Part shown: positions 1 to 64,000 of the stretch, piece after piece
How the letters are laid out: each line of letters begins with the position of its first letter
Position numbering within the stretch: the stretch's first letter is position 1
Assembly: GCA_965287045.1 (NCBI GenBank)
Contig: OZ336885.1
Coordinates: forward strand, 65,720,001-65,784,000
Origin: Carcharhinus amblyrhynchos
Taxonomy: Eukaryota
Direction of reading: 5' to 3'
DNA length: 64,000 nucleotides
Made by a program: the position numbers and the translations under genes
Notes under the pieces: generated by a model
Told to the model about the DNA's origin: nothing
The model's database searches: none
The model's input: the letters and a program-made list of their open reading frames with translations, nothing else

Positions 1-1480
1 AGTGACGTTAACTGCCTCCAACAGTCTTTCAGGTAGCAGGTTCCATATCTACATCACAATTTGGGCCCTTTCATTTACACCCCCAAGACCCCTTTAAAAT
101 TGCTCCATGTGATTAAACAATCATCATCTGCAAGGCATAATATAATCCTAAAGTCTGCCCTACCTATTCTTCTCATAACGTAGTATATCTGCATCAGAGA
201 CACCTTCAGCTTCGAAACCGTCCAAAACACACAAAAAAAAAGCCCATCTGGTCGCCCCCGTAGCTGACTATGTCATTCAAAGGCAGCATCTAGGTGAATT
301 TTCAATGCGTCATCTCCACTGCAGTCACATCCTTCCGACAGTTTGGAGAGGGAAAATGCAAAAAAAAAGCTCAATTTGTGGACTAACAATGCTTTGCAAA
401 ATGTCCTGAGCCCTCCACACTGTCAAAATACAGGTCCGTGTTAAGGAAGGCAGACATTATTCATGCCTAATTCACCAGGAAATCAAAATATGCTGCGCTT
501 TCAGCGCATTATGCACGTGCACCAAAGAGTCTGTTTGCCCGTCATTCCGCGCCCCCGCCCCCGCCCCCAACCCACCCGAATCCACTGTTCAGTTTATGTA
601 TGCTCCCATTATTAGAGCATGCAAAATACATGTCCTCACACTTGTGAAAAAATGGAGTTCTGCATGCCATTGTTCTTTCCAATTTTAGCAGCTGATCAAT
701 GTTGTTCTGTTTCTTGAGGCTCTCCTCCTTGTTTTAACCAACGCAAACACGTTACATATCGTCTGCAAACTTATTAAATATCCCTTCTTCATTCATATCC
801 AATTCGTTAATGTATATAACAAACTGAAAACGTCGTATACAGATTCAAATATAGTACACGGTTTGTGGCAAGTTTCCAATCAACAAAAGGAACGATGATC
901 TTCTGTCTCTCTTTGTCTTATTTTAACCTGCGTTTGGATCCAAATTTCTATCTATCCCCGACCTAACGTTTTTGACTAGCACTCCACGGCGGGTCCTTTT
1001 CAAACACATGACAGAAGTCCAGGAATAAAACTTCCACCGTGATAACAACATGAACAAAATGTTTAGTTATATCTTCAAATGTATCTCCAACAATCAAACC
1101 CGTGCTGTCGATCCCTGATCGACCTTGGGTTTTTGTTTTTCTGGTGTTGTTTAGTCTCGTCCTTCAGAATTGTTTGCAAAAACAAAACGCCATTGATTGC
1201 AGACAAATTAAACTGCAATAGCAGGCTTACCCACCCGGCCTTTCTGGAAGTAAGGTGCAACATTCGCTACCTTTCCTGCCAGCAGGTAACTCAATTGTGG
1301 CCAGCGAAAGTTCATATATCTCTGTCATGCAGTGAAACATTAGAGGTGTCTTTTACGAAGCAGGTGCCATGATTGAAGTTTTGCTGTGAGCTGAATGCGA
1401 CGCAAAAAAAAATAGCTTGCACGTATTCAGAACTGAAACAGGAAGCCTTCAGCCATACTCCAGTGACCTGACCCTCACTT
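1..1480 (-). mobile_element. Old, heavily decayed CR1 LINE ORF2 (RT) fragment
   Basis: Minus strand ~757-820 reads VIYINELDMNEEGIFNKFADD (CR1 RT FADD motif); ~1060-1090 reads TFEDITK (cf. FFEDVT); 1100-1310 follows the CR1 NYRP/QHGF region. Boundaries approximate. Confidence 0.8.
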
Positions 1481-1659
1481 CCGAAAAAAAAAGTCACAGG
1501 AATTAAAGAAGTCGCTTAACGACGTTGACATTATCATCATAGTTAAACCAGACATTAACGCATTAATGTTAGTCCCTTAAGTAAGTCAATGTTTTTTTTC
1601 ATAAATCAAGAATAAATCCAAGTGTATAGTGTGCATCAAAACAAATTGGTGTGTACCGC

Positions 1660-1681
1660 ATGCACGTCTTGTTCTGGGATG
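1660..1681 (+). CDS. Possible start-codon exon of the micro-exon gene (MHVLFWD, phase-1 end)
   Basis: ATG at 1660, strong donor G|gtgagt after 1681 in phase 1, upstream acceptor tttttttcataaatcaag at 1610; joins in frame to 2085. Weak Kozak context. Confidence 0.25.
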
Positions 1682-2084
1682 GTGAGTATATGAACAATTT
1701 TGTTGATGGACAACACTAAATTTTGTGGGCTAAATCGTTGTAATTGCCCTGAGACTTATATCGAATTTTCATGGTACAAAGCCGGATCAAATGGTAGCAA
1801 GCACTTTAAAAAAAAATATTGCGTATTTGGTTATTCATAATTGATTTTGAAATTGACAATTGCATTATTTGAGATAGCTGGACTTTAATGTTTCGCATCC
1901 ATGTCAGTAATCGCGATATCTGAGCGACCAGTTGTTGATGGAAGGGAGCTCAGCAAATATTTTTTTTTCCCATCAATTTGGATTCTGTAACCGACTGTTT
2001 ATCACATTGACTGAACTCCTTCCTCAGGAATCTGTAAATAGTACCTGCACTGCGAACATCTAACAATGTAATATTGCATTTTAG

Positions 2085-2120
2085 ATCTGGACAGAATGTA
2101 CGCAAAGCTCAAACAACAAG
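2085..2120 (+). CDS. Micro-exon, 36 nt, phase 1-1 (DLDRMYAKLKQQ)
   Basis: Branch-like ctaac, acceptor attgcattttag, donor AAG|gtagtc, open frame. Confidence 0.65.
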
Positions 2121-3722
2121 GTAGTCCGAATAACAACAGCTTATTATTCGAAGGGCAGCAATGATTTTGCGAGTTAACTAACGTTTTATCTCTGGTAAAG
2201 GAAGAATGATGCATGTGTTGAACGGTATAATATGTATCAATACTGCTAAATTTTAAAATAATACGTGCTGACCTGAGGTAAATAAAGAACATCAATCCTT
2301 GGAGTGTTTAACGAAGTGAATTTATTAAGCATGCGTCCTATTGTAGAATCATACGGAGCTGGAATTAAATGAATAAGCCAATAACGCGTCTCCAATTGGA
2401 AGCATCCATTTAGATACCTCGTGCTGATGGAGGCCGTAAAGGTTATAATCTTTCCTTCTTAATATTTGGAGAAATTTGCGTCCTCTATTTATTTACATCA
2501 CAGTTAACCAATTCTTGATAAGTAATGTGCTAAAATATTTCAGCGGAAGGTGGGAACATGGATCAGTGAAATCAACCAGGATATTCGTGGTATACTCAAT
2601 TCGCGTAGTCCTATTCATCAGCACACGACATGTGTGACAGAGATGTCGGTAATTATATATGTCTAACAAGTACAAAAGCCAAATGTATGAACATAAAAAC
2701 GCAAACGTCAAGGGAAGAGCTAATAGAAACATGGGAAAGAAATGGGTGTCAATTTGGTGTTGGGCTGATTAAGGTAAATTGATATAAATGATTCAATGGT
2801 ACACGAACTCAGTACACAGCAACTGAGCAGAACAAGCTTTGTATTTTGTTTGCACTAACTGAGACTAAAAATGTTGAATGAACAACTGAAATAATCGAAG
2901 TCGGATCACCACAATGAAATAAATCTAAAAAGGAAGAAAACGAGCGATTGACAGAGCTTATACATTTGGAACAATTACAACGGTATTTTGGATAGTCAGT
3001 CCAACGGATCCAAGCAGACTCAACTTATTTTGAGCCGCGATTATAATTTATTTGATAGCATAGATGACGTCTACACAACTGTGCAGAGAGAGAAAAAAAA
3101 CATTTGCAAGACAACATGTGCGTTGTTTGCTGGAACATAGAGGGTTGTCAAAGTCATTCTTTCGAAGATTCTGCAATAAATTTGTGTTTCAACGTTTTGA
3201 TTTTGCCCGATGGCGTGTAATAATCACTGTGACAGAAACAAAATGAGAGCGCACTGGAACTATTAGTGACGCACGTTATTCTGTTCCATGCTTCCTTTTA
3301 AATCTTTCAGTAAAATCATATCGGCATTTTTTTTCATTATCTGCATCAATCTAAAAGTACGTTCAACATGACAGCACATAAAGACAAAAAAAGGCATGCT
3401 ACATTGCACAGTGGAAAATCTCTAAAATAAATAAGACATATTCTAATTGACAATGCTGGGATGTTCATCGCATGCATTTCTGTCAGATGAGTGTTTTTTT
3501 GAAAAAAAATATACGGTGTCGAATAAATTGAGGAATTAACATACATATACAGTTTTAAAAGAAGACTTACCACGATATTCCCATAAAATGATGGGCATAG
3601 ACACAACAAGACGCAGATGTCAATGATCAAATGCGTGTATATGATTCTGAGACGCAACCAGTCATCGTTAAGTTCCCTTTTCAAAACAAGCAACAATATT
3701 AAATAATAATATTGTTTTGCAG

Positions 3723-3749
3723 AGGAAGAGTTCCAGCGGAAATCAAACG
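3723..3749 (+). CDS. Micro-exon, 27 nt, phase 1-1 (EEEFQRKSN)
   Basis: Acceptor attgttttgcag, donor ACG|gtaaat, open frame. Confidence 0.65.
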
Positions 3750-6433
3750 GTAAATAAAGAACGAGTGCAGGCAATGTTTGCAGTTGATCATTTATGCAAT
3801 ATAAAAACACAATATAGAATATTGTTTGATTTTTCTGATTAGTATTTCACCTGCGTTGCGAATGTGCCCAACATAGCTTTAAGCAAACTTTCCATCGTTA
3901 ATTCTCAAATACGAAGGACATACTTGGAGCTGTCCGTTTATTACTGGCTGATATTAAGGATCGTTACTTGCAAGTGGTATTTAGATTTGATTGAGATGAA
4001 GTAAAATAATTTGTTAGCGACGCTTAATTCACAACACACTTTGCATTCACTGCCGTATTTAGGACGAAACGCCTCTTAGAAGAAGATCGCAATTATAGAG
4101 GAGATTCAACCAAAATCTGTTCCATAAAAATATTAGTTTGAATTATGTATCCAAGTTGTGTGTTATGTGAAAGTTAAGACACAGAGATAGATGTTTCATG
4201 TTGCGATCTTTTCTTTAAAAGGAGCACAATTCCTTTTGTTTCATTTCCCGTTATCAAAAATATGCTCTCATTTGCTTTGCGAACATTCAAACGCTCTGAA
4301 ATGAATCGGTGATCTTTTCATCACAAGTAGATATTTCCATCGGTTTAAAACTGCGGCAATGATTTCAACTTTCACAGGAACGGGAGAATATTCATGTCAC
4401 ACCAGCACTTATTCAACTTGTGCAAATAAATTGTGGCAAGACACACTTTTTTTGCACAACGGATAATACGAAGTGCGATGTAATTCTAAATGCTCTTACA
4501 CTTGAAGAGGCAACTTTTGCATGATAGATATGCTCCCATAAATTGGGTCTCATAATCCGTTCTTACACGCCAATAGAGGGAATGCAACAGTGTCCTATGT
4601 CCGACTGGCATACATGTATTACCCGTCCTCATATATTACAGTTAGCAGCAAAGACATAACAATAATTATGGATCAAGATAATTCTGATGCTGGGATTAAG
4701 TGTTCCTTTCAAGAATGGCGAAGTTGAAACTACCAAATATTATTTTCAAATATTATATTATTTGTGTCACTTCGTGAAATGTTGTGTTCGCCAGCATTTG
4801 ATTGCAAAGCCAAATTGCCCTTGCGTGTTTGGTGCTGAACAGCGTATTTGCTTCGTAAGCATACAGATGCAGACCTTCAGCGTTCTTACGGAAGAAGTTC
4901 TAATTGTAATGCAATAGCCGGGAAGGAAAGGCAAGGTAGTCATATGCAAATACGTATTGCAATTGCGTGAACATTTGAAGTTGGCGATCTTTCTGGTTCG
5001 CGGTGTTGAGGCGCAGTTCCTGAAATACAACGCTGCAAACAAGCTTCAGTGGATATGTCATGTGTCTTTTGTGTGTCCTATACATTTGTTTTCTCTGTAG
5101 TTTCCCATATACAAAGTGAATTTTCGAACTTTTGGATGGACTGCATTCCATCTGAAATGCTTTGGCCAGGATGTTGCAGAGCCGACCAATGTTACTGGAA
5201 TTAACTCATTCCGTTAGGGGTCCAGAACTATTTTTAAAAAAAGAAAAAATATCTCGTGCAACGTGGGAAAGAAACTCTAGGGAGAGAGAAGGTGGACTGG
5301 GCATTTCCCAGAATGGCTTGCGCCAGATTATTTTTTTCTGGTCAATGCATATTTTCACAATAATAATTAATTAAGAGGACAACATCATATTAGGCCATTG
5401 AATGGCAAGGGGGTATCGGGACTTTGGAACCATCAAAACAAAGCATGCATAAAATGCAAACGTCACTTGAGGGTCATTATTCAACTGTAAAGTATTATCC
5501 AGATTGTGACGAATATCATGTTTCACGATATTCTCGCCGCGAATGCTACTGAATACTGCAGGGTTAAGTAAATGCACTTCACCAGAAATGAATTTGAGAC
5601 GCCGAATGGTAAAACAGCTGAAGGTGACTGACTTGAGAGCAATTATTTGAAAAAAGAATGTTGCAACAATGGCTAGTCACATTGCGAATTGGCATGAATC
5701 TCCAACCAACATATGATCTGCACTAAGCGTTTCTGGAGGATTCGAGGCTTCACTGAAGAACACAAACGTTATCGCATTTAGTTTTATTTCGTGAGCGTTC
5801 CTGTGCAAATTTACTCTGAGCAGCACGCCATTCGAGCGCCCCTGCTGTTTATTTTGACAGGCAGTTGCTCCGAATTCATGGCATCCATTTATACTGCTGA
5901 TAAATCATTGAATAATTTCTGGAACATTGTGATGCGGCAGGTACACAGAACGTGTCCCTCTTCCCAGTTTGGTTTTTCATAACGCTTACTGTGTTTTTTT
6001 TTTAATAGCTCGCACCACATTTCGGGCATCTTCAGTAGACAGGCATCCAGATGCCATCTGCACGCTTCTTTAATGGTCCGTGGGAAGATCTGCATTTTTA
6101 GCAAATCCCTTTTAGTCTCTAATTGAGTAACTTTCTGGATACCTTCAGGGCCATTTCGCTGATTGCTGCATTGATTTTGGGCAAGATTATGCGAAGTTCA
6201 ATTCAAGTGAGAATGGTGGTTTCCCTTCTTTGGCGGGCTTTAAGAATCACTTTTTTTTGCAACACTAAGTAGGTTGGCCATCATGAAAATAACATTCGGA
6301 TGCAAAGGCTTTTCTAACTGCGAACTAAAATTTTAATTGAATTCATTGCCTTATAATTCCCATTAAGGTTTTGTACCTGTAGGTCAAGGTCATTAGAGAA
6401 ATGTCAGTGTTACTATTCACATGATTTAAGAGC

Positions 6434-7740
6434 ATAAGAACATAAGAAATAGGAGTAGGAATAGGCCATCTAGCCCTTCGAGCCTGCCCCGCCATTCAAT
6501 AAGATCATGGCTGATCTGTCGTGGCTCAGTTCCACATTCCCGCCCTCTCCCCATAACCTTTAATCCCCTCGCTTATCAAAAACCCATCAACCCGCGTCTT
6601 AAAAATATTTAGCGAGGCAGCCTCCACCACCTCAACAGGCAGAGAATTCCAGAGGTTCACCACCCTTTGAGTGAAGAAGTTCCTCCTCAACTCCGTTCTA
6701 ACCCCCCCCCCCCTTTTATCTTGAGGCTGTGCCCCCTAGTCCTACTGTCCTTTCAGAGAAGGAAGAGTCGCTCCACCTCTATCCGATCCATCCCATTCAT
6801 CATCTTATACGTCTCAATGAGATCTCCCCTCATCCTTCTAAACTCTAACGAGTACAAGCCTAGTTTATTCAGCCTCTCCTTATAGCCCAACCCCCTCAAC
6901 TCCGGTATCAGCCTAGTAAACCTCCTCTGCACTCCCTCCAAGGCCAAAATATCCTTGCGTAAGTACGGCGACCAAAACTGCACATAGTACTCCAGCTGCG
7001 GCCTCACCAATGCCCTATACAGCTACAGCAAGACCTCCCTACTTTTATATTCAATCCCCCTCGCTATGAAGGCCAGCATCCCTTTAGCCTTCCTGACCAC
7101 CTGCTGCACCTGCAGGCTGGGTTTTTGCGACTCATGCACAAGGACCCCGAGGTCCCTCTGCACCGTCGCCTGCTGCAGTTTTTCGCCACGTAAGAAATAG
7201 TCCTTCCTACCATTATTCCTACCAAAGTGGACCACCTCGCACTTGCCAACATTAAATTCCATTTGCCATTTCCTGGCCCATTCGCCCAGCCTACCTAGAT
7301 CCTTCTGCAGACTCTCCACACCCTCCGCGCAATTTGCCGTTCCCCCAACCTTGGTGTCATCAGCAAATTTCGACACCCTACACTCGGTTCCCTCCTCCAG
7401 ATCATCTATATAAATGGTTAGTAGCTGAGGCCCCAGCACCGACCCCTGGGGCACTCCACTAGTTACCATCCGCCAATCCGAATAGCACCTGTTGACCCCC
7501 ACTCTCTGCCTCCTATTTGACAACCAATCCTCTATCCACGCTAACACCCTACCCCCAACTCCATGCCCCCTTACCTTCTGCAATAACCTCTTGTGAGGTA
7601 TCTTGTCAAACGCCTTCTGAAAAACAAGAAAGACCACATCCACCGGCCCTCCTCTATCCACCGCCCTAGACACATCCTCATAGAACTCCAATAAATTTGT
7701 CAGACACGACTTCCCCTGAACGAAACCGTGCAGCGTCTCC
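6434..7740 (-). mobile_element. Young 5'-truncated CR1 LINE (RT domain plus 3' UTR)
   Basis: ORF 7023-7748 has HGFVQGKSCLTNLLEF, SGVPQGSVLGP, KFADD; ORF 6753-7010 continues after a single stop; 3' tail repeat (cataagaa)2 at 6434-6449. Confidence 0.97.
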
Positions 7741-8254
7741 TCGATCAAGCAATTCCGCTCAAGATTTTACTATTACATCTGCTTTCCTTGGGAGCGGCAG
7801 AGTCGTGCTGTTTGGACAACGGAAAATATTGCATCCGCTATGTTAAGAACATATTTCCCCTTCGCAAAGGTTTCATGACTTGGCGCGCATACCGAGTATT
7901 GTCCAGATTCGTCTGTTACAAGTGAATTGCAAAGGTCGCGGTGTGGAGCCTCTAGATATTTCCAATTGTAAGATAACCGAAGAACTTTGAAATAATGTGG
8001 CAGGGTTGCATATTGATCACTAAACATAATCCTCAAAAGTTTCAGGTAATGGTCACCATAGCGGGTTATCGATTCATTACTTCTCAGAAGGCTAAGTAGC
8101 AGAAGGACTTTTGCCTTTTTGGTACATTCTGTGAGCTTGCATGAGCAATAAATGATGTTCCAAACACTCACTTGGCAAACAGCTGTTGGTTTTATATTAT
8201 TGTGCATCGATCACTTTCTCCTCCTAGCACGGCATGATGACCTGCTCCGTTGGA

Positions 8255-9395
8255 ATTGCATTGATTCAGTACGTTGGTCCAGTGCTTCACAGGGTGGTGA
8301 AGAAGGCATACGGCATGCTTGACTTATTTCGTCAGAAAATTGAATATTGGAGGTGGCATGTCCAGTTGAAGTTCCACAAGACAAAACTAAGCACACTCTT
8401 GGAAACCGGCGTACAGCTCTGCTCACCTTAGTTTTGCATTATTCATTCGTGGGACATGACTGTCGCCTGGCTGTCGAGCATTTAATATTCTATCCCTAGT
8501 TGCCCTTTAGAAACTGGTGGTAAGGTGTTTTCTTGGTTTGCTGCAGTCCATGTTCTGTGGCTTGTCGAACAATGCTATTTTAGGGAAAGAATTCTAAGAT
8601 GCTGACACAGGGACTACGACGGAACGGCAATGCATTTCCAACTCAGGATGACGAGTGGAGAGGAACTTGCATTTGGTGGTGCTCGTGTGTATCTGCTGCC
8701 CGTATCCTCCTAGATAGTGGTGGTATTGTATTTGGAAGGAGCTCTCGGCGGATATTTTGTGAATTGCCGAAGTGCATCTTGTAGATAGCACTCACTGCTG
8801 CCATTGATTTTCAGTGTTGTGGAGATTAAGTCTATTTTGATGTATTGCTAATCAAGCGGGCTGTTTTATCCTGGATGGTGTCAAGCTTCTTGACTGTTGT
8901 TGGAGACGCACCTATCCAGACAAGTGGTGATTATTCAATCACACTCGTAACTTCTTGCAGGCGGTAGATAGTCTTTAGGGTGACAGGTGTGGTTTACTGG
9001 CCACGAGACTTTGGACAAACTGAGACATTTTCCCTGGAGGGTAGGAGGCTTGGGGTGGTCATATAGAGGTCCATGTAATAACGAGGGTCATAGATCGCAC
9101 AGATAGTGAGGATCAGTTCCCAAAGGTAGGGGTATCTAAATATAAGGGTCAGGGGTAGTCATCAAAAATGATACAGAGGGACAATTGTTTCCACACAGAG
9201 AATGTTGATTGACTGGAGCGAGTTGCCAGAAGTAGTAGTAGATATGGGTACAATTTTAACTTTTTTTGTTACATGGGTAAAAATGGTGTGACGGGCTGGG
9301 GGGAAATGGAGACATTTGGGGCTTTCTCGGCGTAAAAATAACAGTGTGGATAAGTTGGGACCAAGTGTCTGTAAAGATGTTTTGAACCTGTACGA
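8255..9395 (+). mobile_element. Decayed CR1 3' fragment, split by an inserted LINE end
   Basis: RVVKKAYGML...KIEY at ~8290-8350; CR1 continues from ~9001 (LDKLRHFPLE) to a decayed 3' UTR. Confidence 0.75.
8438..9000 (-). mobile_element. 3' end of an L2/CR1-group LINE inserted in the CR1 fragment
   Basis: tgaa-like tail at ~8440 and a 3' UTR shared with the copy at 14910-15160; minus strand resembles the LINE RT C-terminus (e.g. IYKMHFGNS). Confidence 0.7.
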
Positions 9396-9889
9396 ATGAA
9401 TTATTTTATTTTGAGCACTGTCTATTATGAGCCGTGTGAAAATACTGTCAAACAAAATAATAATTCATGTGAACTAAACTGCAACTTGACTCGGGCTCTG
9501 AGTGATTTAACTGTTGTGTCGCATTGTGGGCCGTCCTCGTGCTTTGATAAATTCGATAAATGCAAGTGGTGTTCCTTATTTGCTTTAGAAACAAATGGAA
9601 TGCGTGTGTCTGTCTGTTCGTAAGACCAGTTTTGTGACAAAAGTTTTATTTCAATTCCTTTACAAAATGTTCTGATGAATTCGCCCTGCTGAAGGCACAC
9701 AGGGAAAAGTCATTAATGGAAATGCACAATAGTGCCCTGAAATCAAATTACACTTTTCAGCTTTTGCTTATTTGAAAATGTAAATCTATATTGGCCTGCC
9801 AGCATGAGCAATAACGTTTTTTTTAATAAACAAAATAATGAATGAACATTTGGACAATCATCGGCTAATGAAGCGCCAACTGGGTGCAT

Positions 9890-10345
9890 TCAGCTTGGAT
9901 CATTAACGCCATACTGAGAGTAATGAACATTTTGGAGTGTAGTGAGAATTTTATGGACCTGACTGACAACGAAATGTTGATGGACGTAGTATACTTGCAA
10001 TTTCCGAAGGCTTCTGATGAAGCTAAATGAAAGCACATCGGATAGCTGAACGTACATGTGGCGGGCGTAGAGAAAATGTACAGAAGAACTGAACTAGGCA
10101 CTCTCAGCGCGCTGTTGTTAATAAGGAACAGTAAGAATCAACATGTGGGAGAAACTGATCACTTAAATTTCAAACGTTTGGATGTCACGATGAATATTTT
10201 TGGGTCATACAAAATGTGTGAATTTTGTTGAGAGGAAGAGTTAAAGCAAGTCTGTAACATTATAAATGTCTTAGTTGTATGTGCAAGTACAGGATAGATG
10301 GAATACCACGCTCTGGAGGTGGTTTCATGGACTCAATATCATACC
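9890..10345 (+). mobile_element. Very decayed, internally deleted CR1 fragment
   Basis: gacgtagtatacttgcaatttccgaaggcttctgat = DVVYLQFPKASD (cf. DVVYLDFQKAFD); cttatgttc tail near 10332. Confidence 0.6.
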
Positions 10346-10577
10346 GCTGTCCTTATGTTCCTCTGTTCCATCGTAATTTGACGGCCAGCCTTGGCAGCAA
10401 AATGGCCTATCTGCTATAACTTCATTTCAAATTAAACAATCTATATTGCTCATTATCTCAACCTTGATTGTAATGTTATGATTTTTTTTTTTCATTTCAA
10501 AGCAAGAATGGAATGGAATAAACTCTACTGTGTTAGAACTGATTTTTCTGGTCACAGTTAACAATTTATTTCTCAAG

Positions 10578-10613
10578 ACCATCGAGATTGTTTGCGGAAC
10601 TTCAAGGACGTCG
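10578..10613 (+). CDS. Micro-exon, 36 nt, phase 1-1 (DHRDCLRNFKDV)
   Basis: Acceptor tttatttctcaag, donor TCG|gtgaga, open frame. Confidence 0.6.
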
Positions 10614-11028
10614 GTGAGAAAATTCATATTCTTGACAGAGTACAATTATTTCATTTTTTTCATACTACATTTCGCCTTTTTCGATATCAATAAGAAAAAG
10701 ATCAAAGAAGCATTTTAATGAATAGTGCAAGTTAAACACAGAACCTGAAAATGATATACAGCAGTGCTGCAAATGGTTTACAAGAATTCTCGTTCAGCCT
10801 CGTCACCTTATGGCTGTCGACAGTTATCTATGCTAACAATCAGTTGCATGAAATGTCACCTGCATCATCAAATCCATGCCGAAGCATTGGTCATGAGGGC
10901 AGACTGCAGCGAAATATCATTACGGCCTTGAACAGTAGATTGAAATAATACTCTGGTGTAGGAGGTTAGACAACGGGGGAACAATTAAGTTTGAGCGTGG
11001 GGAGGGCGTAGGGCAGGTTGTGTCTATG

Positions 11029-11078
11029 TATATATATAGAGAGAGAGAGAGAGGGAGAGAGAGAGAGAAGAGAGAAAG
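11029..11078. repeat. (TA)n(GA)n microsatellite
   Basis: Directly visible. Confidence 0.9.
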
Positions 11079-12514
11079 AACACTTGGTTTGACCTGTAAA
11101 TTTGAGAGTCCGCCGAATATTTAAGGTATCTGTGTTGTGTAGTACTGGTCGGTCACTTGGCATTCCAAAATGATTGAAATTTAATTTATGACTTAGAATA
11201 CCGAATCAAAACGTAAAATGAAGCTGAGGGATATTGTTACAACTTTTTAGGGAGTCCCACGTTTGCGTAATACAAAATCATATTTAGCTTGGTACACCAG
11301 TGTTTGTGACGGTGAAAGGCGTGGATGTTTCTGCTGGTCGGGCGATGCAAGGTTGCTATTGGGAAAGAGTGAGAGTTGTTCCTCATTGAAAGTGGAGGAT
11401 TGCAAGGACAGTTATGCCAGGAACAATGGTATTATTTTGTTCTGTTCAGGCGCTGTTAGTTATTTTCAATCATATCGTTATGTTTCACGGTCCCGTGAAG
11501 CCATGAAACCAAAATGAGTATTCCTGAGTGGTTCGTGACTGAAAGGCCTCAGTGGGATCGGGGTCTACTCAAATGGATGTCGTGAAATGGACTGTGGTTT
11601 ATTCAAGTTTCACAAATTCGAGGCGTTTACTATCAGTACAGCAATTTATCAGAGATCCTTAAATGTAAGATCCGGTTAGCTGTAAGCTTGCAGATGGCCC
11701 TTGGATGTCGTACTTTTAAGGAGTATGTTGTCTTCGGCCCTGCAATGCGAGAGAGCGGTAGTATCGCTTCCTCTTGTACTTGTTTATTTGGGGGGCGGGC
11801 AGGCTGAGTGTTGTTTTTTTTTTCCTTTTTTTGGATGGACGAATGTCGTTTGTTGATTTATTTGACGGTTGTTGCCTGCACCGTTTTGTTGCATTAACTG
11901 TTCACAACGTTAATTTGGGTATTAGCATATATGCAAGTAATTATCGAGTTACATTGCATGTAGCGTTCACAAGTTGCCATTCTTGGCTTTACGTTCAGAG
12001 ATAATGCCAGAGTGTCCACGAAAGCAGAGGTCGTCCATCGACATTTCCCTGAATGTTGTTGTGTCTTCCTGGATGAAGGATATCATCTCTGTCAGACGTG
12101 CATTCACAAATTGTGTTCTATCTCAATCTTCCACTCATTCTATTTACTTCGGGAAACGCCTGTTAAAGTCCCACACTTAAGTGGAAATTTCGTCTTGAGC
12201 AGTAGAGACCGAATAATACATGCTGCTGACAGATGAGAAATCGTGAAGTTTACCTATTCTAAAATATTGTCTGCGCATGAATTGAATACTCAAATATTAA
12301 AATCAAGTCGTGCAGACATCCAATTACTGAAAGATTGCATTCTCACTAATTAAAGATTTTAAAACAATATTCATCTTTAATGAGTGCGATTTAGTGAGTG
12401 CGATGTATATTTTAATTCCATATGTAAACACCACTTTTCCAGCAAGATTCAAAAGGAAGTATTGAAATGTGTTTGCTTAGTTAATAATCATTATTCTATT
12501 GTATTCATTAACAG

Positions 12515-12541
12515 AAACTGAAATGGTTATCAACGATGCAG
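12515..12541 (+). CDS. Micro-exon, 27 nt, phase 1-1 (ETEMVINDA)
   Basis: Acceptor ttctattgtattcattaacag, donor CAG|gtagct, open frame. Confidence 0.6.
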
Positions 12542-13894
12542 GTAGCTTAAAACAATCAAATTAGCAGAGTATTTAACAGCCGATTTGTTCAATTGACATA
12601 ATATGAAGCAATAACATCGTGAAAGAATACAGTTGAATATTCAACTCCTGAAACATTACTTTTAAAAATGAGACGTGGAGCTGCGTTTGTCACACAACAC
12701 TCTCGTTATTGAACTCATAAGCAAGTGTTGCTGCACGAGGGCTCCTCCTCCCTGCTGAAATGTTTAGGGCTTTGCATGGAGATCCCCGGGCATAATCAGT
12801 TTCCGTTCAGATCCTGGAATTCAAAATGCAGTTGATGACACCAAATGAATGCAAAGATTGGATTTGACTATGCATTTGGCATTATGTGCTTTCTGCTTGA
12901 AACCATGACGTAGAGTGCTGAGTGTTGTGTTGCATCTAAGTATCCCAAGCTAAAATAGAACATTTCTTTGCTTCCAGTGATAAAGATTGAGAGTATACAA
13001 TTGATGTAGAAACCAGGAATGTTAATGCATTTGGTTGAAATGTTCATTAGCTAGGGAGTAAGCTAGAAAGTATGGACTCCCCAGAAGTAATCTGCGGATG
13101 GCAAACAGCCTCAGGCGACCCTGAAAGATAGCCAGGTGTAAAATAAATGAAAGATCAGAAAAAATAAATATCTGCTTCGAGAAATGCTGAAGATCGAGGG
13201 ATCTGGCCAGTGGTTAATTATGTTTCGATACGGACTATTGCACCGTAGAAGGATTGTGTTGTGGGTACTCACGTTGAAGTTCACATTTGTGCTTGGACCT
13301 AATTACGAAAATAAATGTTGCTTGGAAAACATTACAAATATGTATATGCATAGAGAACAAACGATGTTATGTCTTACTGTTGGATGGTACGGCAGAAAAG
13401 CAGGCAGAATCAGGTTGAATAAGGAAACGATTAAATACGACGATGCTACAATACCACATCTAAATGCAAGGAATTTGATTTGGAACCAGCGTAAGTAAAA
13501 CCAAAACGACATATTCATGCAGATATAACGTAAATGCAATAAAGCATCTGTGCTCAATTGGAATGGCTGCTTACCCAATGGAGAGAATTTGAATGGAAAA
13601 GAATCAGAATCAAGGGGTAAAAGGCGTGGTGGTAACACATATCAGTGAACGTATTGCCGTCGAGAATGTTTGTAGTTATTTGGACGTCAAAAAAAAGATT
13701 GATTTTGCGACCTGATGAGGAAACCATCATGATTGTGGAGTAAGATGTTCCAAAGATGAACAACATTTCCAATCATAAGATTATATTTTACAGGACCATT
13801 GTCTATCAACTTAATACGTTATCTGATAGTCAATTCCTATCCGGAACCATCAAGCTATTGGTATCGTTTAGCTTTTGAGAGAACACAAACAGAA

Positions 13895-14215
13895 GTAATT
13901 AATTAAGGATCCATGTACACCGGCATATTCTTCCATTTCGTTTCTGGCGAACAAAAACACAAAGATCCGAGGACAAGTACCAACCGACTCAAAAAAGAGC
14001 CTCATATGTGTTGTCATCAATCTTCTGAATGGACTTGAATCACATTAAGTTGATTATTTCTATTCCCCTTCTATGACTGCAACAACACATTCTGCAGTCT
14101 TTCACTTCCTTCTGTATGTCGGGTCTGAATTGTCTGTACACGAGCATGAAACAGTGCTTTGCAATGTACACCACTACAGATGACAATATCAAATCAAACC
14201 ACGTCAAATCAAATT
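13895..14215 (+). mobile_element. Rex1/Babar LINE 3' end, decayed
   Basis: KDP..P / RT.TNRLK-like remnant followed by an (aaatc)n tail at ~14190-14213. Confidence 0.65.
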
Positions 14216-14479
14216 AACTCTCTTTCATTACTGGTTGAGAAAATTACATTCTTCCAGATTCGACGCCACTGCAAGCTTAGACAAACGGGTAACAATTGTG
14301 ATAATAGTATTGAAGATGTTAATTGTAACGTCGTAATTACATGAGGCAGCGCATTTCTGAAGTCAGTAATTTCTGGAGCATAGCCAATCTTAGATCGGCA
14401 AGTAGGAAGTAATATTCGCTCCAGGCAAAGCAAGACCAGTTATGACATGCATGCAGAGAGTCACACTGGCGCGCATTAA

Positions 14480-14531
14480 TGTGTGTGTGCGTGCGCGTGT
14501 GTGTGTGTATGTGTGTGTGTGTGTTTGTGTG
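14480..14531. repeat. (GT)n microsatellite
   Basis: Directly visible. Confidence 0.9.
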
Positions 14532-14909
14532 CTGGAATACATGGTGGCGGGAGGAGGTTTAGGGTTATCAGTGAGGTCAGGTCGACAGCAATTCAGAATA
14601 TCTTTATTCTTTGGGGAACAGTTAATTCCTGCATCACCAAATCTTGTCATGCAGTGACAGGACAAAATCAGGGGACTGATGGAATATCCCGCAGGACTCT
14701 GAAAATAGATTGAACCTGCAATAGCAAAGAAGTTTATGGCAATAGAAAAAAAACATAATGCTACGAAATTGACGCATTATTGCATCTAATTAAGTCGAGA
14801 TGCTACTCACTGGTTGCTTTGTGAACATCCGCCATAAGCAATGCAGGAGAAAATCCTATTTCCCTCATGCGGCAGCTTTCAAATTAAAAAAAAACTATTA
14901 TTTTGAAAG

Positions 14910-15160
14910 CGAGAAATGTAGATGGAAACACCGCCACTTGGAAGGCTTATGCCACTCAACGTTCTTGTCTGGCAATGTGTCGACTATTCAACATCAGATG
15001 GCAAATTCCGCAGGTCCCCCTCAAGTAACACTGTTGGTGCATCTGCAAAATAGAAATGCAGTAGCTTTCGAAGAAAATTCCGAGGCACTTCCACAAACGC
15101 GACAAGGGATGGGCAATAAATGTTTTTGTCGACAGCAACGCCTACATCCCATCAATGTAG
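14910..15160 (+). mobile_element. 3' end of L2/CR1-group LINE (same family as 8438-9000)
   Basis: agggatgggcaataaatg...acgcctacatccc matches the reverse complement of 8445-8500. Confidence 0.65.
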
Positions 15161-16035
15161 AGAAACGTCTCTCAATGGGGAAAAGTCATTCATATAAACT
15201 GGTTGTTACACTTTAACGATTAAGTAATATTTTCTACCTTCAGACAATGACATCTCCATCACTAGGTTGTTGAACGATAGAGAAGAATTAAATAATCTGT
15301 GAATGACATCAATCTTGGAGATATTTTGAATCACAATATGATGTAGAAAATCGCCAAATAAGTGGCAAGTGATAATTATGAAAGGAAACGCATGCTATAC
15401 GTTGTGGCCAAAGGTAAAATGAGAAGTAATGTCTATATAAGTTATCCATTAGTCGTATCTTTTCAGCATAGATGACTTCAGCATAAGTTCATTTGCGGCT
15501 TGTGCTATTCCCCACAATAAATAATGACTTTCAATTCGTTGTTTTGATGATCATCTACATATTACATGTTGCATACGACGGACAGCAATTAAAAAAAACT
15601 ATTTGGATTAATATAATAATATTCTGACGGTTGGACCAAAATGCTAACTTGTGGCTCCAGGAAATGAAGGAAATATTTGTGAAAATTGATGCCCATGGTA
15701 ATGGAGTTAGAAGTTGAAAAATCAGCTAAATGAGACGATCTCACCGCACCTGTTTCGTACCGATGGAAGGAGCATGTTTTACCCACAACATCGCCTCAGT
15801 CACAACGACAGAAACTGAATCCTTCTGCATATTATGGCATAGTCCGATCCCATGTCTTAAAAATGTTATGTAAATATTGTTAGTATGGGACACATGATAG
15901 TTATAATCAGGCAATTGATACTTAATATTAGTGATACGCAATTAAACAAATAAAACTGAACAAGATATGTGTTGCGATCGAGAATAGGAAACACTTTTAA
16001 TTACTTAAATTTAATGTTGTTTTGATGTAACTCAG

Positions 16036-16071
16036 ATCTCAGCCGACTTGAAGGAGATTCAAAGAAAGCAA
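16036..16071 (+). CDS. Micro-exon, 36 nt, phase 1-1 (DLSRLEGDSKKA)
   Basis: Acceptor ttgttttgatgtaactcag, donor CAA|gtaggt; 22/36 nt identical to exon 31973-32008. Confidence 0.7.
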
Positions 16072-16347
16072 GTAGGTCATCTAAGATATCGAAGAAGTTA
16101 AAAAGTATGAAACATACCATGTTAACTGACGGCTTTCTTTGCTGAAATATTACAACACAATATATATTTGGATTATGATGTCCAGCTAATCTATTTATCT
16201 CAGTGTTGCAAAATGGTAGGTGGCCAGGCGTCACGAAAATTGTACATTAGTACAGTAGTTCATTATTTTTGTCTTTTTTTCCCCTTTTTTCGCTTTAGTA
16301 TACGATGACAGTTGGTGACTGTGCCATCTGATAGGATTCAACACAAT

Positions 16348-16452
16348 GGCCGGAATCGTAACACCCCGCGAGCCACAGGAACCGTTGTGGGTGAGGGCGA
16401 GGGCAGATGAAGGAAAGGCCCGTTAACCTCAGGTCGAATTTCTCCGTTTCAG
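16348..16452 (+). mobile_element. Short Harbinger-type MITE remnant
   Basis: GC-rich island starting ggccggaat, resembling Harbinger-type termini; recognised by eye only. Confidence 0.45.
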
Positions 16453-17604
16453 TGTACATTTGTCTGTGCGCGTGCGTGCGTGTGTGTGTGTTTGTTTGTG
16501 TACTAATTTAAAATCGATCACAATAGGAAACAATATCCACACCTGCGATTCCAGGTTTTGTCGTCATCGATATTCGTGTGCTTTTTGTTTCAATGAACCT
16601 CTTGTAAAGCTACGAATTAGTGTTACGCATAATTGGTGAATGGCATGAACGCGGGATTTAAATATCGCCAGCAGGGACGGTTCATTTGTTATCTTCTTGT
16701 AACAGTGAATCGGACAGAAATGTCAATTACACCAAGGGTGTTAATAACTGTGTAAGGTAACGTATATAGCTACGGGGGCGAGGCTCCATTTCGTCAACTT
16801 GATCATTTATTCATTATAATTTCAAGTTGGGAAGCAAAACAAAACATACCTTATAGTCCAAATACGATTGCGGAATGAGGAAATACAATATTGGTATATG
16901 GTTGCAATGATTTATATCCTGACTCATTTTCCACATGTAGACGCGACCGAATTTTGTATCGGGTAGGACGGACATGGACGGATCTTACCAGGAACTATAA
17001 TTGCGTGCTTAAAAAGTATGCCGAGGAATAATTACAATATCCTCCTTTGTATTACGGGGAAAGTTTTGACTGAAAGATTAGCAGGTACTGACTGTGAATT
17101 TTAAGTGTTTGGATATACATGAAGGAAGTGAAGATTTGGTAATTATATTCACGGCAGAATTAGGTAATCAGTAGCATGCATGAAACGCATTTCATTTTAC
17201 AGAATCTGCTTATGGGAGTTGCGTTTCAAAAAAAAAGAATAAAACGGCATACAATATAAGTACAACATTACTTCATTCTATGCTGCTGTTTCCAATATAT
17301 CCATCAACTAGCACCATAAAATTCTGAAGATCTGGACGGACAATACCTACGGTTATAATTGTGGTTAAATGGAAAAGACCAAGTGATGCACATACTATGT
17401 CTTAACGTTCAGTCAAAGTAATTAAAAATACCCAGTACTTTCGCGGCGACTGTTATTTATAATAAGCTTAGCCAGAAATCTTGCGTTCATATCAAGGGCA
17501 ATGATTATTTCTTTTTGAATGCGGGTTAAAATTATATACAATTATGTAATCAATCATAAATTCGCTTCAAATAAGATTGCTGATTGTTTTGTTTTTGTCC
17601 TCAG

Positions 17605-17634
17605 GGTTGCACAAGTACATATCCCCGAGGTCTG
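17605..17634 (+). CDS. Micro-exon, 30 nt, phase 1-1 (RLHKYISPRS)
   Basis: Strong acceptor ttttgtttttgtcctcag, consensus donor CTG|gtgagt. Confidence 0.75.
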
Positions 17635-18892
17635 GTGAGTGAATGGATTCAGCTGCCCTTGTGACTGATGGCGTATTGCCTCGATTTTTTTTTAATACAT
17701 GACAAAGAAATCATTACCCTTATAATATAATGAAGAGTGACAAGAAAATGCTCGTGTTTTTAATAAGGCACACATCTCCAATGACGGAGTAAAATCAACT
17801 AAAGTGTTGAAAATGCAGAATTATTCATAATCTTCCATTCTTCCGAACCGTCCATGCAGAACAGTAACAAAATGCGTCACACAGTTTATGGTAACATCCA
17901 CAGTAAGAAAACACAACACAAGCGCGCAGTATTAGAATATTCGAAGCCATATAACCAGCCATATGTCCCAACAAATCAAAGTTACCTAATTGGACTGCCG
18001 GCACTTGTTCCTTTTTATTCGCCATGTTTATTCATCTAATGCAGTCTTTTTCAATTCATTTCAACAGGGGCAATTGTCTTGGCTCTGCAACAATATGTTT
18101 CTTCTCCTTACCGCAGTGTTGCACTCTTTTTTTTTTAAATAAAAGGCTCTATTTTAATAAGGTTGTAATTGGCATCCGGGTGATATTCCCGCATCTACTC
18201 CCATGGGCAAAATACATAAAGGTATTCAATTCTATCTTGAGTTGCTTTACAGGGCCGCGCAATTAACAGAATAAGTCCAAGCTGGTTATTTGAATTAGGA
18301 AAAGCAACAAAAAAAGGTATACATCCCTGATTGATCCACATTGTAATTACATTTTTTCGAAGGTTTTTTTTTCTCCAAATCTAATATTTTTATTAGCCAG
18401 TATCTTTGTTCATCTCGAAAGGGGGCCTATTCAGAAAACGTTACTGTTATTCGAAGGTTCATCATTGTTTTTACACTGAAATAGCAATCCATTAATCGCA
18501 GGGATACAGGATCATTCAACAACGGTGCTTGATGGACTCCATTCCAATATATTTCCAATATATGAAATACTCTCATCCATATTTTCCCCAATTCAATGAT
18601 GGGTATCAAAATTAAGCGCAAAACGTGGTCAATAGAAACATCAACTCGAGGAAAATAAAGAAGATTGTTCTGTGCATCTCTTCAGTTTTGTAATTCGCAA
18701 TCATGATTGTAATCAGAGGAACATTTTTCGCTGCTCTCGTGAATTCTTAGTCGTTGCTGAAAGCTGATTGGATAGAAATTTAGGAACCTCAGAACACAAA
18801 TGGGCAAATCAACTTCTCAAACTCGCTCGGCTTTCATTACGATTATGGCTGATCTCCTGAATATTGTTAATTAAAAATTTGCTCTTGTGCAG

Positions 18893-18928
18893 GTGCATAT
18901 GGTTTATTACTTATAAAACTCCGTAGAT
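18893..18928 (+). CDS. Candidate micro-exon, 36 nt, phase 1-1 (GAYGLLLIKLRR)
   Basis: Acceptor tttgctcttgtgcag, weaker donor GAT|gtaaca (alternative 30-nt end at 18922). Confidence 0.35.
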
Positions 18929-20254
18929 GTAACAAAATATAGTGTTAGTGGAACTCCCTGGCCTTCATTTAAATTGGCAAAAAAAGACCTGCAACAGCGA
19001 CCAATAAGCGAGAGCGTATCCCGAGAACCAGAACAATGAATAATTCAAGAAATATTTTGCGAGGAACCAATCCTTTCGTTATGATCTTGGAGTCTGAGAA
19101 TTGAAAGAAAATTGAATCTAGTGATGACAAAACTATTCTTATGATGTTACCTAAACATTTTTTTTTGTACGGGTATATGAAGATACACGCTTGCTCGTGT
19201 TTTTTTTGTCTTTTGGTGACACTGTATAACGAAGAGGCAGACTGAAAAAGGCGAATTTGAATTAACACGAGTTAGGACAACACATGACAACGGGGATGTC
19301 CAATCAATTAGCTGGCAATACTGAAGAAATGCGGCAAAACATGGTTTTATCATTAAAAATGCTGTGTATCAACTATGCACTCACTGGATAAATTACAATC
19401 ATTGAATCAGGACAGCTGCGCGATTGTAAATTAATTGTCTGTACGCTCCCTTAGAAATGTTCACGCCAGTGACTTAAACAAAATCGCCACAACAATAAAA
19501 CGGTAACAGATGGAGGACATGATAAGATAACAACAACGGTGAAAAGATTGCCATCTAAACAGAGCAATTGCATATCTCAAATGCAATGAAACAGTGTACA
19601 AAGTACGAACAAAGGAGAAAAAACAAAGAGTCTGACTTAAAGTAATGCGAGTCACTGACTCGGAATCACTTTGGATTACTAATGCATAGCTCATGCTTCA
19701 GAAATGTTACGACAGGTTATGTGAATTACTCGGAGAAGAATAAATCCTTGATTCTTAAAAAAAAACAAATCGGAAAATAATTTATTTCTTTTTGATGTAA
19801 CGGAGTTCTTTGATGAACGATGGCTCACATTGTTCCTTGGTGATGTTCAGCCGCGTGCATTGGATTGCAATTGAGAAAAAGTTAGTTCTTTTTTAGAAAG
19901 CAAAAAAAACCTACCTGGAGAACTGATTTAATATGCAGAGTTTTTGACATGTCATGTGACATGACATAGGTATCTACATAATCTTGCCTGATCCCGTATT
20001 TCGTAAATATAGGTTTTTGAATGCAGTTGCAGTGTCGGTGATTTCCACTTCCTATTTCGTTATTCCTGCTGCAAATAAAGACTTGAATCATGTTCTGTTC
20101 AGCAAATTTTAGGGACGATGTCAGTGTACTTTAAATTACAGAAATGATATGCAATTCAGCTATTCAGGGGATTTGTGTTTTTAGATAAGGTGATGAAATT
20201 AGTATGTTGTTGTTCTCGCTGGCATAAATGACTAAATTACTGCTACTTTTTCAG

Positions 20255-20278
20255 CTAGAACAATTGTAGAATTTTGCG
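20255..20278 (+). CDS. Candidate micro-exon, 24 nt, phase 1-1 (xRTIVEFC)
   Basis: Acceptor ctactttttcag, donor GCG|gtacga, open frame. Confidence 0.45.
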
Positions 20279-21069
20279 GTACGATCCTCAGAACATAGGT
20301 GCCCACAATTGCTCATGACCAGTAGATCAGTGGTTGTTAATTTAATCATCTGAACTGATTAGATAAGATGTGAGGAAGACATTCCTGTTGTTTACAGAAT
20401 GGTACTGTTTCTAACTGTGCTGCCATTGAGGTTAGTCGCTGTGAGGAAAAAGTTAGACGGTAATGACATTTGGTGTGGAAATCGTGTATTGAACTTAAAT
20501 GACTGTATGGGTAGCAAACTGGCTTGCAAACAATCCCTCATCACAAGGGTTCACCATCGCCTCAAGTGGTCCAATGGTCATATTTTCTGACGCAAATATA
20601 CCACTGGTGAGTGACATTAACTGCCAAAGTCATATTGCTGCACAGAAACCTAACACTGGTGATTACAGGAAATAACTACCACAGACGGCTGTGCGTGACT
20701 CTATAAGTTGCACTTTGAATACAAGTTCTGGCAATCCTGAAGACTCCGAATCTACATGTTGCCGAAAACATTTCGCTGCTTATGCCACGTTTGCCCATAA
20801 TCCATTGATTGTTCATTTCCCGCATTTTGCATCATTACCTTAAACAATGTTAAACATAGGGAGAAACTAAAAAAAAAATCCACCGTGCAAGAATTCCAAT
20901 ACATTTTGCTGAATTCTAGTCGATGCAACGAAATGGACCGAACTAAATGAACACGATCATTTTGTAGCTGCGCTGAAAATAAGAGGGAGAGATAAGATAT
21001 TTTCTATCCATTTTGATGTTGATTGGAGTCCATAAGACATGGAAAATATCAAAATGGAATTGTTTCGTG

Positions 21070-21310
21070 GTCTCTGTTCGAACACAACCCAAATTAACCA
21101 CAAAATATCTCAACGAAATTCAACTCGATGCATTTCGCTTCACCAGCATACTGTTCAACATCAAACAAACACGCAAACAGCAGGATCACATTTGCATTGG
21201 TGAGAACATCTACAGGGTGCAATGTGTATGGTACCAAATCTCCAACCCCCAAAACCTTCCAAAATTGTGGCATGGACTTCACTAAATGCTCAACGGAACC
21301 AAGGCCGGGA
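21070..21310 (+). mobile_element. Decayed LINE RT C-terminal fragment (family of 8438-9000)
   Basis: catctacagggtgcaatg...ccttccaaa...ggaaccaagg matches the reverse complement of ~8660-8800. Confidence 0.5.
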
Positions 21311-21905
21311 AACAGCACCCCCCACCCCCCATCCACCCCCGCCATCTCCACCCAACTCCTCTCCCCGTCCCGCCCCCAACCCCTCCCATTCAAGACCGTA
21401 TCTTATCACTAACCACTGTGAATGGCGTTGTTGGTTATGAAATTAGATGCAAGTAAGATCATTGGATCAAGTAATGCCGACGGCTCCAAATGAATATATT
21501 AATATGCCGATGATATGCAGTTTATTCCATCCACGAAATGTATTTATAAGTCTGCCACGTGTGTGCCATCGGTGATGGGAGCTTGTAAGTGATATTTCCA
21601 TGTCTATAGCATCCTTCTGACACTAATATGCTACATGGTAGAATTTCATCTGAAATTAATTTAACTATCGCTATCCTTTATCTCTTTTTTTGTGGACAAA
21701 ATGAGAAATAACAGTCGAAATAAAATCAAATCTATGCGCGTGCAATGCAGGGTTTATAATTGTTACTTAACTTTTTTTTCTTTATTTGCTTCTTCCTTTC
21801 TACTTCGCATTCAAAAAGATGATCCAGCTGATCGAAGGTTTCACAAATGCACTTCAGGTTGAAAAACACTGTTATTGTTAACATTTTTTTTCCCCTCTCA
21901 ATCAG

Positions 21906-21932
21906 GAGCCCAGATACTTCGGGATGAATTAG
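21906..21932 (+). CDS. Micro-exon, 27 nt, phase 1-1 (GAQILRDEL)
   Basis: Long pyrimidine tract ttttttttcccctctcaatcag, donor TAG|gtagtt; the other two frames contain stops. Confidence 0.7.
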   Translation, partial: EPRYFGMN

Positions 21933-23888
21933 GTAGTTGCAACAACTTTAAGTACATTGTTTTTTTTTAACCATGCATTACATAGATGTAACACTTGATA
22001 TAAAATATAGCAAACTCATAATGTATAAATATCTTGGTTTTAATTTTTGGATTTTGCTTTGCCGGTTTTATGATTTTGTCACTCAGCAACTATTTTGCAA
22101 TGAACTATCGACACAACGAGCAATATAGTCATGTTTTCGAGTGTCATTAAGATTATGTGGGACGAATCTTATTTATGTTCGAATTACAAGCCGTAACGAT
22201 GTCGGCTGACATTCCCTTGCACTTCTACTCAAGTATTTCTACTCCTGTACTTGAGGGAAATTTGAGCTGCTGGAATCTCAACAATGCGAAAATAACCCAC
22301 GCAAGCTTCATGAAAATGGGTGCACTTATTTTCGGCAAAATCGCTTAATGAAGTGATGAAAGGATTCCTTAACAAAAATAATGATACAATTCAACGCTGA
22401 ATAATTCAGCTTGCTTTCATACTTAAGTTTGCATTAACGTTTGAATGGTATCATGCAACATATATTCTACACATATGATGAACTGAAATGTTTGTTGCCT
22501 AAAATTAGAGCAACAATCCCAACAGAATTCCATGTCAATCATTGCATGTGTATAGCTGAAAGCAGCACTTTGCTAAAGCCCATTCGACGCTTCTCATGCC
22601 TGACACATTTACAAAATCAATCAAACATACAGAGACCAGGGCCAATGGATAAATGTATTCAAACACAACGTTGTTGTCATAAATAATATTACGAATTGAA
22701 TGGTGCATTGAAATGTGGCTGCCCTTGTTCAATAATATCTTGCGATCACTGCAGGGAATTAGAATATTATGAAACATAATTGTGCACAAAATGACCGTAA
22801 ACTACATGCAATCAGAAAAATAACAACATCAAATACTGGAAATCGGCTTTTGGTGAAGCTAATCATTTCCATTCAATCAGCTTGTGCAGCAGTTTTTCAG
22901 CAAACATCTTTAACTGTTTAGCCAGTTGACTTGCATCGATCACAAAACACTTCGATATTGCTTGCACGATTTTTTTTAGAGGCAAATAACTCGTCCAAGG
23001 ATGAAACAATCTTTTCGCTCTAGAAAAATTATCTCAGATACTGAGCTCATCCACACACAAGCGTTTTCAGGCAGTGCCAGAGTGTGCCACTTTCCACCAA
23101 TATGACATTCCTATAGCCTCTATCGCTTTCGAAGTTATCAAATTGGAGTTTACCATTAAACAGAACTATAAGTTGAATGAAAATGTAAATGGAACTGTTC
23201 CAAAATCAAGTCAGATATTGGGAGTTTCGCAGAGAGTAGTGAAGGGATGGCACGCCAGCGAGTGGACCTTCAAGGTAAAATTCAATCATAGAGAGAAAAA
23301 AAAATCACCGATGCACGTGAATGCATGCAATAATCACTGTAGATATTCGAACAAAGAGTAAACTGGTACGATCACCAAATGCGCATGAGTTATTTGGTCT
23401 GGTACCTGGAACCTCGTAATTCAGCTACTTGATTCAGCATCATTGCATACAATATGATTTGCATACTTAAAATGCCGAATGCTACTTTGACAACATCGCC
23501 GTGCAGCACTAACGCGTGAGTTTGTTGTTGTTGTTCTCTATTCACATGGAATAACGGACTCCATGTTCTGTTAGTGTTGACAAAGTACTAAAAAAAACAA
23601 TTACAGAGTTTCACATGTAGTATATCACTTGCGTGACAACCTCCAAAAGTTAATGTAAAGCCCACTGCACGTTTTTAGACAATCGGAGATATGACATTAA
23701 AATCTCGCATCAGGAAAACCCTCTCCAATCGTCCCACAAAATAACCTGGGGAAGTATTATAATTTCTTCATGATAACGCAAACTTGGAATTCAGCCTCCA
23801 ATAACACTGTGCTCGTTCTGCACAGATTCCAGCAATTCAAACAGACATTGTCAATTATTCACATTTGACTGCGCTGATTAGACATTAC

Positions 23889-24609
23889 GGGCCCCATTTT
23901 ACCGTTTTGATTCTGAGTGCTGAATCTGGGCGCACTTCAGATCCGGCTAAAAAAAAATAATCTCAGGCACCCTATTCGCATTTAGCATGAAACAAAATCG
24001 CGCGCCTGATTGGGGCAGAGTTTATCGCGCCTGACCCGCTGGAGCTCCGATCGGAGCACTGAACTGGGCATGCGCACTGAAAACAAAATTTTTAAAAAAC
24101 ACGCCCCTGTCACATCGATCCGGAGCGGAAAGAAGTGGATGAAGAGACTCAGAAGAGAAAGGCGGGAGAAATGGCACTCACTGACATCGCCCCGCGCCGA
24201 GAAACTATGATCTCCTTACACACTTACCACAAACTGCCCTTCCATCCAGATTGATCACAACATCCAGACCACCTTCCCCCCACTGATCGACCACAGATTG
24301 GCTGCAGTACGCCCCGCCCCCTCCCCGCCCCCCGCCACCAGAGATTATATCTTCCCTCCATTTGCTCCCACAGCGCCCCCCCCCCCACCAGATCCAGAAA
24401 AGGATCGGGCCTCCCACATTCCTTCCCGACCTTAGAATGATCTCACCACCCTACCGCCTCCCCAGACCAGAACATGATCAGGCCTCCATCCTCTCCTTTC
24501 CCCCCCACCAGAGTATGACTAGGCTTCCCTCCTTCCTCCTCGTCTCTGCGCTGAACGCGAATAGTTTCGCGCCGGACTTCACCAACTTGTTGCACCCGAA
24601 ACGGGGCTC
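23889..24609 (+). mobile_element. Non-autonomous PIF/Harbinger element, copy 1
   Basis: Left TIR gggccccattttacc (23889-23903), degenerate right end aaacggggctc, then TTA. Confidence 0.7.
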
Positions 24610-24612
24610 TTA

Positions 24613-26166
24613 GAGACCGATTTTACCATTTTCATTCTAAGTGCTGAATCTGGGCGCAATTCACTTCCAAATTGGAAACCTGGGTTCAGTCGGCCATTAG
24701 CACTTAGCCTCAAAACAAAATCGCGAGTCCGAATCGCGCTGCGGTCAGGGCTTAGCGCGCTCGAAACAAGCGGAGCTCTGAACAGCGCAAGTGCAGTAAG
24801 GAGAAAAATGAAAATCACTCCGCTGTTACATCGCTCCAGGGTTACAAAAAGCGGATAAAGAGGTCAGGGAGCATCCCCCAACCACGAACATAACTGCCCC
24901 CCTTATCCACCCAGCCCTCTTCTTCTACCCAGACATATCGCGGCCTTCTGCCCCCTTTCCCCTCACCGATTGTCCACAGAGTGGCAGTGGACACCTTTGC
25001 CCCGATTCCTCCTCCCTTCCCACCGGAGATTCATTTGGCCTCCTTCCCACGAAATTTCACATACACACAGCTGAGTACTTTGACTCTTTCCCGAGTTAAG
25101 TGCACATACACTCTTATAGCTGGGGAAACACTTCTCTGTGTCGCCTGCACTTACAAATATATGTGAGTTATATATTCAGGCCTTTACTAAAGTTGTATAA
25201 TGAAACATATAGTTGTGTGTACAAATGACTGTTGCTTCATTAAAAAAAAAATCTTTAGAATTTTGTTTAGCAAAAACCAACTTGAAGTACATTCCAAGTG
25301 CTATTTTTTTCAAATTTAGAAGGTAATTTGGGAAATGGTTATACGATAATTTCTACTTCTTCTGAACTTGCTGTTGAGGTGGGGGACAACAATCATGGCA
25401 AGTGAATTATTACCTAACTAACATTTGTAAAAGGAAAGATCAGAGTTAGAACTATCATGGGATATAATGAGACTAATCGAGCCTGCCCCACCCAACACCA
25501 AAAAAGTTCAGTCCTCCCCCCACCCCACCCAAAATGATCGGCCTTTTCCAATCCGCCTGCTCCCCAACCAGACAACGATCTGTCCTCCCTCTCCCCACCC
25601 CTTCCTCCCCGCCCCCCTCCGCCCAACACAACGATCGAGTGTCCCTACTCCCTCCGCCATTCACCTGGGATACATCTGACCCGCTTCCAACAAACCCCGA
25701 CCCCCACCAGAAAATGATTTGCGTCCCTACACCCGCCCCGCCCCACGTACAGAATGATCTGACCCGCCTCCTTCCTTCCTCCTCCGCTCTTCCCTCCAAC
25801 ACAGATCTCAGTCACATAAACATTCGAAGTGCTGACCGCACTTCTCACGAAATTGGAGTGCCGAAACAGTCCTTTGCCGAACGTGTCTGTTTTGCGCCGA
25901 ATCTGGACACGTGAACGCGATGGTAAATGTGGAAATGCTGATGATGTTGCGTGGGGAAATCAGTAATTCAATTTAAATGCATGCAAATGCATTTAAATCG
26001 CCGTTGCGTCCGTTTTGGATGCGAATCAGATCCCGGCGATTTTCGGGCCTCGATAAAGTATGTATCTGCGCTGACACAGGTTTGGATCACATTAATGGCC
26101 TCACGCCCAAATATACTACGTTTTCACGCCAGAAAACGGGCGGGACGCAATGGTAAAATAGGGCCG
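24613..26166 (+). mobile_element. Non-autonomous PIF/Harbinger element, copy 2
   Basis: Left TIR gagaccgattttacc, first ~130 bp similar to copy 1; right TIR ggtaaaatagggccg (26152-26166); 3-bp flanks TTA/TAG. Confidence 0.8.
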
Positions 26167-26694
26167 TAGGTCTCTTCTCTGATCAGTTTTTTCTACAGGT
26201 TCGGGCATGTGCAGGAACGGAATGAATAGGTCCTTATTGAAACGAACATGTCTGATTTGGATGCCGCCCAATATTGCAATTCGATATGCAATTTGGAGTT
26301 AACGAAAGCTCAAAGAAAACTTTCAGAAACCACTGTGTTATCAGCGTAATGGATGACAAGAATCTGAGACGCATGAACAGTCTTCCTTTGGGTAGCAGCG
26401 TTCGCAACTACAAGAGAGATGGAGGAGTGAATTAAATTCATCGTGAAGAAAAGCTGACATTTTAGAAATTTACAGTTTAATGCCCTGGATATGTGGAAGG
26501 ATACAGCAGTACAGCTGAACGGATCTCCTCGACTGGAGAAACAGCAGACTCTATTTTACAACTCCTCTCACTGGAAAAAAAACAGCAACGACATAATTGA
26601 TTACCTTCCCGTTCATCAGCATATATATGTAATGGGGTTTTATGAATGACACATTGATGTTTGTTTCATCTGACATTTTGTTTGAAACTTAAAG

Positions 26695-26724
26695 ATGAAT
26701 GCAACGCACTTGTTCAAAACATCA
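26695..26724 (+). CDS. Micro-exon, 30 nt, phase 1-1 (DECNALVQNI)
   Basis: Branch-like ctgac, acceptor ttttgtttgaaacttaaag, donor TCA|gtgagt, open frame. Confidence 0.6.
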
Positions 26725-27870
26725 GTGAGTACCCTGCATTATTTTCCGTGCGGAAAATCCACCTCGCGGAGACATTGCTGTCATGAGAGATACTAAAGTG
26801 CTCTTCTTGTTTTTGCTTTTATAACAATCAATGTCTTTCTGTAACATAACTGGTAATTTTAAATATACATGTTTGCCACAAAGTTTGTCAATAAGCATAC
26901 ATTTCCTAAGCCAACAAAGATTCTGACCGGCGGGTGCTTAGTCTTCCCTCAACTCGAGCTGGAAATTCTTGCCCCGGTTATACGATATCTGTATTGACCA
27001 GCACTTGTCACTTTGATTCCGTTGCGGAATGTCCTGTCCTGTTCACTGAATGTCAGATTTTTTTCCCCTATGATAAAATATCCCTGGTGCGAAACAGTTG
27101 AAGCAAAATGATAAAAGATGGAGACTGTCGCATAAGTACATTTTACCGTCATATATGCAGTAGAGGCCATACCCTGATGTGGTGCTTCCGATTCGGACCA
27201 ATTAAAAACATAACGAAGTTTGAAATTTGACTGTGCCAACAAAAGGTCAATAAAATTGGGACAATGAATGAATGTTGGTTGTGGAATACGTTAGTAGATA
27301 TCTATAATTCTCAGTTTGTGGTGAGACAAAAATACAGAAGTTTGGGGGCGGGGCGGGTGGAGGGGGAGGGCGGAGGCGGTGGTCAAACAGTCTGATGGGA
27401 TTTTTTTTTTCATTTCGCCCATTCACAATTTTACCCGGATATTTGGCTTTGTCTCCGAAATCGACAAATGGACGAATGCAGAATTCAATATCTCTTTCCA
27501 TGCATATCATTTTATGCTCCTGTCTTTGTGCAACCTAACATCGCTTCAATGATCCTGGCTGGAATTTATAATTTAACTTGTATACCCCTCACTGGAATTT
27601 GTAAGTTAACGGCGCCTCGAGCTGAAGACAATGCAAAATATTTTGGATGAGAATTGAAATGTTGCCTAATGATGGCTAATAAGACAGGAATTTGAATTTA
27701 TCCTGTCGCGTTTTAGCACGAAGGCAATTTTCGTTTTAATTTGGCTGCAGAGCCAAACATACATAAAATGTAGTTGTAGATTTCGGTAAAATATGCATTC
27801 TCACAATAGAGGTTAGCTTTTTCGTCCATATATTGTGAACACACAATTAGCTTTGCATTCCAGGTGAATA

Positions 27871-28180
27871 GGCAGCAGGGCGACACAATGGTTAGTACTG
27901 CTGCCTCACAGCTCCAGTGCCCCGGTTTCGATTCGTGGCGTGCGTCACTGTCTTGGGGGCATTGCACATCCTCACCGTGTCTGCGTGGGTTTCTTCCGGG
28001 TGCTCAGGTTTCCTCCCACAGTCCGAAAGACGTGTTGGCCATGTTCATTTGGCGTGCTAAATTCTCCCCCAGTCTAACCGAACAGGCGCCGAAGTATGGC
28101 GAGGAAGGGAACTTCACAGCAATTTTATTGAACTGTGAATGTAAGCCTAAGTTGACAGTAATAAATGAACTTAAAAAAAA
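27871..28180 (+). mobile_element. tRNA-derived SINE (HE1-like head)
   Basis: Pol III A-box-like tggttagtactg and B-box-like gtttcgattcg, core ccgtgtctgcgtgggtttc, A-rich tail. Confidence 0.85.
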
Positions 28181-28671
28181 ACCCTATAGACATGCTTTGT
28201 TTGATTGAACTAAAGCACGTTAGCATTGAGGGTGAATTGGTAACTGTGCACTTGTGAATCCACCTTCTCAGTCCACAACGCTGTGCGAGATTATCACAAT
28301 TGGGGTCCTTTCATACAGGATTTCACCACGACCGGCTTTTCGACAACAAGATAATGCCAGAAAAGTTCATGAGGCTATGCCCAATAGATTCAATCATCAC
28401 ATCTTTCCTCACTGTAATTGCAAGATGGTAAATAAACACATTATACAACATTTACAATGAACAACGGCGATCCAACCTTTGTGAATCAACACCGCTCTTT
28501 CTCACCGTTAGCATTTCGCAACACCCTTCATTCTATAATTCTTAATGATCAAACCGTAAACAAACAAAAACGAATAATAATACTGATTAGTTGTTTTGTG
28601 GAAATAAATCGAGTTACATTTCATTATTCCTAACTCATAATGTACACAATTCCATGTGCACTTATAATCAG

Positions 28672-28698
28672 GTTCACAGCATTTGCTAAAAATGGAAG
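28672..28698 (+). CDS. Micro-exon, 27 nt, phase 1-1 (SSQHLLKME)
   Basis: Acceptor cttataatcag (same aatcag|G as exon 21906), donor AAG|gtaatt, open frame. Confidence 0.6.
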
Positions 28699-28799
28699 GT
28701 AATTAATGTTGATCATCTCTTTTCTTCAAGTGCATTATTAATGTTATTACACTGATATCCATTGTTTACCCCACTTCCATATCTAATATTCGTTACCCC

Positions 28800-31460
28800 A
28801 TTATGTCAACCTGTTACAACCCAAGGCGCCATCATGGCAGCCACACTTCCAGCCGGAGGATCCTGCACATTGATGCCAGTGAAGGAGATCCCACAATGCA
28901 CTGTTACTGTGAAAATCAAGATGCACAACTCATTCGCTGGTGAAAGCAGATCGCATGCATTTTTCAGTTACTTATATCATCTGCCATGGCAGCACAACTC
29001 CCACGAGAGATTGCCTTCCAAACCCCAACCTCTCCAGGACACTACATGTCGCTTAGTTTCCTGTTACCCACAATGCAGATGTGCGCCCACGTAGTAGTTT
29101 GCGTGCGGAGCCGAGTTAAGTGTAGGGACAGGTTTGCGCTGGAGCAACGGCACAATAGCTTATAGCGAGTCGTCATCACCCACCTGCATTCCACACAAAC
29201 TCACTAACGCCGCATACACAGGCCCACCACTCTGCTGTTACAATTTTGCAGAAGATTGTAGGACAGCACAAAGGAGACAGAGGGGGGAAACAATTCAACA
29301 CATGTGCGGCAACACACGTCCCTGGAAGCCACAGCAAGATGTCAATTGTTTTCCTCGCCGCGCTCACACGCCTTATTGTCACCAGTTCTCCAGTACCTAC
29401 GTGGTGTTGCTCGTCTTTGTTATTGCTTCATCCTCATCCTCCTCTTCCTCAGCTTCTTCTTCTTTCCCTTCCTCGTCATCCTCGACAGTTTTCTCCTTCT
29501 TCTGATGACCCTGTCGTTGGCCTGCCTTCATGCCCTCCACCTCCCAGAGTTTTCATGACTCCATCGCCACATTGTGTAGGGCATAGCACCTGGATACAAT
29601 GAAGAACAATATCAGCAGGTTATATTGGAGGGGCCAAATTGCAGCCCAGAGACCTGAAAAATATTTTGACGCACCCTACGTACCGCTCCACTAATCAATG
29701 GGTGGAAACGGGTGTCTCATTATATCAGGTCTCCGCCTCAGCATCAGGCCGCTACACCGGCATCATCAGCCAAATCCGATTTGGGTACACCATGCACCCA
29801 ATGATCCATCATTGAACACTGGGTTCCCTCTTAAATATCACCGGAACACCGGAGCTTCACATCAGAAACTGTTATGCATTTTGTTGCTCGCGTGTCTGCC
29901 GCAGATGCGCACGATATTCAGTAGACGGTGGCACAACAGCAAAACACCGATTGACTGGCGCCGTTTTTCGTGGAGCCTTCAGAATGCTGCACTGTATTCT
30001 TGATGGTGGCATGGGTGCAGTCACTGCCCGCTTGCACATTTGTATCCATACGTTGGCCACAAATCCTGATGGGTCAGATCAAGGTCAAATTTAATATATT
30101 GGCAGTCAAGCATTTAGGCATCCTTTAAGTCATTCACACACATGTGGACGGAAAATTGGGAAAATCCACCAAGCTCTCTACTGGTGTTATGGAAGGACCC
30201 CGTGGCATAAAAAAAAACTTAAGGTTGCTGTCACTTTCACAGCCAAAGAGAATGGGTGCGCCCATTACCAACAAATGGTACACTGTTGCACTGTTGCCTG
30301 TTGGAAACGGAGCACTCGGTGACACATGATATCTGAGATTTGCTCAAAAGTCAGTCGGGTGCATAATTGGCAGGATCCCCATTTCCTCCTTTCCCAGCCT
30401 ATTCGGATCGAATGGCGGCGATGACATTCCTCCGGAGCCGTCTCCCTCTCTTCCTTCTAAACATAACGCCTTGGCCTCTTCTGCCCGCAAATCGCCCATC
30501 TCTGCCTCATGTTCAGCAACATCAGAAAAACAACACGATCAGTTGTTTGCACTTCAAAATACATCACATCTATCTAATGAGGGATTTGTGGAAGGGGGAG
30601 ACAGATGAAGAAGATAGAAGACTCTGCTCGCCCCCAGCCCAGCAACACACACTCTGCATGCATCCCCTCTGCCGAAAGCAACAAACACACCTCGGCATTT
30701 CCTCACATTTTCCCAGCAAGGCATCTTCTTCAAAGACCCAAAGCAACCAATCAAGACATTCTCCCCATACTCACATAAGCCACCAGCAGCACTCACGCTG
30801 CATAACCCACATCCTCCCCCCAGCGCACATTCACCACACCAACCATTAGTCCCTAAACTGGCAACACATTCATCTCATCTTCCCCCTCTCCCACTTACAA
30901 ACACACAGCCAGAAACCATGCATTTGTGGTCCATTCAGTGCTGCTTTTCAGATCATGAGCCGGCAGTACGGCCAGTGCAGAGCGTTTCCAGCCTATCCTC
31001 CACGATCAACTCTGGTTGTTGCTGCTAGCACTGGGACCAAGAATCAGTGGTAAGACCTCAGGTCAACAGTCTGACCGGCTCCAATCTGAGAGACAGATTT
31101 CAGATCCCATAGCCAACTGCAGCAACCAACCTCAAGTAGACACTGGGAGCTTCGTCCAGCGACCCGGAAGACAACATAAACATCCCGCTGAGCAGCAAGG
31201 AGCAGTGAGAAAACACAGAGTTACCTCCTTACTCACTCCTACTGCTCAGGCGTCTGAATGCAATTTTTCGCATTTGAATTGTTTTACTGGCCAATCAATC
31301 GATATCGAACGAGATACTTATGACAGGAAGCCAGCGGTGACTGCGAATGAAACTCGTTGAAACATAGCGATGAATTAAAAAAAACGCTTTGCCTATTTGA
31401 GGCGGAGCATAAATCGCGCTGTTGTTTTATTTTCCTCTGGTAAGATGGAAATGTGTGAGA
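28800..31460 (-). mobile_element. Decayed autonomous PIF/Harbinger transposon; transposase remnant at ~29420-30480
   Basis: Across frameshifts the minus strand reads LAVKVTATL..YATGSF, DCTH, WLMMPV, ET*YNE, LVERYVG, LQY, CYALHNVA, then an acidic tail, matching HARBI1-like DDE transposases. Outer boundaries approximate. Confidence 0.85.
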
Positions 31461-31489
31461 CAACGACACCATTCCGGCTAGTCGCATAA

Positions 31490-31620
31490 TGCCCGATTTT
31501 ACCATTTTTTCTTCCGCCGCAAAACGGACGCGAAGAAGTCCTAAAACACTACCTCTTCCCCACCACCCCCAAGTGTCCGCAGCATCGCATTTATGCATCC
31601 CAGATTGGTCTCCTATGATG
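31490..31620 (+). mobile_element. Harbinger terminal fragment
   Basis: gcccgattttaccatt matches the TIRs at 23889 and 24613. Confidence 0.5.
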
Positions 31621-31972
31621 CAAATTGCGAAATATTCCTGAAAACTTCTTTTTTTATTATCCACATCTGAATAAAACCAAATAAGAGAACAATTAAATTC
31701 GATACTTGCGTTGCACAATTATAGCAAACCATTAGCAACGCCCAGGCTGTCGGAGAGATGCCACCATTCGTACGTCCTCTACTACACTGATATTCTAATC
31801 GAGCTGATTTTCAGTTTGTCTCCCGAAATGTGTCTTAATGGTGAGGGTTGCTGTCTCTTTTGTTTTAAGAATGTTCTTTCTTATTGAATACATACATTTT
31901 TCTGCTTATGTGGTCCCACGTAATAATATTTTTTTTTCACTTTTGTTGACGCATATAAATACACGGTTTCAG

Positions 31973-32008
31973 AAATTCAACGACTAGAAGATGAACTGAA
32001 GAATGCAA
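31973..32008 (+). CDS. Micro-exon, 36 nt, phase 1-1 (EIQRLEDELKNA)
   Basis: Acceptor acggtttcag, donor CAA|gtaagg; coiled-coil-like peptide; similar to exon 16036. Confidence 0.75.
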
Positions 32009-32160
32009 GTAAGGATCCGCGTTGTTAAATATGTTCTCAATTCAAATTTATTTCGCTATTGAAAAAATTGTCTAACCTGTCCCTTTGCACAGTGTGTTAA
32101 TGTACATCCCAGCAAAAACCGCCTCCCTTCCGTCATAACTGGCGGGGGGGGGGGGGGGGG

Positions 32161-32509
32161 GGGGGGCGCAGGGTAGCACATTGGTTAGCGCTGCTTCTTC
32201 ACTGCTCCAGGGTCCTGGGTTTGATTCCCGCCTCGGGTCACTGTCTGTGGAGTTTGCACATTCTCCTCGTCTCTGCGCGGGTTTCCGTCCGGTACTCCGG
32301 TTCCCTCCCACAGTCCAAAGATGTGCGGATTAGGATGATTGGCCATGATAAGAAATTACCCCTTATTATCCAGTGTTGTATAGGTTAGAGGGGTTAGTGG
32401 GTATAATATGTAGGGAAATGGGAGTAGGGCCTGGGTGGGATTGTGTTCCGTGCAGACTCGATGGGCCGAAGGGCCTCTTTCTGCACTGTAGGGTTCTATG
32501 ATTCTATGA
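32161..32509 (+). mobile_element. tRNA-derived SINE with CR1-type 3' tail (HE1-like), preceded by poly-G
   Basis: A/B boxes, core, tail gggccgaagggcctc...ttctatgattctatga. Confidence 0.9.
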
Positions 32510-33109
32510 ACTTTGACCTGCTTCACGGTATCTCGATTTTAAAATATCATTTCTTAATCACAAGCTCCCTCTATGAATCTCACTTGCCCATATACCTATG
32601 AAGTATGTCGTCAACCACATCTGTTTTCTGCCAATTCTTCGTCAATAACAGCCCTGAGCTTTCGGACTATGCGGCAACACAACTTTTATTCGTATGGTAA
32701 ACTGCGATAGCTAGTTTAATCAAAAACATACCTCCTCATGGATTTGTTGCTTTCCTTAAAGTGGTCTTTCATCCGTGCACGAGAACCAAATATTTCGCCA
32801 ACTCCAAAGTATGTTTGTGACCAATCCTGTAAAGATATAACACTTAAGTTCAGTTCATCGTTCATGCCAAGAACGTGGATGGAGTCGCTTTTAAAAAAAA
32901 ACTCCCAAGATTGATTTATAGGGAAAGCGTTATGTCTTCTGGCGGCAGCATGCCACCTCCGATTTTGATGACGTGAATGTCAGCAGATTATGCTGTCAAG
33001 GAGTTGTGTTTGAATAACTCTTTTCCACCGTAAGGAACGATCATACTGTTCGATACTATAAAGGAACACAACAAATATGTCTGTGATTTGAAAATTAAGG
33101 AGGGTTGGA

Positions 33110-33440
33110 TTCATACGGAAAATAAAATGAAAAGCATCATATATGACTGAAGCCATACTCTCTTTCGACGTTTCTGTCAGGATGAGTAAAAAGACTGAAT
33201 ATCTGGAAACACGTATCAAGAGACACATGAATAGATTCTTCCCTGCCACCATTATGTTTTTGCCACGCATTAAGCTGGCCTATCTCGTCAACCTATTAGT
33301 AGTTACAAAACTGTTTTCTTCACTTCATCCTTTCTTTCTCCCTATGTACTCTATTAGCAGTATGCTTCGTCTGTAAACACACGCATGGAATAATGTTCCT
33401 CACTGTATCCCATTCGATGTGACAATAATGAATCAATGCA
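33110..33440 (+). mobile_element. Rex1/Babar 3' end, decayed
   Basis: LETRIKRHMNRFFPATI (cf. LRTRTNRLKNSFFPAAI). Confidence 0.65.
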
Positions 33441-34060
33441 ATTCATTTTGAGCCATTGAAGTTCAAAATAATTGACATGAAATTTAATAATTCAACTTGG
33501 CTGCTTGGCTATGCTGAAGAATACTGGGCGATGTGTTTCTTTTCCACATTTTGCTGCCACACATTTTCTGTAATAGAACGGCAATCGTAGTTAAAATAGA
33601 ATCTTAATTTTCCATGACCACTGAACGTGGAAGATGACTGTTAGTTCTGTGAACTTTAAGTTTGTCAAGCTTTCACTTTCATAATTTTCTGTTGTTCATG
33701 CTTCAATGCATACGTTTTATCCATGAGATCCACATAAGATGTCTGTTTTTATTTAATGTAAGAACAGATTTTAAAAATTGCTAGATTAATGATAAATAGT
33801 TAACATCGTGAAAATTCATCCTCGGGATACGCCTTGTTCATCGTTAGATATCTTGTGGTAGGGGGATGTCGTCTATATCACTGATTTGAATGTATGCAAT
33901 TGTCGTCTATAAAATGCAGGATGACTTCAGGCACGTTGTTCAAGTTGTCCAGCAGCAGACCATCCACGATCATCTATCAACCATTCTGAATATTTATGTT
34001 CGTTCGACATCATTATTCATGGATAAATGTTCATTATGCCCTTTCACAATTGTCGTGCAG

Positions 34061-34087
34061 GGAACAAGTTCAAAGAAGAAGAGCCGG
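34061..34087 (+). CDS. Micro-exon, 27 nt, phase 1-1 (RNKFKEEEP)
   Basis: Acceptor ctttcacaattgtcgtgcag, donor CGG|gtaaga, open frame. Confidence 0.7.
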
Positions 34088-35785
34088 GTAAGAAAAACAA
34101 TAAGCACAGTAATGAGCACAGATTTTTTAAAATATATATTATTTCCACAACGTTTGCGTGCTTGTTGATCGTCGTTTCAAAGACACCAAAACGTCTGCCA
34201 ATACTCTGAACTATTTCAAGCATCTACTGCATGAAGTGCAGTGCGAATGACCAAAACAGGGGATGCAAAATGTTCAACTGTTGAAGTGAAAACCTTTAAC
34301 GCGGCAATCCGTACCACGATTTAATATGTCACCTCTAGACAATAATATGCACGCTGCCTACTCAGAGCTTCAAGAGTCAGATGTCTCATTATACCTGCGG
34401 TATTTGTCATCTAGGTGAAGTGTTGCTTCTGCACCGGAAGTTAGTGCTGGAATTTCGAGGACACTACATGTAGTTTTGAACTGCTGACGTCATAAATCAT
34501 ATTCTAATGGCGGGAACAGATGCGAACATGTTCGCGAGTCCAATCGATAGGATACAGCAATTGTCATATAACATTCAATTTGGGGACTCAAATCCAAGGC
34601 CACCAGCAGGTACAGCCCCGCAGAGTGTTATTTCTATTTGGCATTCCATAATTCAGGGAATGCTATAGGCTTTGTTTGACTGAACAGAATTAGAAACATG
34701 CAGGCCACAAGCCAATTTGAATCGCATTAGGGTCCACGAAAATATGAGTTAAAGCATCCACTGCGTTGACACTATTTGGTGTGCTGAGAATATACTGCAA
34801 ACTCGTTGGTTAATTTGCTGTTGCTTACCTCGGAATCTGTGAGCATGACACTTTCTAACTGATTAAACTTACTGCCTCCGAATTGTATCAAGCTATTGAT
34901 TTTGATTTTCCTGTCAAAATAAAAGATCGCCTCGCGGGAGTTGAAAGGCTGTGGCGGCTATTGGGAAATCCAGTTATGTTTTCTCACGTGACAACAACAA
35001 TAATACACCTCTATTTGTGCCCACGCCCATGGGGGTGGGCATGATTTTATCAATCAAACCACAATTATCTATGCTAGATAAAAAGGAAATGAGAGTAGAC
35101 ATCCACAAAATATCTGAGGTTGGAATGCAGAAAAAGTGTTCAAACAATGTCAGGCAGGGTCTGTAATAATGATCATCATAAGTTTCGAACAGACTCCGTC
35201 ATCAATACGTACAGTTAGGAAGGAATTTCCCCTCAGATGGCATGGCAATGCATAGAAATATGACCCACAGCCGAATTATGCGACTTCCACTGGAAGCATT
35301 AGGGACGGCTTTGAATCGGAGGGCTCCTTAAATTTTATCATGAGAGGGAAAATGGTTATTTCAAGCAGCCCGTATCTACATTATTTGACAGCCATTCCCG
35401 ATCACCATTAGTTTCAGCTTGGTTTAATAGTATGTTTGCACCAAATGGTGCAGAAAAGGATTTGCAGGCACAAGGAAGATAGGAAGCGAAATTGTTGTCA
35501 ATGCCAGCTTTAATTAGTCTATAAATACATTCACTTTCACCTCCTACTTGATTGTACATCATCCATTCGCTTGAAGTCCTCATAAAGCCCTGAATATGCT
35601 GGATTTTGGCTTCTTGCCCCCAAGGTTAAGAAGTGATATTGATAAACACGCTTTCATCTTCCGAGATACCAAACCCAATCGATAAAATGACAGTTCCAGA
35701 TAGCGAAAGTTAGCCTGTCTTAATTAAACACGCAATTGTGATTTTCGTCAGCAATAGTGTAAGCGACTACTATTTGTTAATGCAG

Positions 35786-35812
35786 AAAAAGAAATGGGAA
35801 AGACTGGCAATG
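35786..35812 (+). CDS. Micro-exon, 27 nt, phase 1-1 (EKEMGKTGN)
   Basis: Acceptor tatttgttaatgcag, donor ATG|gtaatt; starts like exon 12515 (AAAnnGAAATGG). Confidence 0.6.
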
Positions 35813-36221
35813 GTAATTATGACCACGACGGCATGTGTTTTTATCTCTCAGAAGTATAACTTTCCTATTCTCCTGCAAAACTATCTCTCTTCAATTTCGC
35901 AATAATAGCAAAACATGCTAAACATATTCCTTTTGCTTCTCCTGGCATGATATTCTACATGTTTATACATGTTAAGCGGCGTTGTCACAATGCATTTCAA
36001 AGCGTCACTCTTTGGCTTTAGAATCAGATTTTAGTCAGCGGCGGAATGCAACTTTGCTATTACAGGTGATATGCAATATTTCATGGAAGACAGATTTTGA
36101 AATGTAAAACTCATTTTACCTCATGCAGCCTTGCAATGGAACACTATATTGGGTGAATTTCTCCCTGTTGTATGAATTTATCTTTTTTTTTATACATAGA
36201 AATGCCTTTTTTGTTCTATAG

Positions 36222-36248
36222 CTTTGGATGCAATGGACCAAACGACAA
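36222..36248 (+). CDS. Micro-exon, 27 nt, phase 1-1 (ALDAMDQTT)
   Basis: Strong acceptor ccttttttgttctatag, donor CAA|gtaact, open frame. Confidence 0.65.
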
Positions 36249-36977
36249 GTAACTTATTAAATATGTCACGTTTTAGATTTTTTTTTCCCCCAAAAAAATT
36301 GAATTTCAACACAACCATTGTTCCTTTTGGTATAAGTAACCCACTATCATCGTTTTCGAGGGAACCACTGAATTGTGTACAACTTAGGTAAAGCTTTACG
36401 AAGGAAATAAGTCTCTCTCTCTCTCTCTCTCCATCTCTATCAAGTCTTGCGCACTTTTAACCAGGGTAGTCCCTGAAATTGCCTGTACGCTTTTGACACT
36501 AGCTCATATGTACTCAACACGGCTTTTCTGCTCCCATTCCGACTCACTGTCTTCCTCACTGCACTCAAAGTTTCTTTTTTAACCCGCCATGTTCGCTAAA
36601 TGTTCATTTTCTTTTAATGTTCAGTTTCTGAAGTTCAAGTTCTTTATTTTTTCCTCCCCCTCTTTCTTATTATCCCTTTATACTGCATTTAGTCGCAACT
36701 CAAGTTGTTTCTTTTTTTTCACCTTGAACATTTTTTTGTTACTTATTCTGCTGTAGTTGTCTTTCTTCCCCGTGTTTCCTACTTTATATTTTTACCTTTA
36801 TTCTAATTCAATCGGGTGAATTTGTAAATTATTTCTCCCCTTCCCACTGTTTCTTGCTGTGTTTCTAGCAATTCTAATTGTGCAGATGTCACCCCAATTT
36901 CCCTCAATTTTGGGGGTCTTTCAGTAATGGCGATCGCAGCCTTCCTCAAAAAAAAACTTTATTTCCGTCACCACTCA

Positions 36978-37272
36978 GGGGCGTCACCGCAGCACAGTGT
37001 TTAGCACTGCTGCGACACGGCGCCAGGAACTCGTGTTCGATTCTCATCACGTGTCACTATCTGTCTAGAATATGCAAGTTTTCCCCGTGTCTGCGTCGAT
37101 TTCCTTGGGTGCTCCCGTTTCCTCCCACAGTTCAAAAGTCGTGTTCGTTGGTGGCATTGACCAGAATATGCACAAGATTGTGGAGACTAGGGATTTTTCA
37201 CTTGAACTTCATTGCTGTGGTAATACAATTCTACTTGCGACTGAAGAAAAAATAATGAACTTTAACTTTAAA
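36978..37272 (+). mobile_element. tRNA-derived SINE (family of 27871-28180)
   Basis: A/B boxes, core ccccgtgtctgcgt, (aacttt)n tail. Confidence 0.8.
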
Positions 37273-37819
37273 CCATTTTAAAAACTTTTTCCACCCCCAG
37301 TAAACCATTCGCCTCTAAAAAAAAGTTATTCTCCAAAGCACTCCCCATGTACTCCGAAACCAACAACTGAAAATAATACGCAAATATACTCACGAATAAT
37401 TGTCCTTAAATAAAAAAATCCAAAACAAAACAAAGAATATTGATATTAAACATTCAAAAGAGCTTGCAGTTATAATGTGCAGGCTCGAAATCCCAATGCA
37501 TTTAATGAAGTTAGTCTCAGTTTATTTAACTTTTGATTTTTGTACCGCTGAGCAGAAGTTTCGGTCCCGTACGATACAGGTGACCCAATGGAAATGTATT
37601 CTCAATAATGTTTTTATGATCACTGCTAAATGCAACATAACATAATTAACAGAACTCTTATCAATATTAATATTCAACTATGATAGTGTATAAAACTTAA
37701 CAGTTAGCTATCTTGCTTTGCATTTTCAAAACCCATCACACAGGTATTTATCACTTACTATGTTTTACAAAGAAAAACACGTATGCTCACTGATGCTCAC
37801 TTGTTCTGTTTTTTTTCAG

Positions 37820-37860
37820 CTTTCGCAAAATCTACTGTGATTTGGGTTTTCGAATGTTAG
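37820..37860 (+). CDS. Phase-1 exon: internal 36-nt exon (to 37855) or terminal exon TFAKSTVIWVFEC*
   Basis: Very strong acceptor ttgttctgttttttttcag with ctcac branch-like motifs; weak donor AAT|gttaga overlaps the TAG at 37858-37860; ATTAAA downstream at ~37936. Confidence 0.5.
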
Positions 37861-39336
37861 AACAAATCTAAGCGTCTTCTCTGCCTGGATCAATCAAACT
37901 CATATCAAGCTCCACTGAGAAATTCCCACGACAGGATTAAAGCATAAGACACGTCATTTGTCCAGATTTAAATAAGCATGATGCTCGTCACTTTTTTTCA
38001 CTCACAATGACAGGGCACCGGTAACATATATCACAGCAGGGCAAAACAAAAACTTCCAAGCAGGTGATTATAATGAAATTCATAAGGGGCAGTGTCACCA
38101 CAATCGATATAGAAAAACGACTATCCAAACCTGTTGTCCAGCAAAGGGCAGCAGAGTGGCGACTCTGACCGACTGTCGGGGAAAGATTTGCATCTTCAGG
38201 ACTGTCACGACTTTCAGAAGCGGGATCAAAGATAAATAGTGGTGCTTGTAGGAACTGTTGTCAAGGGTCAGTTGAAGTCCAAAATGAAATGCCTCCCTCC
38301 CCGCACCCCCCCCCCGCCCCCCCCCCCCCCCCCCCCCGCCCCCCCCGTCTCCCTGTTCAGGCCAACAAAAGAAAAGACGCTCTGAGGATCAGGAAGCAAG
38401 AGAAAGCCCTGGACTATTCGAATTGTACACGTGTGTGAGTAAGATTGCAGCGGGAGTGAGCTTCAACCAGAGTGAGGGTATCAGGAATTTCAACCTAAGT
38501 AGGAATTTGCTGAAGATGGCAAAGAGGTGTTCATCTTCGAGTGGAGCGGAGAGTCTGACCTCCGTGGGAGGCTCGAGGCCACGTGAGAAGTAAAAAAAGT
38601 TAAACTCTGCGGTCAGAACCATGAAGCAAATAAGTGGTAGCTGACTGATAAGCAGATTTCCTCAATTTGCATCTCTTGTCATTGTAATTGGTGCGGTTGT
38701 TAACTTATGAATCATGGCAGGTGGATCCCAGACCAAGCTGTTCTCCTTTTGTGCAATGCTGCAATGCAGGGACTCTTCCGTGTCTCTAGCGGCTTCACGT
38801 GTAGGAAGTGTGTCCATGTCCTGAATCTGTTGCACCGTGCGACATCCCTGGAGCTGTTGTTGGATGCATTTGAAGCATCTGCGATGCTGAGGGAGATGCC
38901 AAAAACAGGATCAGTGAGTTACTGCAGACAAAACAAAATACTGAAGGGGATAGGAGATGGGTCAACATCTTTCAAATGGAGAGGATCGAAGTAATGCAGT
39001 GGTTCATTGCGTTTATCATCGTCCAAAGCACAAATACCATGTTGAAAACTGTTGGAGAAATGGTTCACCAAGGGGAGGTGGGAACAGCAAGTTAACACCA
39101 TTGTATCTGGCTTTGAGACACAGGAGGTCAGGAGAAAGAGTGACAGACCAATAAGCATAGTGGATTCAATTCCAAGGGGATTGGCAGGCCTTTCTGCGGA
39201 TGAACATGCGACTCTATTATAGTATATTGCCTCCCTGCTGCAAGGGCCAAGGATGACTCAGAGCAACTGCAGTGTATTCTACTAGGGAAACGTGAAGAAT
39301 TGTGGTCCTGCATATTGACACCAATGCCAAAGTTGA

Positions 39337-39338
<2 letters not shown>

Positions 39339-39377
<39 letters not shown>

Positions 39378-39378
39378 A
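39339..39378. repeat. (CA)n microsatellite inside CR1 ORF1
   Basis: Directly visible. Confidence 0.9.
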
Positions 39379-40274
39379 CGAGATGTGGTCCTAAAACCTG
39401 AAATTAAGGAGTTAGGAGTAACATTAAAAGTTAGGAACTCAGAGGCGGTGATTCCAGCTCTGCTACATGTGTAACGAGCCAGGGAGAGTAGGAATGTCAA
39501 TGTATCCGAGGTGGAATGCGTCGCCTGAGGTGTTCAGTAAGCGGAAGGGATACAAATTCCACAGATTTTGGAACCAGCTTTGAGGAAGGTGGGGCCAAAA
39601 CAAATCGACTGTCTGCATCTGGCTAGGCCTGGAACCAATGTCATTGGCGAAGCGTTTGCCAGTTCTCTTGGGGGGAGGGGGGGAGGGACGGCTTTATAAA
39701 CAAACGTAGCAGTGGAATAGGAATTAATTCAAGAAGTCCGAGGGGAGTAGTGTGGAGACAGAATCAAAAAACAGTACGGGGAAAAGTGGAAGGCAGAAAG
39801 GCAAATGAGAAAGAAACAAAAAAGGGCCATATTACGTCATATTTCTCAGGTGATAATAAATGCCAACGAAAAAAATCTGAAATGCCTGTGACTCAGTACG
39901 AGGAGTATTTTAAATACTGAGTTAGCATTAACTGCACAGACAGTCATTAACCACTATGATGTAATTGTGATCGTGAACAGATGGGTCCACGGTGACCATG
40001 GATGGAAGTCAACATGAATGGGTTCTCAATATTCAGGAAATATAGAGGCAAAGGAAAAAAAAAAGTGGAGTATCGTTGCTAGATGAAGACGAGATTGACG
40101 TAATATTAAGAAACAACATTAGACTGGGAGATATAGAATCTGTCGGGTTGGAGTTGCAGAACACAAAAAACAAAAATAGTGGCGATGAGTTAAGACCACC
40201 ACCTAATAATAAGGAGTTTGGGAATGACATCAATAAGGAAATTAGAAATCAGTGCACCAAGATTGCAGCAGACT

Positions 40275-40492
40275 TGCTGAAGCTTCTCACCTGCAGCCCA
40301 GCGATAAAATAAAAGATACTCGCTCGTGCAATTTATGCATAAACTCACTTTATTCTCTTTTACAACTCCACATGCACACTCGAGCACGCAGTGCCAGCTG
40401 GAACCTCTTTATGTCTGTCAGTGAGTGCTATTAAACAATTGCCAACCAAATTAGATCTAAAGTGGAATTTTGCAGTGAGTCCTTTCCTAACC
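40275..40492 (-). repeat. Copia 3' LTR
   Basis: Aligns by eye with 45908-46125 (ctcacttt, tttacaa.tcc.cat.cacac, caaccaaatta); purine tract aaggaaggcgag adjoins it on the minus strand. Confidence 0.75.
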
Positions 40493-42581
40493 GACTCGCC
40501 TTCCTTAACAAAAACGTTCTGATAAATGTGTCTCTACAGTAAACAGAAAACACTTTGCATTATGAATTATGTATTCGGCTTTAATCTGTCTATGAAAGAT
40601 TCGTCGCTTTTTCTTGTTTACAAGTTTTGTGGAATACACATTTTCCCAAAGTGATTATTGTTAATGCACATAGATTTTTTTTTCCCGCATCCTCTAACAC
40701 CAACATTTCTACAGCATCTGGAATATTAGGAAAACACATATCCATTGCCTCAACAATGCGTAATACTTTAGCTGCCAAAGCCCTTGTTACCACTCACCTT
40801 TCTTCTATGTTTTTTTCCTGACAAAAGGGGGACATTTACTATTTTTCCCTCAGAAAAACAGGTAAAGCTCCCGTAATTGAAAACGCATATTATACAAACT
40901 CGCATATAATGCATCAATAGAAACTATGAGTTTCAGATGCCTAAGATCACCCAAAAACGAGAACCTCGGAACTCACTCCATTATTTTTAGTTCGGCCAGC
41001 ATTTTAATTGTTCTTATTATTTCTTGCGACTTGGCACCAATCATTTTTATACCCAACTCTAGAACATCAAAAACGGCGTCCGGTGTGATGTACTTAACTA
41101 AATCAGTTGCCTAATAAAAGTTGGAGTTCCATCTTTTTCCACCGTATAAGCCACCATGCCCTTTTGTGAAGACCTACCGTGACTAATTGTTATTCGGTTG
41201 ATACTCTTCAATTACGATTGCTGACGTAAAGTCACTCGTGACTCAGTCTATGCATTTTCCTGCCTAATACATTTGAAATCCCTAAAAGCCTCACTTCCAA
41301 TCGTGAATGCGCACCCTCGAACAGAAACATCAGTAGCTTCACAAATCACTACTACCACTTCAAAATTCATGGACGCGCATCATGAAGATACCAAAAAGCT
41401 TTCTTCAACAGTGTCAGTAAAACATCACAGGATCTGTTTTCATTTGGCGACAGCCAAAAATGAGCAAAAGCGACCATAAGAAAATATACCAAACTCGAAC
41501 CACGTCATTTAGCGCATATGCACATGTAATTAACATCCGGCGTACTCGCAATGTGTTAACTGACGCTTTCGTAGGATGGAGAATTAAATCTCTGTAAAGC
41601 TGATGTCCCTGAAAAATAGGTAGGATACATATACCTTGATTTGCATTTCCTGATCTTTGAACCTGCTATATAAATGATATTAATACGTTCTGTCGTGTCG
41701 AATCCACCCTACGCCCCGGCCTCCTAACTTGTCTTCAAATCCCTTTGCCATATCCCTGGATTTTACCTTCAAGTTATATCCAGAAGCATCTTTTCCATGA
41801 AATTCCAACTGTGTGATAAAGCTCTCCGCACCTACCAGGGACCTCCGTGTATACCACAAGTTCACTTCAGTGATGCAGGTCTTGCTGTTTAGAAACATTT
41901 ATAAAGTTTTCATCTCATTCATTATAAACAACAAAACTCGCAGAAACATGTGGGTTTCTACCACTACTAACATTGGTCGTCTTACCAGACTTCTGAGACC
42001 GTGTCAACCTCTGGCTTTATCCCGCTCGTTCTGAGCTACCACTGCTTGATATTTAGCTCCCATTGAGGGATACGTTTTCATAATTCCCGATCTCTCCCTG
42101 TGATCACGTTCAATATCAGATATCCTTTTTCAACTGACACCACGTTACTTTGCCCTACGAGTTTCAACTTTGATTTCCAAAGGAATTGTCCTAACGGTCT
42201 CTCTTTGATTCCCAAAGGAATTGTCCTAACGGTCTCTCTTGCATTCATCACAAGTAAAGATTTTTATACATTCCAGTGGCCTTCCCTGCTCTCCTAGGAA
42301 CTGTTATATTCTTCAGTTGACTGCACTTTCAAGCAGGTATGACACATTTGTAGCAAATTTTGGCAGTAATCTTTTTGTAACAAATGATGCCTGATTTAGT
42401 TCATCTTAAGCATTGCGTTCCTCTACAGATATCCTGTCTATTTAAGCTAATTAACTTTCATAACTCTGTAACACGTGATCATTAGACGACCCTGTTAACT
42501 CATCATGTTCGGCAACTCTTTCTAAATTCGCAAATTGGTCATCTGGGCCCATTATCCTTCATGAATGTACCCCCTTACGAA

Positions 42582-43466
42582 AGTGAGGTAGATCTTCTAC
42601 TGAGAACAAACACTCAACTACTCAAAGAAAAGTGCCTCCTTTCGTTATCTGTTTTTTTGTGTGGTAATGGGGATCATCTGCCCTTCAGGTTTTAGTGATC
42701 AAATCAAAACAAATACCTGAGATTCTTTTTATTCTTTACTGGTTAGAACAGTTTTTTCTTCCGACTCACAGTAGACATAATCATTAAATCATTAATAAAG
42801 CAAATAAAACATTATTCGAATGGAATGTCTTGCTTAGCTGATTAAAATTCCTACTTCTGCACGAAAATAAATTGGGTTTTTAGTCACAGTCGAAATACAG
42901 TCAGGTATTTCGTCTTCCGGGTCTTTTTTTCCCCCCATTTATGCTTCCGTCTGCTTTTCTGTGTTCACTATCTTCTTTTTGCAATTTTACAATTGATGTG
43001 ATTTTTTTTTTCCATTCGGACACAGTGCGGCTGTTGCTCTATTCGAGAGCTGCTGTCTCTCTTTCCGAGCTGAGCTGAACTCAGCTGTTCGTCGGCAGGT
43101 GGCAGACGGTCTTCTTTGATAGTTTGGAGCTGGAAGCCGTGGTATTTACACCGATATGACATACCAAAATTTGCACAACAGCATTGGTTTAACAATTATC
43201 AAAGCATGAAATTCAAATGTGACAGGCTTTGGCGAATTAAATGTCTATTTCACATTTATTGTTTAAACAAAAACTGACGTCTCGGCAGGAATTTCTGCCT
43301 AGCCTAGCGCTGCAATGTTTCACTTTTTTGTCTCTCTGTGCATTTCTTACATCTGTTTCTCTCAAGTAAAGACAAAAAAAAATTCTACAGCTTCATGAAA
43401 GTTTACAATTCTAAATATTTTAGATTTTAAAAAATATTTTTACAAACACTATCTTCACAGCAAGCA
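42582..43466. mobile_element. 885-bp insertion (probable solo LTR) inside the Copia integrase
   Basis: Integrase sequence is contiguous on both sides; TACGAA is duplicated at 42576-42581 and 43467-43472. Confidence 0.65.
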
Positions 43467-45895
43467 TACGAATCTGATTACCACAATATTTGTATATATA
43501 TATATTGCCATCTCTGCCTTCAAACTTCCCTGTGCCTTTGCACTTATAGAAATTATTTCAATTCTAGCATGAAGTACCTGCTTGCTCGGAATTGGGCCTT
43601 CATGACCGGAAATTGCGCCTTAAACCGCTGAGATTTCAGGAACTTCAGAAACTTTCGACTACGGAAATGTTTTCCGCTTATATGCAGAACATTTCAATCC
43701 TCAGAAAAGGCAAAACTAATTGCAGTCCCTTCCCGAGCTTAAGGCTGGTCATTCAAAATGGACAGAATTGCAGGTTTCTTCTTATTCTGAATTTATACGA
43801 ACTACGGCCCTCGACCATCCGCGACGAATTATTTGCAGTACTGCTCCTGCTAAGGGTGAATGTAACTTCCAACGTGATCGATAGGACACATTTTCTAGAT
43901 TATGTATCTTCTTAAGGCGTGGATATTCTCATACACCGCATCACTCTGGGCTTCCCAGCTCCGCATTTTTGCTTGACAAATATTCCTCAAGTCATCGCTA
44001 TCAAAGTCTTACCCATTCCCAACGTTAGTAAATAACTTTCCCGGTTGTCCCATTCCTGTCTATATCCATGTTTCCATGAGCTGATCCAGGATTACTCTTT
44101 TATTTCCTGTGGGCAACTGTTGTTTGACTAAATTCAGTTGATAAATCTACAGATTGCAACTTGACTGAATTGTTTGCTTTATCCCAGATTTTAAGATAGA
44201 GAGCCACAATGTGATTTAAATCTCGGACCAATTGTAGAGTCGCGATTTATCCTACTGGTGTCCTTCTGCACTTCCTACCAAACCTCTCACTGATCACTGA
44301 AATGTTCCATAATCTTTGCATAGACATCATTTCTTACAGCTGCAAACGTTAACCATATTTGCAGCCTTAGAGGAAACAAATGCACAAAGTGCCAATGCAG
44401 TATCGACACAATGATCTTTTTCATCTGTTAAAACACCCATTTCTAGCTCGTAATAAAACTTCCTTAACCCCTATACCCGAAAAGCTAATAGCCAGTAATA
44501 GATTGCAATAGGATGCTGACTGTGGAAATTGTCAGTCTACCACTGTTTTTTTTTCCCCAAAACTGTTGCTTTATCATTTTCCACGTCCTGTTTCATGTGT
44601 GCTTCCTCATTGATGGTCGGCCCAGAGGTAAGTATATCTCACTTGAAACAATTTGCGAATGAAACGATTCGCTCCGGCAATAATGCACGTTTTCACCATC
44701 CTTTTTAGAGTACGATAATCTTTAAAAGATTTTTTTTGGAACTTTCATATTCCTGGCCCTTGTTCCGATTATCAGCATTTAAGCAATCCCGATAACATTT
44801 TAAACAGTCAACTCCACATATTGTAGGTGTGCAGCCACTGTCCAATACAGACAAATAAAAAACTTTACAAGCAACAATTTCATTACAGCAAGGATACATC
44901 TTGTTAAAAAGATAATGTCTTCTTTCTGACCACTATATATATTCTTTTTCGTTTCCAATTCATACGTGTCATGCTGATCTTCAAACGTTCCATTAGATAG
45001 TTTTGAACAGTCGAAAGCATCGTGAAATTTAGAGTTAACACAGAAAGCACCGATCATACCATGGATATTTCTGGGGCTCATTTTGAACTACCACTCTCCA
45101 TATCATTACTCCTACTGTAGATATTCAAGTGGTTGTTGTCGCCATGATGCTTGGGTTCAAATCTTCTACCATTTTCCCGTAGCCTGTATGTTCCTGTAGG
45201 TCTCGCCATCCTGTTAACTGCCAGAGTCTGTTTGATTATTGATTGTCCATTTTTGTCATTGAGGCCACAGGGATAGAATGCTTCCCGAAGTGTGTTTTGC
45301 AAGTTTCTAGCATTTGTGCATATAAGCCATATTTCTGCAAATGTAACTCCTGCCAAAAGCAACAGCTTACCCATTTTTGCAGCTTCAGAACAGACAAATA
45401 ATAAAGTCATCACTGTACCATTTCCATGCAGTATTTTTGCAGCCTTATATCGAATTTGTTAATTTTGTTACATATACTTCACTGGAAACTATTCTGCTAC
45501 CTGTAAACTATTGAAGTCTGACCAGGATTCATATGTTTTTAACAATTCAGCCGTTTGATTAATGTTATCCATAACTACTAATAAATTATCCAGACCGTTC
45601 TCTGAGTCCATATTTTCCAACTCGAGTTCAGAAAGTAATTTTCAATTACGTTTAGTTCAATGTGTTAAAGGATGATTCAAGGACCTTCCTTGCTTCCTTC
45701 TCCTCAAACTGACTACCTTAGTAGATATGTTTATTTGATTTCTTCATAGGCCGAGGTTTACTGTCTGAGAATAATGGTGGATCTTCACATGCTGACACTT
45801 TCACCCTTGGCTGAGCTATTGTGTCATGTCCGATTCACACTTTTGATTGAATGCAATGTTGTCTGAAGTCGTAACTTGCACTGTTTATTTCCATA

Positions 45896-45906
45896 CGTCG
45901 CTACCA
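45896..45906 (-). promoter_or_regulatory. Primer-binding site (tRNA-Met type), degenerate
   Basis: TGGTAGCGACG just inside the 5' LTR; cf. TGGTAGCAGAG. Confidence 0.7.
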
Positions 45907-45907
45907 G

Positions 45908-46125
45908 TATTAAGCCTTTCAGTGTCAGTTCAGTAATAAAATTGAGCCAGGTCCAAGTTCTTTAGGAGCTCACTTTTTAAACAAAATATACTTTACAATT
46001 CCGCATACACACCCCAACACTCAGTTTCATCTGTAAACGTGTTAATTATCCAGATAAGCATAACTAAACGATTAACAACCAAATTAAGTCTTAATTGGAA
46101 GGTTTTACTTTAGTCATTCTTAATA
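45908..46125 (-). repeat. Copia 5' LTR
   Basis: Direct repeat of 40275-40492, adjacent to the PBS. Confidence 0.75.
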
Positions 46126-48640
46126 AGTATCACGGGAATCTTCAATCCGCGCTTTGATTAGGTTCACCAAATTGGTTGCAAAGCGATGGAGCAACATTTC
46201 TTAAAATTTAAAAAGGAAGTTTTTTTTCGACCAAAATGTCCAATTAGACAGCACGCCTTCCTAGGCTGGTATAGTGTAGTGAAACAAACTAATCAGCAAA
46301 CTTGTGTTGGGAAATTCTTTGGGACAAGTGTTCATAGTAATGTGATTTTTTTTTTCATTAAGAAGAAATGTAACATAGATCAGCCTGAAACTATGAACGT
46401 AAACTTAAGGAAGAGTAACTTTGATGATATGAGAGATGATTCAGCTAGGATAATTTGACAAATGAAACTTAAGGGATTGAGAGTCATTGGACAGTTAATG
46501 ATCACATAGATGTACTTCAAAAGCTGCATACTGCGGAAGACGGTTCATCCATGGCTAACAAGAAGAAAAAAATAGCATCGAGTTCAAGCCGAGGAAGAGG
46601 TATATACATACGCTGGAAAACCGTCAAACTGAAGGAATGTGAGAAATTTAACATCCAGCAGAGGAGGACAAAAAGTTGTATGGGAAGAAAATACAATGGA
46701 GGACATCTGAAAACATGAAAGCAGACTGAAAAAAAAAACTTTCATAGATATGTGAAGAGAAAAAATGTTGAAGTGAAATGTCGGTATCTCGCAGTTAGAA
46801 GTAAAATCATAACGGGCAACAACGGGATAGCAGAAAATCTGAACAAACATTTCTCCAACAGAACACCAATAACCTCCCAGAAATAGTGGGAACAGAAGGG
46901 CATATGTGAAGGAGCAAACTGAAGGAAATCCTTATCGATCAGTAAATTGTACTGGGAGAAGTGTTGGGATTAGACCTCCAAGGTCCCCATGGCCTAATGC
47001 TCTGCATCCTTGCTACTAAAAGCAGCTACCACACAATTTGTGGATGTATTTGGTGATTGTTTTCTTGCATTCTATATTCTCTGGAAGAGTTTCAGTGGTT
47101 TGAACAACAGCTAATCCAACCCCATTTTTTTTCCTTTGGAAAAAAGAGAAAGGAGCAAGAGAAAAACGGAGAATTATAGACCGATTAGGATGAAATCAGT
47201 GGTGGAAGAAATGCTGGAATCAATTATTAAGGATGTAATTGCTGCGCACTTTGAAAGCAGTGACAGGATCGCCCCAAGTCCGTCTGGATTCGCGAAAGGG
47301 AAATCGTATTTGAAAAATCTTAAATTTATTTGTGGACGTGAAATAGAGTGGTCAAGGGCGAACCAGTGAAAGTTTTGTGTCTGGATTTTGAAAAAAACCT
47401 TTTTGCAAGATTCCGCACAAGGGATGAATGAGCAGCATAACGTCCATTGCTTTGGAATAAGAAATTGACATGGATGAAGAATTGGTTGACACGTAGGATG
47501 CATACAATGGGAGCAAACGGGTCATTTTCAAAATGGCAGGCAGTGGCTTCTGGGTTAATGCACGGATCAATGCTGCGACCTCAGCTGTTCACAATATAAA
47601 GTAATAATTTGCTCGAAGGATTTGAATCCAAATTTCCAAATTTCAGACGACACTAATCTCCATGTTAGTGTGTGCTGTGAGCAGCAGGTTAAGAGGTTGC
47701 AGAGTGACATGGGCAGGGCTCTTGTGTGAAAAAATATTGGGCAAATGCAAAACAAAATGTGTACGTGCGATAATATCCGCTTTGGTGGCAAAAGCAGCTA
47801 GGGGGGTTATTATCCGAATGTTGGCAATTTTGGGGGTGGGGATGGTGGTGGAGGGGGAGGAAGTGTAGCCTGTCCTGGGTGTCATGGTTGAACAGTCGCT
47901 GAAGGTTTGCATGCAGGTACAACAGAGAGTGAGAAAAACGAATGACATGCTGGCCTTCACAGCATTTGGATTTGAGTTTTGCAACAAGAATATCTTGCTT
48001 CAATTGTTCAGGGCGCCAGTGAGGCCACACTTTGACACTGTACAGTTTTCATCCACTTGTCTTAGGAACGACGTTTTCGCTATGCCGGGAGTTAATCAAA
48101 GGTTTGCCAGACTGATTGCTAGAATGGCAGGGCTGACATATAAAGATAAACTAGATCGACTGAGTTTGTAAAAAAATGGAATTTGGAAGAATGAGTGAAA
48201 CATATAAAATTTTGAATATACTGATCAATGCAGAAATAATGTCCTGATATTCGTGAAGTGCAGAGCTAAGGATTACAGTCGACAAAATTAGGAGTAAATC
48301 ATTCCGGGCTCAGAAGAGGAAGATTTTTTTTTCACTCAGAGTTGCGATTCGGTGGAATTATGTACTGCAGAAAGATATTAAGGCCAGTTCGTTAGTGATG
48401 TTGCAAAGTGAGCTGCACGTAGCCCTTGTGGCTGAAGAGTTCAAAGACTATGAAAAAGCGGACATGGAAAATTGAAACTGATTATTAAATATCACAGTTC
48501 TTATAGCGATATCATTAGTTGACCGGGGGAAAGTCTCCACACCCGCTTGCGCCTCCGCAACCACCCCCTTCCCCCCTCTCCCCACCACCGCGGTTCATTT
48601 CACTACTGAGGAGGAGTCTGCTGCTGTCCCCGGAGGGCTG

Positions 48641-49812
48641 TAAGAAGTCTCACAACACCAGTTTAAAGTCCAACAGGTTAACTTGGTAGCGAAATCCACT
48701 AGCTATCCGAGCGCTGCTCGTTCCTCAAGTAAGGGTGTGTTCTATTTACCGACAGGGCGTACAAAGACACAAATAAATTCAATTTACAACATAATGGTTG
48801 GAATGCGAATCTTTATAAATAATCAAGTCTTAAAGTACAGACAATGTGACTGAACAGAGCGTTAAACACATGTTAAGGAAATGTGTATTGTCTACAGGCG
48901 GACAATTAGTGAGATTTTGCAAGCCCAGGCAAGTTGTGCGGGTTACGGATAATGTGACATGAACCCATGATGCCGGTTGAGGCTGTCCTCATGTGTGCAG
49001 GACTTGGCTATTGCTCTGTGCACAGCGACTCAGTGTTGTAGTGTGTTGTGAAGGCCACCTTGGAGAACGTTTATCCGAAGATCAGAGGCCAATGCCTGTG
49101 ACCGCTGAAGTGCTCCCCAACGGGAAGAGAACACCCTTGCCTGGTGATTGTCGAGCGGTGTTCATTCATCTGTTGTCATGGCGTCTGCATTGTCTGCCCA
49201 ATATACCATGCCTCAGGGCATCCTTTCCTGCAGCGTATCATTAGACATTGGCCTAGTTGAAAGCGTACGTAATGTGCACCTGGTGAATGGTGTTCTCATG
49301 GGAGATGATGGCATCCCTGTCGATGATCCGGCACGTCTTGCAGAGGTTGCTGTTGCAGGGTTTTGTTTTGTCACGTTCAATGTTCTCCTGAAGGCTTTGT
49401 TGTATGCTGCCGGCCACGGTCTGTTCGAGGTTGTGGGGTTGTTTGAAGGCAAGAAGTAGGGAGGTCGCGATGGCCTTAGCGAGATGTTCATCCTCATCAA
49501 TGACATGTTGAAGGCTCCGGAAAAGATGTCATAGTTTTTCCGCTCCGGGGAAGTACAGGACGACGAAGTGTACTCCGCCGTGGCCTGTGTTTGTCTTCTG
49601 AGCTGGTCGATGTGTTTTTTTGCTGTGGCGCGTTGGAACTGTCGATCGATGAGTAGAACGCCATAGCCTGCTCTTATGAGGGCAACTTTCAGCTTCTGGA
49701 AGGCATACACAATACATTTAAATAAACCAGTTTGACTTTAATCTGGTGTTGTGAGACTTGTTGCTGTGTTTACTCCAATCCAACGCCGGTATCTCCACAT
49801 CATGACTACCAT
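48641..49812 (-). mobile_element. Penelope-like element: RT thumb/linker plus GIY-YIG endonuclease remnant with inverted terminal repeat
   Basis: LKVALIRAGY..LIDRQFQRAT, FVVLYFPGAEKL, CRKGCPEAWYIG, PVGEHFSG (48950-49710); 48643-48677 is repeated inverted at ~49723-49760. Confidence 0.92.
48697..48731 (-). ncRNA. Degenerate minimal hammerhead ribozyme motif of the Penelope terminal repeat
   Basis: Minus strand CTTGAGGAA-CGAGC-AGC-GCTCG-GATAGCTAGTG: perfect stem II flanked by mutated CUGAnGA and GAAA boxes. Confidence 0.55.
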
Positions 49813-50005
49813 TGACCACTGTGGACTGAACAGAGACCAAGGACGACCAACTCCCCGGAGGTTGAGGGTAAGGAGGATTACCTTCTGTATATTTCCAGCC
49901 TGACACTTCAGCCTGTCCGTCTATCTCTTCTCAAGTGGCAAAGCGGCAATACTAAGGGTCACGTTGTTGCTGCATTCCCGGCGTCGGGAAGTGACAAGAG
50001 GGCGT

Positions 50006-50523
50006 TGTCACAGGCGGGAGGGACCAGATCATTGGGCGGGACCTATTAGGGAACATCAACGCGGGTTCGATTGATCGGCCTCGCCACCACTCTCCATAAG
50101 GATTGGCGGCATAGGGAGGTGACGATGGTCGAGCTGGTTATCTGGGTGAAAGATGGTCAGCTCAGACGTGCGGCGTTCTGGACTGCCGGGAGTCTCCGCT
50201 CGGGACTGGGAGTGGTTGGGATCGTTCGGGATTTGTGGTCTGGTAGCTTGTCGCCGGCAGTTGTGGCAGTGGCTGGCAACGAGATGTCCGGGAGGCACGT
50301 GGTCACGGGGTAAGTGTGCGTCGGGAACTTGATTTATGGGGCTAGCGACAATTCAGGGGGCCGGCAATGCTGTAACAACGCTGATGTGATGTTTCCCTCT
50401 GAGCGTGTTTTGAACCCTGCATTTGGATATATCTCACCTCGTAATCTTAATTCTGCGTTCGTGAGAAATAAGGGTACTACCGTTTTGGTTAATAAAAAAA
50501 GCAGAATTTAATACTCTCTATCA
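50006..50523 (+). repeat. LTR-like GC-rich segment
   Basis: TG...CA bounded, AATAAA near the 3' end, adjacent to the Gypsy fragment; no TSD seen. Confidence 0.35.
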
Positions 50524-50949
50524 TGAACACTAAAAGGTCTTTATTTTGGAATTATTTATCAAAACAATTAAGAAGCTGATTAACAATGCTACTAGAACGA
50601 TATTCTAACAATGCAAGATACACACACACAGACACACACATACTTCACGTTTGAATTTTATTGTTTCTGTGCGTCACCATCCTTGATTTACCACCATTTG
50701 TACCACTCAAGAAGAAACTTTGCTATGCTCGAACTTTCGTTGCTGCTTTACAAACAAAAGTTTCAAAATTGTCTTTTGCAACCAATTTTCTACAGTTTAA
50801 TATCCAAAGCACAAGACGCATGTTTTTTTTTAAGGCAACGACATACGATATATTCTTCTGGTTTCAACATTTATTTTCAATATGTACTTTTGTCAGAAAC
50901 CAAATTTTTAGCGAAATCAATGAAGCTTAATGACACCTTCCCCTAAGGA

Positions 50950-52700
50950 AAAAAAAGATGAACCATCAGCAACAAAAGATGGCTATATATTGTTATATCC
51001 GCGACAAAACCTCGGCTATGAACTTTTCCCCACCCACAATATGAATAATGTTTCAATCAAACAGTCGTAACATTAACCTCCACCGAAACGCTCGGCCCTT
51101 CTCGTTGTTAAATTGACCTGCACTATCATGCGTTTAACGTCAATATATATTGTATTAAAGGTATTATTGCTAACACAAATCTGACAATGTTGTAAGGTCA
51201 TCAGTAGATGCAATAACACATCATCTCGCTGTGGAACATTTCTTCTGATGTAAGTTGAGTTTCTTTGAAACACAACAAATTAGCCTTTCAATGCCATAGT
51301 CAACCTCTTATAACATTACAGCCCCGACACCCATATCGCTGGCGTCGATTGCGACTTTCGAACCTTTCTGCAAATTTGCTGTAACCAGCGCGGGCACAGT
51401 GGTGAGAATGTCAGTTAAACGTTGGAATGCCGGCTCGCATTATTCTGTCTCTTAATTTGTGTTTTTCTTCGGCAAATTATTTAAGGATACCATTGCAGTG
51501 CTTGAAATTCGGCACAAGCCTGCGGTAGAGTCCACTCAGTCTCAGAAATCTGAACACGCTTTTTTTCGACGGTGGATTGGGAATTGTTGTACAGCCTTAG
51601 CGTTTCAATTTCCTGGTGTCATCTTCCGGTTTCAAATATTGGGTCCCAAGAAGGGCACCTCAGTCTTGGCAAATTATGTCTTTGCAAGATTGAGTGCGGT
51701 CTTGAACTTCCGTAGTCACTCGAAGCGGTCTACTAAATGTGCGATTTGGTCTCTCCAGGACAGGCCAACTATCTGTGAATCATCGATGTAAACAGCACAA
51801 TTAGAAATCCGGTCCACTACTCAGGTTATTAGATTTGTAACGCATTGTTTTCATCCAAAACGACATTACTTTAAACGGATATAGCGCTCTGTAGTTACCA
51901 GGCTGAAATTTATTTCGTTTTGACCGACATAGGAGACTGCAATACCCGCGACGTAAACACATCTTGCTAATATATGCAGCTTGCCCGATCGTTTCCACAC
52001 AATTCTCCAACCTTGGGAATGGATTGGAATCCAATAGCATCAGTAAATTGACTTTCCGATAATCCATATCGAATCGTTGAGCACCACTGGGTTTAAGGAC
52101 TAAGACGACTGGTGAACTCATTGACTTTGACTCGACTCTGCTGTGTCATCTCACAGCATCACTTTTAATTTATGTTCCACCTGTTCTGCTCTGAGAGAAT
52201 TAAGATTGATAGTCTGATGTTTTATTAGAACAGTCTCGACGTAAACCTCATTTACTCTGGCATCGGTCCACTTCACCATTTCCCTACACAAGTCATTATG
52301 TCACTTTAATAGGTCCTTCAGTTTTTTTCTGGGGGGGGGGGGGGCACTTAAATTAATACCTGATTCCAGTTTGATAGTTCTTTGGAATTATTCAATTTGT
52401 TTAGAGGTGCATCAAAATCCACATCCTCCGAACTTGACTCCTCACTTTGAAATGACGTAACTCATATCAGTTTCTCGGGTTCCTCTCCAAGATCATAATA
52501 TTGATTCAGCATGTTCGCATGATCTATATCCTGTTTAATATTTGAAACCTGAACACTTGTGTCTGAGCTTTTAACTGTTTTTTTTTCATTACTTCCTGAA
52601 CTATAGTGGCAACTTAATCATGTTCATCCCCTTCGTCTTTCCTTTTGTGCTCTCTCATATTTTAACACACACTGTAGGATTTTCCCACCTCATAGTCCAT
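50950..52700 (-). mobile_element. Ty3/Gypsy pol fragment, Gmr1-type domain order
   Basis: RT SSPVVLVLKP..QRFDMDYRKVN..FKVMSF (51801-52121), RNase H VAIDASDMGVGAVM (~51310-51360), integrase C-terminal-like HANMLNQY upstream of RT (~52500-52525). Confidence 0.85.
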
Positions 52701-52849
52701 ACCATTTCACTGTTTATCCCCTTCACTCCCTCATCAGAAGGCTTCTTTAGTGAGAGGAAGAAAATTCCCATATGCATATCAAGCTGAACATTGCTGGATA
52801 ACCTATTTTATTTTATTATTATTTTGCAAACCTCATAAATGACTATGAA

Positions 52850-53990
52850 AGTGTGGAATTAGTAAGATTGTGGATGACAGAAAGATTGGCTCGGCGGCCA
52901 ATAGTGAGGCTGAACGCCTTGAGTAACACACAGATAATCTGTGGATCCGTGGTAGATGCAAGTTAAAACTGAAAAGTGTGAGGGAAAAGCGAAATAGAAC
53001 CAAGGATCACACATTAAGAATCCAAGGTAGACAGTTTAGCACGGGGGTGAGGAGACATTTCTTCAGCCAAAGAGTGGTGAGGCTGTCGTACTAACTACCA
53101 AAGCAAGTAGCTAATGCCAAAACATTGAAAGTATGCAAAGGGCAACTGGATATTGCATTTGGAGCGAATGGGATCAAAGATTTTGGTGAAAAAAGCACGA
53201 TTGGCCTATTGAGTTGGATGATCAGCCACGATCACAGTGATTTCCGGAGCTGAATCGAACGGCCAGCTGGCCTCCTCCTGCTCCTATCATCTACGTTTTT
53301 ATGTTTCTATGGGTTCTTTGGCAGATAAATATTTAATGAACAACATGATGCCAAGAAGCATGTGGAATAACAAACTTGGCATGTCTGTCCATAGATCTCC
53401 GAAACTAGAATGCCAACAGGACGCAATATGTGCCATTTGGGTCACTGACTGTGATCAATTGAAGGATTGATTGTAAAAGGAAGGAAGACGTGTTGGGGAT
53501 GCATGGAATTTCAGTGCATGGTATTCCACCCAGGTCGTCATATAACTAGAATAATGCTGCTATAATGGAGGGAGTTCAAAGGAGATTCACGAGAATGCTG
53601 CCTCTGATGGAGCATTTAAGATATAGGAGCATTTAAGATATAGAAACAGCGAAAATACGCGCAGGAGTAAGCCATTCGGCCCTTCGAGCCTGCACCAGGA
53701 TTCATTATGTTCAAGGCTGACATTCCCCTTTCAGTATTTAACTCCCACTGGCTTTGCAAACTCCTTGTTCCCTTTGTCTTCTTGAGTCTTAATTGACATT
53801 AGAAATTTGTATCAATTTTCCTGACGGAAGAACATGGAAGAAACTAGGTCCGGGGTGCCTGGATGCTTATCTGTAATGGTTTCGTGGCCGACTGTCCACG
53901 TGCAGATCCCTCTTGCACGTATTTGACGAACTGGCCAAAACTGCTCTTTGTGATAGAACATTCCACAGGTTCACAATTCTCCGAGTGAAG
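52850..53990. mobile_element. Cluster of decayed CR1 3' fragments in both orientations
   Basis: + strand 3' UTR ending tttatgtttctatg (~53310); RT piece 53340-53625; - strand 3' end from ~53640 (gccattcggcccttcgagcctgc, as at 6465). Confidence 0.75.
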
Positions 53991-53999
53991 ATTTTTGTT

Positions 54000-54620
54000 T
54001 CCATTTTTGATTTGATTTGACATGATTTATTATTCTCACTTGAATGATCGAATAGAGAAAACTATTGTTTCTTGAATGTTATACAGACAAAACATCGTTT
54101 TTATATATATAGAGAGAGAGAGAGAGAGAGGAGGAAAGGAAGGTGTACATAACGAAGTGTCATTGTCATAGGGGGGTGTAGAGAAAGAGCAACTTAGTGC
54201 AGGGTACATCTATTCAAAGTCTTTTGGCAGCAAGGAAGAAGCTGTTTTTGAGTCGGTTCATACTAGACCTCAGAATTATGTATTTTTTTTCCGACGAAAG
54301 AAGATGGAGAAAACTTTGTCCGGGATATTTGGGGTACTTAATTATGCTGGTTTTGTTTTCCGAGACAACAGAATGTGCACACAGATTCAAGGATGGGAGG
54401 CTCATTTGGCTGATTGATTGCCGACATTCTAGATTTTTTGTAGTTCATTGCGGTGTGTTGGCAGAACAGGAGCCATACCAAGCCGTTATACACGCAGGGG
54501 ACAAAAATGGTCTGTAAAAGTGGGTGAGAGTCCTAATGTAAATGCCAATTTAACCATGTCTTCTGAGAAAATGGAGGCGGAGGCGCTTGTGGTTTAATTA
54601 ACTATAATGTCACCGTGGGG
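54000..54620 (-). mobile_element. Rex1/Babar 3' fragment containing a (TA)n(GA)n microsatellite
   Basis: SIIKYPKYPGQSFLHLLSSEKKYIILRSSMNRLKNSFFLAAKRL; (atttg)n tail at ~54008-54020. Confidence 0.85.
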
Positions 54621-54699
54621 GAAAACATGAAATATTGTCGGTGATCAGGAACATAAAACTTATTCTTCTAAATTTCTGTCCGTACAAGCTCAGTCGATC

Positions 54700-55215
54700 C
54701 AAAATGTTAACATGTGTCAGCGCTGCCATTCAAAGAATCAGTCTGGTGGAACTTCGTTGGACTCCCTCAATAGCAAGAAAGACCTTCCTCAGACTAGACA
54801 CCAAAACACGCTCAAACATGCTCAAGTTGTGGTCTCACCAAGACCTTGTGTAACTGCAGCAAGACATGTTTAATTCTATGCACAAAGCCTATTGCTATGA
54901 AGGCTGCACGTCATTCCCTTTTCACATCGCCTGCTGAACCTGCATGACAATCTTTAGCGGCTGATCCACCATGACACCCAAACAACACTGCACTTACCGT
55001 TTTCGTAAAATGCCACCGTTCATATAACAATCTCCCTTCTTTTTTTAGTCTCCAAAGTGAAGAATCTCACGTTCACATACATTAGACTGCGTTTTCGAAG
55101 TGTAAAACAGGTTTTCTCAGCCACTGGGCAGGTCCTTAGCATTTTTCTCAATGCACACACTGCCACCGAGCTGAGTGTCTTCCACAAATTTGGAGGTGTC
55201 GCATTCAACATAAAT
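54700..55215 (-). mobile_element. Decayed CR1 RT fragment
   Basis: SKFVEDTQLGGSV (cf. SKFADDTKLGG) and LYKVLVRPQLE-like sequence. Confidence 0.75.
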
Positions 55216-55367
55216 AGCGCCTGAATAGGATAGTGTTGTTTTCAGTGGAGCAGAGAGGACTGGTGTGCGACCGAAACAAGTTGTACAAGAATATGGGGAG
55301 AGTAACAATGACACAACAGCAGTATTTGAAAGGTCAGTCAGGAGGTGAAATCAATTTGATGGGGAAG

Positions 55368-55705
55368 ACACAGACAGTGACCCAAGCCGGGAGTCGAACA
55401 CAGGACCCTGGAACTGTGAAGCAGCAGAACTAACCACTGTGGTACCGTGCCGCCCACCGAAAAAAAAAACAACCACAATCACACTCAGACCCTATCGCCA
55501 TAAGCCCACATATTCACAAGCCGAATCCCGCTGACATTAACGGGAAAATTATCATGACCAATCAACCGAAACTACCCACTTCTGGACTGTGCGAGGAAAC
55601 CGGAGCCTCCCGAGGAAACCCACAGAGACACGGCCAAAATGCGGAAACTCCACGCAGACAGTGATCCGAAGCTAGAAGTTAACCAGGATTTCTGGCGCTG
55701 TGAGA
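55368..55705 (-). mobile_element. Two tRNA-derived SINE pieces
   Basis: SINE head at 55368-55455 (gggcggcacggtaccacagtggttag on minus); core and body at ~55480-55705. Confidence 0.8.
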
Positions 55706-56862
55706 CACCCTATGCGCTGAACCGACTCGTCAGCACTTATGTTGCCCATGTATCTGACTATTTTTTTTCTCTTATACAGAAACAAACAACTATCACACCC
55801 AACATAGATTTGGCTGATTTGAATCATAGCCGTTCAGATTTCTCTTCCGTATTTTGACCCATTTTGTTATGCAAAATAATTCCTAAACAAGCTCCGATCC
55901 GAATTTTCCTTCCCCATTCTCTAGGACGCCCATGATTTGTTCCAAAGTTGTACTTGTTTGCTCTTAGCACACTCTGCTATCAAACAAAGGCAAGTCTTCA
56001 GCACATAAGTAACAATTCTGCTTTCTCCTGTGGTACAGTTTTTTTGGGACCTCCCCTGGTTCCCACAATTTAAAGTGTGTGTGAATGTGTGGGGGGTGGG
56101 GGGGGGGGGGGGCGGTTGAATTCTGTAACCTACCGCATCCCCAAATCTCCCAGCCCCCATGCAAAGCTTAATACATCATATTTCTCAACTCCTGAATATC
56201 GAAGGCGAAACACCCAAACCTGAAACATTAACGTTCAATTATCTTCAAACAATTTGCCAGGCTGCATGAGATCTCTCAGCATTTTTCTGTTTTAAACATT
56301 TCAAACAAATGAGCATTTTGTTTTCTCTGTATCTGCCAGATGTTTTCTCATTCGATCAAACACTACAATTTATTTTGAACTTCTACATTTTCTTTGTTAC
56401 ACACTTCCGAATGCTGGCATTACCCGATTTGTTTTAATCATATTCTTGGCCTGAAATCTGTCTCAGTTTTGCTACTTATTCAAAAATAAAAGCGCAGTGA
56501 TGCAATATAATCATATTTAGCGGTATCTAATTTAACTTAATTAGCTGTGCAAAACATCCATTGCAATAAACGTGTAAATTACTTAGCACATGCCTGGCCA
56601 TGTATCGCCAGAGACAATTCTGATAACAAATGTATTTTCAGTTATGTGGCATAGGGGCCCAAAGAAATACCAAATGTTCAAAAAAAAACAAACATTAACG
56701 TGAAAATAAAATGATTCACATTGGCCACTCTGATCCGACACTGAACGCCGTCGGCTGTCGTAGCCAGAAAACGCATTTCCGGCATTGGACGAAAACTTCT
56801 CCCTGATATATTGATGCCAGAAACAGAATGAAGCAGAAACTTTCTTTTTGCTTCTGGCACAG

Positions 56863-56961
56863 TTGAAAGGGAGGAAATAATCAATAACGAGGATATGAAA
56901 ATAAAACACAGAAGTGAGAGCAGTCCGAAATTGAAGACTGATTTACCAACATGTTTGTCAC
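56863..56961 (+). CDS. Exon, 99 nt, phase 1-1 (xEREEIINNEDMKIKHRSESSPKLKTDLPTCLS)
   Basis: Acceptor tttctttttgcttctggcacag, donor CAC|gtaagt, open in phase 1. Confidence 0.65.
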
Positions 56962-58954
56962 GTAAGTACATTTCTTGTCTTTCATCGCGGAGTTATGCAA
57001 AAAACAATGTTCCGTAAAAGTTATGTAAAACTGTTTCTCCTCGTGAAGGCGCAGCGTTCCGAACTCTCGTCATTCCAAGTAGATCTGTTTTACATGAGTC
57101 TGATGTTGTGGGACTTCGCTGTGTAAAAATGGACAATCCAAGAGAGACACATAATTATTACATAGATGGAATGGGCAAGAATACCAGATTAAGTGCAAGG
57201 TTGCGTAAAATATACCTTTCAAAATTAAACATTGGCCTTCACGATCCCCGCCCCATCACAACATGCATCTTTATTTCCCATTCCAAGCACAGGTTACATG
57301 TTTGGATGAAACCATGCGACTCTTTTTCTTTTATTATTTGGAAACGGAAGCTACCATCTGCTTTGTGAAAAGTCTATCTCTACGCTGTCAAGGTAACTAA
57401 GCAGTTAAAGTTCGATGTAGCAGCTTCCATTTGGCATTCCGCGATGTCAGATCTACAAAAGGACAGGCTACAATTTTCGAGGATTTTTTTAAATATTATT
57501 TTTGTTTGTTTAGTGTCACTTCATCAGCCCATTCATTCCGTTGGGCGAAAGGGGCCTGCGTTCGAATCCCCGGCACAGACTTCAAGAATTCACACAGTTT
57601 GACACGACGAGGCAGAGTGATACGTCAACTGTTTTCTGTAGTATCCAGCTTGTCCTTTCCAATTTCATTGAAAAAAAACAGATTAAACAATGCTGAGAGT
57701 GAATGGTTGTATTTATTGTAATATTTCACTGCACCCCGCACCCCGTGCATCTAATAATTTTATCGACTATCAACAAAACCAATGCAAGCCAGAATATTCT
57801 TCTCAGTTTAAAACATTATTGCCCCTAATCAGTACACTTTTGTTTTGGTGTGCTTTGACAATATAATGGTCCAACTATACACCTGTTACTGGAATTGTTG
57901 AACAAAGGAACAATGTTTGAAAAACGAAGAATGGTGCATTTCGCCGTGAACGTCAATGATTAAAGCAGTATCTTAGAAGCATTTCTACTGGAAGATACTG
58001 AATCTAACTTCAGCAAGGAACGCCTGAACTTATATATGATCGCACCAAAAAGTGGTAAATACTAACGGCGCATCAAAACGGACACAATCTAATCATCGCT
58101 TTTGTCCTAATATATGGCAAATATAATTGCAGTTTCTTTTTTCCATTCCCTCCCACAAAGCAGGTTTTAGTGATATTATGTGATTTCTGGAAACGCAGTA
58201 AACCGTATTATACTGATAATTTGCTTCTCTTGCTCCAGCAGTTATTCGGAAACTAGCGGCAAATCAATACAGCGGCCCTGCTCATCCTATCATTCAGGAA
58301 CAACAACAAAGTCGTTCATTTCGAATGGGGAATTGCTGTGTATTTTCTCTCTGTTTTCTCCAATAACACTTGCAAAAATAACGATTGACAGCTAACGCAA
58401 GTACACATGAGTTTGTTTTCCCAATTTACCAAGATCATACAACCAATGAGACAAGAAGGGTACTTTTCTCTTGGATTCTTCCACGGCTGTTACAGTGGAA
58501 ACAAACTCCTTATGTATGCGTGAGGGTATGGCTAAATCCGAATTCTGGAAGCTGACTGACAAAGGAATATGACAGTTGGGACACAGATTATAGCGAATTC
58601 AACGTAAGTTTCAGCAGCAAATTAATGCGCCTCCGAGAAGAGATTCTGCTCTGTCTTGGTAGCACTTCCTGTCACAGGCGTGGTTAGTTGTATCATACCA
58701 GTTGCTGGGATACTTAAAAAAAATTAATGTTGATGGAACTTCGCTGTATATAAGTGACTAGCAGCCTTCTAAGAACTACAGCAGATGCGCTATTTTTTGT
58801 TAATAAAAATCATCATGTGGTCTTATGATCTGTAAAACATATGAGTAAATCCTGGTCCGGCAGATCCTATGGAAAGGAACAATGGGATAAATAAACCAAA
58901 TATGTACGTTTAAAACCTCAGCTTCATGGAAGATTTTTTTGTATTTCATTTCAG

Positions 58955-58990
58955 GTTTGCAAGCAACCAAAACAAAGAGTAAAACCAAAG
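58955..58990 (+). CDS. Micro-exon, 36 nt (or 24 nt to 58978), phase 1-1 (RLQATKTKSKTK)
   Basis: Strong acceptor tttttttgtatttcatttcag; in-frame donors AGA|gtaaaa and AAG|gttaga. Confidence 0.6.
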
Positions 58991-59796
58991 GTTAGAGTGA
59001 AAAAAAAATCATGAGATTCAGTTGACAATTTATGATTCATTGTTCCGTTACTCATTGAGCCGATGTAACGTATAAATCATTGATGAATAAGACCACATTG
59101 AAAGCAAAGTGCACGTTTCTACTCCAAAGATGTACAGCATAGTAGCCCTGGACATGGCAAACTGTTCTTTAGTGTCTCAAAAGATTAATGTTAGAGGAAT
59201 ATTGGAGGTTAAACTAGGGGCTTACGCGGATAGGGCTGCAGGATGGATCTCGTTAAGATGCCTCGCTCGAAAGTTTGTTCAGACTTTTTGAGCTGAATGG
59301 CTTGCATCTATCCTGCCGTGTTTCTATTATACTGTGACATTGAGTACCTGATGTTTGATGCCAAGGCAACGGAATGGATATGACAGTGTTTTGTAGGGTT
59401 AAAATGTGTAAGGAATCACTGCATTAACTCATAAAATTGTTACAGTCTGCAGTTGAGTTCAATCACAATGTCTTTGTAATGAATGCAACGCACATAATTA
59501 TGATGGAACTGTCAATCGATGGAATTTAGTTCTGAGGTCGTTATCGAATGACATTGACAAAATAGTTCAAATTATTTATTTTTATTAGTTCGTCTGAATT
59601 TTGCGAAATTACGTCAAATGCTCTTCGATGCCGCCGTTAAAAATGCAAATACAGACTGACGTTAAGCATAGTTTGTCGTAGACAATATGGCCCAAGTACT
59701 AGAGCTTTAAAAAAAATCGCCAAAACGCAAAAGAGGGCAACTTAAACAGCCCAGAGCGTCATTGTATACATCAGATCATCGTTCTCTGGTCTGCAG

Positions 59797-59844
59797 AATT
59801 ACATGCTCGAATTAATCCAGTTGATTGTTGGATAAAGAGAGGAA
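59797..59844 (+). CDS. Micro-exon, 48 nt, phase 1-1 (ELHARINPVDCWIKRG)
   Basis: Acceptor gttctctggtctgcag, donor GAA|gtgagt; second in-frame AG at 59820. Confidence 0.6.
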
Positions 59845-60119
59845 GTGAGTCATTCATCATCATGTATGCACATTGAGGCAACAAAAAAGGAGCACCTCAG
59901 CGGAATATATGTATACATACGATTACAGAAACTGAAATGTGTATGGATATACCAGGATGAAACGAACATGCAAATATGATTATGTGTAGTACACACAATT
60001 GCATGTTAAATTTGTATATGCATTTCGAGCATTGTAACTGCATTTTGGTAAAATATTGGTGCCCCATGGCTAGATCACTTATTCCTCTTAATGATTTCAC
60101 TGTGTGTGTTTCGTACACA

Positions 60120-61210
60120 CAAGAGGACGTTGTTTCGTGGATCCGGAACGAGCTTACCCACAGAAGGCAGAAAGTGTTTGTAGATGGGCTATTTCCTGCA
60201 TGGAGGTCGGTCACCAGTGGAGTGCCTCAGGTATCTGTTCTGGGACCCTTGCTGTTTGTGATTTTTATAAATGACCTGGATGAGAAAGTGGAAGGTTGGG
60301 TAGGTAAATTTGAGGATGCCACGAATGTCGAAGGAGTTGTGGATAGTTTGGAGGGATGTCAGAAGTTGCATGATGACATAGATAGGATGCAAGACTGGGC
60401 GGAGAAGTAGTAAATGGACTTCAACCCGGATAAATGTGTAGTGGTACATTTTGGCAGGACCAATGGTGTTAAGAAATATAATATTAGGGGTAAGACTGTT
60501 AGCAGTGAGGAAGATCAAAAGGATCTTGGGGTCCGGATTCATAGGACTCTCAAATCGGCTTCACACGTAGAGGATGTAGTTAAGAACGCGTATGGCATGC
60601 TGGCCTTCATCATTCGAGGAATTAAGGTTAGGAGTCAGGAGATAATGCTGCAGCTTTATAAGACCCTGGTCAAACCCCACTTGGAGTGCAGTGCTCAGTT
60701 CTGGTTGCCTCATTACAGGAGGGATGTAGAAGCCATTGTAGAGTGCAGATGAGTTTTACAAGGGTGTTGCCTGGCTTGGGTGGCATGCCTTATGAGGATA
60801 GGTTGAGAGAGCTTGGCGTTTTCTCCTTCGAGAAACGAAGCGTGAGAGGTAACCTGATACAGGTGTGTAAGATGTTGAGAGGTATTGATCGGATGGATTC
60901 TCAGAGCCTTTTCGCAGGGTTGAATTGGCTGCCACAAGAGGACACAAGTTTATGTTGCTGGGGAATAGGTACAGATGAGATGTCAGCGGTAAGTTTTTTT
61001 TTCACTCAGAGGGTTTTGGTGCGTGAAATCGGCTGCCGTCGGTGGTAGTGGAGGCAAATTCGATAGGGTATTTTAAGACACTTCTGGATGAATACATGAG
61101 ACTTAGTAGGATTGAGGGTGATAGGTATGGCTAGTAGGGAGAGATATGTTCGACGCAACTTGTGGGCCGAAGGGTCTGTTTGCGCTGTAGTTTTTTTTGT
61201 GTTCTATGTG
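60120..61210 (+). mobile_element. 5'-truncated CR1 LINE, moderately decayed
   Basis: VTSGVPQVSVLGPLLFVIFINDLD, FNPDKC, LYKTLVKPHLE; stops and frameshifts; ttctatg tail. Confidence 0.95.
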
Positions 61211-61999
61211 TGCACCTGAGTTTGTCGATACAATCTTCTACAGCGCCATTCTCCACCTGCAATGACGTTCACACTGTAGCCGATACCTTCATTTTTTATT
61301 TTCGTCAAGAGAACCAGGGCCGAATTTGTGCTTTGGGCCCAAAAGTTTACTACATTGGAACTTTCTTTTGTGCTAAGAGTGGTCACCTTTCCTTTTGACG
61401 ATGTTGTTGCCCTAGAACAACTGCACAAGTAACTTTTCGATAACTCTGGCAGTTTGGCGTTCCTCAAAATGACGTTTCTTTTTCAAATCAGCTTCTGTTG
61501 ATATGAGTTCAAATGTGATTGTTACTGACGAAGTGCCGTTGGAGCCTGAGGGAAAGAAATGACATCCGGAATGAAATATAATTGCTGCCCGTGTAAACAA
61601 TTTACAGTCGAAATAACATTGTGCTGTTACAGCCACGAATAAAGTGAAGAACCATTAAAAAAAAAGACTTGTGAATTTCGTTCAGGATGAATTAACTGTC
61701 TTCTTCATTTCAATATGATGAGCGAAGTTTCAACCACTTCGTGTTGGCTTACGGTGAATCTGAACACAGGAATGTTTTCTTCATTCCTTCATCAGCCCGA
61801 TCTAGTGCTGCCGAAATTAAGGTGCAGCATAGGCTATCATTCGACTTTGAGTTGTCACAGTTAGAATTGAACATTCCCCAGCCTATGCCGCCGCCTCTCT
61901 GCTCCCGATCAGTGTATTTTGAAAAAGCTGAACCACATTGCCTCTCAACAGACGTAAAAAAAAATGCAGAACTTTCAGCTCTTCGAATTCCCTCCAACC

Positions 62000-63300
62000 C
62001 TGACTAAGACAAAGACGGATTTGAAAATTAACTAAAATTTAAACGTCCACTGCCCCGAATGTCCCATCACTTCTTGATAAATAACAGTCTATCCAGCGCT
62101 GTTTTAACTTTCAGTCTAATATCTGTTGGAGCACATTTTATGAAGTTATTTGCAAATGCTCATGATACTCTTAGTGACAAACTATCATGTCATCACTTTT
62201 TTTTAATAAGTCGGCAGTTATTTTATAATGCTGTCACTGGTGCCCGTTTTCCTCCACAAGAGAGAACACTGTATCGTCATTCAATCAGTCAAGATCCTTC
62301 AGGATTCTATAAGTGTCAGCCCTTTCACCCCTTAACCTTCGAAATTTTAGCGAATTTATGACAAATCTGTATATTTCTTCCTCCTAAAACATTCGAACCA
62401 TTCACTCAGTCGATAAGTTGAACCATTTCTGAATGGCTACCAAGTCCCCGCACCTTTCTTTAATTAGGTTGAACCCTTCTGTATGCAGTGCTGCCGATTT
62501 GGTCGCGCGGATGCCTAGTGCAAGTGAAGCAGAATCACGGAATATTTATGTAAAATTTCCTTATAATATTACATTGGCATTTCTTATCGTTTCTTTTTAA
62601 GCTCACACAAGATATGTACGAGTCATTATCTGCGCCTCCAAAGATGCCACATTCCAGGACTGTGCAATATTTTTTCCACCTAAATCACATGTTTTTGTAT
62701 ATTTGTTTCCATCAAGAAGTGGGATTTTATTTTATTTCATCCAATTTTATATTCCATTTTCCAAACTAACGCCCACGCATTTTTGTTTTAACATCATCAA
62801 ATTTGTCCATCACTTCATTACCATCATTCATATCAATTGAATTCATTTCCATTTCCTTGTAGATCTCCATTTGGTTGATACTGTATGATTACACCTGCAA
62901 ACTAAAAAGAAAGAAGTTTGTCACTGCCTGATTACTTATCGATATATCTTCATAGGAGTTCTTTTTTAGTCGCCTTAAAGCTCCTCCAAGTTCACTCGCA
63001 TGCATTTTCAGCTCACAGCATTCCCTTGTTTAAAATGGTGGAGTTACATTCATCCTGCCCACTCATGGTGGCTTCTCCGAACATAGGAAATTTTGCAAAT
63101 TAAAAACAATCCATCAAGTATGAGAAGAAATATGTTTTTTTTTAATTTTGTACAGTGAGGTCCAGATTTCAGCGAAACGACACATCTTCCAGCATTTATG
63201 CACAACTTAGCAGAGCCAATCCAACTGACCTAATTATTGTTATGTCTTTCTTACAGGCTTCAATTACTTTATTCATGTCTGCAACACCCTGCCGATTTTG
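62000..63300 (-). mobile_element. Very old CR1 remnant
   Basis: Faint similarity to the CR1 3' region, FADD area (~62800), KSCLTNL area (~63120) and NYRP/GKMLE area (~63200); weak. Confidence 0.45.
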
Positions 63301-64000
63301 TACACTAACAGCATCAAAGAATTGTTCACTTATGCATTTCTGGCTACTGCAATGTTCTTGAAATGTATTTCACTTTCATTTACCTTTGCATACCTTTGCT
63401 CCTGTTTATTTCCCGCCGTACAGAACACAGATAGAATTTCATTGTTCAATCCATATGATATCGCCAACTTTGCGTAGCCAGTTCCCGAGGCGCACATTCG
63501 ATCGGATGGACGTTAAATTTTAACTAAGTTTTAAGCTTTGTTGTGTGGTAAATATTTAATAAAATAAACATCCCCCAATCCTTTATTCTGATTCATTTAT
63601 ATAATTATATTTCTGAGCTGAATTGACCTCTTCATTTTATAAGGCCTCCTCATAATAGATGAAAACATGATCACGAGTCTACTGAAGTTTCGGAATAAAA
63701 CAAACATGATTTTTTTTTTGTGTGTGGGTGCTGACAAGGGGTACCTTCAAGAAGACGTCATTAATTACTCCCAGCAAATATCACACTTCCCGACCGAGTA
63801 AAGTTTAAACTATGATTGACGAACATCGATACTATTATCGGCCCTTATCCCAGAATCATAATACACGCACGTCTTTGGCATTCCATGTTTTCAAGCTGTA
63901 AACAGTTGTTTTAAAATCGCACTATCCGTCATAGAATCGTATAAACATTGTCGTACAGAACAGTCAATTCGGCTCATCACATTTTGTATGAACCCATCGA

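What the first reader, a model, noticed from the sequence alone, without database searches (positions are those of the whole stretch)
2085..59844. Hidden micro-exon gene: ~19 symmetric phase-1 exons spread over 58 kb
Seen: in unique AT-rich DNA between the repeats, pyrimidine-tract/AG acceptors pair with GT donors at 24, 27, 30, 36, 48 or 99 nt. All are on the + strand, all are multiples of 3, and all are open in phase 1 (starts 2085, 3723, 10578, 12515, 16036, 17605, 18893?, 20255?, 21906, 26695, 28672, 31973, 34061, 35786, 36222, 37820, 56863, 58955, 59797). Spliced in order: DLDRMYAKLKQQ EEEFQRKSN DHRDCLRNFKDV ETEMVINDA DLSRLEGDSKKA RLHKYISPRS [GAYGLLLIKLRR SRTIVEFC] GAQILRDEL DECNALVQNI SSQHLLKME EIQRLEDELKNA RNKFKEEEP EKEMGKTGN ALDAMDQTT TFAKSTVIWVFE ... 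RLQATKTKSKTK ELHARINPVDCWIKRG. Known: arrays of tiny symmetric exons occur in butyrophilin/MOG/avian BG cytoplasmic tails, triadin and schistosome micro-exon genes. Inference: an unannotated or under-annotated shark gene of that architecture; family unassigned because no Ig, TM or B30.2 exon was found in the window. My by-eye search was biased towards such lengths once the pattern emerged.
Basis: partly seen in the sequence, partly recalled or inferred. Interest (0 to 1): 0.9.

Follow-up and report, generated by a model that had tools for sequence, protein, structure and literature searches.

The report
Giant micro-exon rod gene in shark
The tiny 27- and 36-base segments in this window lie inside an array that runs about 900,000 bases to an exon for a B30.2 binding domain; they are likely the spliced exons of one undescribed shark gene, predicted to make a very long coiled-coil rod, and likely one of six such genes lying side by side.

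Summary
Real, and far larger than reported. All 19 segments have AG/GT ends and are open in phase 1. An unbiased scan of the flanks alone gives 72 plus-strand 27-nt and 54 36-nt AG..GT pairs, against 12 and 10 on the minus strand. About 13 claimed exons are well or fairly supported; 18893, 20255 and 37820 probably are not exons. The array runs from about -205 kb to an intact phase-1 B30.2 (PRY-SPRY-type) exon at +716 kb: about 0.92 Mb, roughly 200 exons, over 2,000 residues. A 36+27 pair encodes three heptads in fixed register, with cysteines at core positions. Six related B30.2 exons lie in this 6-Mb region, alongside matching exon signatures; the three placed on a tree form their own clade. 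No Ig, RING/B-box, transmembrane or signal exon was found, so it is filed neither as butyrophilin nor as TRIM. Best reading: a cytoplasmic coiled-coil rod with B30.2 heads. No RNA was available, so splicing and single-gene continuity are inferred. This scan noted the same gene type in other sharks; my literature searches found no description.

The parts
1..64000 (+). the whole window is inferred to be an internal slice of the gene. Outside it: 21-nt exons from about -187 to -62 kb, 27/36-nt exons from -45 kb to at least +710 kb, and the terminal B30.2 exon at G000:C16:66436397-66436911 (+716 kb)
2085..2120 (+). 36-nt phase-1 micro-exon, core residues at 2, 5, 9
   Evidence: score 18.9, local FDR ~0, register +3.7
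2622..2648 (+).
   Evidence: score 12.7, FDR ~0.5, fits register
3723..3749 (+). 27-nt phase-1 micro-exon
   Evidence: score 23.6, FDR ~0
10578..10613 (+). 36-nt micro-exon, Cys at residue 5
   Evidence: score 13.1, FDR ~0.23, register +2.1
12515..12541 (+). 27-nt micro-exon
   Evidence: score 17.2, FDR ~0.03
16036..16071 (+). 36-nt micro-exon
   Evidence: score 16.8, FDR ~0.03
17605..17634 (+). 30-nt exon, strong splice sites, atypical composition (uncertain)
   Evidence: score 16.1, FDR ~0.5 for this length class
18893..18928 (+). claimed exon, probably not real
   Evidence: weak donor, register -5.9; forms a stop if joined to 21906
20255..20278 (+). claimed exon, probably not real
   Evidence: score 8.2; donor G at 20279 is A in 3 of 3 related runs
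21906..21932 (+). 27-nt micro-exon
   Evidence: score 15.2, FDR ~0.03
26695..26724 (+). 30-nt candidate (weak)
   Evidence: score 10.1, FDR ~0.84
28672..28698 (+). 27-nt micro-exon (moderate)
   Evidence: score 13.9, FDR ~0.23, register -1.4
31973..32008 (+). 36-nt micro-exon, best heptad fit
   Evidence: score 17.6, register +5.3
34061..34087 (+). 27-nt micro-exon
   Evidence: score 18.5, FDR ~0
35786..35812 (+). 27-nt micro-exon
   Evidence: score 18.0, FDR ~0
36222..36248 (+). 27-nt micro-exon (moderate)
   Evidence: score 13.6, FDR ~0.23
37820..37855 (+). claimed exon; probably not an internal exon (a short alternative last exon is possible: stop just past the claimed donor)
   Evidence: score 5.7; read-through stop
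45750..45776 (+).
   Evidence: score 13.1, FDR ~0.23, fits register
56863..56961 (+). 99-nt phase-1 exon (a 51-nt donor is also possible), an unusually large candidate for this array
   Evidence: score 21.3, FDR ~0.14; no database match
58955..58990 (+). 36-nt micro-exon
   Evidence: score 25.3, FDR ~0
59797..59844 (+). 48-nt candidate (weak)
   Evidence: score 11.8, FDR ~0.85

Best explanation
The window holds about 13-16 likely exons from the first third of a roughly 0.92-Mb shark gene that would splice some 200 symmetric phase-1 micro-exons into a coiled-coil rod of about 2,000 residues ending in a B30.2 domain, predicted to act in the cytoplasm as a dimeric fibrous tether whose B30.2 heads bind partners. 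Shown in the DNA: the exon signature, its strand, phase and heptad register (36+27 nt = 21 residues = three heptads, with core positions at residues 2, 5, 9, 12 of the 36-nt exon and residue 4, plus Cys at 7, of the 27-nt exon), and an intact in-phase B30.2 exon downstream. Inferred: that the exons are spliced together, that window and B30.2 are one transcript, that two chains form a parallel rod of up to about 300 nm (0.15 nm per residue) which core cysteines could cross-link, and that the protein is cytoplasmic (no signal or transmembrane exon found). The rod likely grew by tandem duplication of exon-bearing blocks; selection appears to keep splice sites and frame but not the exact residues.
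For: Strand- and length-specific spikes in unseen flanks: 72 and 54 vs 12 and 10. Stop avoidance only in phase 1: 125 of 144 open vs 75.2 +/- 5.9 in 200 shuffles; phases 0 and 2 at chance. Hydrophobic fraction in 51 36-nt exons is 0.71, 0.63, 0.69, 0.35 at residues 2, 5, 9, 12 and 0.10-0.24 elsewhere; 0.64 at residue 4 in 74 27-nt exons; not reproduced in the other phases. The flank-derived register fits the 14 claimed 27/36-nt exons: 14.7 vs -22.8 +/- 8.2, 0 of 20,000 shuffles. 36-after-36 is depleted, 12 vs 20.9, P=0.0006. 23 of 33 Cys sit at predicted core d positions. A B30.2 exon at C16:66.436 Mb is the second-best hit of a paralogue's B30.2, in the direction and distance range the paralogues suggested; its acceptor is strong and phase 1, and micro-exons occur in 4 of 4 stretches sampled before it. 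In 19 hand-picked duplicate pairs, 2 of 76 splice dinucleotide letters changed vs 10 expected, with no stops.
Against: No transcript evidence was obtained, so no junction is shown. 134 of the last 163 kb before the B30.2 exon were not read (4 stretches sampled). The window's 36-57 kb stretch is among the largest gaps between confident calls (18 kb, vs up to 19.5 kb elsewhere, median 3.1 kb) and is followed by an atypical 99-nt exon, which a gene boundary could also give. The 99-nt exon matched nothing in databases that do hold shark proteins (control). Duplicated exons show no suppression of amino-acid change (56 non-synonymous vs 12 synonymous codons), and the unfiltered 38 pairs gave no splice-site signal (23 of 152 vs 26.7; that set held repeat-derived false calls). 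The start codon is not located. Model scores in the flanks are partly on training data.
Confidence: 0.62

Rival explanations
1. The exons are real but the array is two or more tandem genes; the window's left part ends a B30.2-less rod gene near 38 kb and a second gene starts near the 99-nt exon.
For: Large gap at 36-57 kb and a stop just past 37820. The neighbouring minus-strand array begins with a 111-nt exon of similar style. A small C9 array shows no B30.2 within 24 kb downstream.
Against: Gaps as large occur elsewhere in the array; a 27-nt candidate lies in the gap. The minus-strand paralogue shows the same order: 21-nt block, Cys 27-nt block, B30.2. Only one plus-strand B30.2 was listed on C16 beyond 63.07 Mb (150 of 334 candidates scored).
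Confidence: 0.15
2. A butyrophilin/BG-type membrane protein with a giant cytoplasmic tail whose Ig and transmembrane exons were missed.
For: 21-nt heptad exons at the 5' end and a terminal B30.2 are the butyrophilin tail layout (PMC5938342 passages). PDB matches include BTN3A.
Against: No Ig hit by tblastn of 120 TRIM/BTN-type proteins over 954 kb. A shark BTN IgV query gave 54 matches, none on C16, with 95 of 95 candidates scored. No Ig in Pfam scans of 86, 129 and 150 ORFs; no convincing transmembrane exon. A divergent minus-strand array closes the upstream space at about -279 kb.
Confidence: 0.09
3. A secreted, disulfide-cross-linked fibrous protein of the extracellular matrix or of a gland secretion.
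For: Cys concentrated at core positions. One signal-peptide-like first-exon candidate lies upstream of the minus-strand neighbour.
Against: 0 signal-peptide candidates in 110 kb upstream on the plus strand, while chance gives 1.6 per 100 kb; N-glycosylation sequons 2 vs 4.0 expected.
Confidence: 0.08
4. The segments are chance AG..GT pairs or the remains of a dead gene.
For: No amino-acid constraint in duplicates; 3 of 19 claimed exons fail.
Against: Spikes, phase-specific stop avoidance and register exclude chance. An intact B30.2 frame and stop-free duplicates argue against decay.
Confidence: 0.04

Closest known systems
Chicken BG proteins and the intestinal 'zipper protein' (PMC5938342, passages seen)
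   Same: Long coiled coil encoded by many small exons with a split first codon, 21 nt each; exon number varies between paralogues.
   Different: BG has signal, IgV and transmembrane exons, about 27-38 repeats and no B30.2, with core residues at codons 4 and 7. Here: no Ig or TM found, about 200 exons mostly of 27 and 36 nt, core at residues 2 and 5 of the 21-nt exons, and a terminal B30.2.
Butyrophilins (BTN3A, BTN2A; shark BTN-like P0100, P0103)
   Same: Heptad segment followed by a terminal B30.2.
   Different: Only a few heptads, and an Ig ectodomain plus TM. The B30.2 here is about 26-32% identical to shark BTN/TRIM domains and falls in a separate clade.
TRIM-B30.2 proteins (zinc-binding protein A33-like in sharks)
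   Same: Cytosolic coiled coil plus B30.2.
   Different: No RING or B-box exon found in 954 kb; the rod is about ten times longer.
Enterophilin-1 (architecture recalled, not from a call; only a citing passage seen in PMC13749957)
   Same: Recalled as a long leucine zipper plus B30.2 without RING or Ig, tied to endosomal sorting.
   Different: Far shorter; homology and exon structure could not be tested.
Schistosome micro-exon genes (features recalled)
   Same: Strings of tiny symmetric exons.
   Different: Those are short secreted proteins; this is a megabase gene with a fixed heptad register and a globular end domain.

Membership tests
Butyrophilin (BTN/BTNL) | IgV/IgC ectodomain exons upstream | tested here: not met
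Butyrophilin (BTN/BTNL) | transmembrane exon | tested here: not met
   no convincing candidate above background; a poorly scoring exon could be missed
Butyrophilin (BTN/BTNL) | small heptad exons before B30.2 | tested here: met
Butyrophilin (BTN/BTNL) | terminal B30.2 in the same transcript | tested here: inconclusive
   exon intact and in phase; linkage not shown by RNA
Avian BG | signal + IgV + TM | tested here: not met
Avian BG | tail of 21-nt exons, no B30.2 | tested here: not met
   about 12 21-nt exons only; 27/36 dominate; B30.2 present
Avian BG | MHC linkage | tested here: not met
   all 82 MHC class I matches are on C9; PBX on C9, C25, C33, C41, not C16. A small similar array does lie on C9
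TRIM | RING and B-box exon | tested here: not met
   tblastn over 954 kb negative; none of 150 listed genome matches on C16, 150 of 371 candidates scored
TRIM | coiled coil | tested here: met
   heptad register; predicted from sequence only
B30.2/SPRY-domain proteins | SPRY domain | tested here: met
   own exon: Atlas SPRY clusters 0.96, PDB TRIM58 E 9e-17; two paralogues pass the Pfam SPRY cut-off
Schistosome-type micro-exon genes | signal peptide | tested here: not met
Schistosome-type micro-exon genes | extensive exon skipping | not testable with these tools

The most novel reading that the evidence does not exclude
Cartilaginous fishes carry an old, undescribed family of megabase genes, here a six-gene, 6-Mb cluster, each stringing hundreds of 21/27/36-nt exons into cysteine-cross-linkable rods hundreds of nanometres long tipped by a private clade of B30.2 domains. 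Rod length would be tuned three heptads at a time by duplicating or co-skipping 36+27 exon pairs, making these among the most exon-rich vertebrate genes and a new class of cytoplasmic fibre or long-reach immune sensor that standard annotation misses.
Probability: 0.4. Interest if true: 0.85.

Novelty: new variant of a known kind. Interest (0 to 1): 0.68.

Why it matters
If true, about 6 Mb of one shark chromosome is a family of giant protein-coding genes that ORF- and homology-based annotation would largely miss. It stretches the butyrophilin/BG/TRIM tail design (heptad micro-exons plus B30.2) into a stand-alone rod tens of times longer than a butyrophilin tail, and gives a clean natural case of protein length built exon by exon in fixed coiled-coil register. 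It is directly testable with existing shark RNA-seq using the junctions implied by the coordinates here.

Tried and rejected
RNA: no RNA holder listed for window:14600-23800; this is no evidence either way. Contigs of 3 related-organism runs laid on 18400-38200: only 40 of 1,214 differences were shown, so exon-versus-intron conservation could not be measured. Protein searches with the ORF around 56863, the exon itself and the neighbour's 111-nt exon found nothing; searches covered only proteins up to 2,000 aa. Exact look-up of a paralogue's B30.2 exon: absent. Single-sequence fold of the B30.2 was unusable (pLDDT 33.5). A Pfam PRY genome search listed no C16 match but scored only 150 of 373 candidates. 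Idea that the C9 array hangs on the adjacent B30.2: rejected, that exon belongs to a complete TRIM with its own RING/B-box exon. Idea that 37820 plus a hydrophobic 36-nt candidate at 42218 form a transmembrane helix: rejected, the junction would be a stop. Plus-strand ORFs beyond +75 kb (273 of the 423 listed) were not scanned with Pfam, only by tblastn. Literature: 8 searches found no description of such genes. PMC10751288 (shark MHC) has no occurrence of B30.2, SPRY, butyrophilin, BTN, TRIM or 'coiled' in its main text. No supplements were read; genome-paper supplements could list these loci.
Full report
OBSERVATION. All 19 segments are as described: AG before, GT after, length a multiple of 3, open in phase 1, outside repeats. 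In the window the plus strand gives 8 pairs of 27 nt, 4 of 36 and 4 of 30; the minus strand none at those lengths. Over the whole array 125 of 144 are open in phase 1 versus 75.2 +/- 5.9 after shuffling, while phases 0 and 2 are at chance. The signal is real.

WHICH EXONS. With splice and composition models trained on flanks only and the minus strand as null, nine claimed exons have local false-call rates of 0.03 or less, four have 0.14-0.23, and 17605, 26695 and 59797 are uncertain or weak. 18893, 20255 and 37820 are at background. The donor of 20255 is absent in all three related-organism runs. 2622 and 45750 are plausible additions.

EXTENT. The window is G000:C16:65,720,001-65,784,000. I read 954 kb contiguously (-400 to +554 kb). 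The plus-strand array starts near -205 kb, with 21-nt exons from about -187 to -62 kb, switches to 27/36 nt at about -45 kb and is still running at +552 kb. From -45 to +554 kb the excess over the minus strand is 92 exons of 27 nt and 57 of 36 nt, 1,512 residues. With the 21-nt block and the last 162 kb at the same density this extrapolates to about 200 exons and over 2,000 residues. A second array starts near -279 kb on the minus strand and runs away from it.

THE CODE. In 36-nt exons hydrophobic residues occupy positions 2, 5, 9 and 12; in 27-nt exons position 4; in 21-nt exons 2 and 5; the pattern is not reproduced in the other phases. A 36+27 pair is 21 residues with core positions 2, 5, 9, 12, 16, 19, 23: an unbroken heptad. 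Two 36-nt exons rarely follow each other (P=0.0006). The split codon is Glu or Asp in 104 of 137 adjacent calls, and 23 of 33 cysteines lie at core d positions. This register, learned in the flanks, fits the window's 14 claimed 27/36-nt exons better than any of 20,000 shuffles. Every exon can be skipped without losing frame, but only 21-nt exons and 36+27 pairs can be skipped without losing register (inference).

THE END OF THE GENE. Exon-signature patterns hit C16 between 60.9 and 66.2 Mb on both strands: 12 of 13, 7 of 17 and 5 of 6 genome-wide matches. Earlier notes of this scan on other sharks suggested a terminal B30.2, which I tested. A SPRY motif occurs at 63.068 (+) and 63.149 Mb (-), where two arrays converge; both are SPRY exons. 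Searching the genome with one of them returns six C16 exons as the top six rows, the second at 66.436 Mb on the plus strand, downstream of our array. It is intact, has a strong phase-1 acceptor, and micro-exons appear in all four stretches sampled on the way. It matches TRIM58 and BTN3A structures and SPRY clusters. Three of the six B30.2 domains, placed in a tree of 36 rows (32 of the 120 retrieved proteins, chosen by hand), form one group (100/99), 40-50% identical to each other and about 26-32% to TRIM/BTN domains (midpoint root, no outgroup). The family is therefore likely old.

THE START. No Ig, RING or B-box exon was found: tblastn of 120 TRIM/BTN-type proteins over 954 kb gave four weak repeat-like hits, while the control B30.2 on C9 scored 3e-112. 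A shark BTN IgV has no match on C16, and Pfam scans of the 5' region were blank for these domains. No signal-peptide or transmembrane exon stands out, and glycosylation sequons are not enriched. The start codon is unlocated; a 24-nt exon with an in-frame Met at about -205 kb is a candidate. MHC class I genes are on C9, not C16. A TRIM beside the small C9 array is 92% identical to a Mustelus protein, consistent with a shark host and showing that the database holds shark proteins; the two larger exons tested still had no match.

EVOLUTION. Exon-bearing blocks have duplicated in tandem. In 19 non-independent pairs, from 12 query exons kept after dropping repeat-derived calls from 38 pairs, splice dinucleotides changed at 2 of 76 letters versus 10 expected, with no stops and 2 exon indels versus 5.6 expected; but 56 changed codons are non-synonymous and 12 synonymous. 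The unfiltered set was not significant. Structure seems kept while sequence is free or diversifying.

HOW IT LIKELY WORKS. By analogy with BG tails and butyrophilin juxtamembrane segments, described as coiled-coil dimers (passages of PMC5938342 and PMC7348870), two chains would zip into a parallel rod, up to about 300 nm if continuous, with paired B30.2 domains at one end and core cysteines able to lock it. Without a leader or anchor it would be cytoplasmic: a tether or fibre presenting B30.2 heads to partners, as the BG-derived zipper protein acts at the intestinal brush border. Tissue and ligand are unknown. I give 0.95 that the exons are real, about 0.8 that they share a transcript with the B30.2, and 0.62 for the whole reading.

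NOVELTY. The parts are known (heptad micro-exons, B30.2); the scale, the 36+27 unit, the missing N-terminal modules and the six-gene cluster were not found in 8 literature searches. Papers were seen as search listings, or as passages for PMC4046983, PMC5938342, PMC3137616, PMC13749957, PMC7348870 and PMC11788884; PMC10751288 was term-searched with no hits; none was read whole. Earlier scan notes mention annotated but unstudied coiled-coil-plus-B30.2 proteins in cartilaginous fishes; I could not check those records, so some family members may exist as database models. Verdict: real, new variant of a known kind, interest 0.68.

Noticed in passing
G000:C16:60.45-66.44 Mb: Six related B30.2 exons (60.449-, 61.084-, 63.068+, 63.149-, 63.736-, 66.436+) with exon-signature hits upstream of each on the matching strand; the three compared are 40-50% identical.
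   Followed up: partly
L042-L054 (window-relative -279 to -376 kb), minus strand: A divergent micro-exon array with a 111-nt opening exon and a roughly 23-kb tandem duplication; it may be the start of the gene ending at 63.736 Mb or a seventh gene.
   Followed up: partly
G000:C9:103.479-103.512 Mb, minus strand (L087-L089, L094): A compact array of about 13-15 exons of the same 27/36-nt type in the MHC-linked region, just downstream of a TRIM gene; no B30.2 seen in the next 24 kb. Two further B30.2 hits at C9:103.955 and 106.384 Mb rank among the three rows behind the C16 six.
   Followed up: partly
L038-L062 (window-relative +233 to +268 kb) and L069 (+339 to +343 kb): Recent tandem duplications of exon-bearing blocks (8-10 kb spacing, 87-94% identical around the exons; older 1-2 kb units in L069). 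One copy lost its AG and has another AG just inside the exon.
   Followed up: yes
window 42168-42240: A 35-bp tandem duplication that contains an AG acceptor, followed by a hydrophobic 36-nt open segment (42218); scores weakly, probably not an exon.
   Followed up: partly
L055:3612-3923 (+): Fragment matching a retroviral envelope family (Pfam TLV_coat) between the two divergent arrays.
   Followed up: no
L092:2471-3898 (-): Long proline-rich ORF inside an intron, by eye like a retroelement gag; not scanned.
   Followed up: no
L031:6780-8644 (+): LINE with an esterase-like ORF1 and an endonuclease ORF; similar LINE copies fill many introns.
   Followed up: no
G000:C46, C53: Clusters of butyrophilin-like IgV exons lie on these contigs, apart from the micro-exon cluster.
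   Followed up: no

Follow-up and report, generated by a model that had tools for sequence, protein, structure and literature searches.

The window, a 64,000-nucleotide stretch of Carcharhinus amblyrhynchos contig OZ336885.1, probably carries a real and old array of micro-exons that encodes an interrupted coiled coil, varies the BG/butyrophilin design and grew by duplication of a two-exon unit. The 11 exons would form the middle of a single + strand cartilaginous-fish gene that starts upstream of the window and probably also ends outside it. Two alternating classes are distinguished, A and B. The proposed history is long-ago growth by repeated duplication of an A+B unit, and the product would most likely be a dimerising, interrupted rod that determines how far away a terminal interaction domain lies.

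Predicted exons and splice sites

The exons named in the original prediction were borne out in position and size. All 11 are preceded by AG and followed by GT on inspection of the sequence, and all are in phase 1 at both ends and share one open frame. The predicted spliced frame runs for 111 codons without a stop, and each of the other two frames contains 4 stops. Four exons are 36 nt long, six are 27 nt (those at 21906 and 28672 among them) and one is 30 nt. Because every exon is in phase 1-1, gain, loss, trimming or skipping of any of them keeps the frame. The window holds 11-14 exons in 64 kb, the higher figures including further candidates.

All named exons lie on the + strand, and their splice sites were ranked among 2450 candidates, with splice weights (and, below, a coiled-coil matrix) that do not derive from a tool. 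The first unit comprises A1 (2085..2120, 36 nt, open), which has the weakest splice score of the set at rank 62, and B1 (3723..3749, 27 nt, rank 7). The second comprises A2 (10578..10613, 36 nt, rank 18) and B2 (12515..12541, 27 nt, rank 1), and the third A3 (16036..16071, 36 nt) and B3 (17605..17634, 30 nt, rank 2). A4 (21906..21932, 27 nt), a putative A-class exon shortened at its 3' end, is followed by B4 (28672..28698, 27 nt, rank 11), and A5 (31973..32008, 36 nt) by B5 (34061..34087, 27 nt, rank 5). The last exon (35786..35812, 27 nt, rank 25) is B-like and not A-like. It has no A exon before it, and the alternation breaks there.

At a splice score of at least 3.8, 20 open symmetric candidates were found on the + strand versus 5 on the - strand (of 1230 and 1220 candidates, respectively); the 20 are 10 of the 11 named exons and 10 others. 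For AG..GT candidates of 27 nt, the counts are 12 on + versus 2 on -. Splice rank alone is partly circular, since the exons were first chosen by their splice signals. The homology among A exons and their hydrophobic a/d seam, both described below, are independent of that choice. With relaxed filters, the - strand gives between 7 and 20 splice-like candidates, so that one or two of the 11 exons, or any added candidate, may be false. That the whole set is a chance collection of splice-like sites in intronic DNA is nevertheless extremely improbable given the A-class homology, the seam and the strand excess. The 11 exons are very probably coding.

Further + strand candidates lie downstream. The A-like candidate at 36222..36248 (27 nt, splice rank 13) matches A1 at 15/27 nt (p=0.015 in codon shuffles), and its best nucleotide identity is matched by 3/985 background sites. 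The candidate at 58955..58990 (36 nt) ranks 6 of 2450 by splice score and 3 when exon composition is added; it shares 18/36 nt with A1 (p=0.013-0.027), and a profile does not place it among the eight most A-like candidates. A stretch at 59929..59960 follows an AG and shares 18/27 nt with B2, a marginal likeness because, of some 7000 AG-anchored sites, the runners-up share 16-17. It has no GT at +27 and meets a stop codon two codons on; it may be a terminal exon, a dead exon or a product of chance. Between 36250 and 58950 we found no convincing exon, only weak candidates and a microsatellite. This gap and the donor-less stretch at 59929 would fit a decaying or partly dead array, either a pseudogene or a set of unused exons. 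We consider such decay quite improbable, as none of the 11 exons contains a stop or has lost a splice site and the a/d seam has been kept despite deep divergence.

Several other candidates were rejected. Those at 20255 (24 nt) and 26695 (30 nt) would pair tidily with 21906 and 28672, which follow 1.6 and 1.9 kb later, but they are not A-like and such candidates are common. A terminal exon at 37820 and a first exon at 56863 were unsupported guesses, and an A-like score at 60286 sits within a CR1 fragment.

Two exon classes and the two-exon rhythm

Similarity between exons exceeds that of shuffles in class A and does not in class B. The four 36-nt exons are mutually 41% identical (0.407, versus 0.302 in codon shuffles; p=0.0005). 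The 22/36 nt reported to be shared by A3 and A5 were confirmed (p=0.0002 in nucleotide shuffles, 0.0016 in codon shuffles), as were the GCAA end before gta in both exons and the GG at the start of the exon that follows each. In leave-one-out comparisons with the other A exons, the likeness of A1 was matched by 1/203 background sequences at the nucleotide level and 0/203 at the peptide level, and that of A3 by 0/203. A2, the most diverged A exon, did not reach significance (24 and 46 of 203), and its best heptad register is that of the other A exons. A4 also has this register. Its best BLOSUM score of 20, to A5, was reached by 0/985 background acceptors; its nucleotide likeness is weaker (13/27, codon-shuffle p=0.07). 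A4 is thus placed in class A by its predicted peptide, an assignment made after the fact. The aatcag acceptor before G that A4 shares with B4 is present as claimed, but it extends merely three bases beyond the consensus and joins exons of different classes.

The B exons are not more alike than shuffles (p=0.45, 0.66 and 0.51). A likeness of 14/27 nt between 12515 and 35786 had been put forward. The count is right, but the likeness is within chance (p=0.013 by nucleotide and 0.16 by codon shuffle) because the six 27-nt exons offer 15 pairs to choose from. The gapped peptide likeness of 35786..35812 to B1 is reached by 1.6% of background matches.

The two-exon rhythm exists. With 21906 counted as an A exon, A and B alternate strictly across ten exons (P=0.013), stricter than the original prediction had allowed; the break comes at 35786. 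By lengths alone, the chance that each of the four 36-nt exons precedes a shorter exon is P=0.11. The introns following the 36-nt exons measure 1602, 1901, 1533 and 2052 nt, upholding the claimed distance of 1.6-2.1 kb to the next 27- or 30-nt exon. They are shorter than the remaining six introns (1698-6828 nt; p=0.019, exact rank test), although the 6739-nt intron after A4 is unlike the other A-to-B introns. The units are 21, 21, 22, 18 and 21 aa long. The equation of a 36+27-nt pair with 21 aa therefore holds for units 1, 2 and 5 and fails for unit 3, where the 30-nt B3 gives 22 aa, and for unit 4, with 18 aa.

The rhythm and the spacing speak for an array built by exon-pair duplication, whereas the sequences of the B exons and flanks do not. 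The flank comparison suggested as a check gave no homology except one shared repeat element, and no duplication at the level of the unit came out of searches for direct and tandem repeats. We infer pair duplication from order and spacing and not from sequence, because neither the B exons nor the flanks are homologous; on that basis, duplication of the A+B pair as a unit is likely. The same lack of homology, together with the P of 0.11 for lengths alone, would be expected if only the A exons had been duplicated and the B exons had arisen or been recruited independently, with no pair unit. This appears improbable in view of the equal length and phase of 5/6 B exons, the strict alternation and the similar lengths of the A-to-B introns; moreover, exons of eight codons soon lose detectable homology.

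Heptad register of the predicted peptide

The 12 residues of the A exons are, by composition, hydrophobic at positions 2, 5, 9 and 12, and exon A would give an amphipathic helix. Their a/d sites are hydrophobic in 13/19 cases versus 3/33 elsewhere (p=1.5e-5, uncorrected for having picked one of seven registers). Scored singly, the A exons favor one heptad register, which is the best in 4/5 and the second in the fifth. The 9-residue exon B would be a hydrophilic spacer after which the next A exon is back in the same register. Arithmetic and score agree on this return in units 1, 2 and 5; units 3 and 4 do not show it, and the register may have drifted where exon lengths changed.

The best coiled-coil score of the spliced peptide lies above those of 300/300 residue shuffles at windows of 14 and 21 residues, and at 28 it was reached by 10/300. 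The coiled-coil prediction proposed as a check thus beats shuffles, but scores are high only in the first unit and in the 28672-34061 stretch, where A5 is the strongest segment. From 10578 to 17605 the mean probability is at most 0.22 at windows 14 and 21.

The same gene may encode no continuous coil, the A exons forming short amphipathic helices and the B exons flexible linkers between them, with a 21-residue period that is inherited from the founding unit and not a selected register. Class B scores below 1 in every one of the seven registers and does best in a register other than the predicted one, which just 2/6 B exons favor. Hydrophobic residues are not enriched at the B-exon a/d sites (4/10 versus 5/30, p=0.14). 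The register is broken in 2/5 units. The second half of the peptide has seven Pro/Gly residues, and Pro/Gly cluster at B ends, with a proline close to the end of B3 and one at the end of B5. The whole chain has no power at periods of 3.5 and 7 (p about 0.2 and 0.6) and is weak at 3.6 (p=0.026). On the other hand, only 2.3% of 300 random exon orders reach the score of the real order at window 21 (10% at window 28), windows 21 and 28 both predict coil across B4-A5-B5 with values of about 0.8-1.0, and 4/5 27-nt B exons have F or M at position 4, where the a site is predicted. We therefore regard the helix-and-linker arrangement as rather unlikely and favor the interrupted coiled coil.

Exon removal gave a mixed picture. 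Taking one B exon out of the first five exons lowered the continuous-register score from 1.23 to 0.99 or 1.12, and removal of an A+B pair did not lower it (1.47, 1.28). The latter test is not clean because removing A2 alone also raises the score (1.29). As to the proposal that a 63-nt pair has been preserved for its register, 12+9 residues do restore the A register and the real order beats random ones, but only 3/5 units are 21 aa long and the B exons fit poorly; the proposal is weaker than the exon array itself.

Searches and comparison with known systems

The Pfam scan covered 441 of the 919 ORFs of at least 38 aa in the window, as sets of 150, 145 and 146 (+ strand, at least 45 or at least 50 aa; - strand, at least 62 aa). 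Only RVT_1 at 7026-7766(-) passed the cut-off. The best named relatives of this intronic CR1 reverse transcriptase come from Callorhinchus, Hypanus and Pristis. Among the 441 ORFs there was no Ig, B30.2 or lectin domain, nor any RING/B-box or TNF match, and exons under the 45-62 aa ORF cut-offs would escape such a scan. Downstream of 35800, the 150 + strand ORFs of at least 45 aa in the 28 kb to the window end include no B30.2, and the gene may extend further. Rfam gave 0 matches in the window.

Built from 4 or 5 A-class exons plus short stretches of flanking intron, profiles returned 83 and 54 candidates, all of them above E=10 (proteins of 73-2000 aa), and an 11-exon profile did not recover its own source. 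In simulations with copies mutated at 20%, the tested profiles recovered at most 1/10 at E<=0.001 and at most 2/10 at E<=10; overall, power tests indicate that the homology searches fail below about 90% identity. The single match in a filter-free library search, P0001, is a bacterial repeat protein and was taken as chance, and four PDB sequence matches (E 0.087-5.2) were rejected as homologues. In RNA run X1, contigs of depth 7-10 extend across introns and differ at about 2% of letters (for example 51 in 2423 and 63 in 2607), 40 of the 469 differences being listed; the joints among those listed are repeat-to-repeat only. Titles and abstract openings retrieved by searches of largely open-access literature yielded no 36/27-nt exon array in cartilaginous fish, although supplements, for example that of PMC12841164, may hold shark butyrophilin models.

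By analogy, the rod could work like the chicken BG tail or the butyrophilin juxtamembrane coil. Two papers describe long BG tails as a presumed coiled coil encoded by many tiny 21-nt exons whose first codon is split 1+2 (PMC5938342; PMC4046983). The shark array resembles them as a predicted coiled coil built from tiny split-codon exons, in phase 1-1 in 11/11 cases. It differs in its two alternating classes of 36/27/30 nt, where BG tails have one 21-nt exon per heptad and occasional exons of 18 or 24 nt, and in its introns of 1.5-6.8 kb. By the counts given above, the hydrophobic seam of BG tails is seen here in the A exons and not in the B exons. Exons for a BG-type Ig-V domain and a transmembrane segment would lie upstream of the window, whose 441 scanned ORFs gave no Ig match. 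The IgV (+IgC) and transmembrane segment of a butyrophilin would likewise fall outside it.

Some of the small spacer exons of butyrophilins are 21 or 27 nt long. Butyrophilins (BTN/BTNL) also use small exons to encode a predicted coiled coil, with few heptads in mammals compared with at least 11 exons and 111 residues here. The predicted spacer lies ahead of B30.2 and takes up four small exons in BTN3A3 (PMC5829056; PMC7348870). Butyrophilins have been reported in cartilaginous fish, and heptad numbers vary in squamates (PMC12841164). A bolder reading, which we hold to be possible but doubtful, is a segment of a giant, largely unannotated butyrophilin/TRIM-like gene of cartilaginous fish, in which the rod is made of a two-exon, three-heptad module and A and B are spliced in or out as a pair. 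Rod length, and with it the distance from the anchor to a B30.2 sensor, would then be tuned in register, independently of the single-heptad solution of BG. If the gene does end in B30.2, cartilaginous fish would have a BG-like long-tailed receptor made from a different exon module. This would bear on the evolution of butyrophilin tails and open coupled micro-exon splicing to testing with long reads.

Pair duplication as such is known. The NBPF/Olduvai repeat unit comprises two exons amplified as a doublet (PMC9313022), and intragenic tandem arrays include NBPF and ANKRD30A (PMC2588610). The NBPF arrays are young, with over 95% identity including introns and exons of 52 nt and more than 140 nt, and have no sequence relation to the shark exons. 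Of the doublet homology seen in NBPF, only the A half is found here (p=0.0005, versus 0.45-0.66 for B, and none in the flanks); age may explain the loss. The stalk of CD23/FCER2 has 21-residue, three-heptad repeats tied to exon structure, with one 63-nt exon per repeat. Its few repeats are followed by a C-type lectin domain, and the ORFs scanned in the window gave no lectin match. Annotation and homology search easily miss genes whose exons of 27-36 nt lie between multi-kilobase introns. Amplification of exon doublets is known, as are coiled coils encoded by micro-exons, and the interest of the shark array therefore lies in their combination and in the hidden gene.

Eleven micro-exons in a single phase

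The 11 micro-exons of the original prediction, starting at 2085, 3723, 10578, 12515, 16036, 17605, 21906, 28672, 31973, 34061 and 35786 (36, 27, 36, 27, 36, 30, 27, 27, 36, 27 and 27 nt long, respectively), were found at these positions, every one bounded by AG and GT. All are in phase 1-1, with a codon split 1+2 at both ends. When joined in sequence, they form an open frame of 111 codons; four stops interrupt each of the remaining two frames. Of 2450 open symmetric candidates ranked by splice score (acceptor training leave-one-out), the best 25 include ten of the exons; 20 of these 25 are on the plus strand and 5 on the minus strand. Exon 2085 ranks only 62nd. Since splice signals were used in choosing the exons, the internal evidence makes the stronger case for coding. 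The four 36-nt exons have a mean identity of 40.7%, compared with 30.2% in codon shuffles (p=0.0005). In class A, comprising these four and the 27-nt exon at 21906, 13 of 19 heptad a/d positions are hydrophobic versus 3 of 33 elsewhere, in a register picked from the data as one of seven. The array is putatively spliced into one product.

The two best candidates outside the original set are a 36-nt exon at 58955 and an A-like 27-nt exon at 36222. Downstream of the former, a stretch at 59929 resembles exon 12515, with no GT donor and an early stop. These unproven candidates suggest that the array continues over a repeat-rich 23-kb intron. At 37820-37941, 1.6 kb after candidate 36222, a strong acceptor leads into a short open stretch closed by a stop, with ATTAAA at 37936; this is a possible alternative last exon. 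A 51-nt phase-1 candidate at 56863-56913, preceded by a good acceptor, contains an ATG; it may be one more exon or begin a different transcript.

Alternation of two exon classes

The array had been proposed to arise by duplication of exon pairs. The likeness of 16036 and 31973 is real (22/36, p=0.0016, codon shuffle), while that claimed for 12515 and 35786 (14/27) cannot be told from chance (p=0.16, codon shuffle). In a leave-one-out test against 203 background candidates, exons 2085, 16036 and 31973 were each recognised by the other A exons, with 0-1 background candidates as good; 10578 was not recognised. The partner (class B) exons are no more alike as a class than shuffles (p=0.45-0.66). 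Anchored flank comparison and blastn of 800-nt flanks revealed no homology between units, the sole similarity being a repeat element common to the flanks of 28672 and 31973. Pair-wise duplication is a putative origin of the array.

The 21906 peptide resembles that of 31973, with a score of 20 that none of 985 background acceptors reaches, and its preferred register is that of class A; on nucleotides alone the case is weaker (p=0.07). The intron following this exon opens with bases (21933-21942) that close with GCAA, shifted by one base relative to the terminal GCAA of exons 16036 and 31973; this may be a relic of a former 36-nt end. With 21906 taken as a trimmed A exon, A and B alternate five times running, followed by the B-like 35786. 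On that assignment the alternation is stricter than first noted over the five units and breaks at 35786. With 21906 classed as A post hoc, by sequence and not by position, the probability of a B after every one of five A exons in a set of eleven is P=0.013; judged by lengths alone, the alternation is unremarkable (P=0.11). The introns that follow the 36-nt exons are short compared with the rest (p=0.019), unlike the 6.7-kb intron after 21906. The latter is repeat-rich at 23851-26518; the stretch at 23890-26170, which contains a 52-nt internal direct repeat (23893/24617), may account for part of its length.

Heptad register of the joined peptide

Coiled-coil propensity was scored with a COILS-type matrix. 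Scored singly, four of the five A exons fit best when starting in register g, and 12+9 residues return the next A exon to g. The units are 21, 21, 22, 18 and 21 residues long, and those of 22 and 18 count against a strict pair rule. In coiled coils, loss of three residues is a stutter and gain of one a skip, and coils can absorb both. The best coil window beats residue shuffles in 300/300 cases at widths 14 and 21 and in 290/300 at width 28. Only 2.3% of random exon orders reach the score of the real order at width 21, an effect that is weak at width 28 (10%). Coil probability is high only across 2085-3723 and 28672-34061, B exons fit poorly in all registers, and Pro/Gly residues cluster in the second half of the product; each of these likewise counts against a strict pair rule. 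Given these features and the unit-length breaks, an interrupted coiled coil is the best reading of the rod, which would putatively dimerise. The original observations are confirmed and their interpretation is partly supported.

Genomic surroundings and known systems

CR1 fragments and SINE-like repeats occur in the window, which consists of vertebrate intronic DNA. A CR1-type LINE fragment (6430-7770, minus strand) lies in the intron after 3723; its RVT_1 stretch (7026-7766, minus strand; 247 open codons, E 3.8e-23) has its best named relatives in Callorhinchus (65%), Hypanus (60%) and Pristis (59%), making a cartilaginous fish the most likely source. Other decayed CR1-like fragments are at 46400-48480, 59960-61200 (plus strand) and 38400-40300; at 47115-47366 and 59961-60407 there are weak RVT_1 matches that fall below the cut-off. 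Three copies (27870-28200, 32170-32510 and 37000-37260) belong to a SINE-like repeat of very high abundance, with summed depth of up to a million in a sequencing run whose contigs were compared to the window. The GC-richer 28760-31330 looks on reading like a decayed DNA transposon, with no Pfam match above its cut-off. ORF remnants at 45080-45460 and 51800-52150 (minus strand), also without a Pfam match, have motifs that we take to be like Gypsy-type retrotransposon pol.

A scan of 441 ORFs found no informative domain, whether Ig, B30.2, lectin or another, and three profile searches, whose simulated power was low, found no credible homologue; any family assignment is putative. In the BG tail, as described in two papers (PMC5938342, PMC4046983), split-codon micro-exons encode a presumed coiled coil, and to that extent the array would be alike in its working. 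However, it lacks the 21-nt exons of BG and the few heptads of butyrophilins, a BG-type ectodomain would lie upstream of the window and a B30.2 exon may lie beyond its end, and we place the array in neither family. Amplification of exon doublets is already known from NBPF (PMC9313022).
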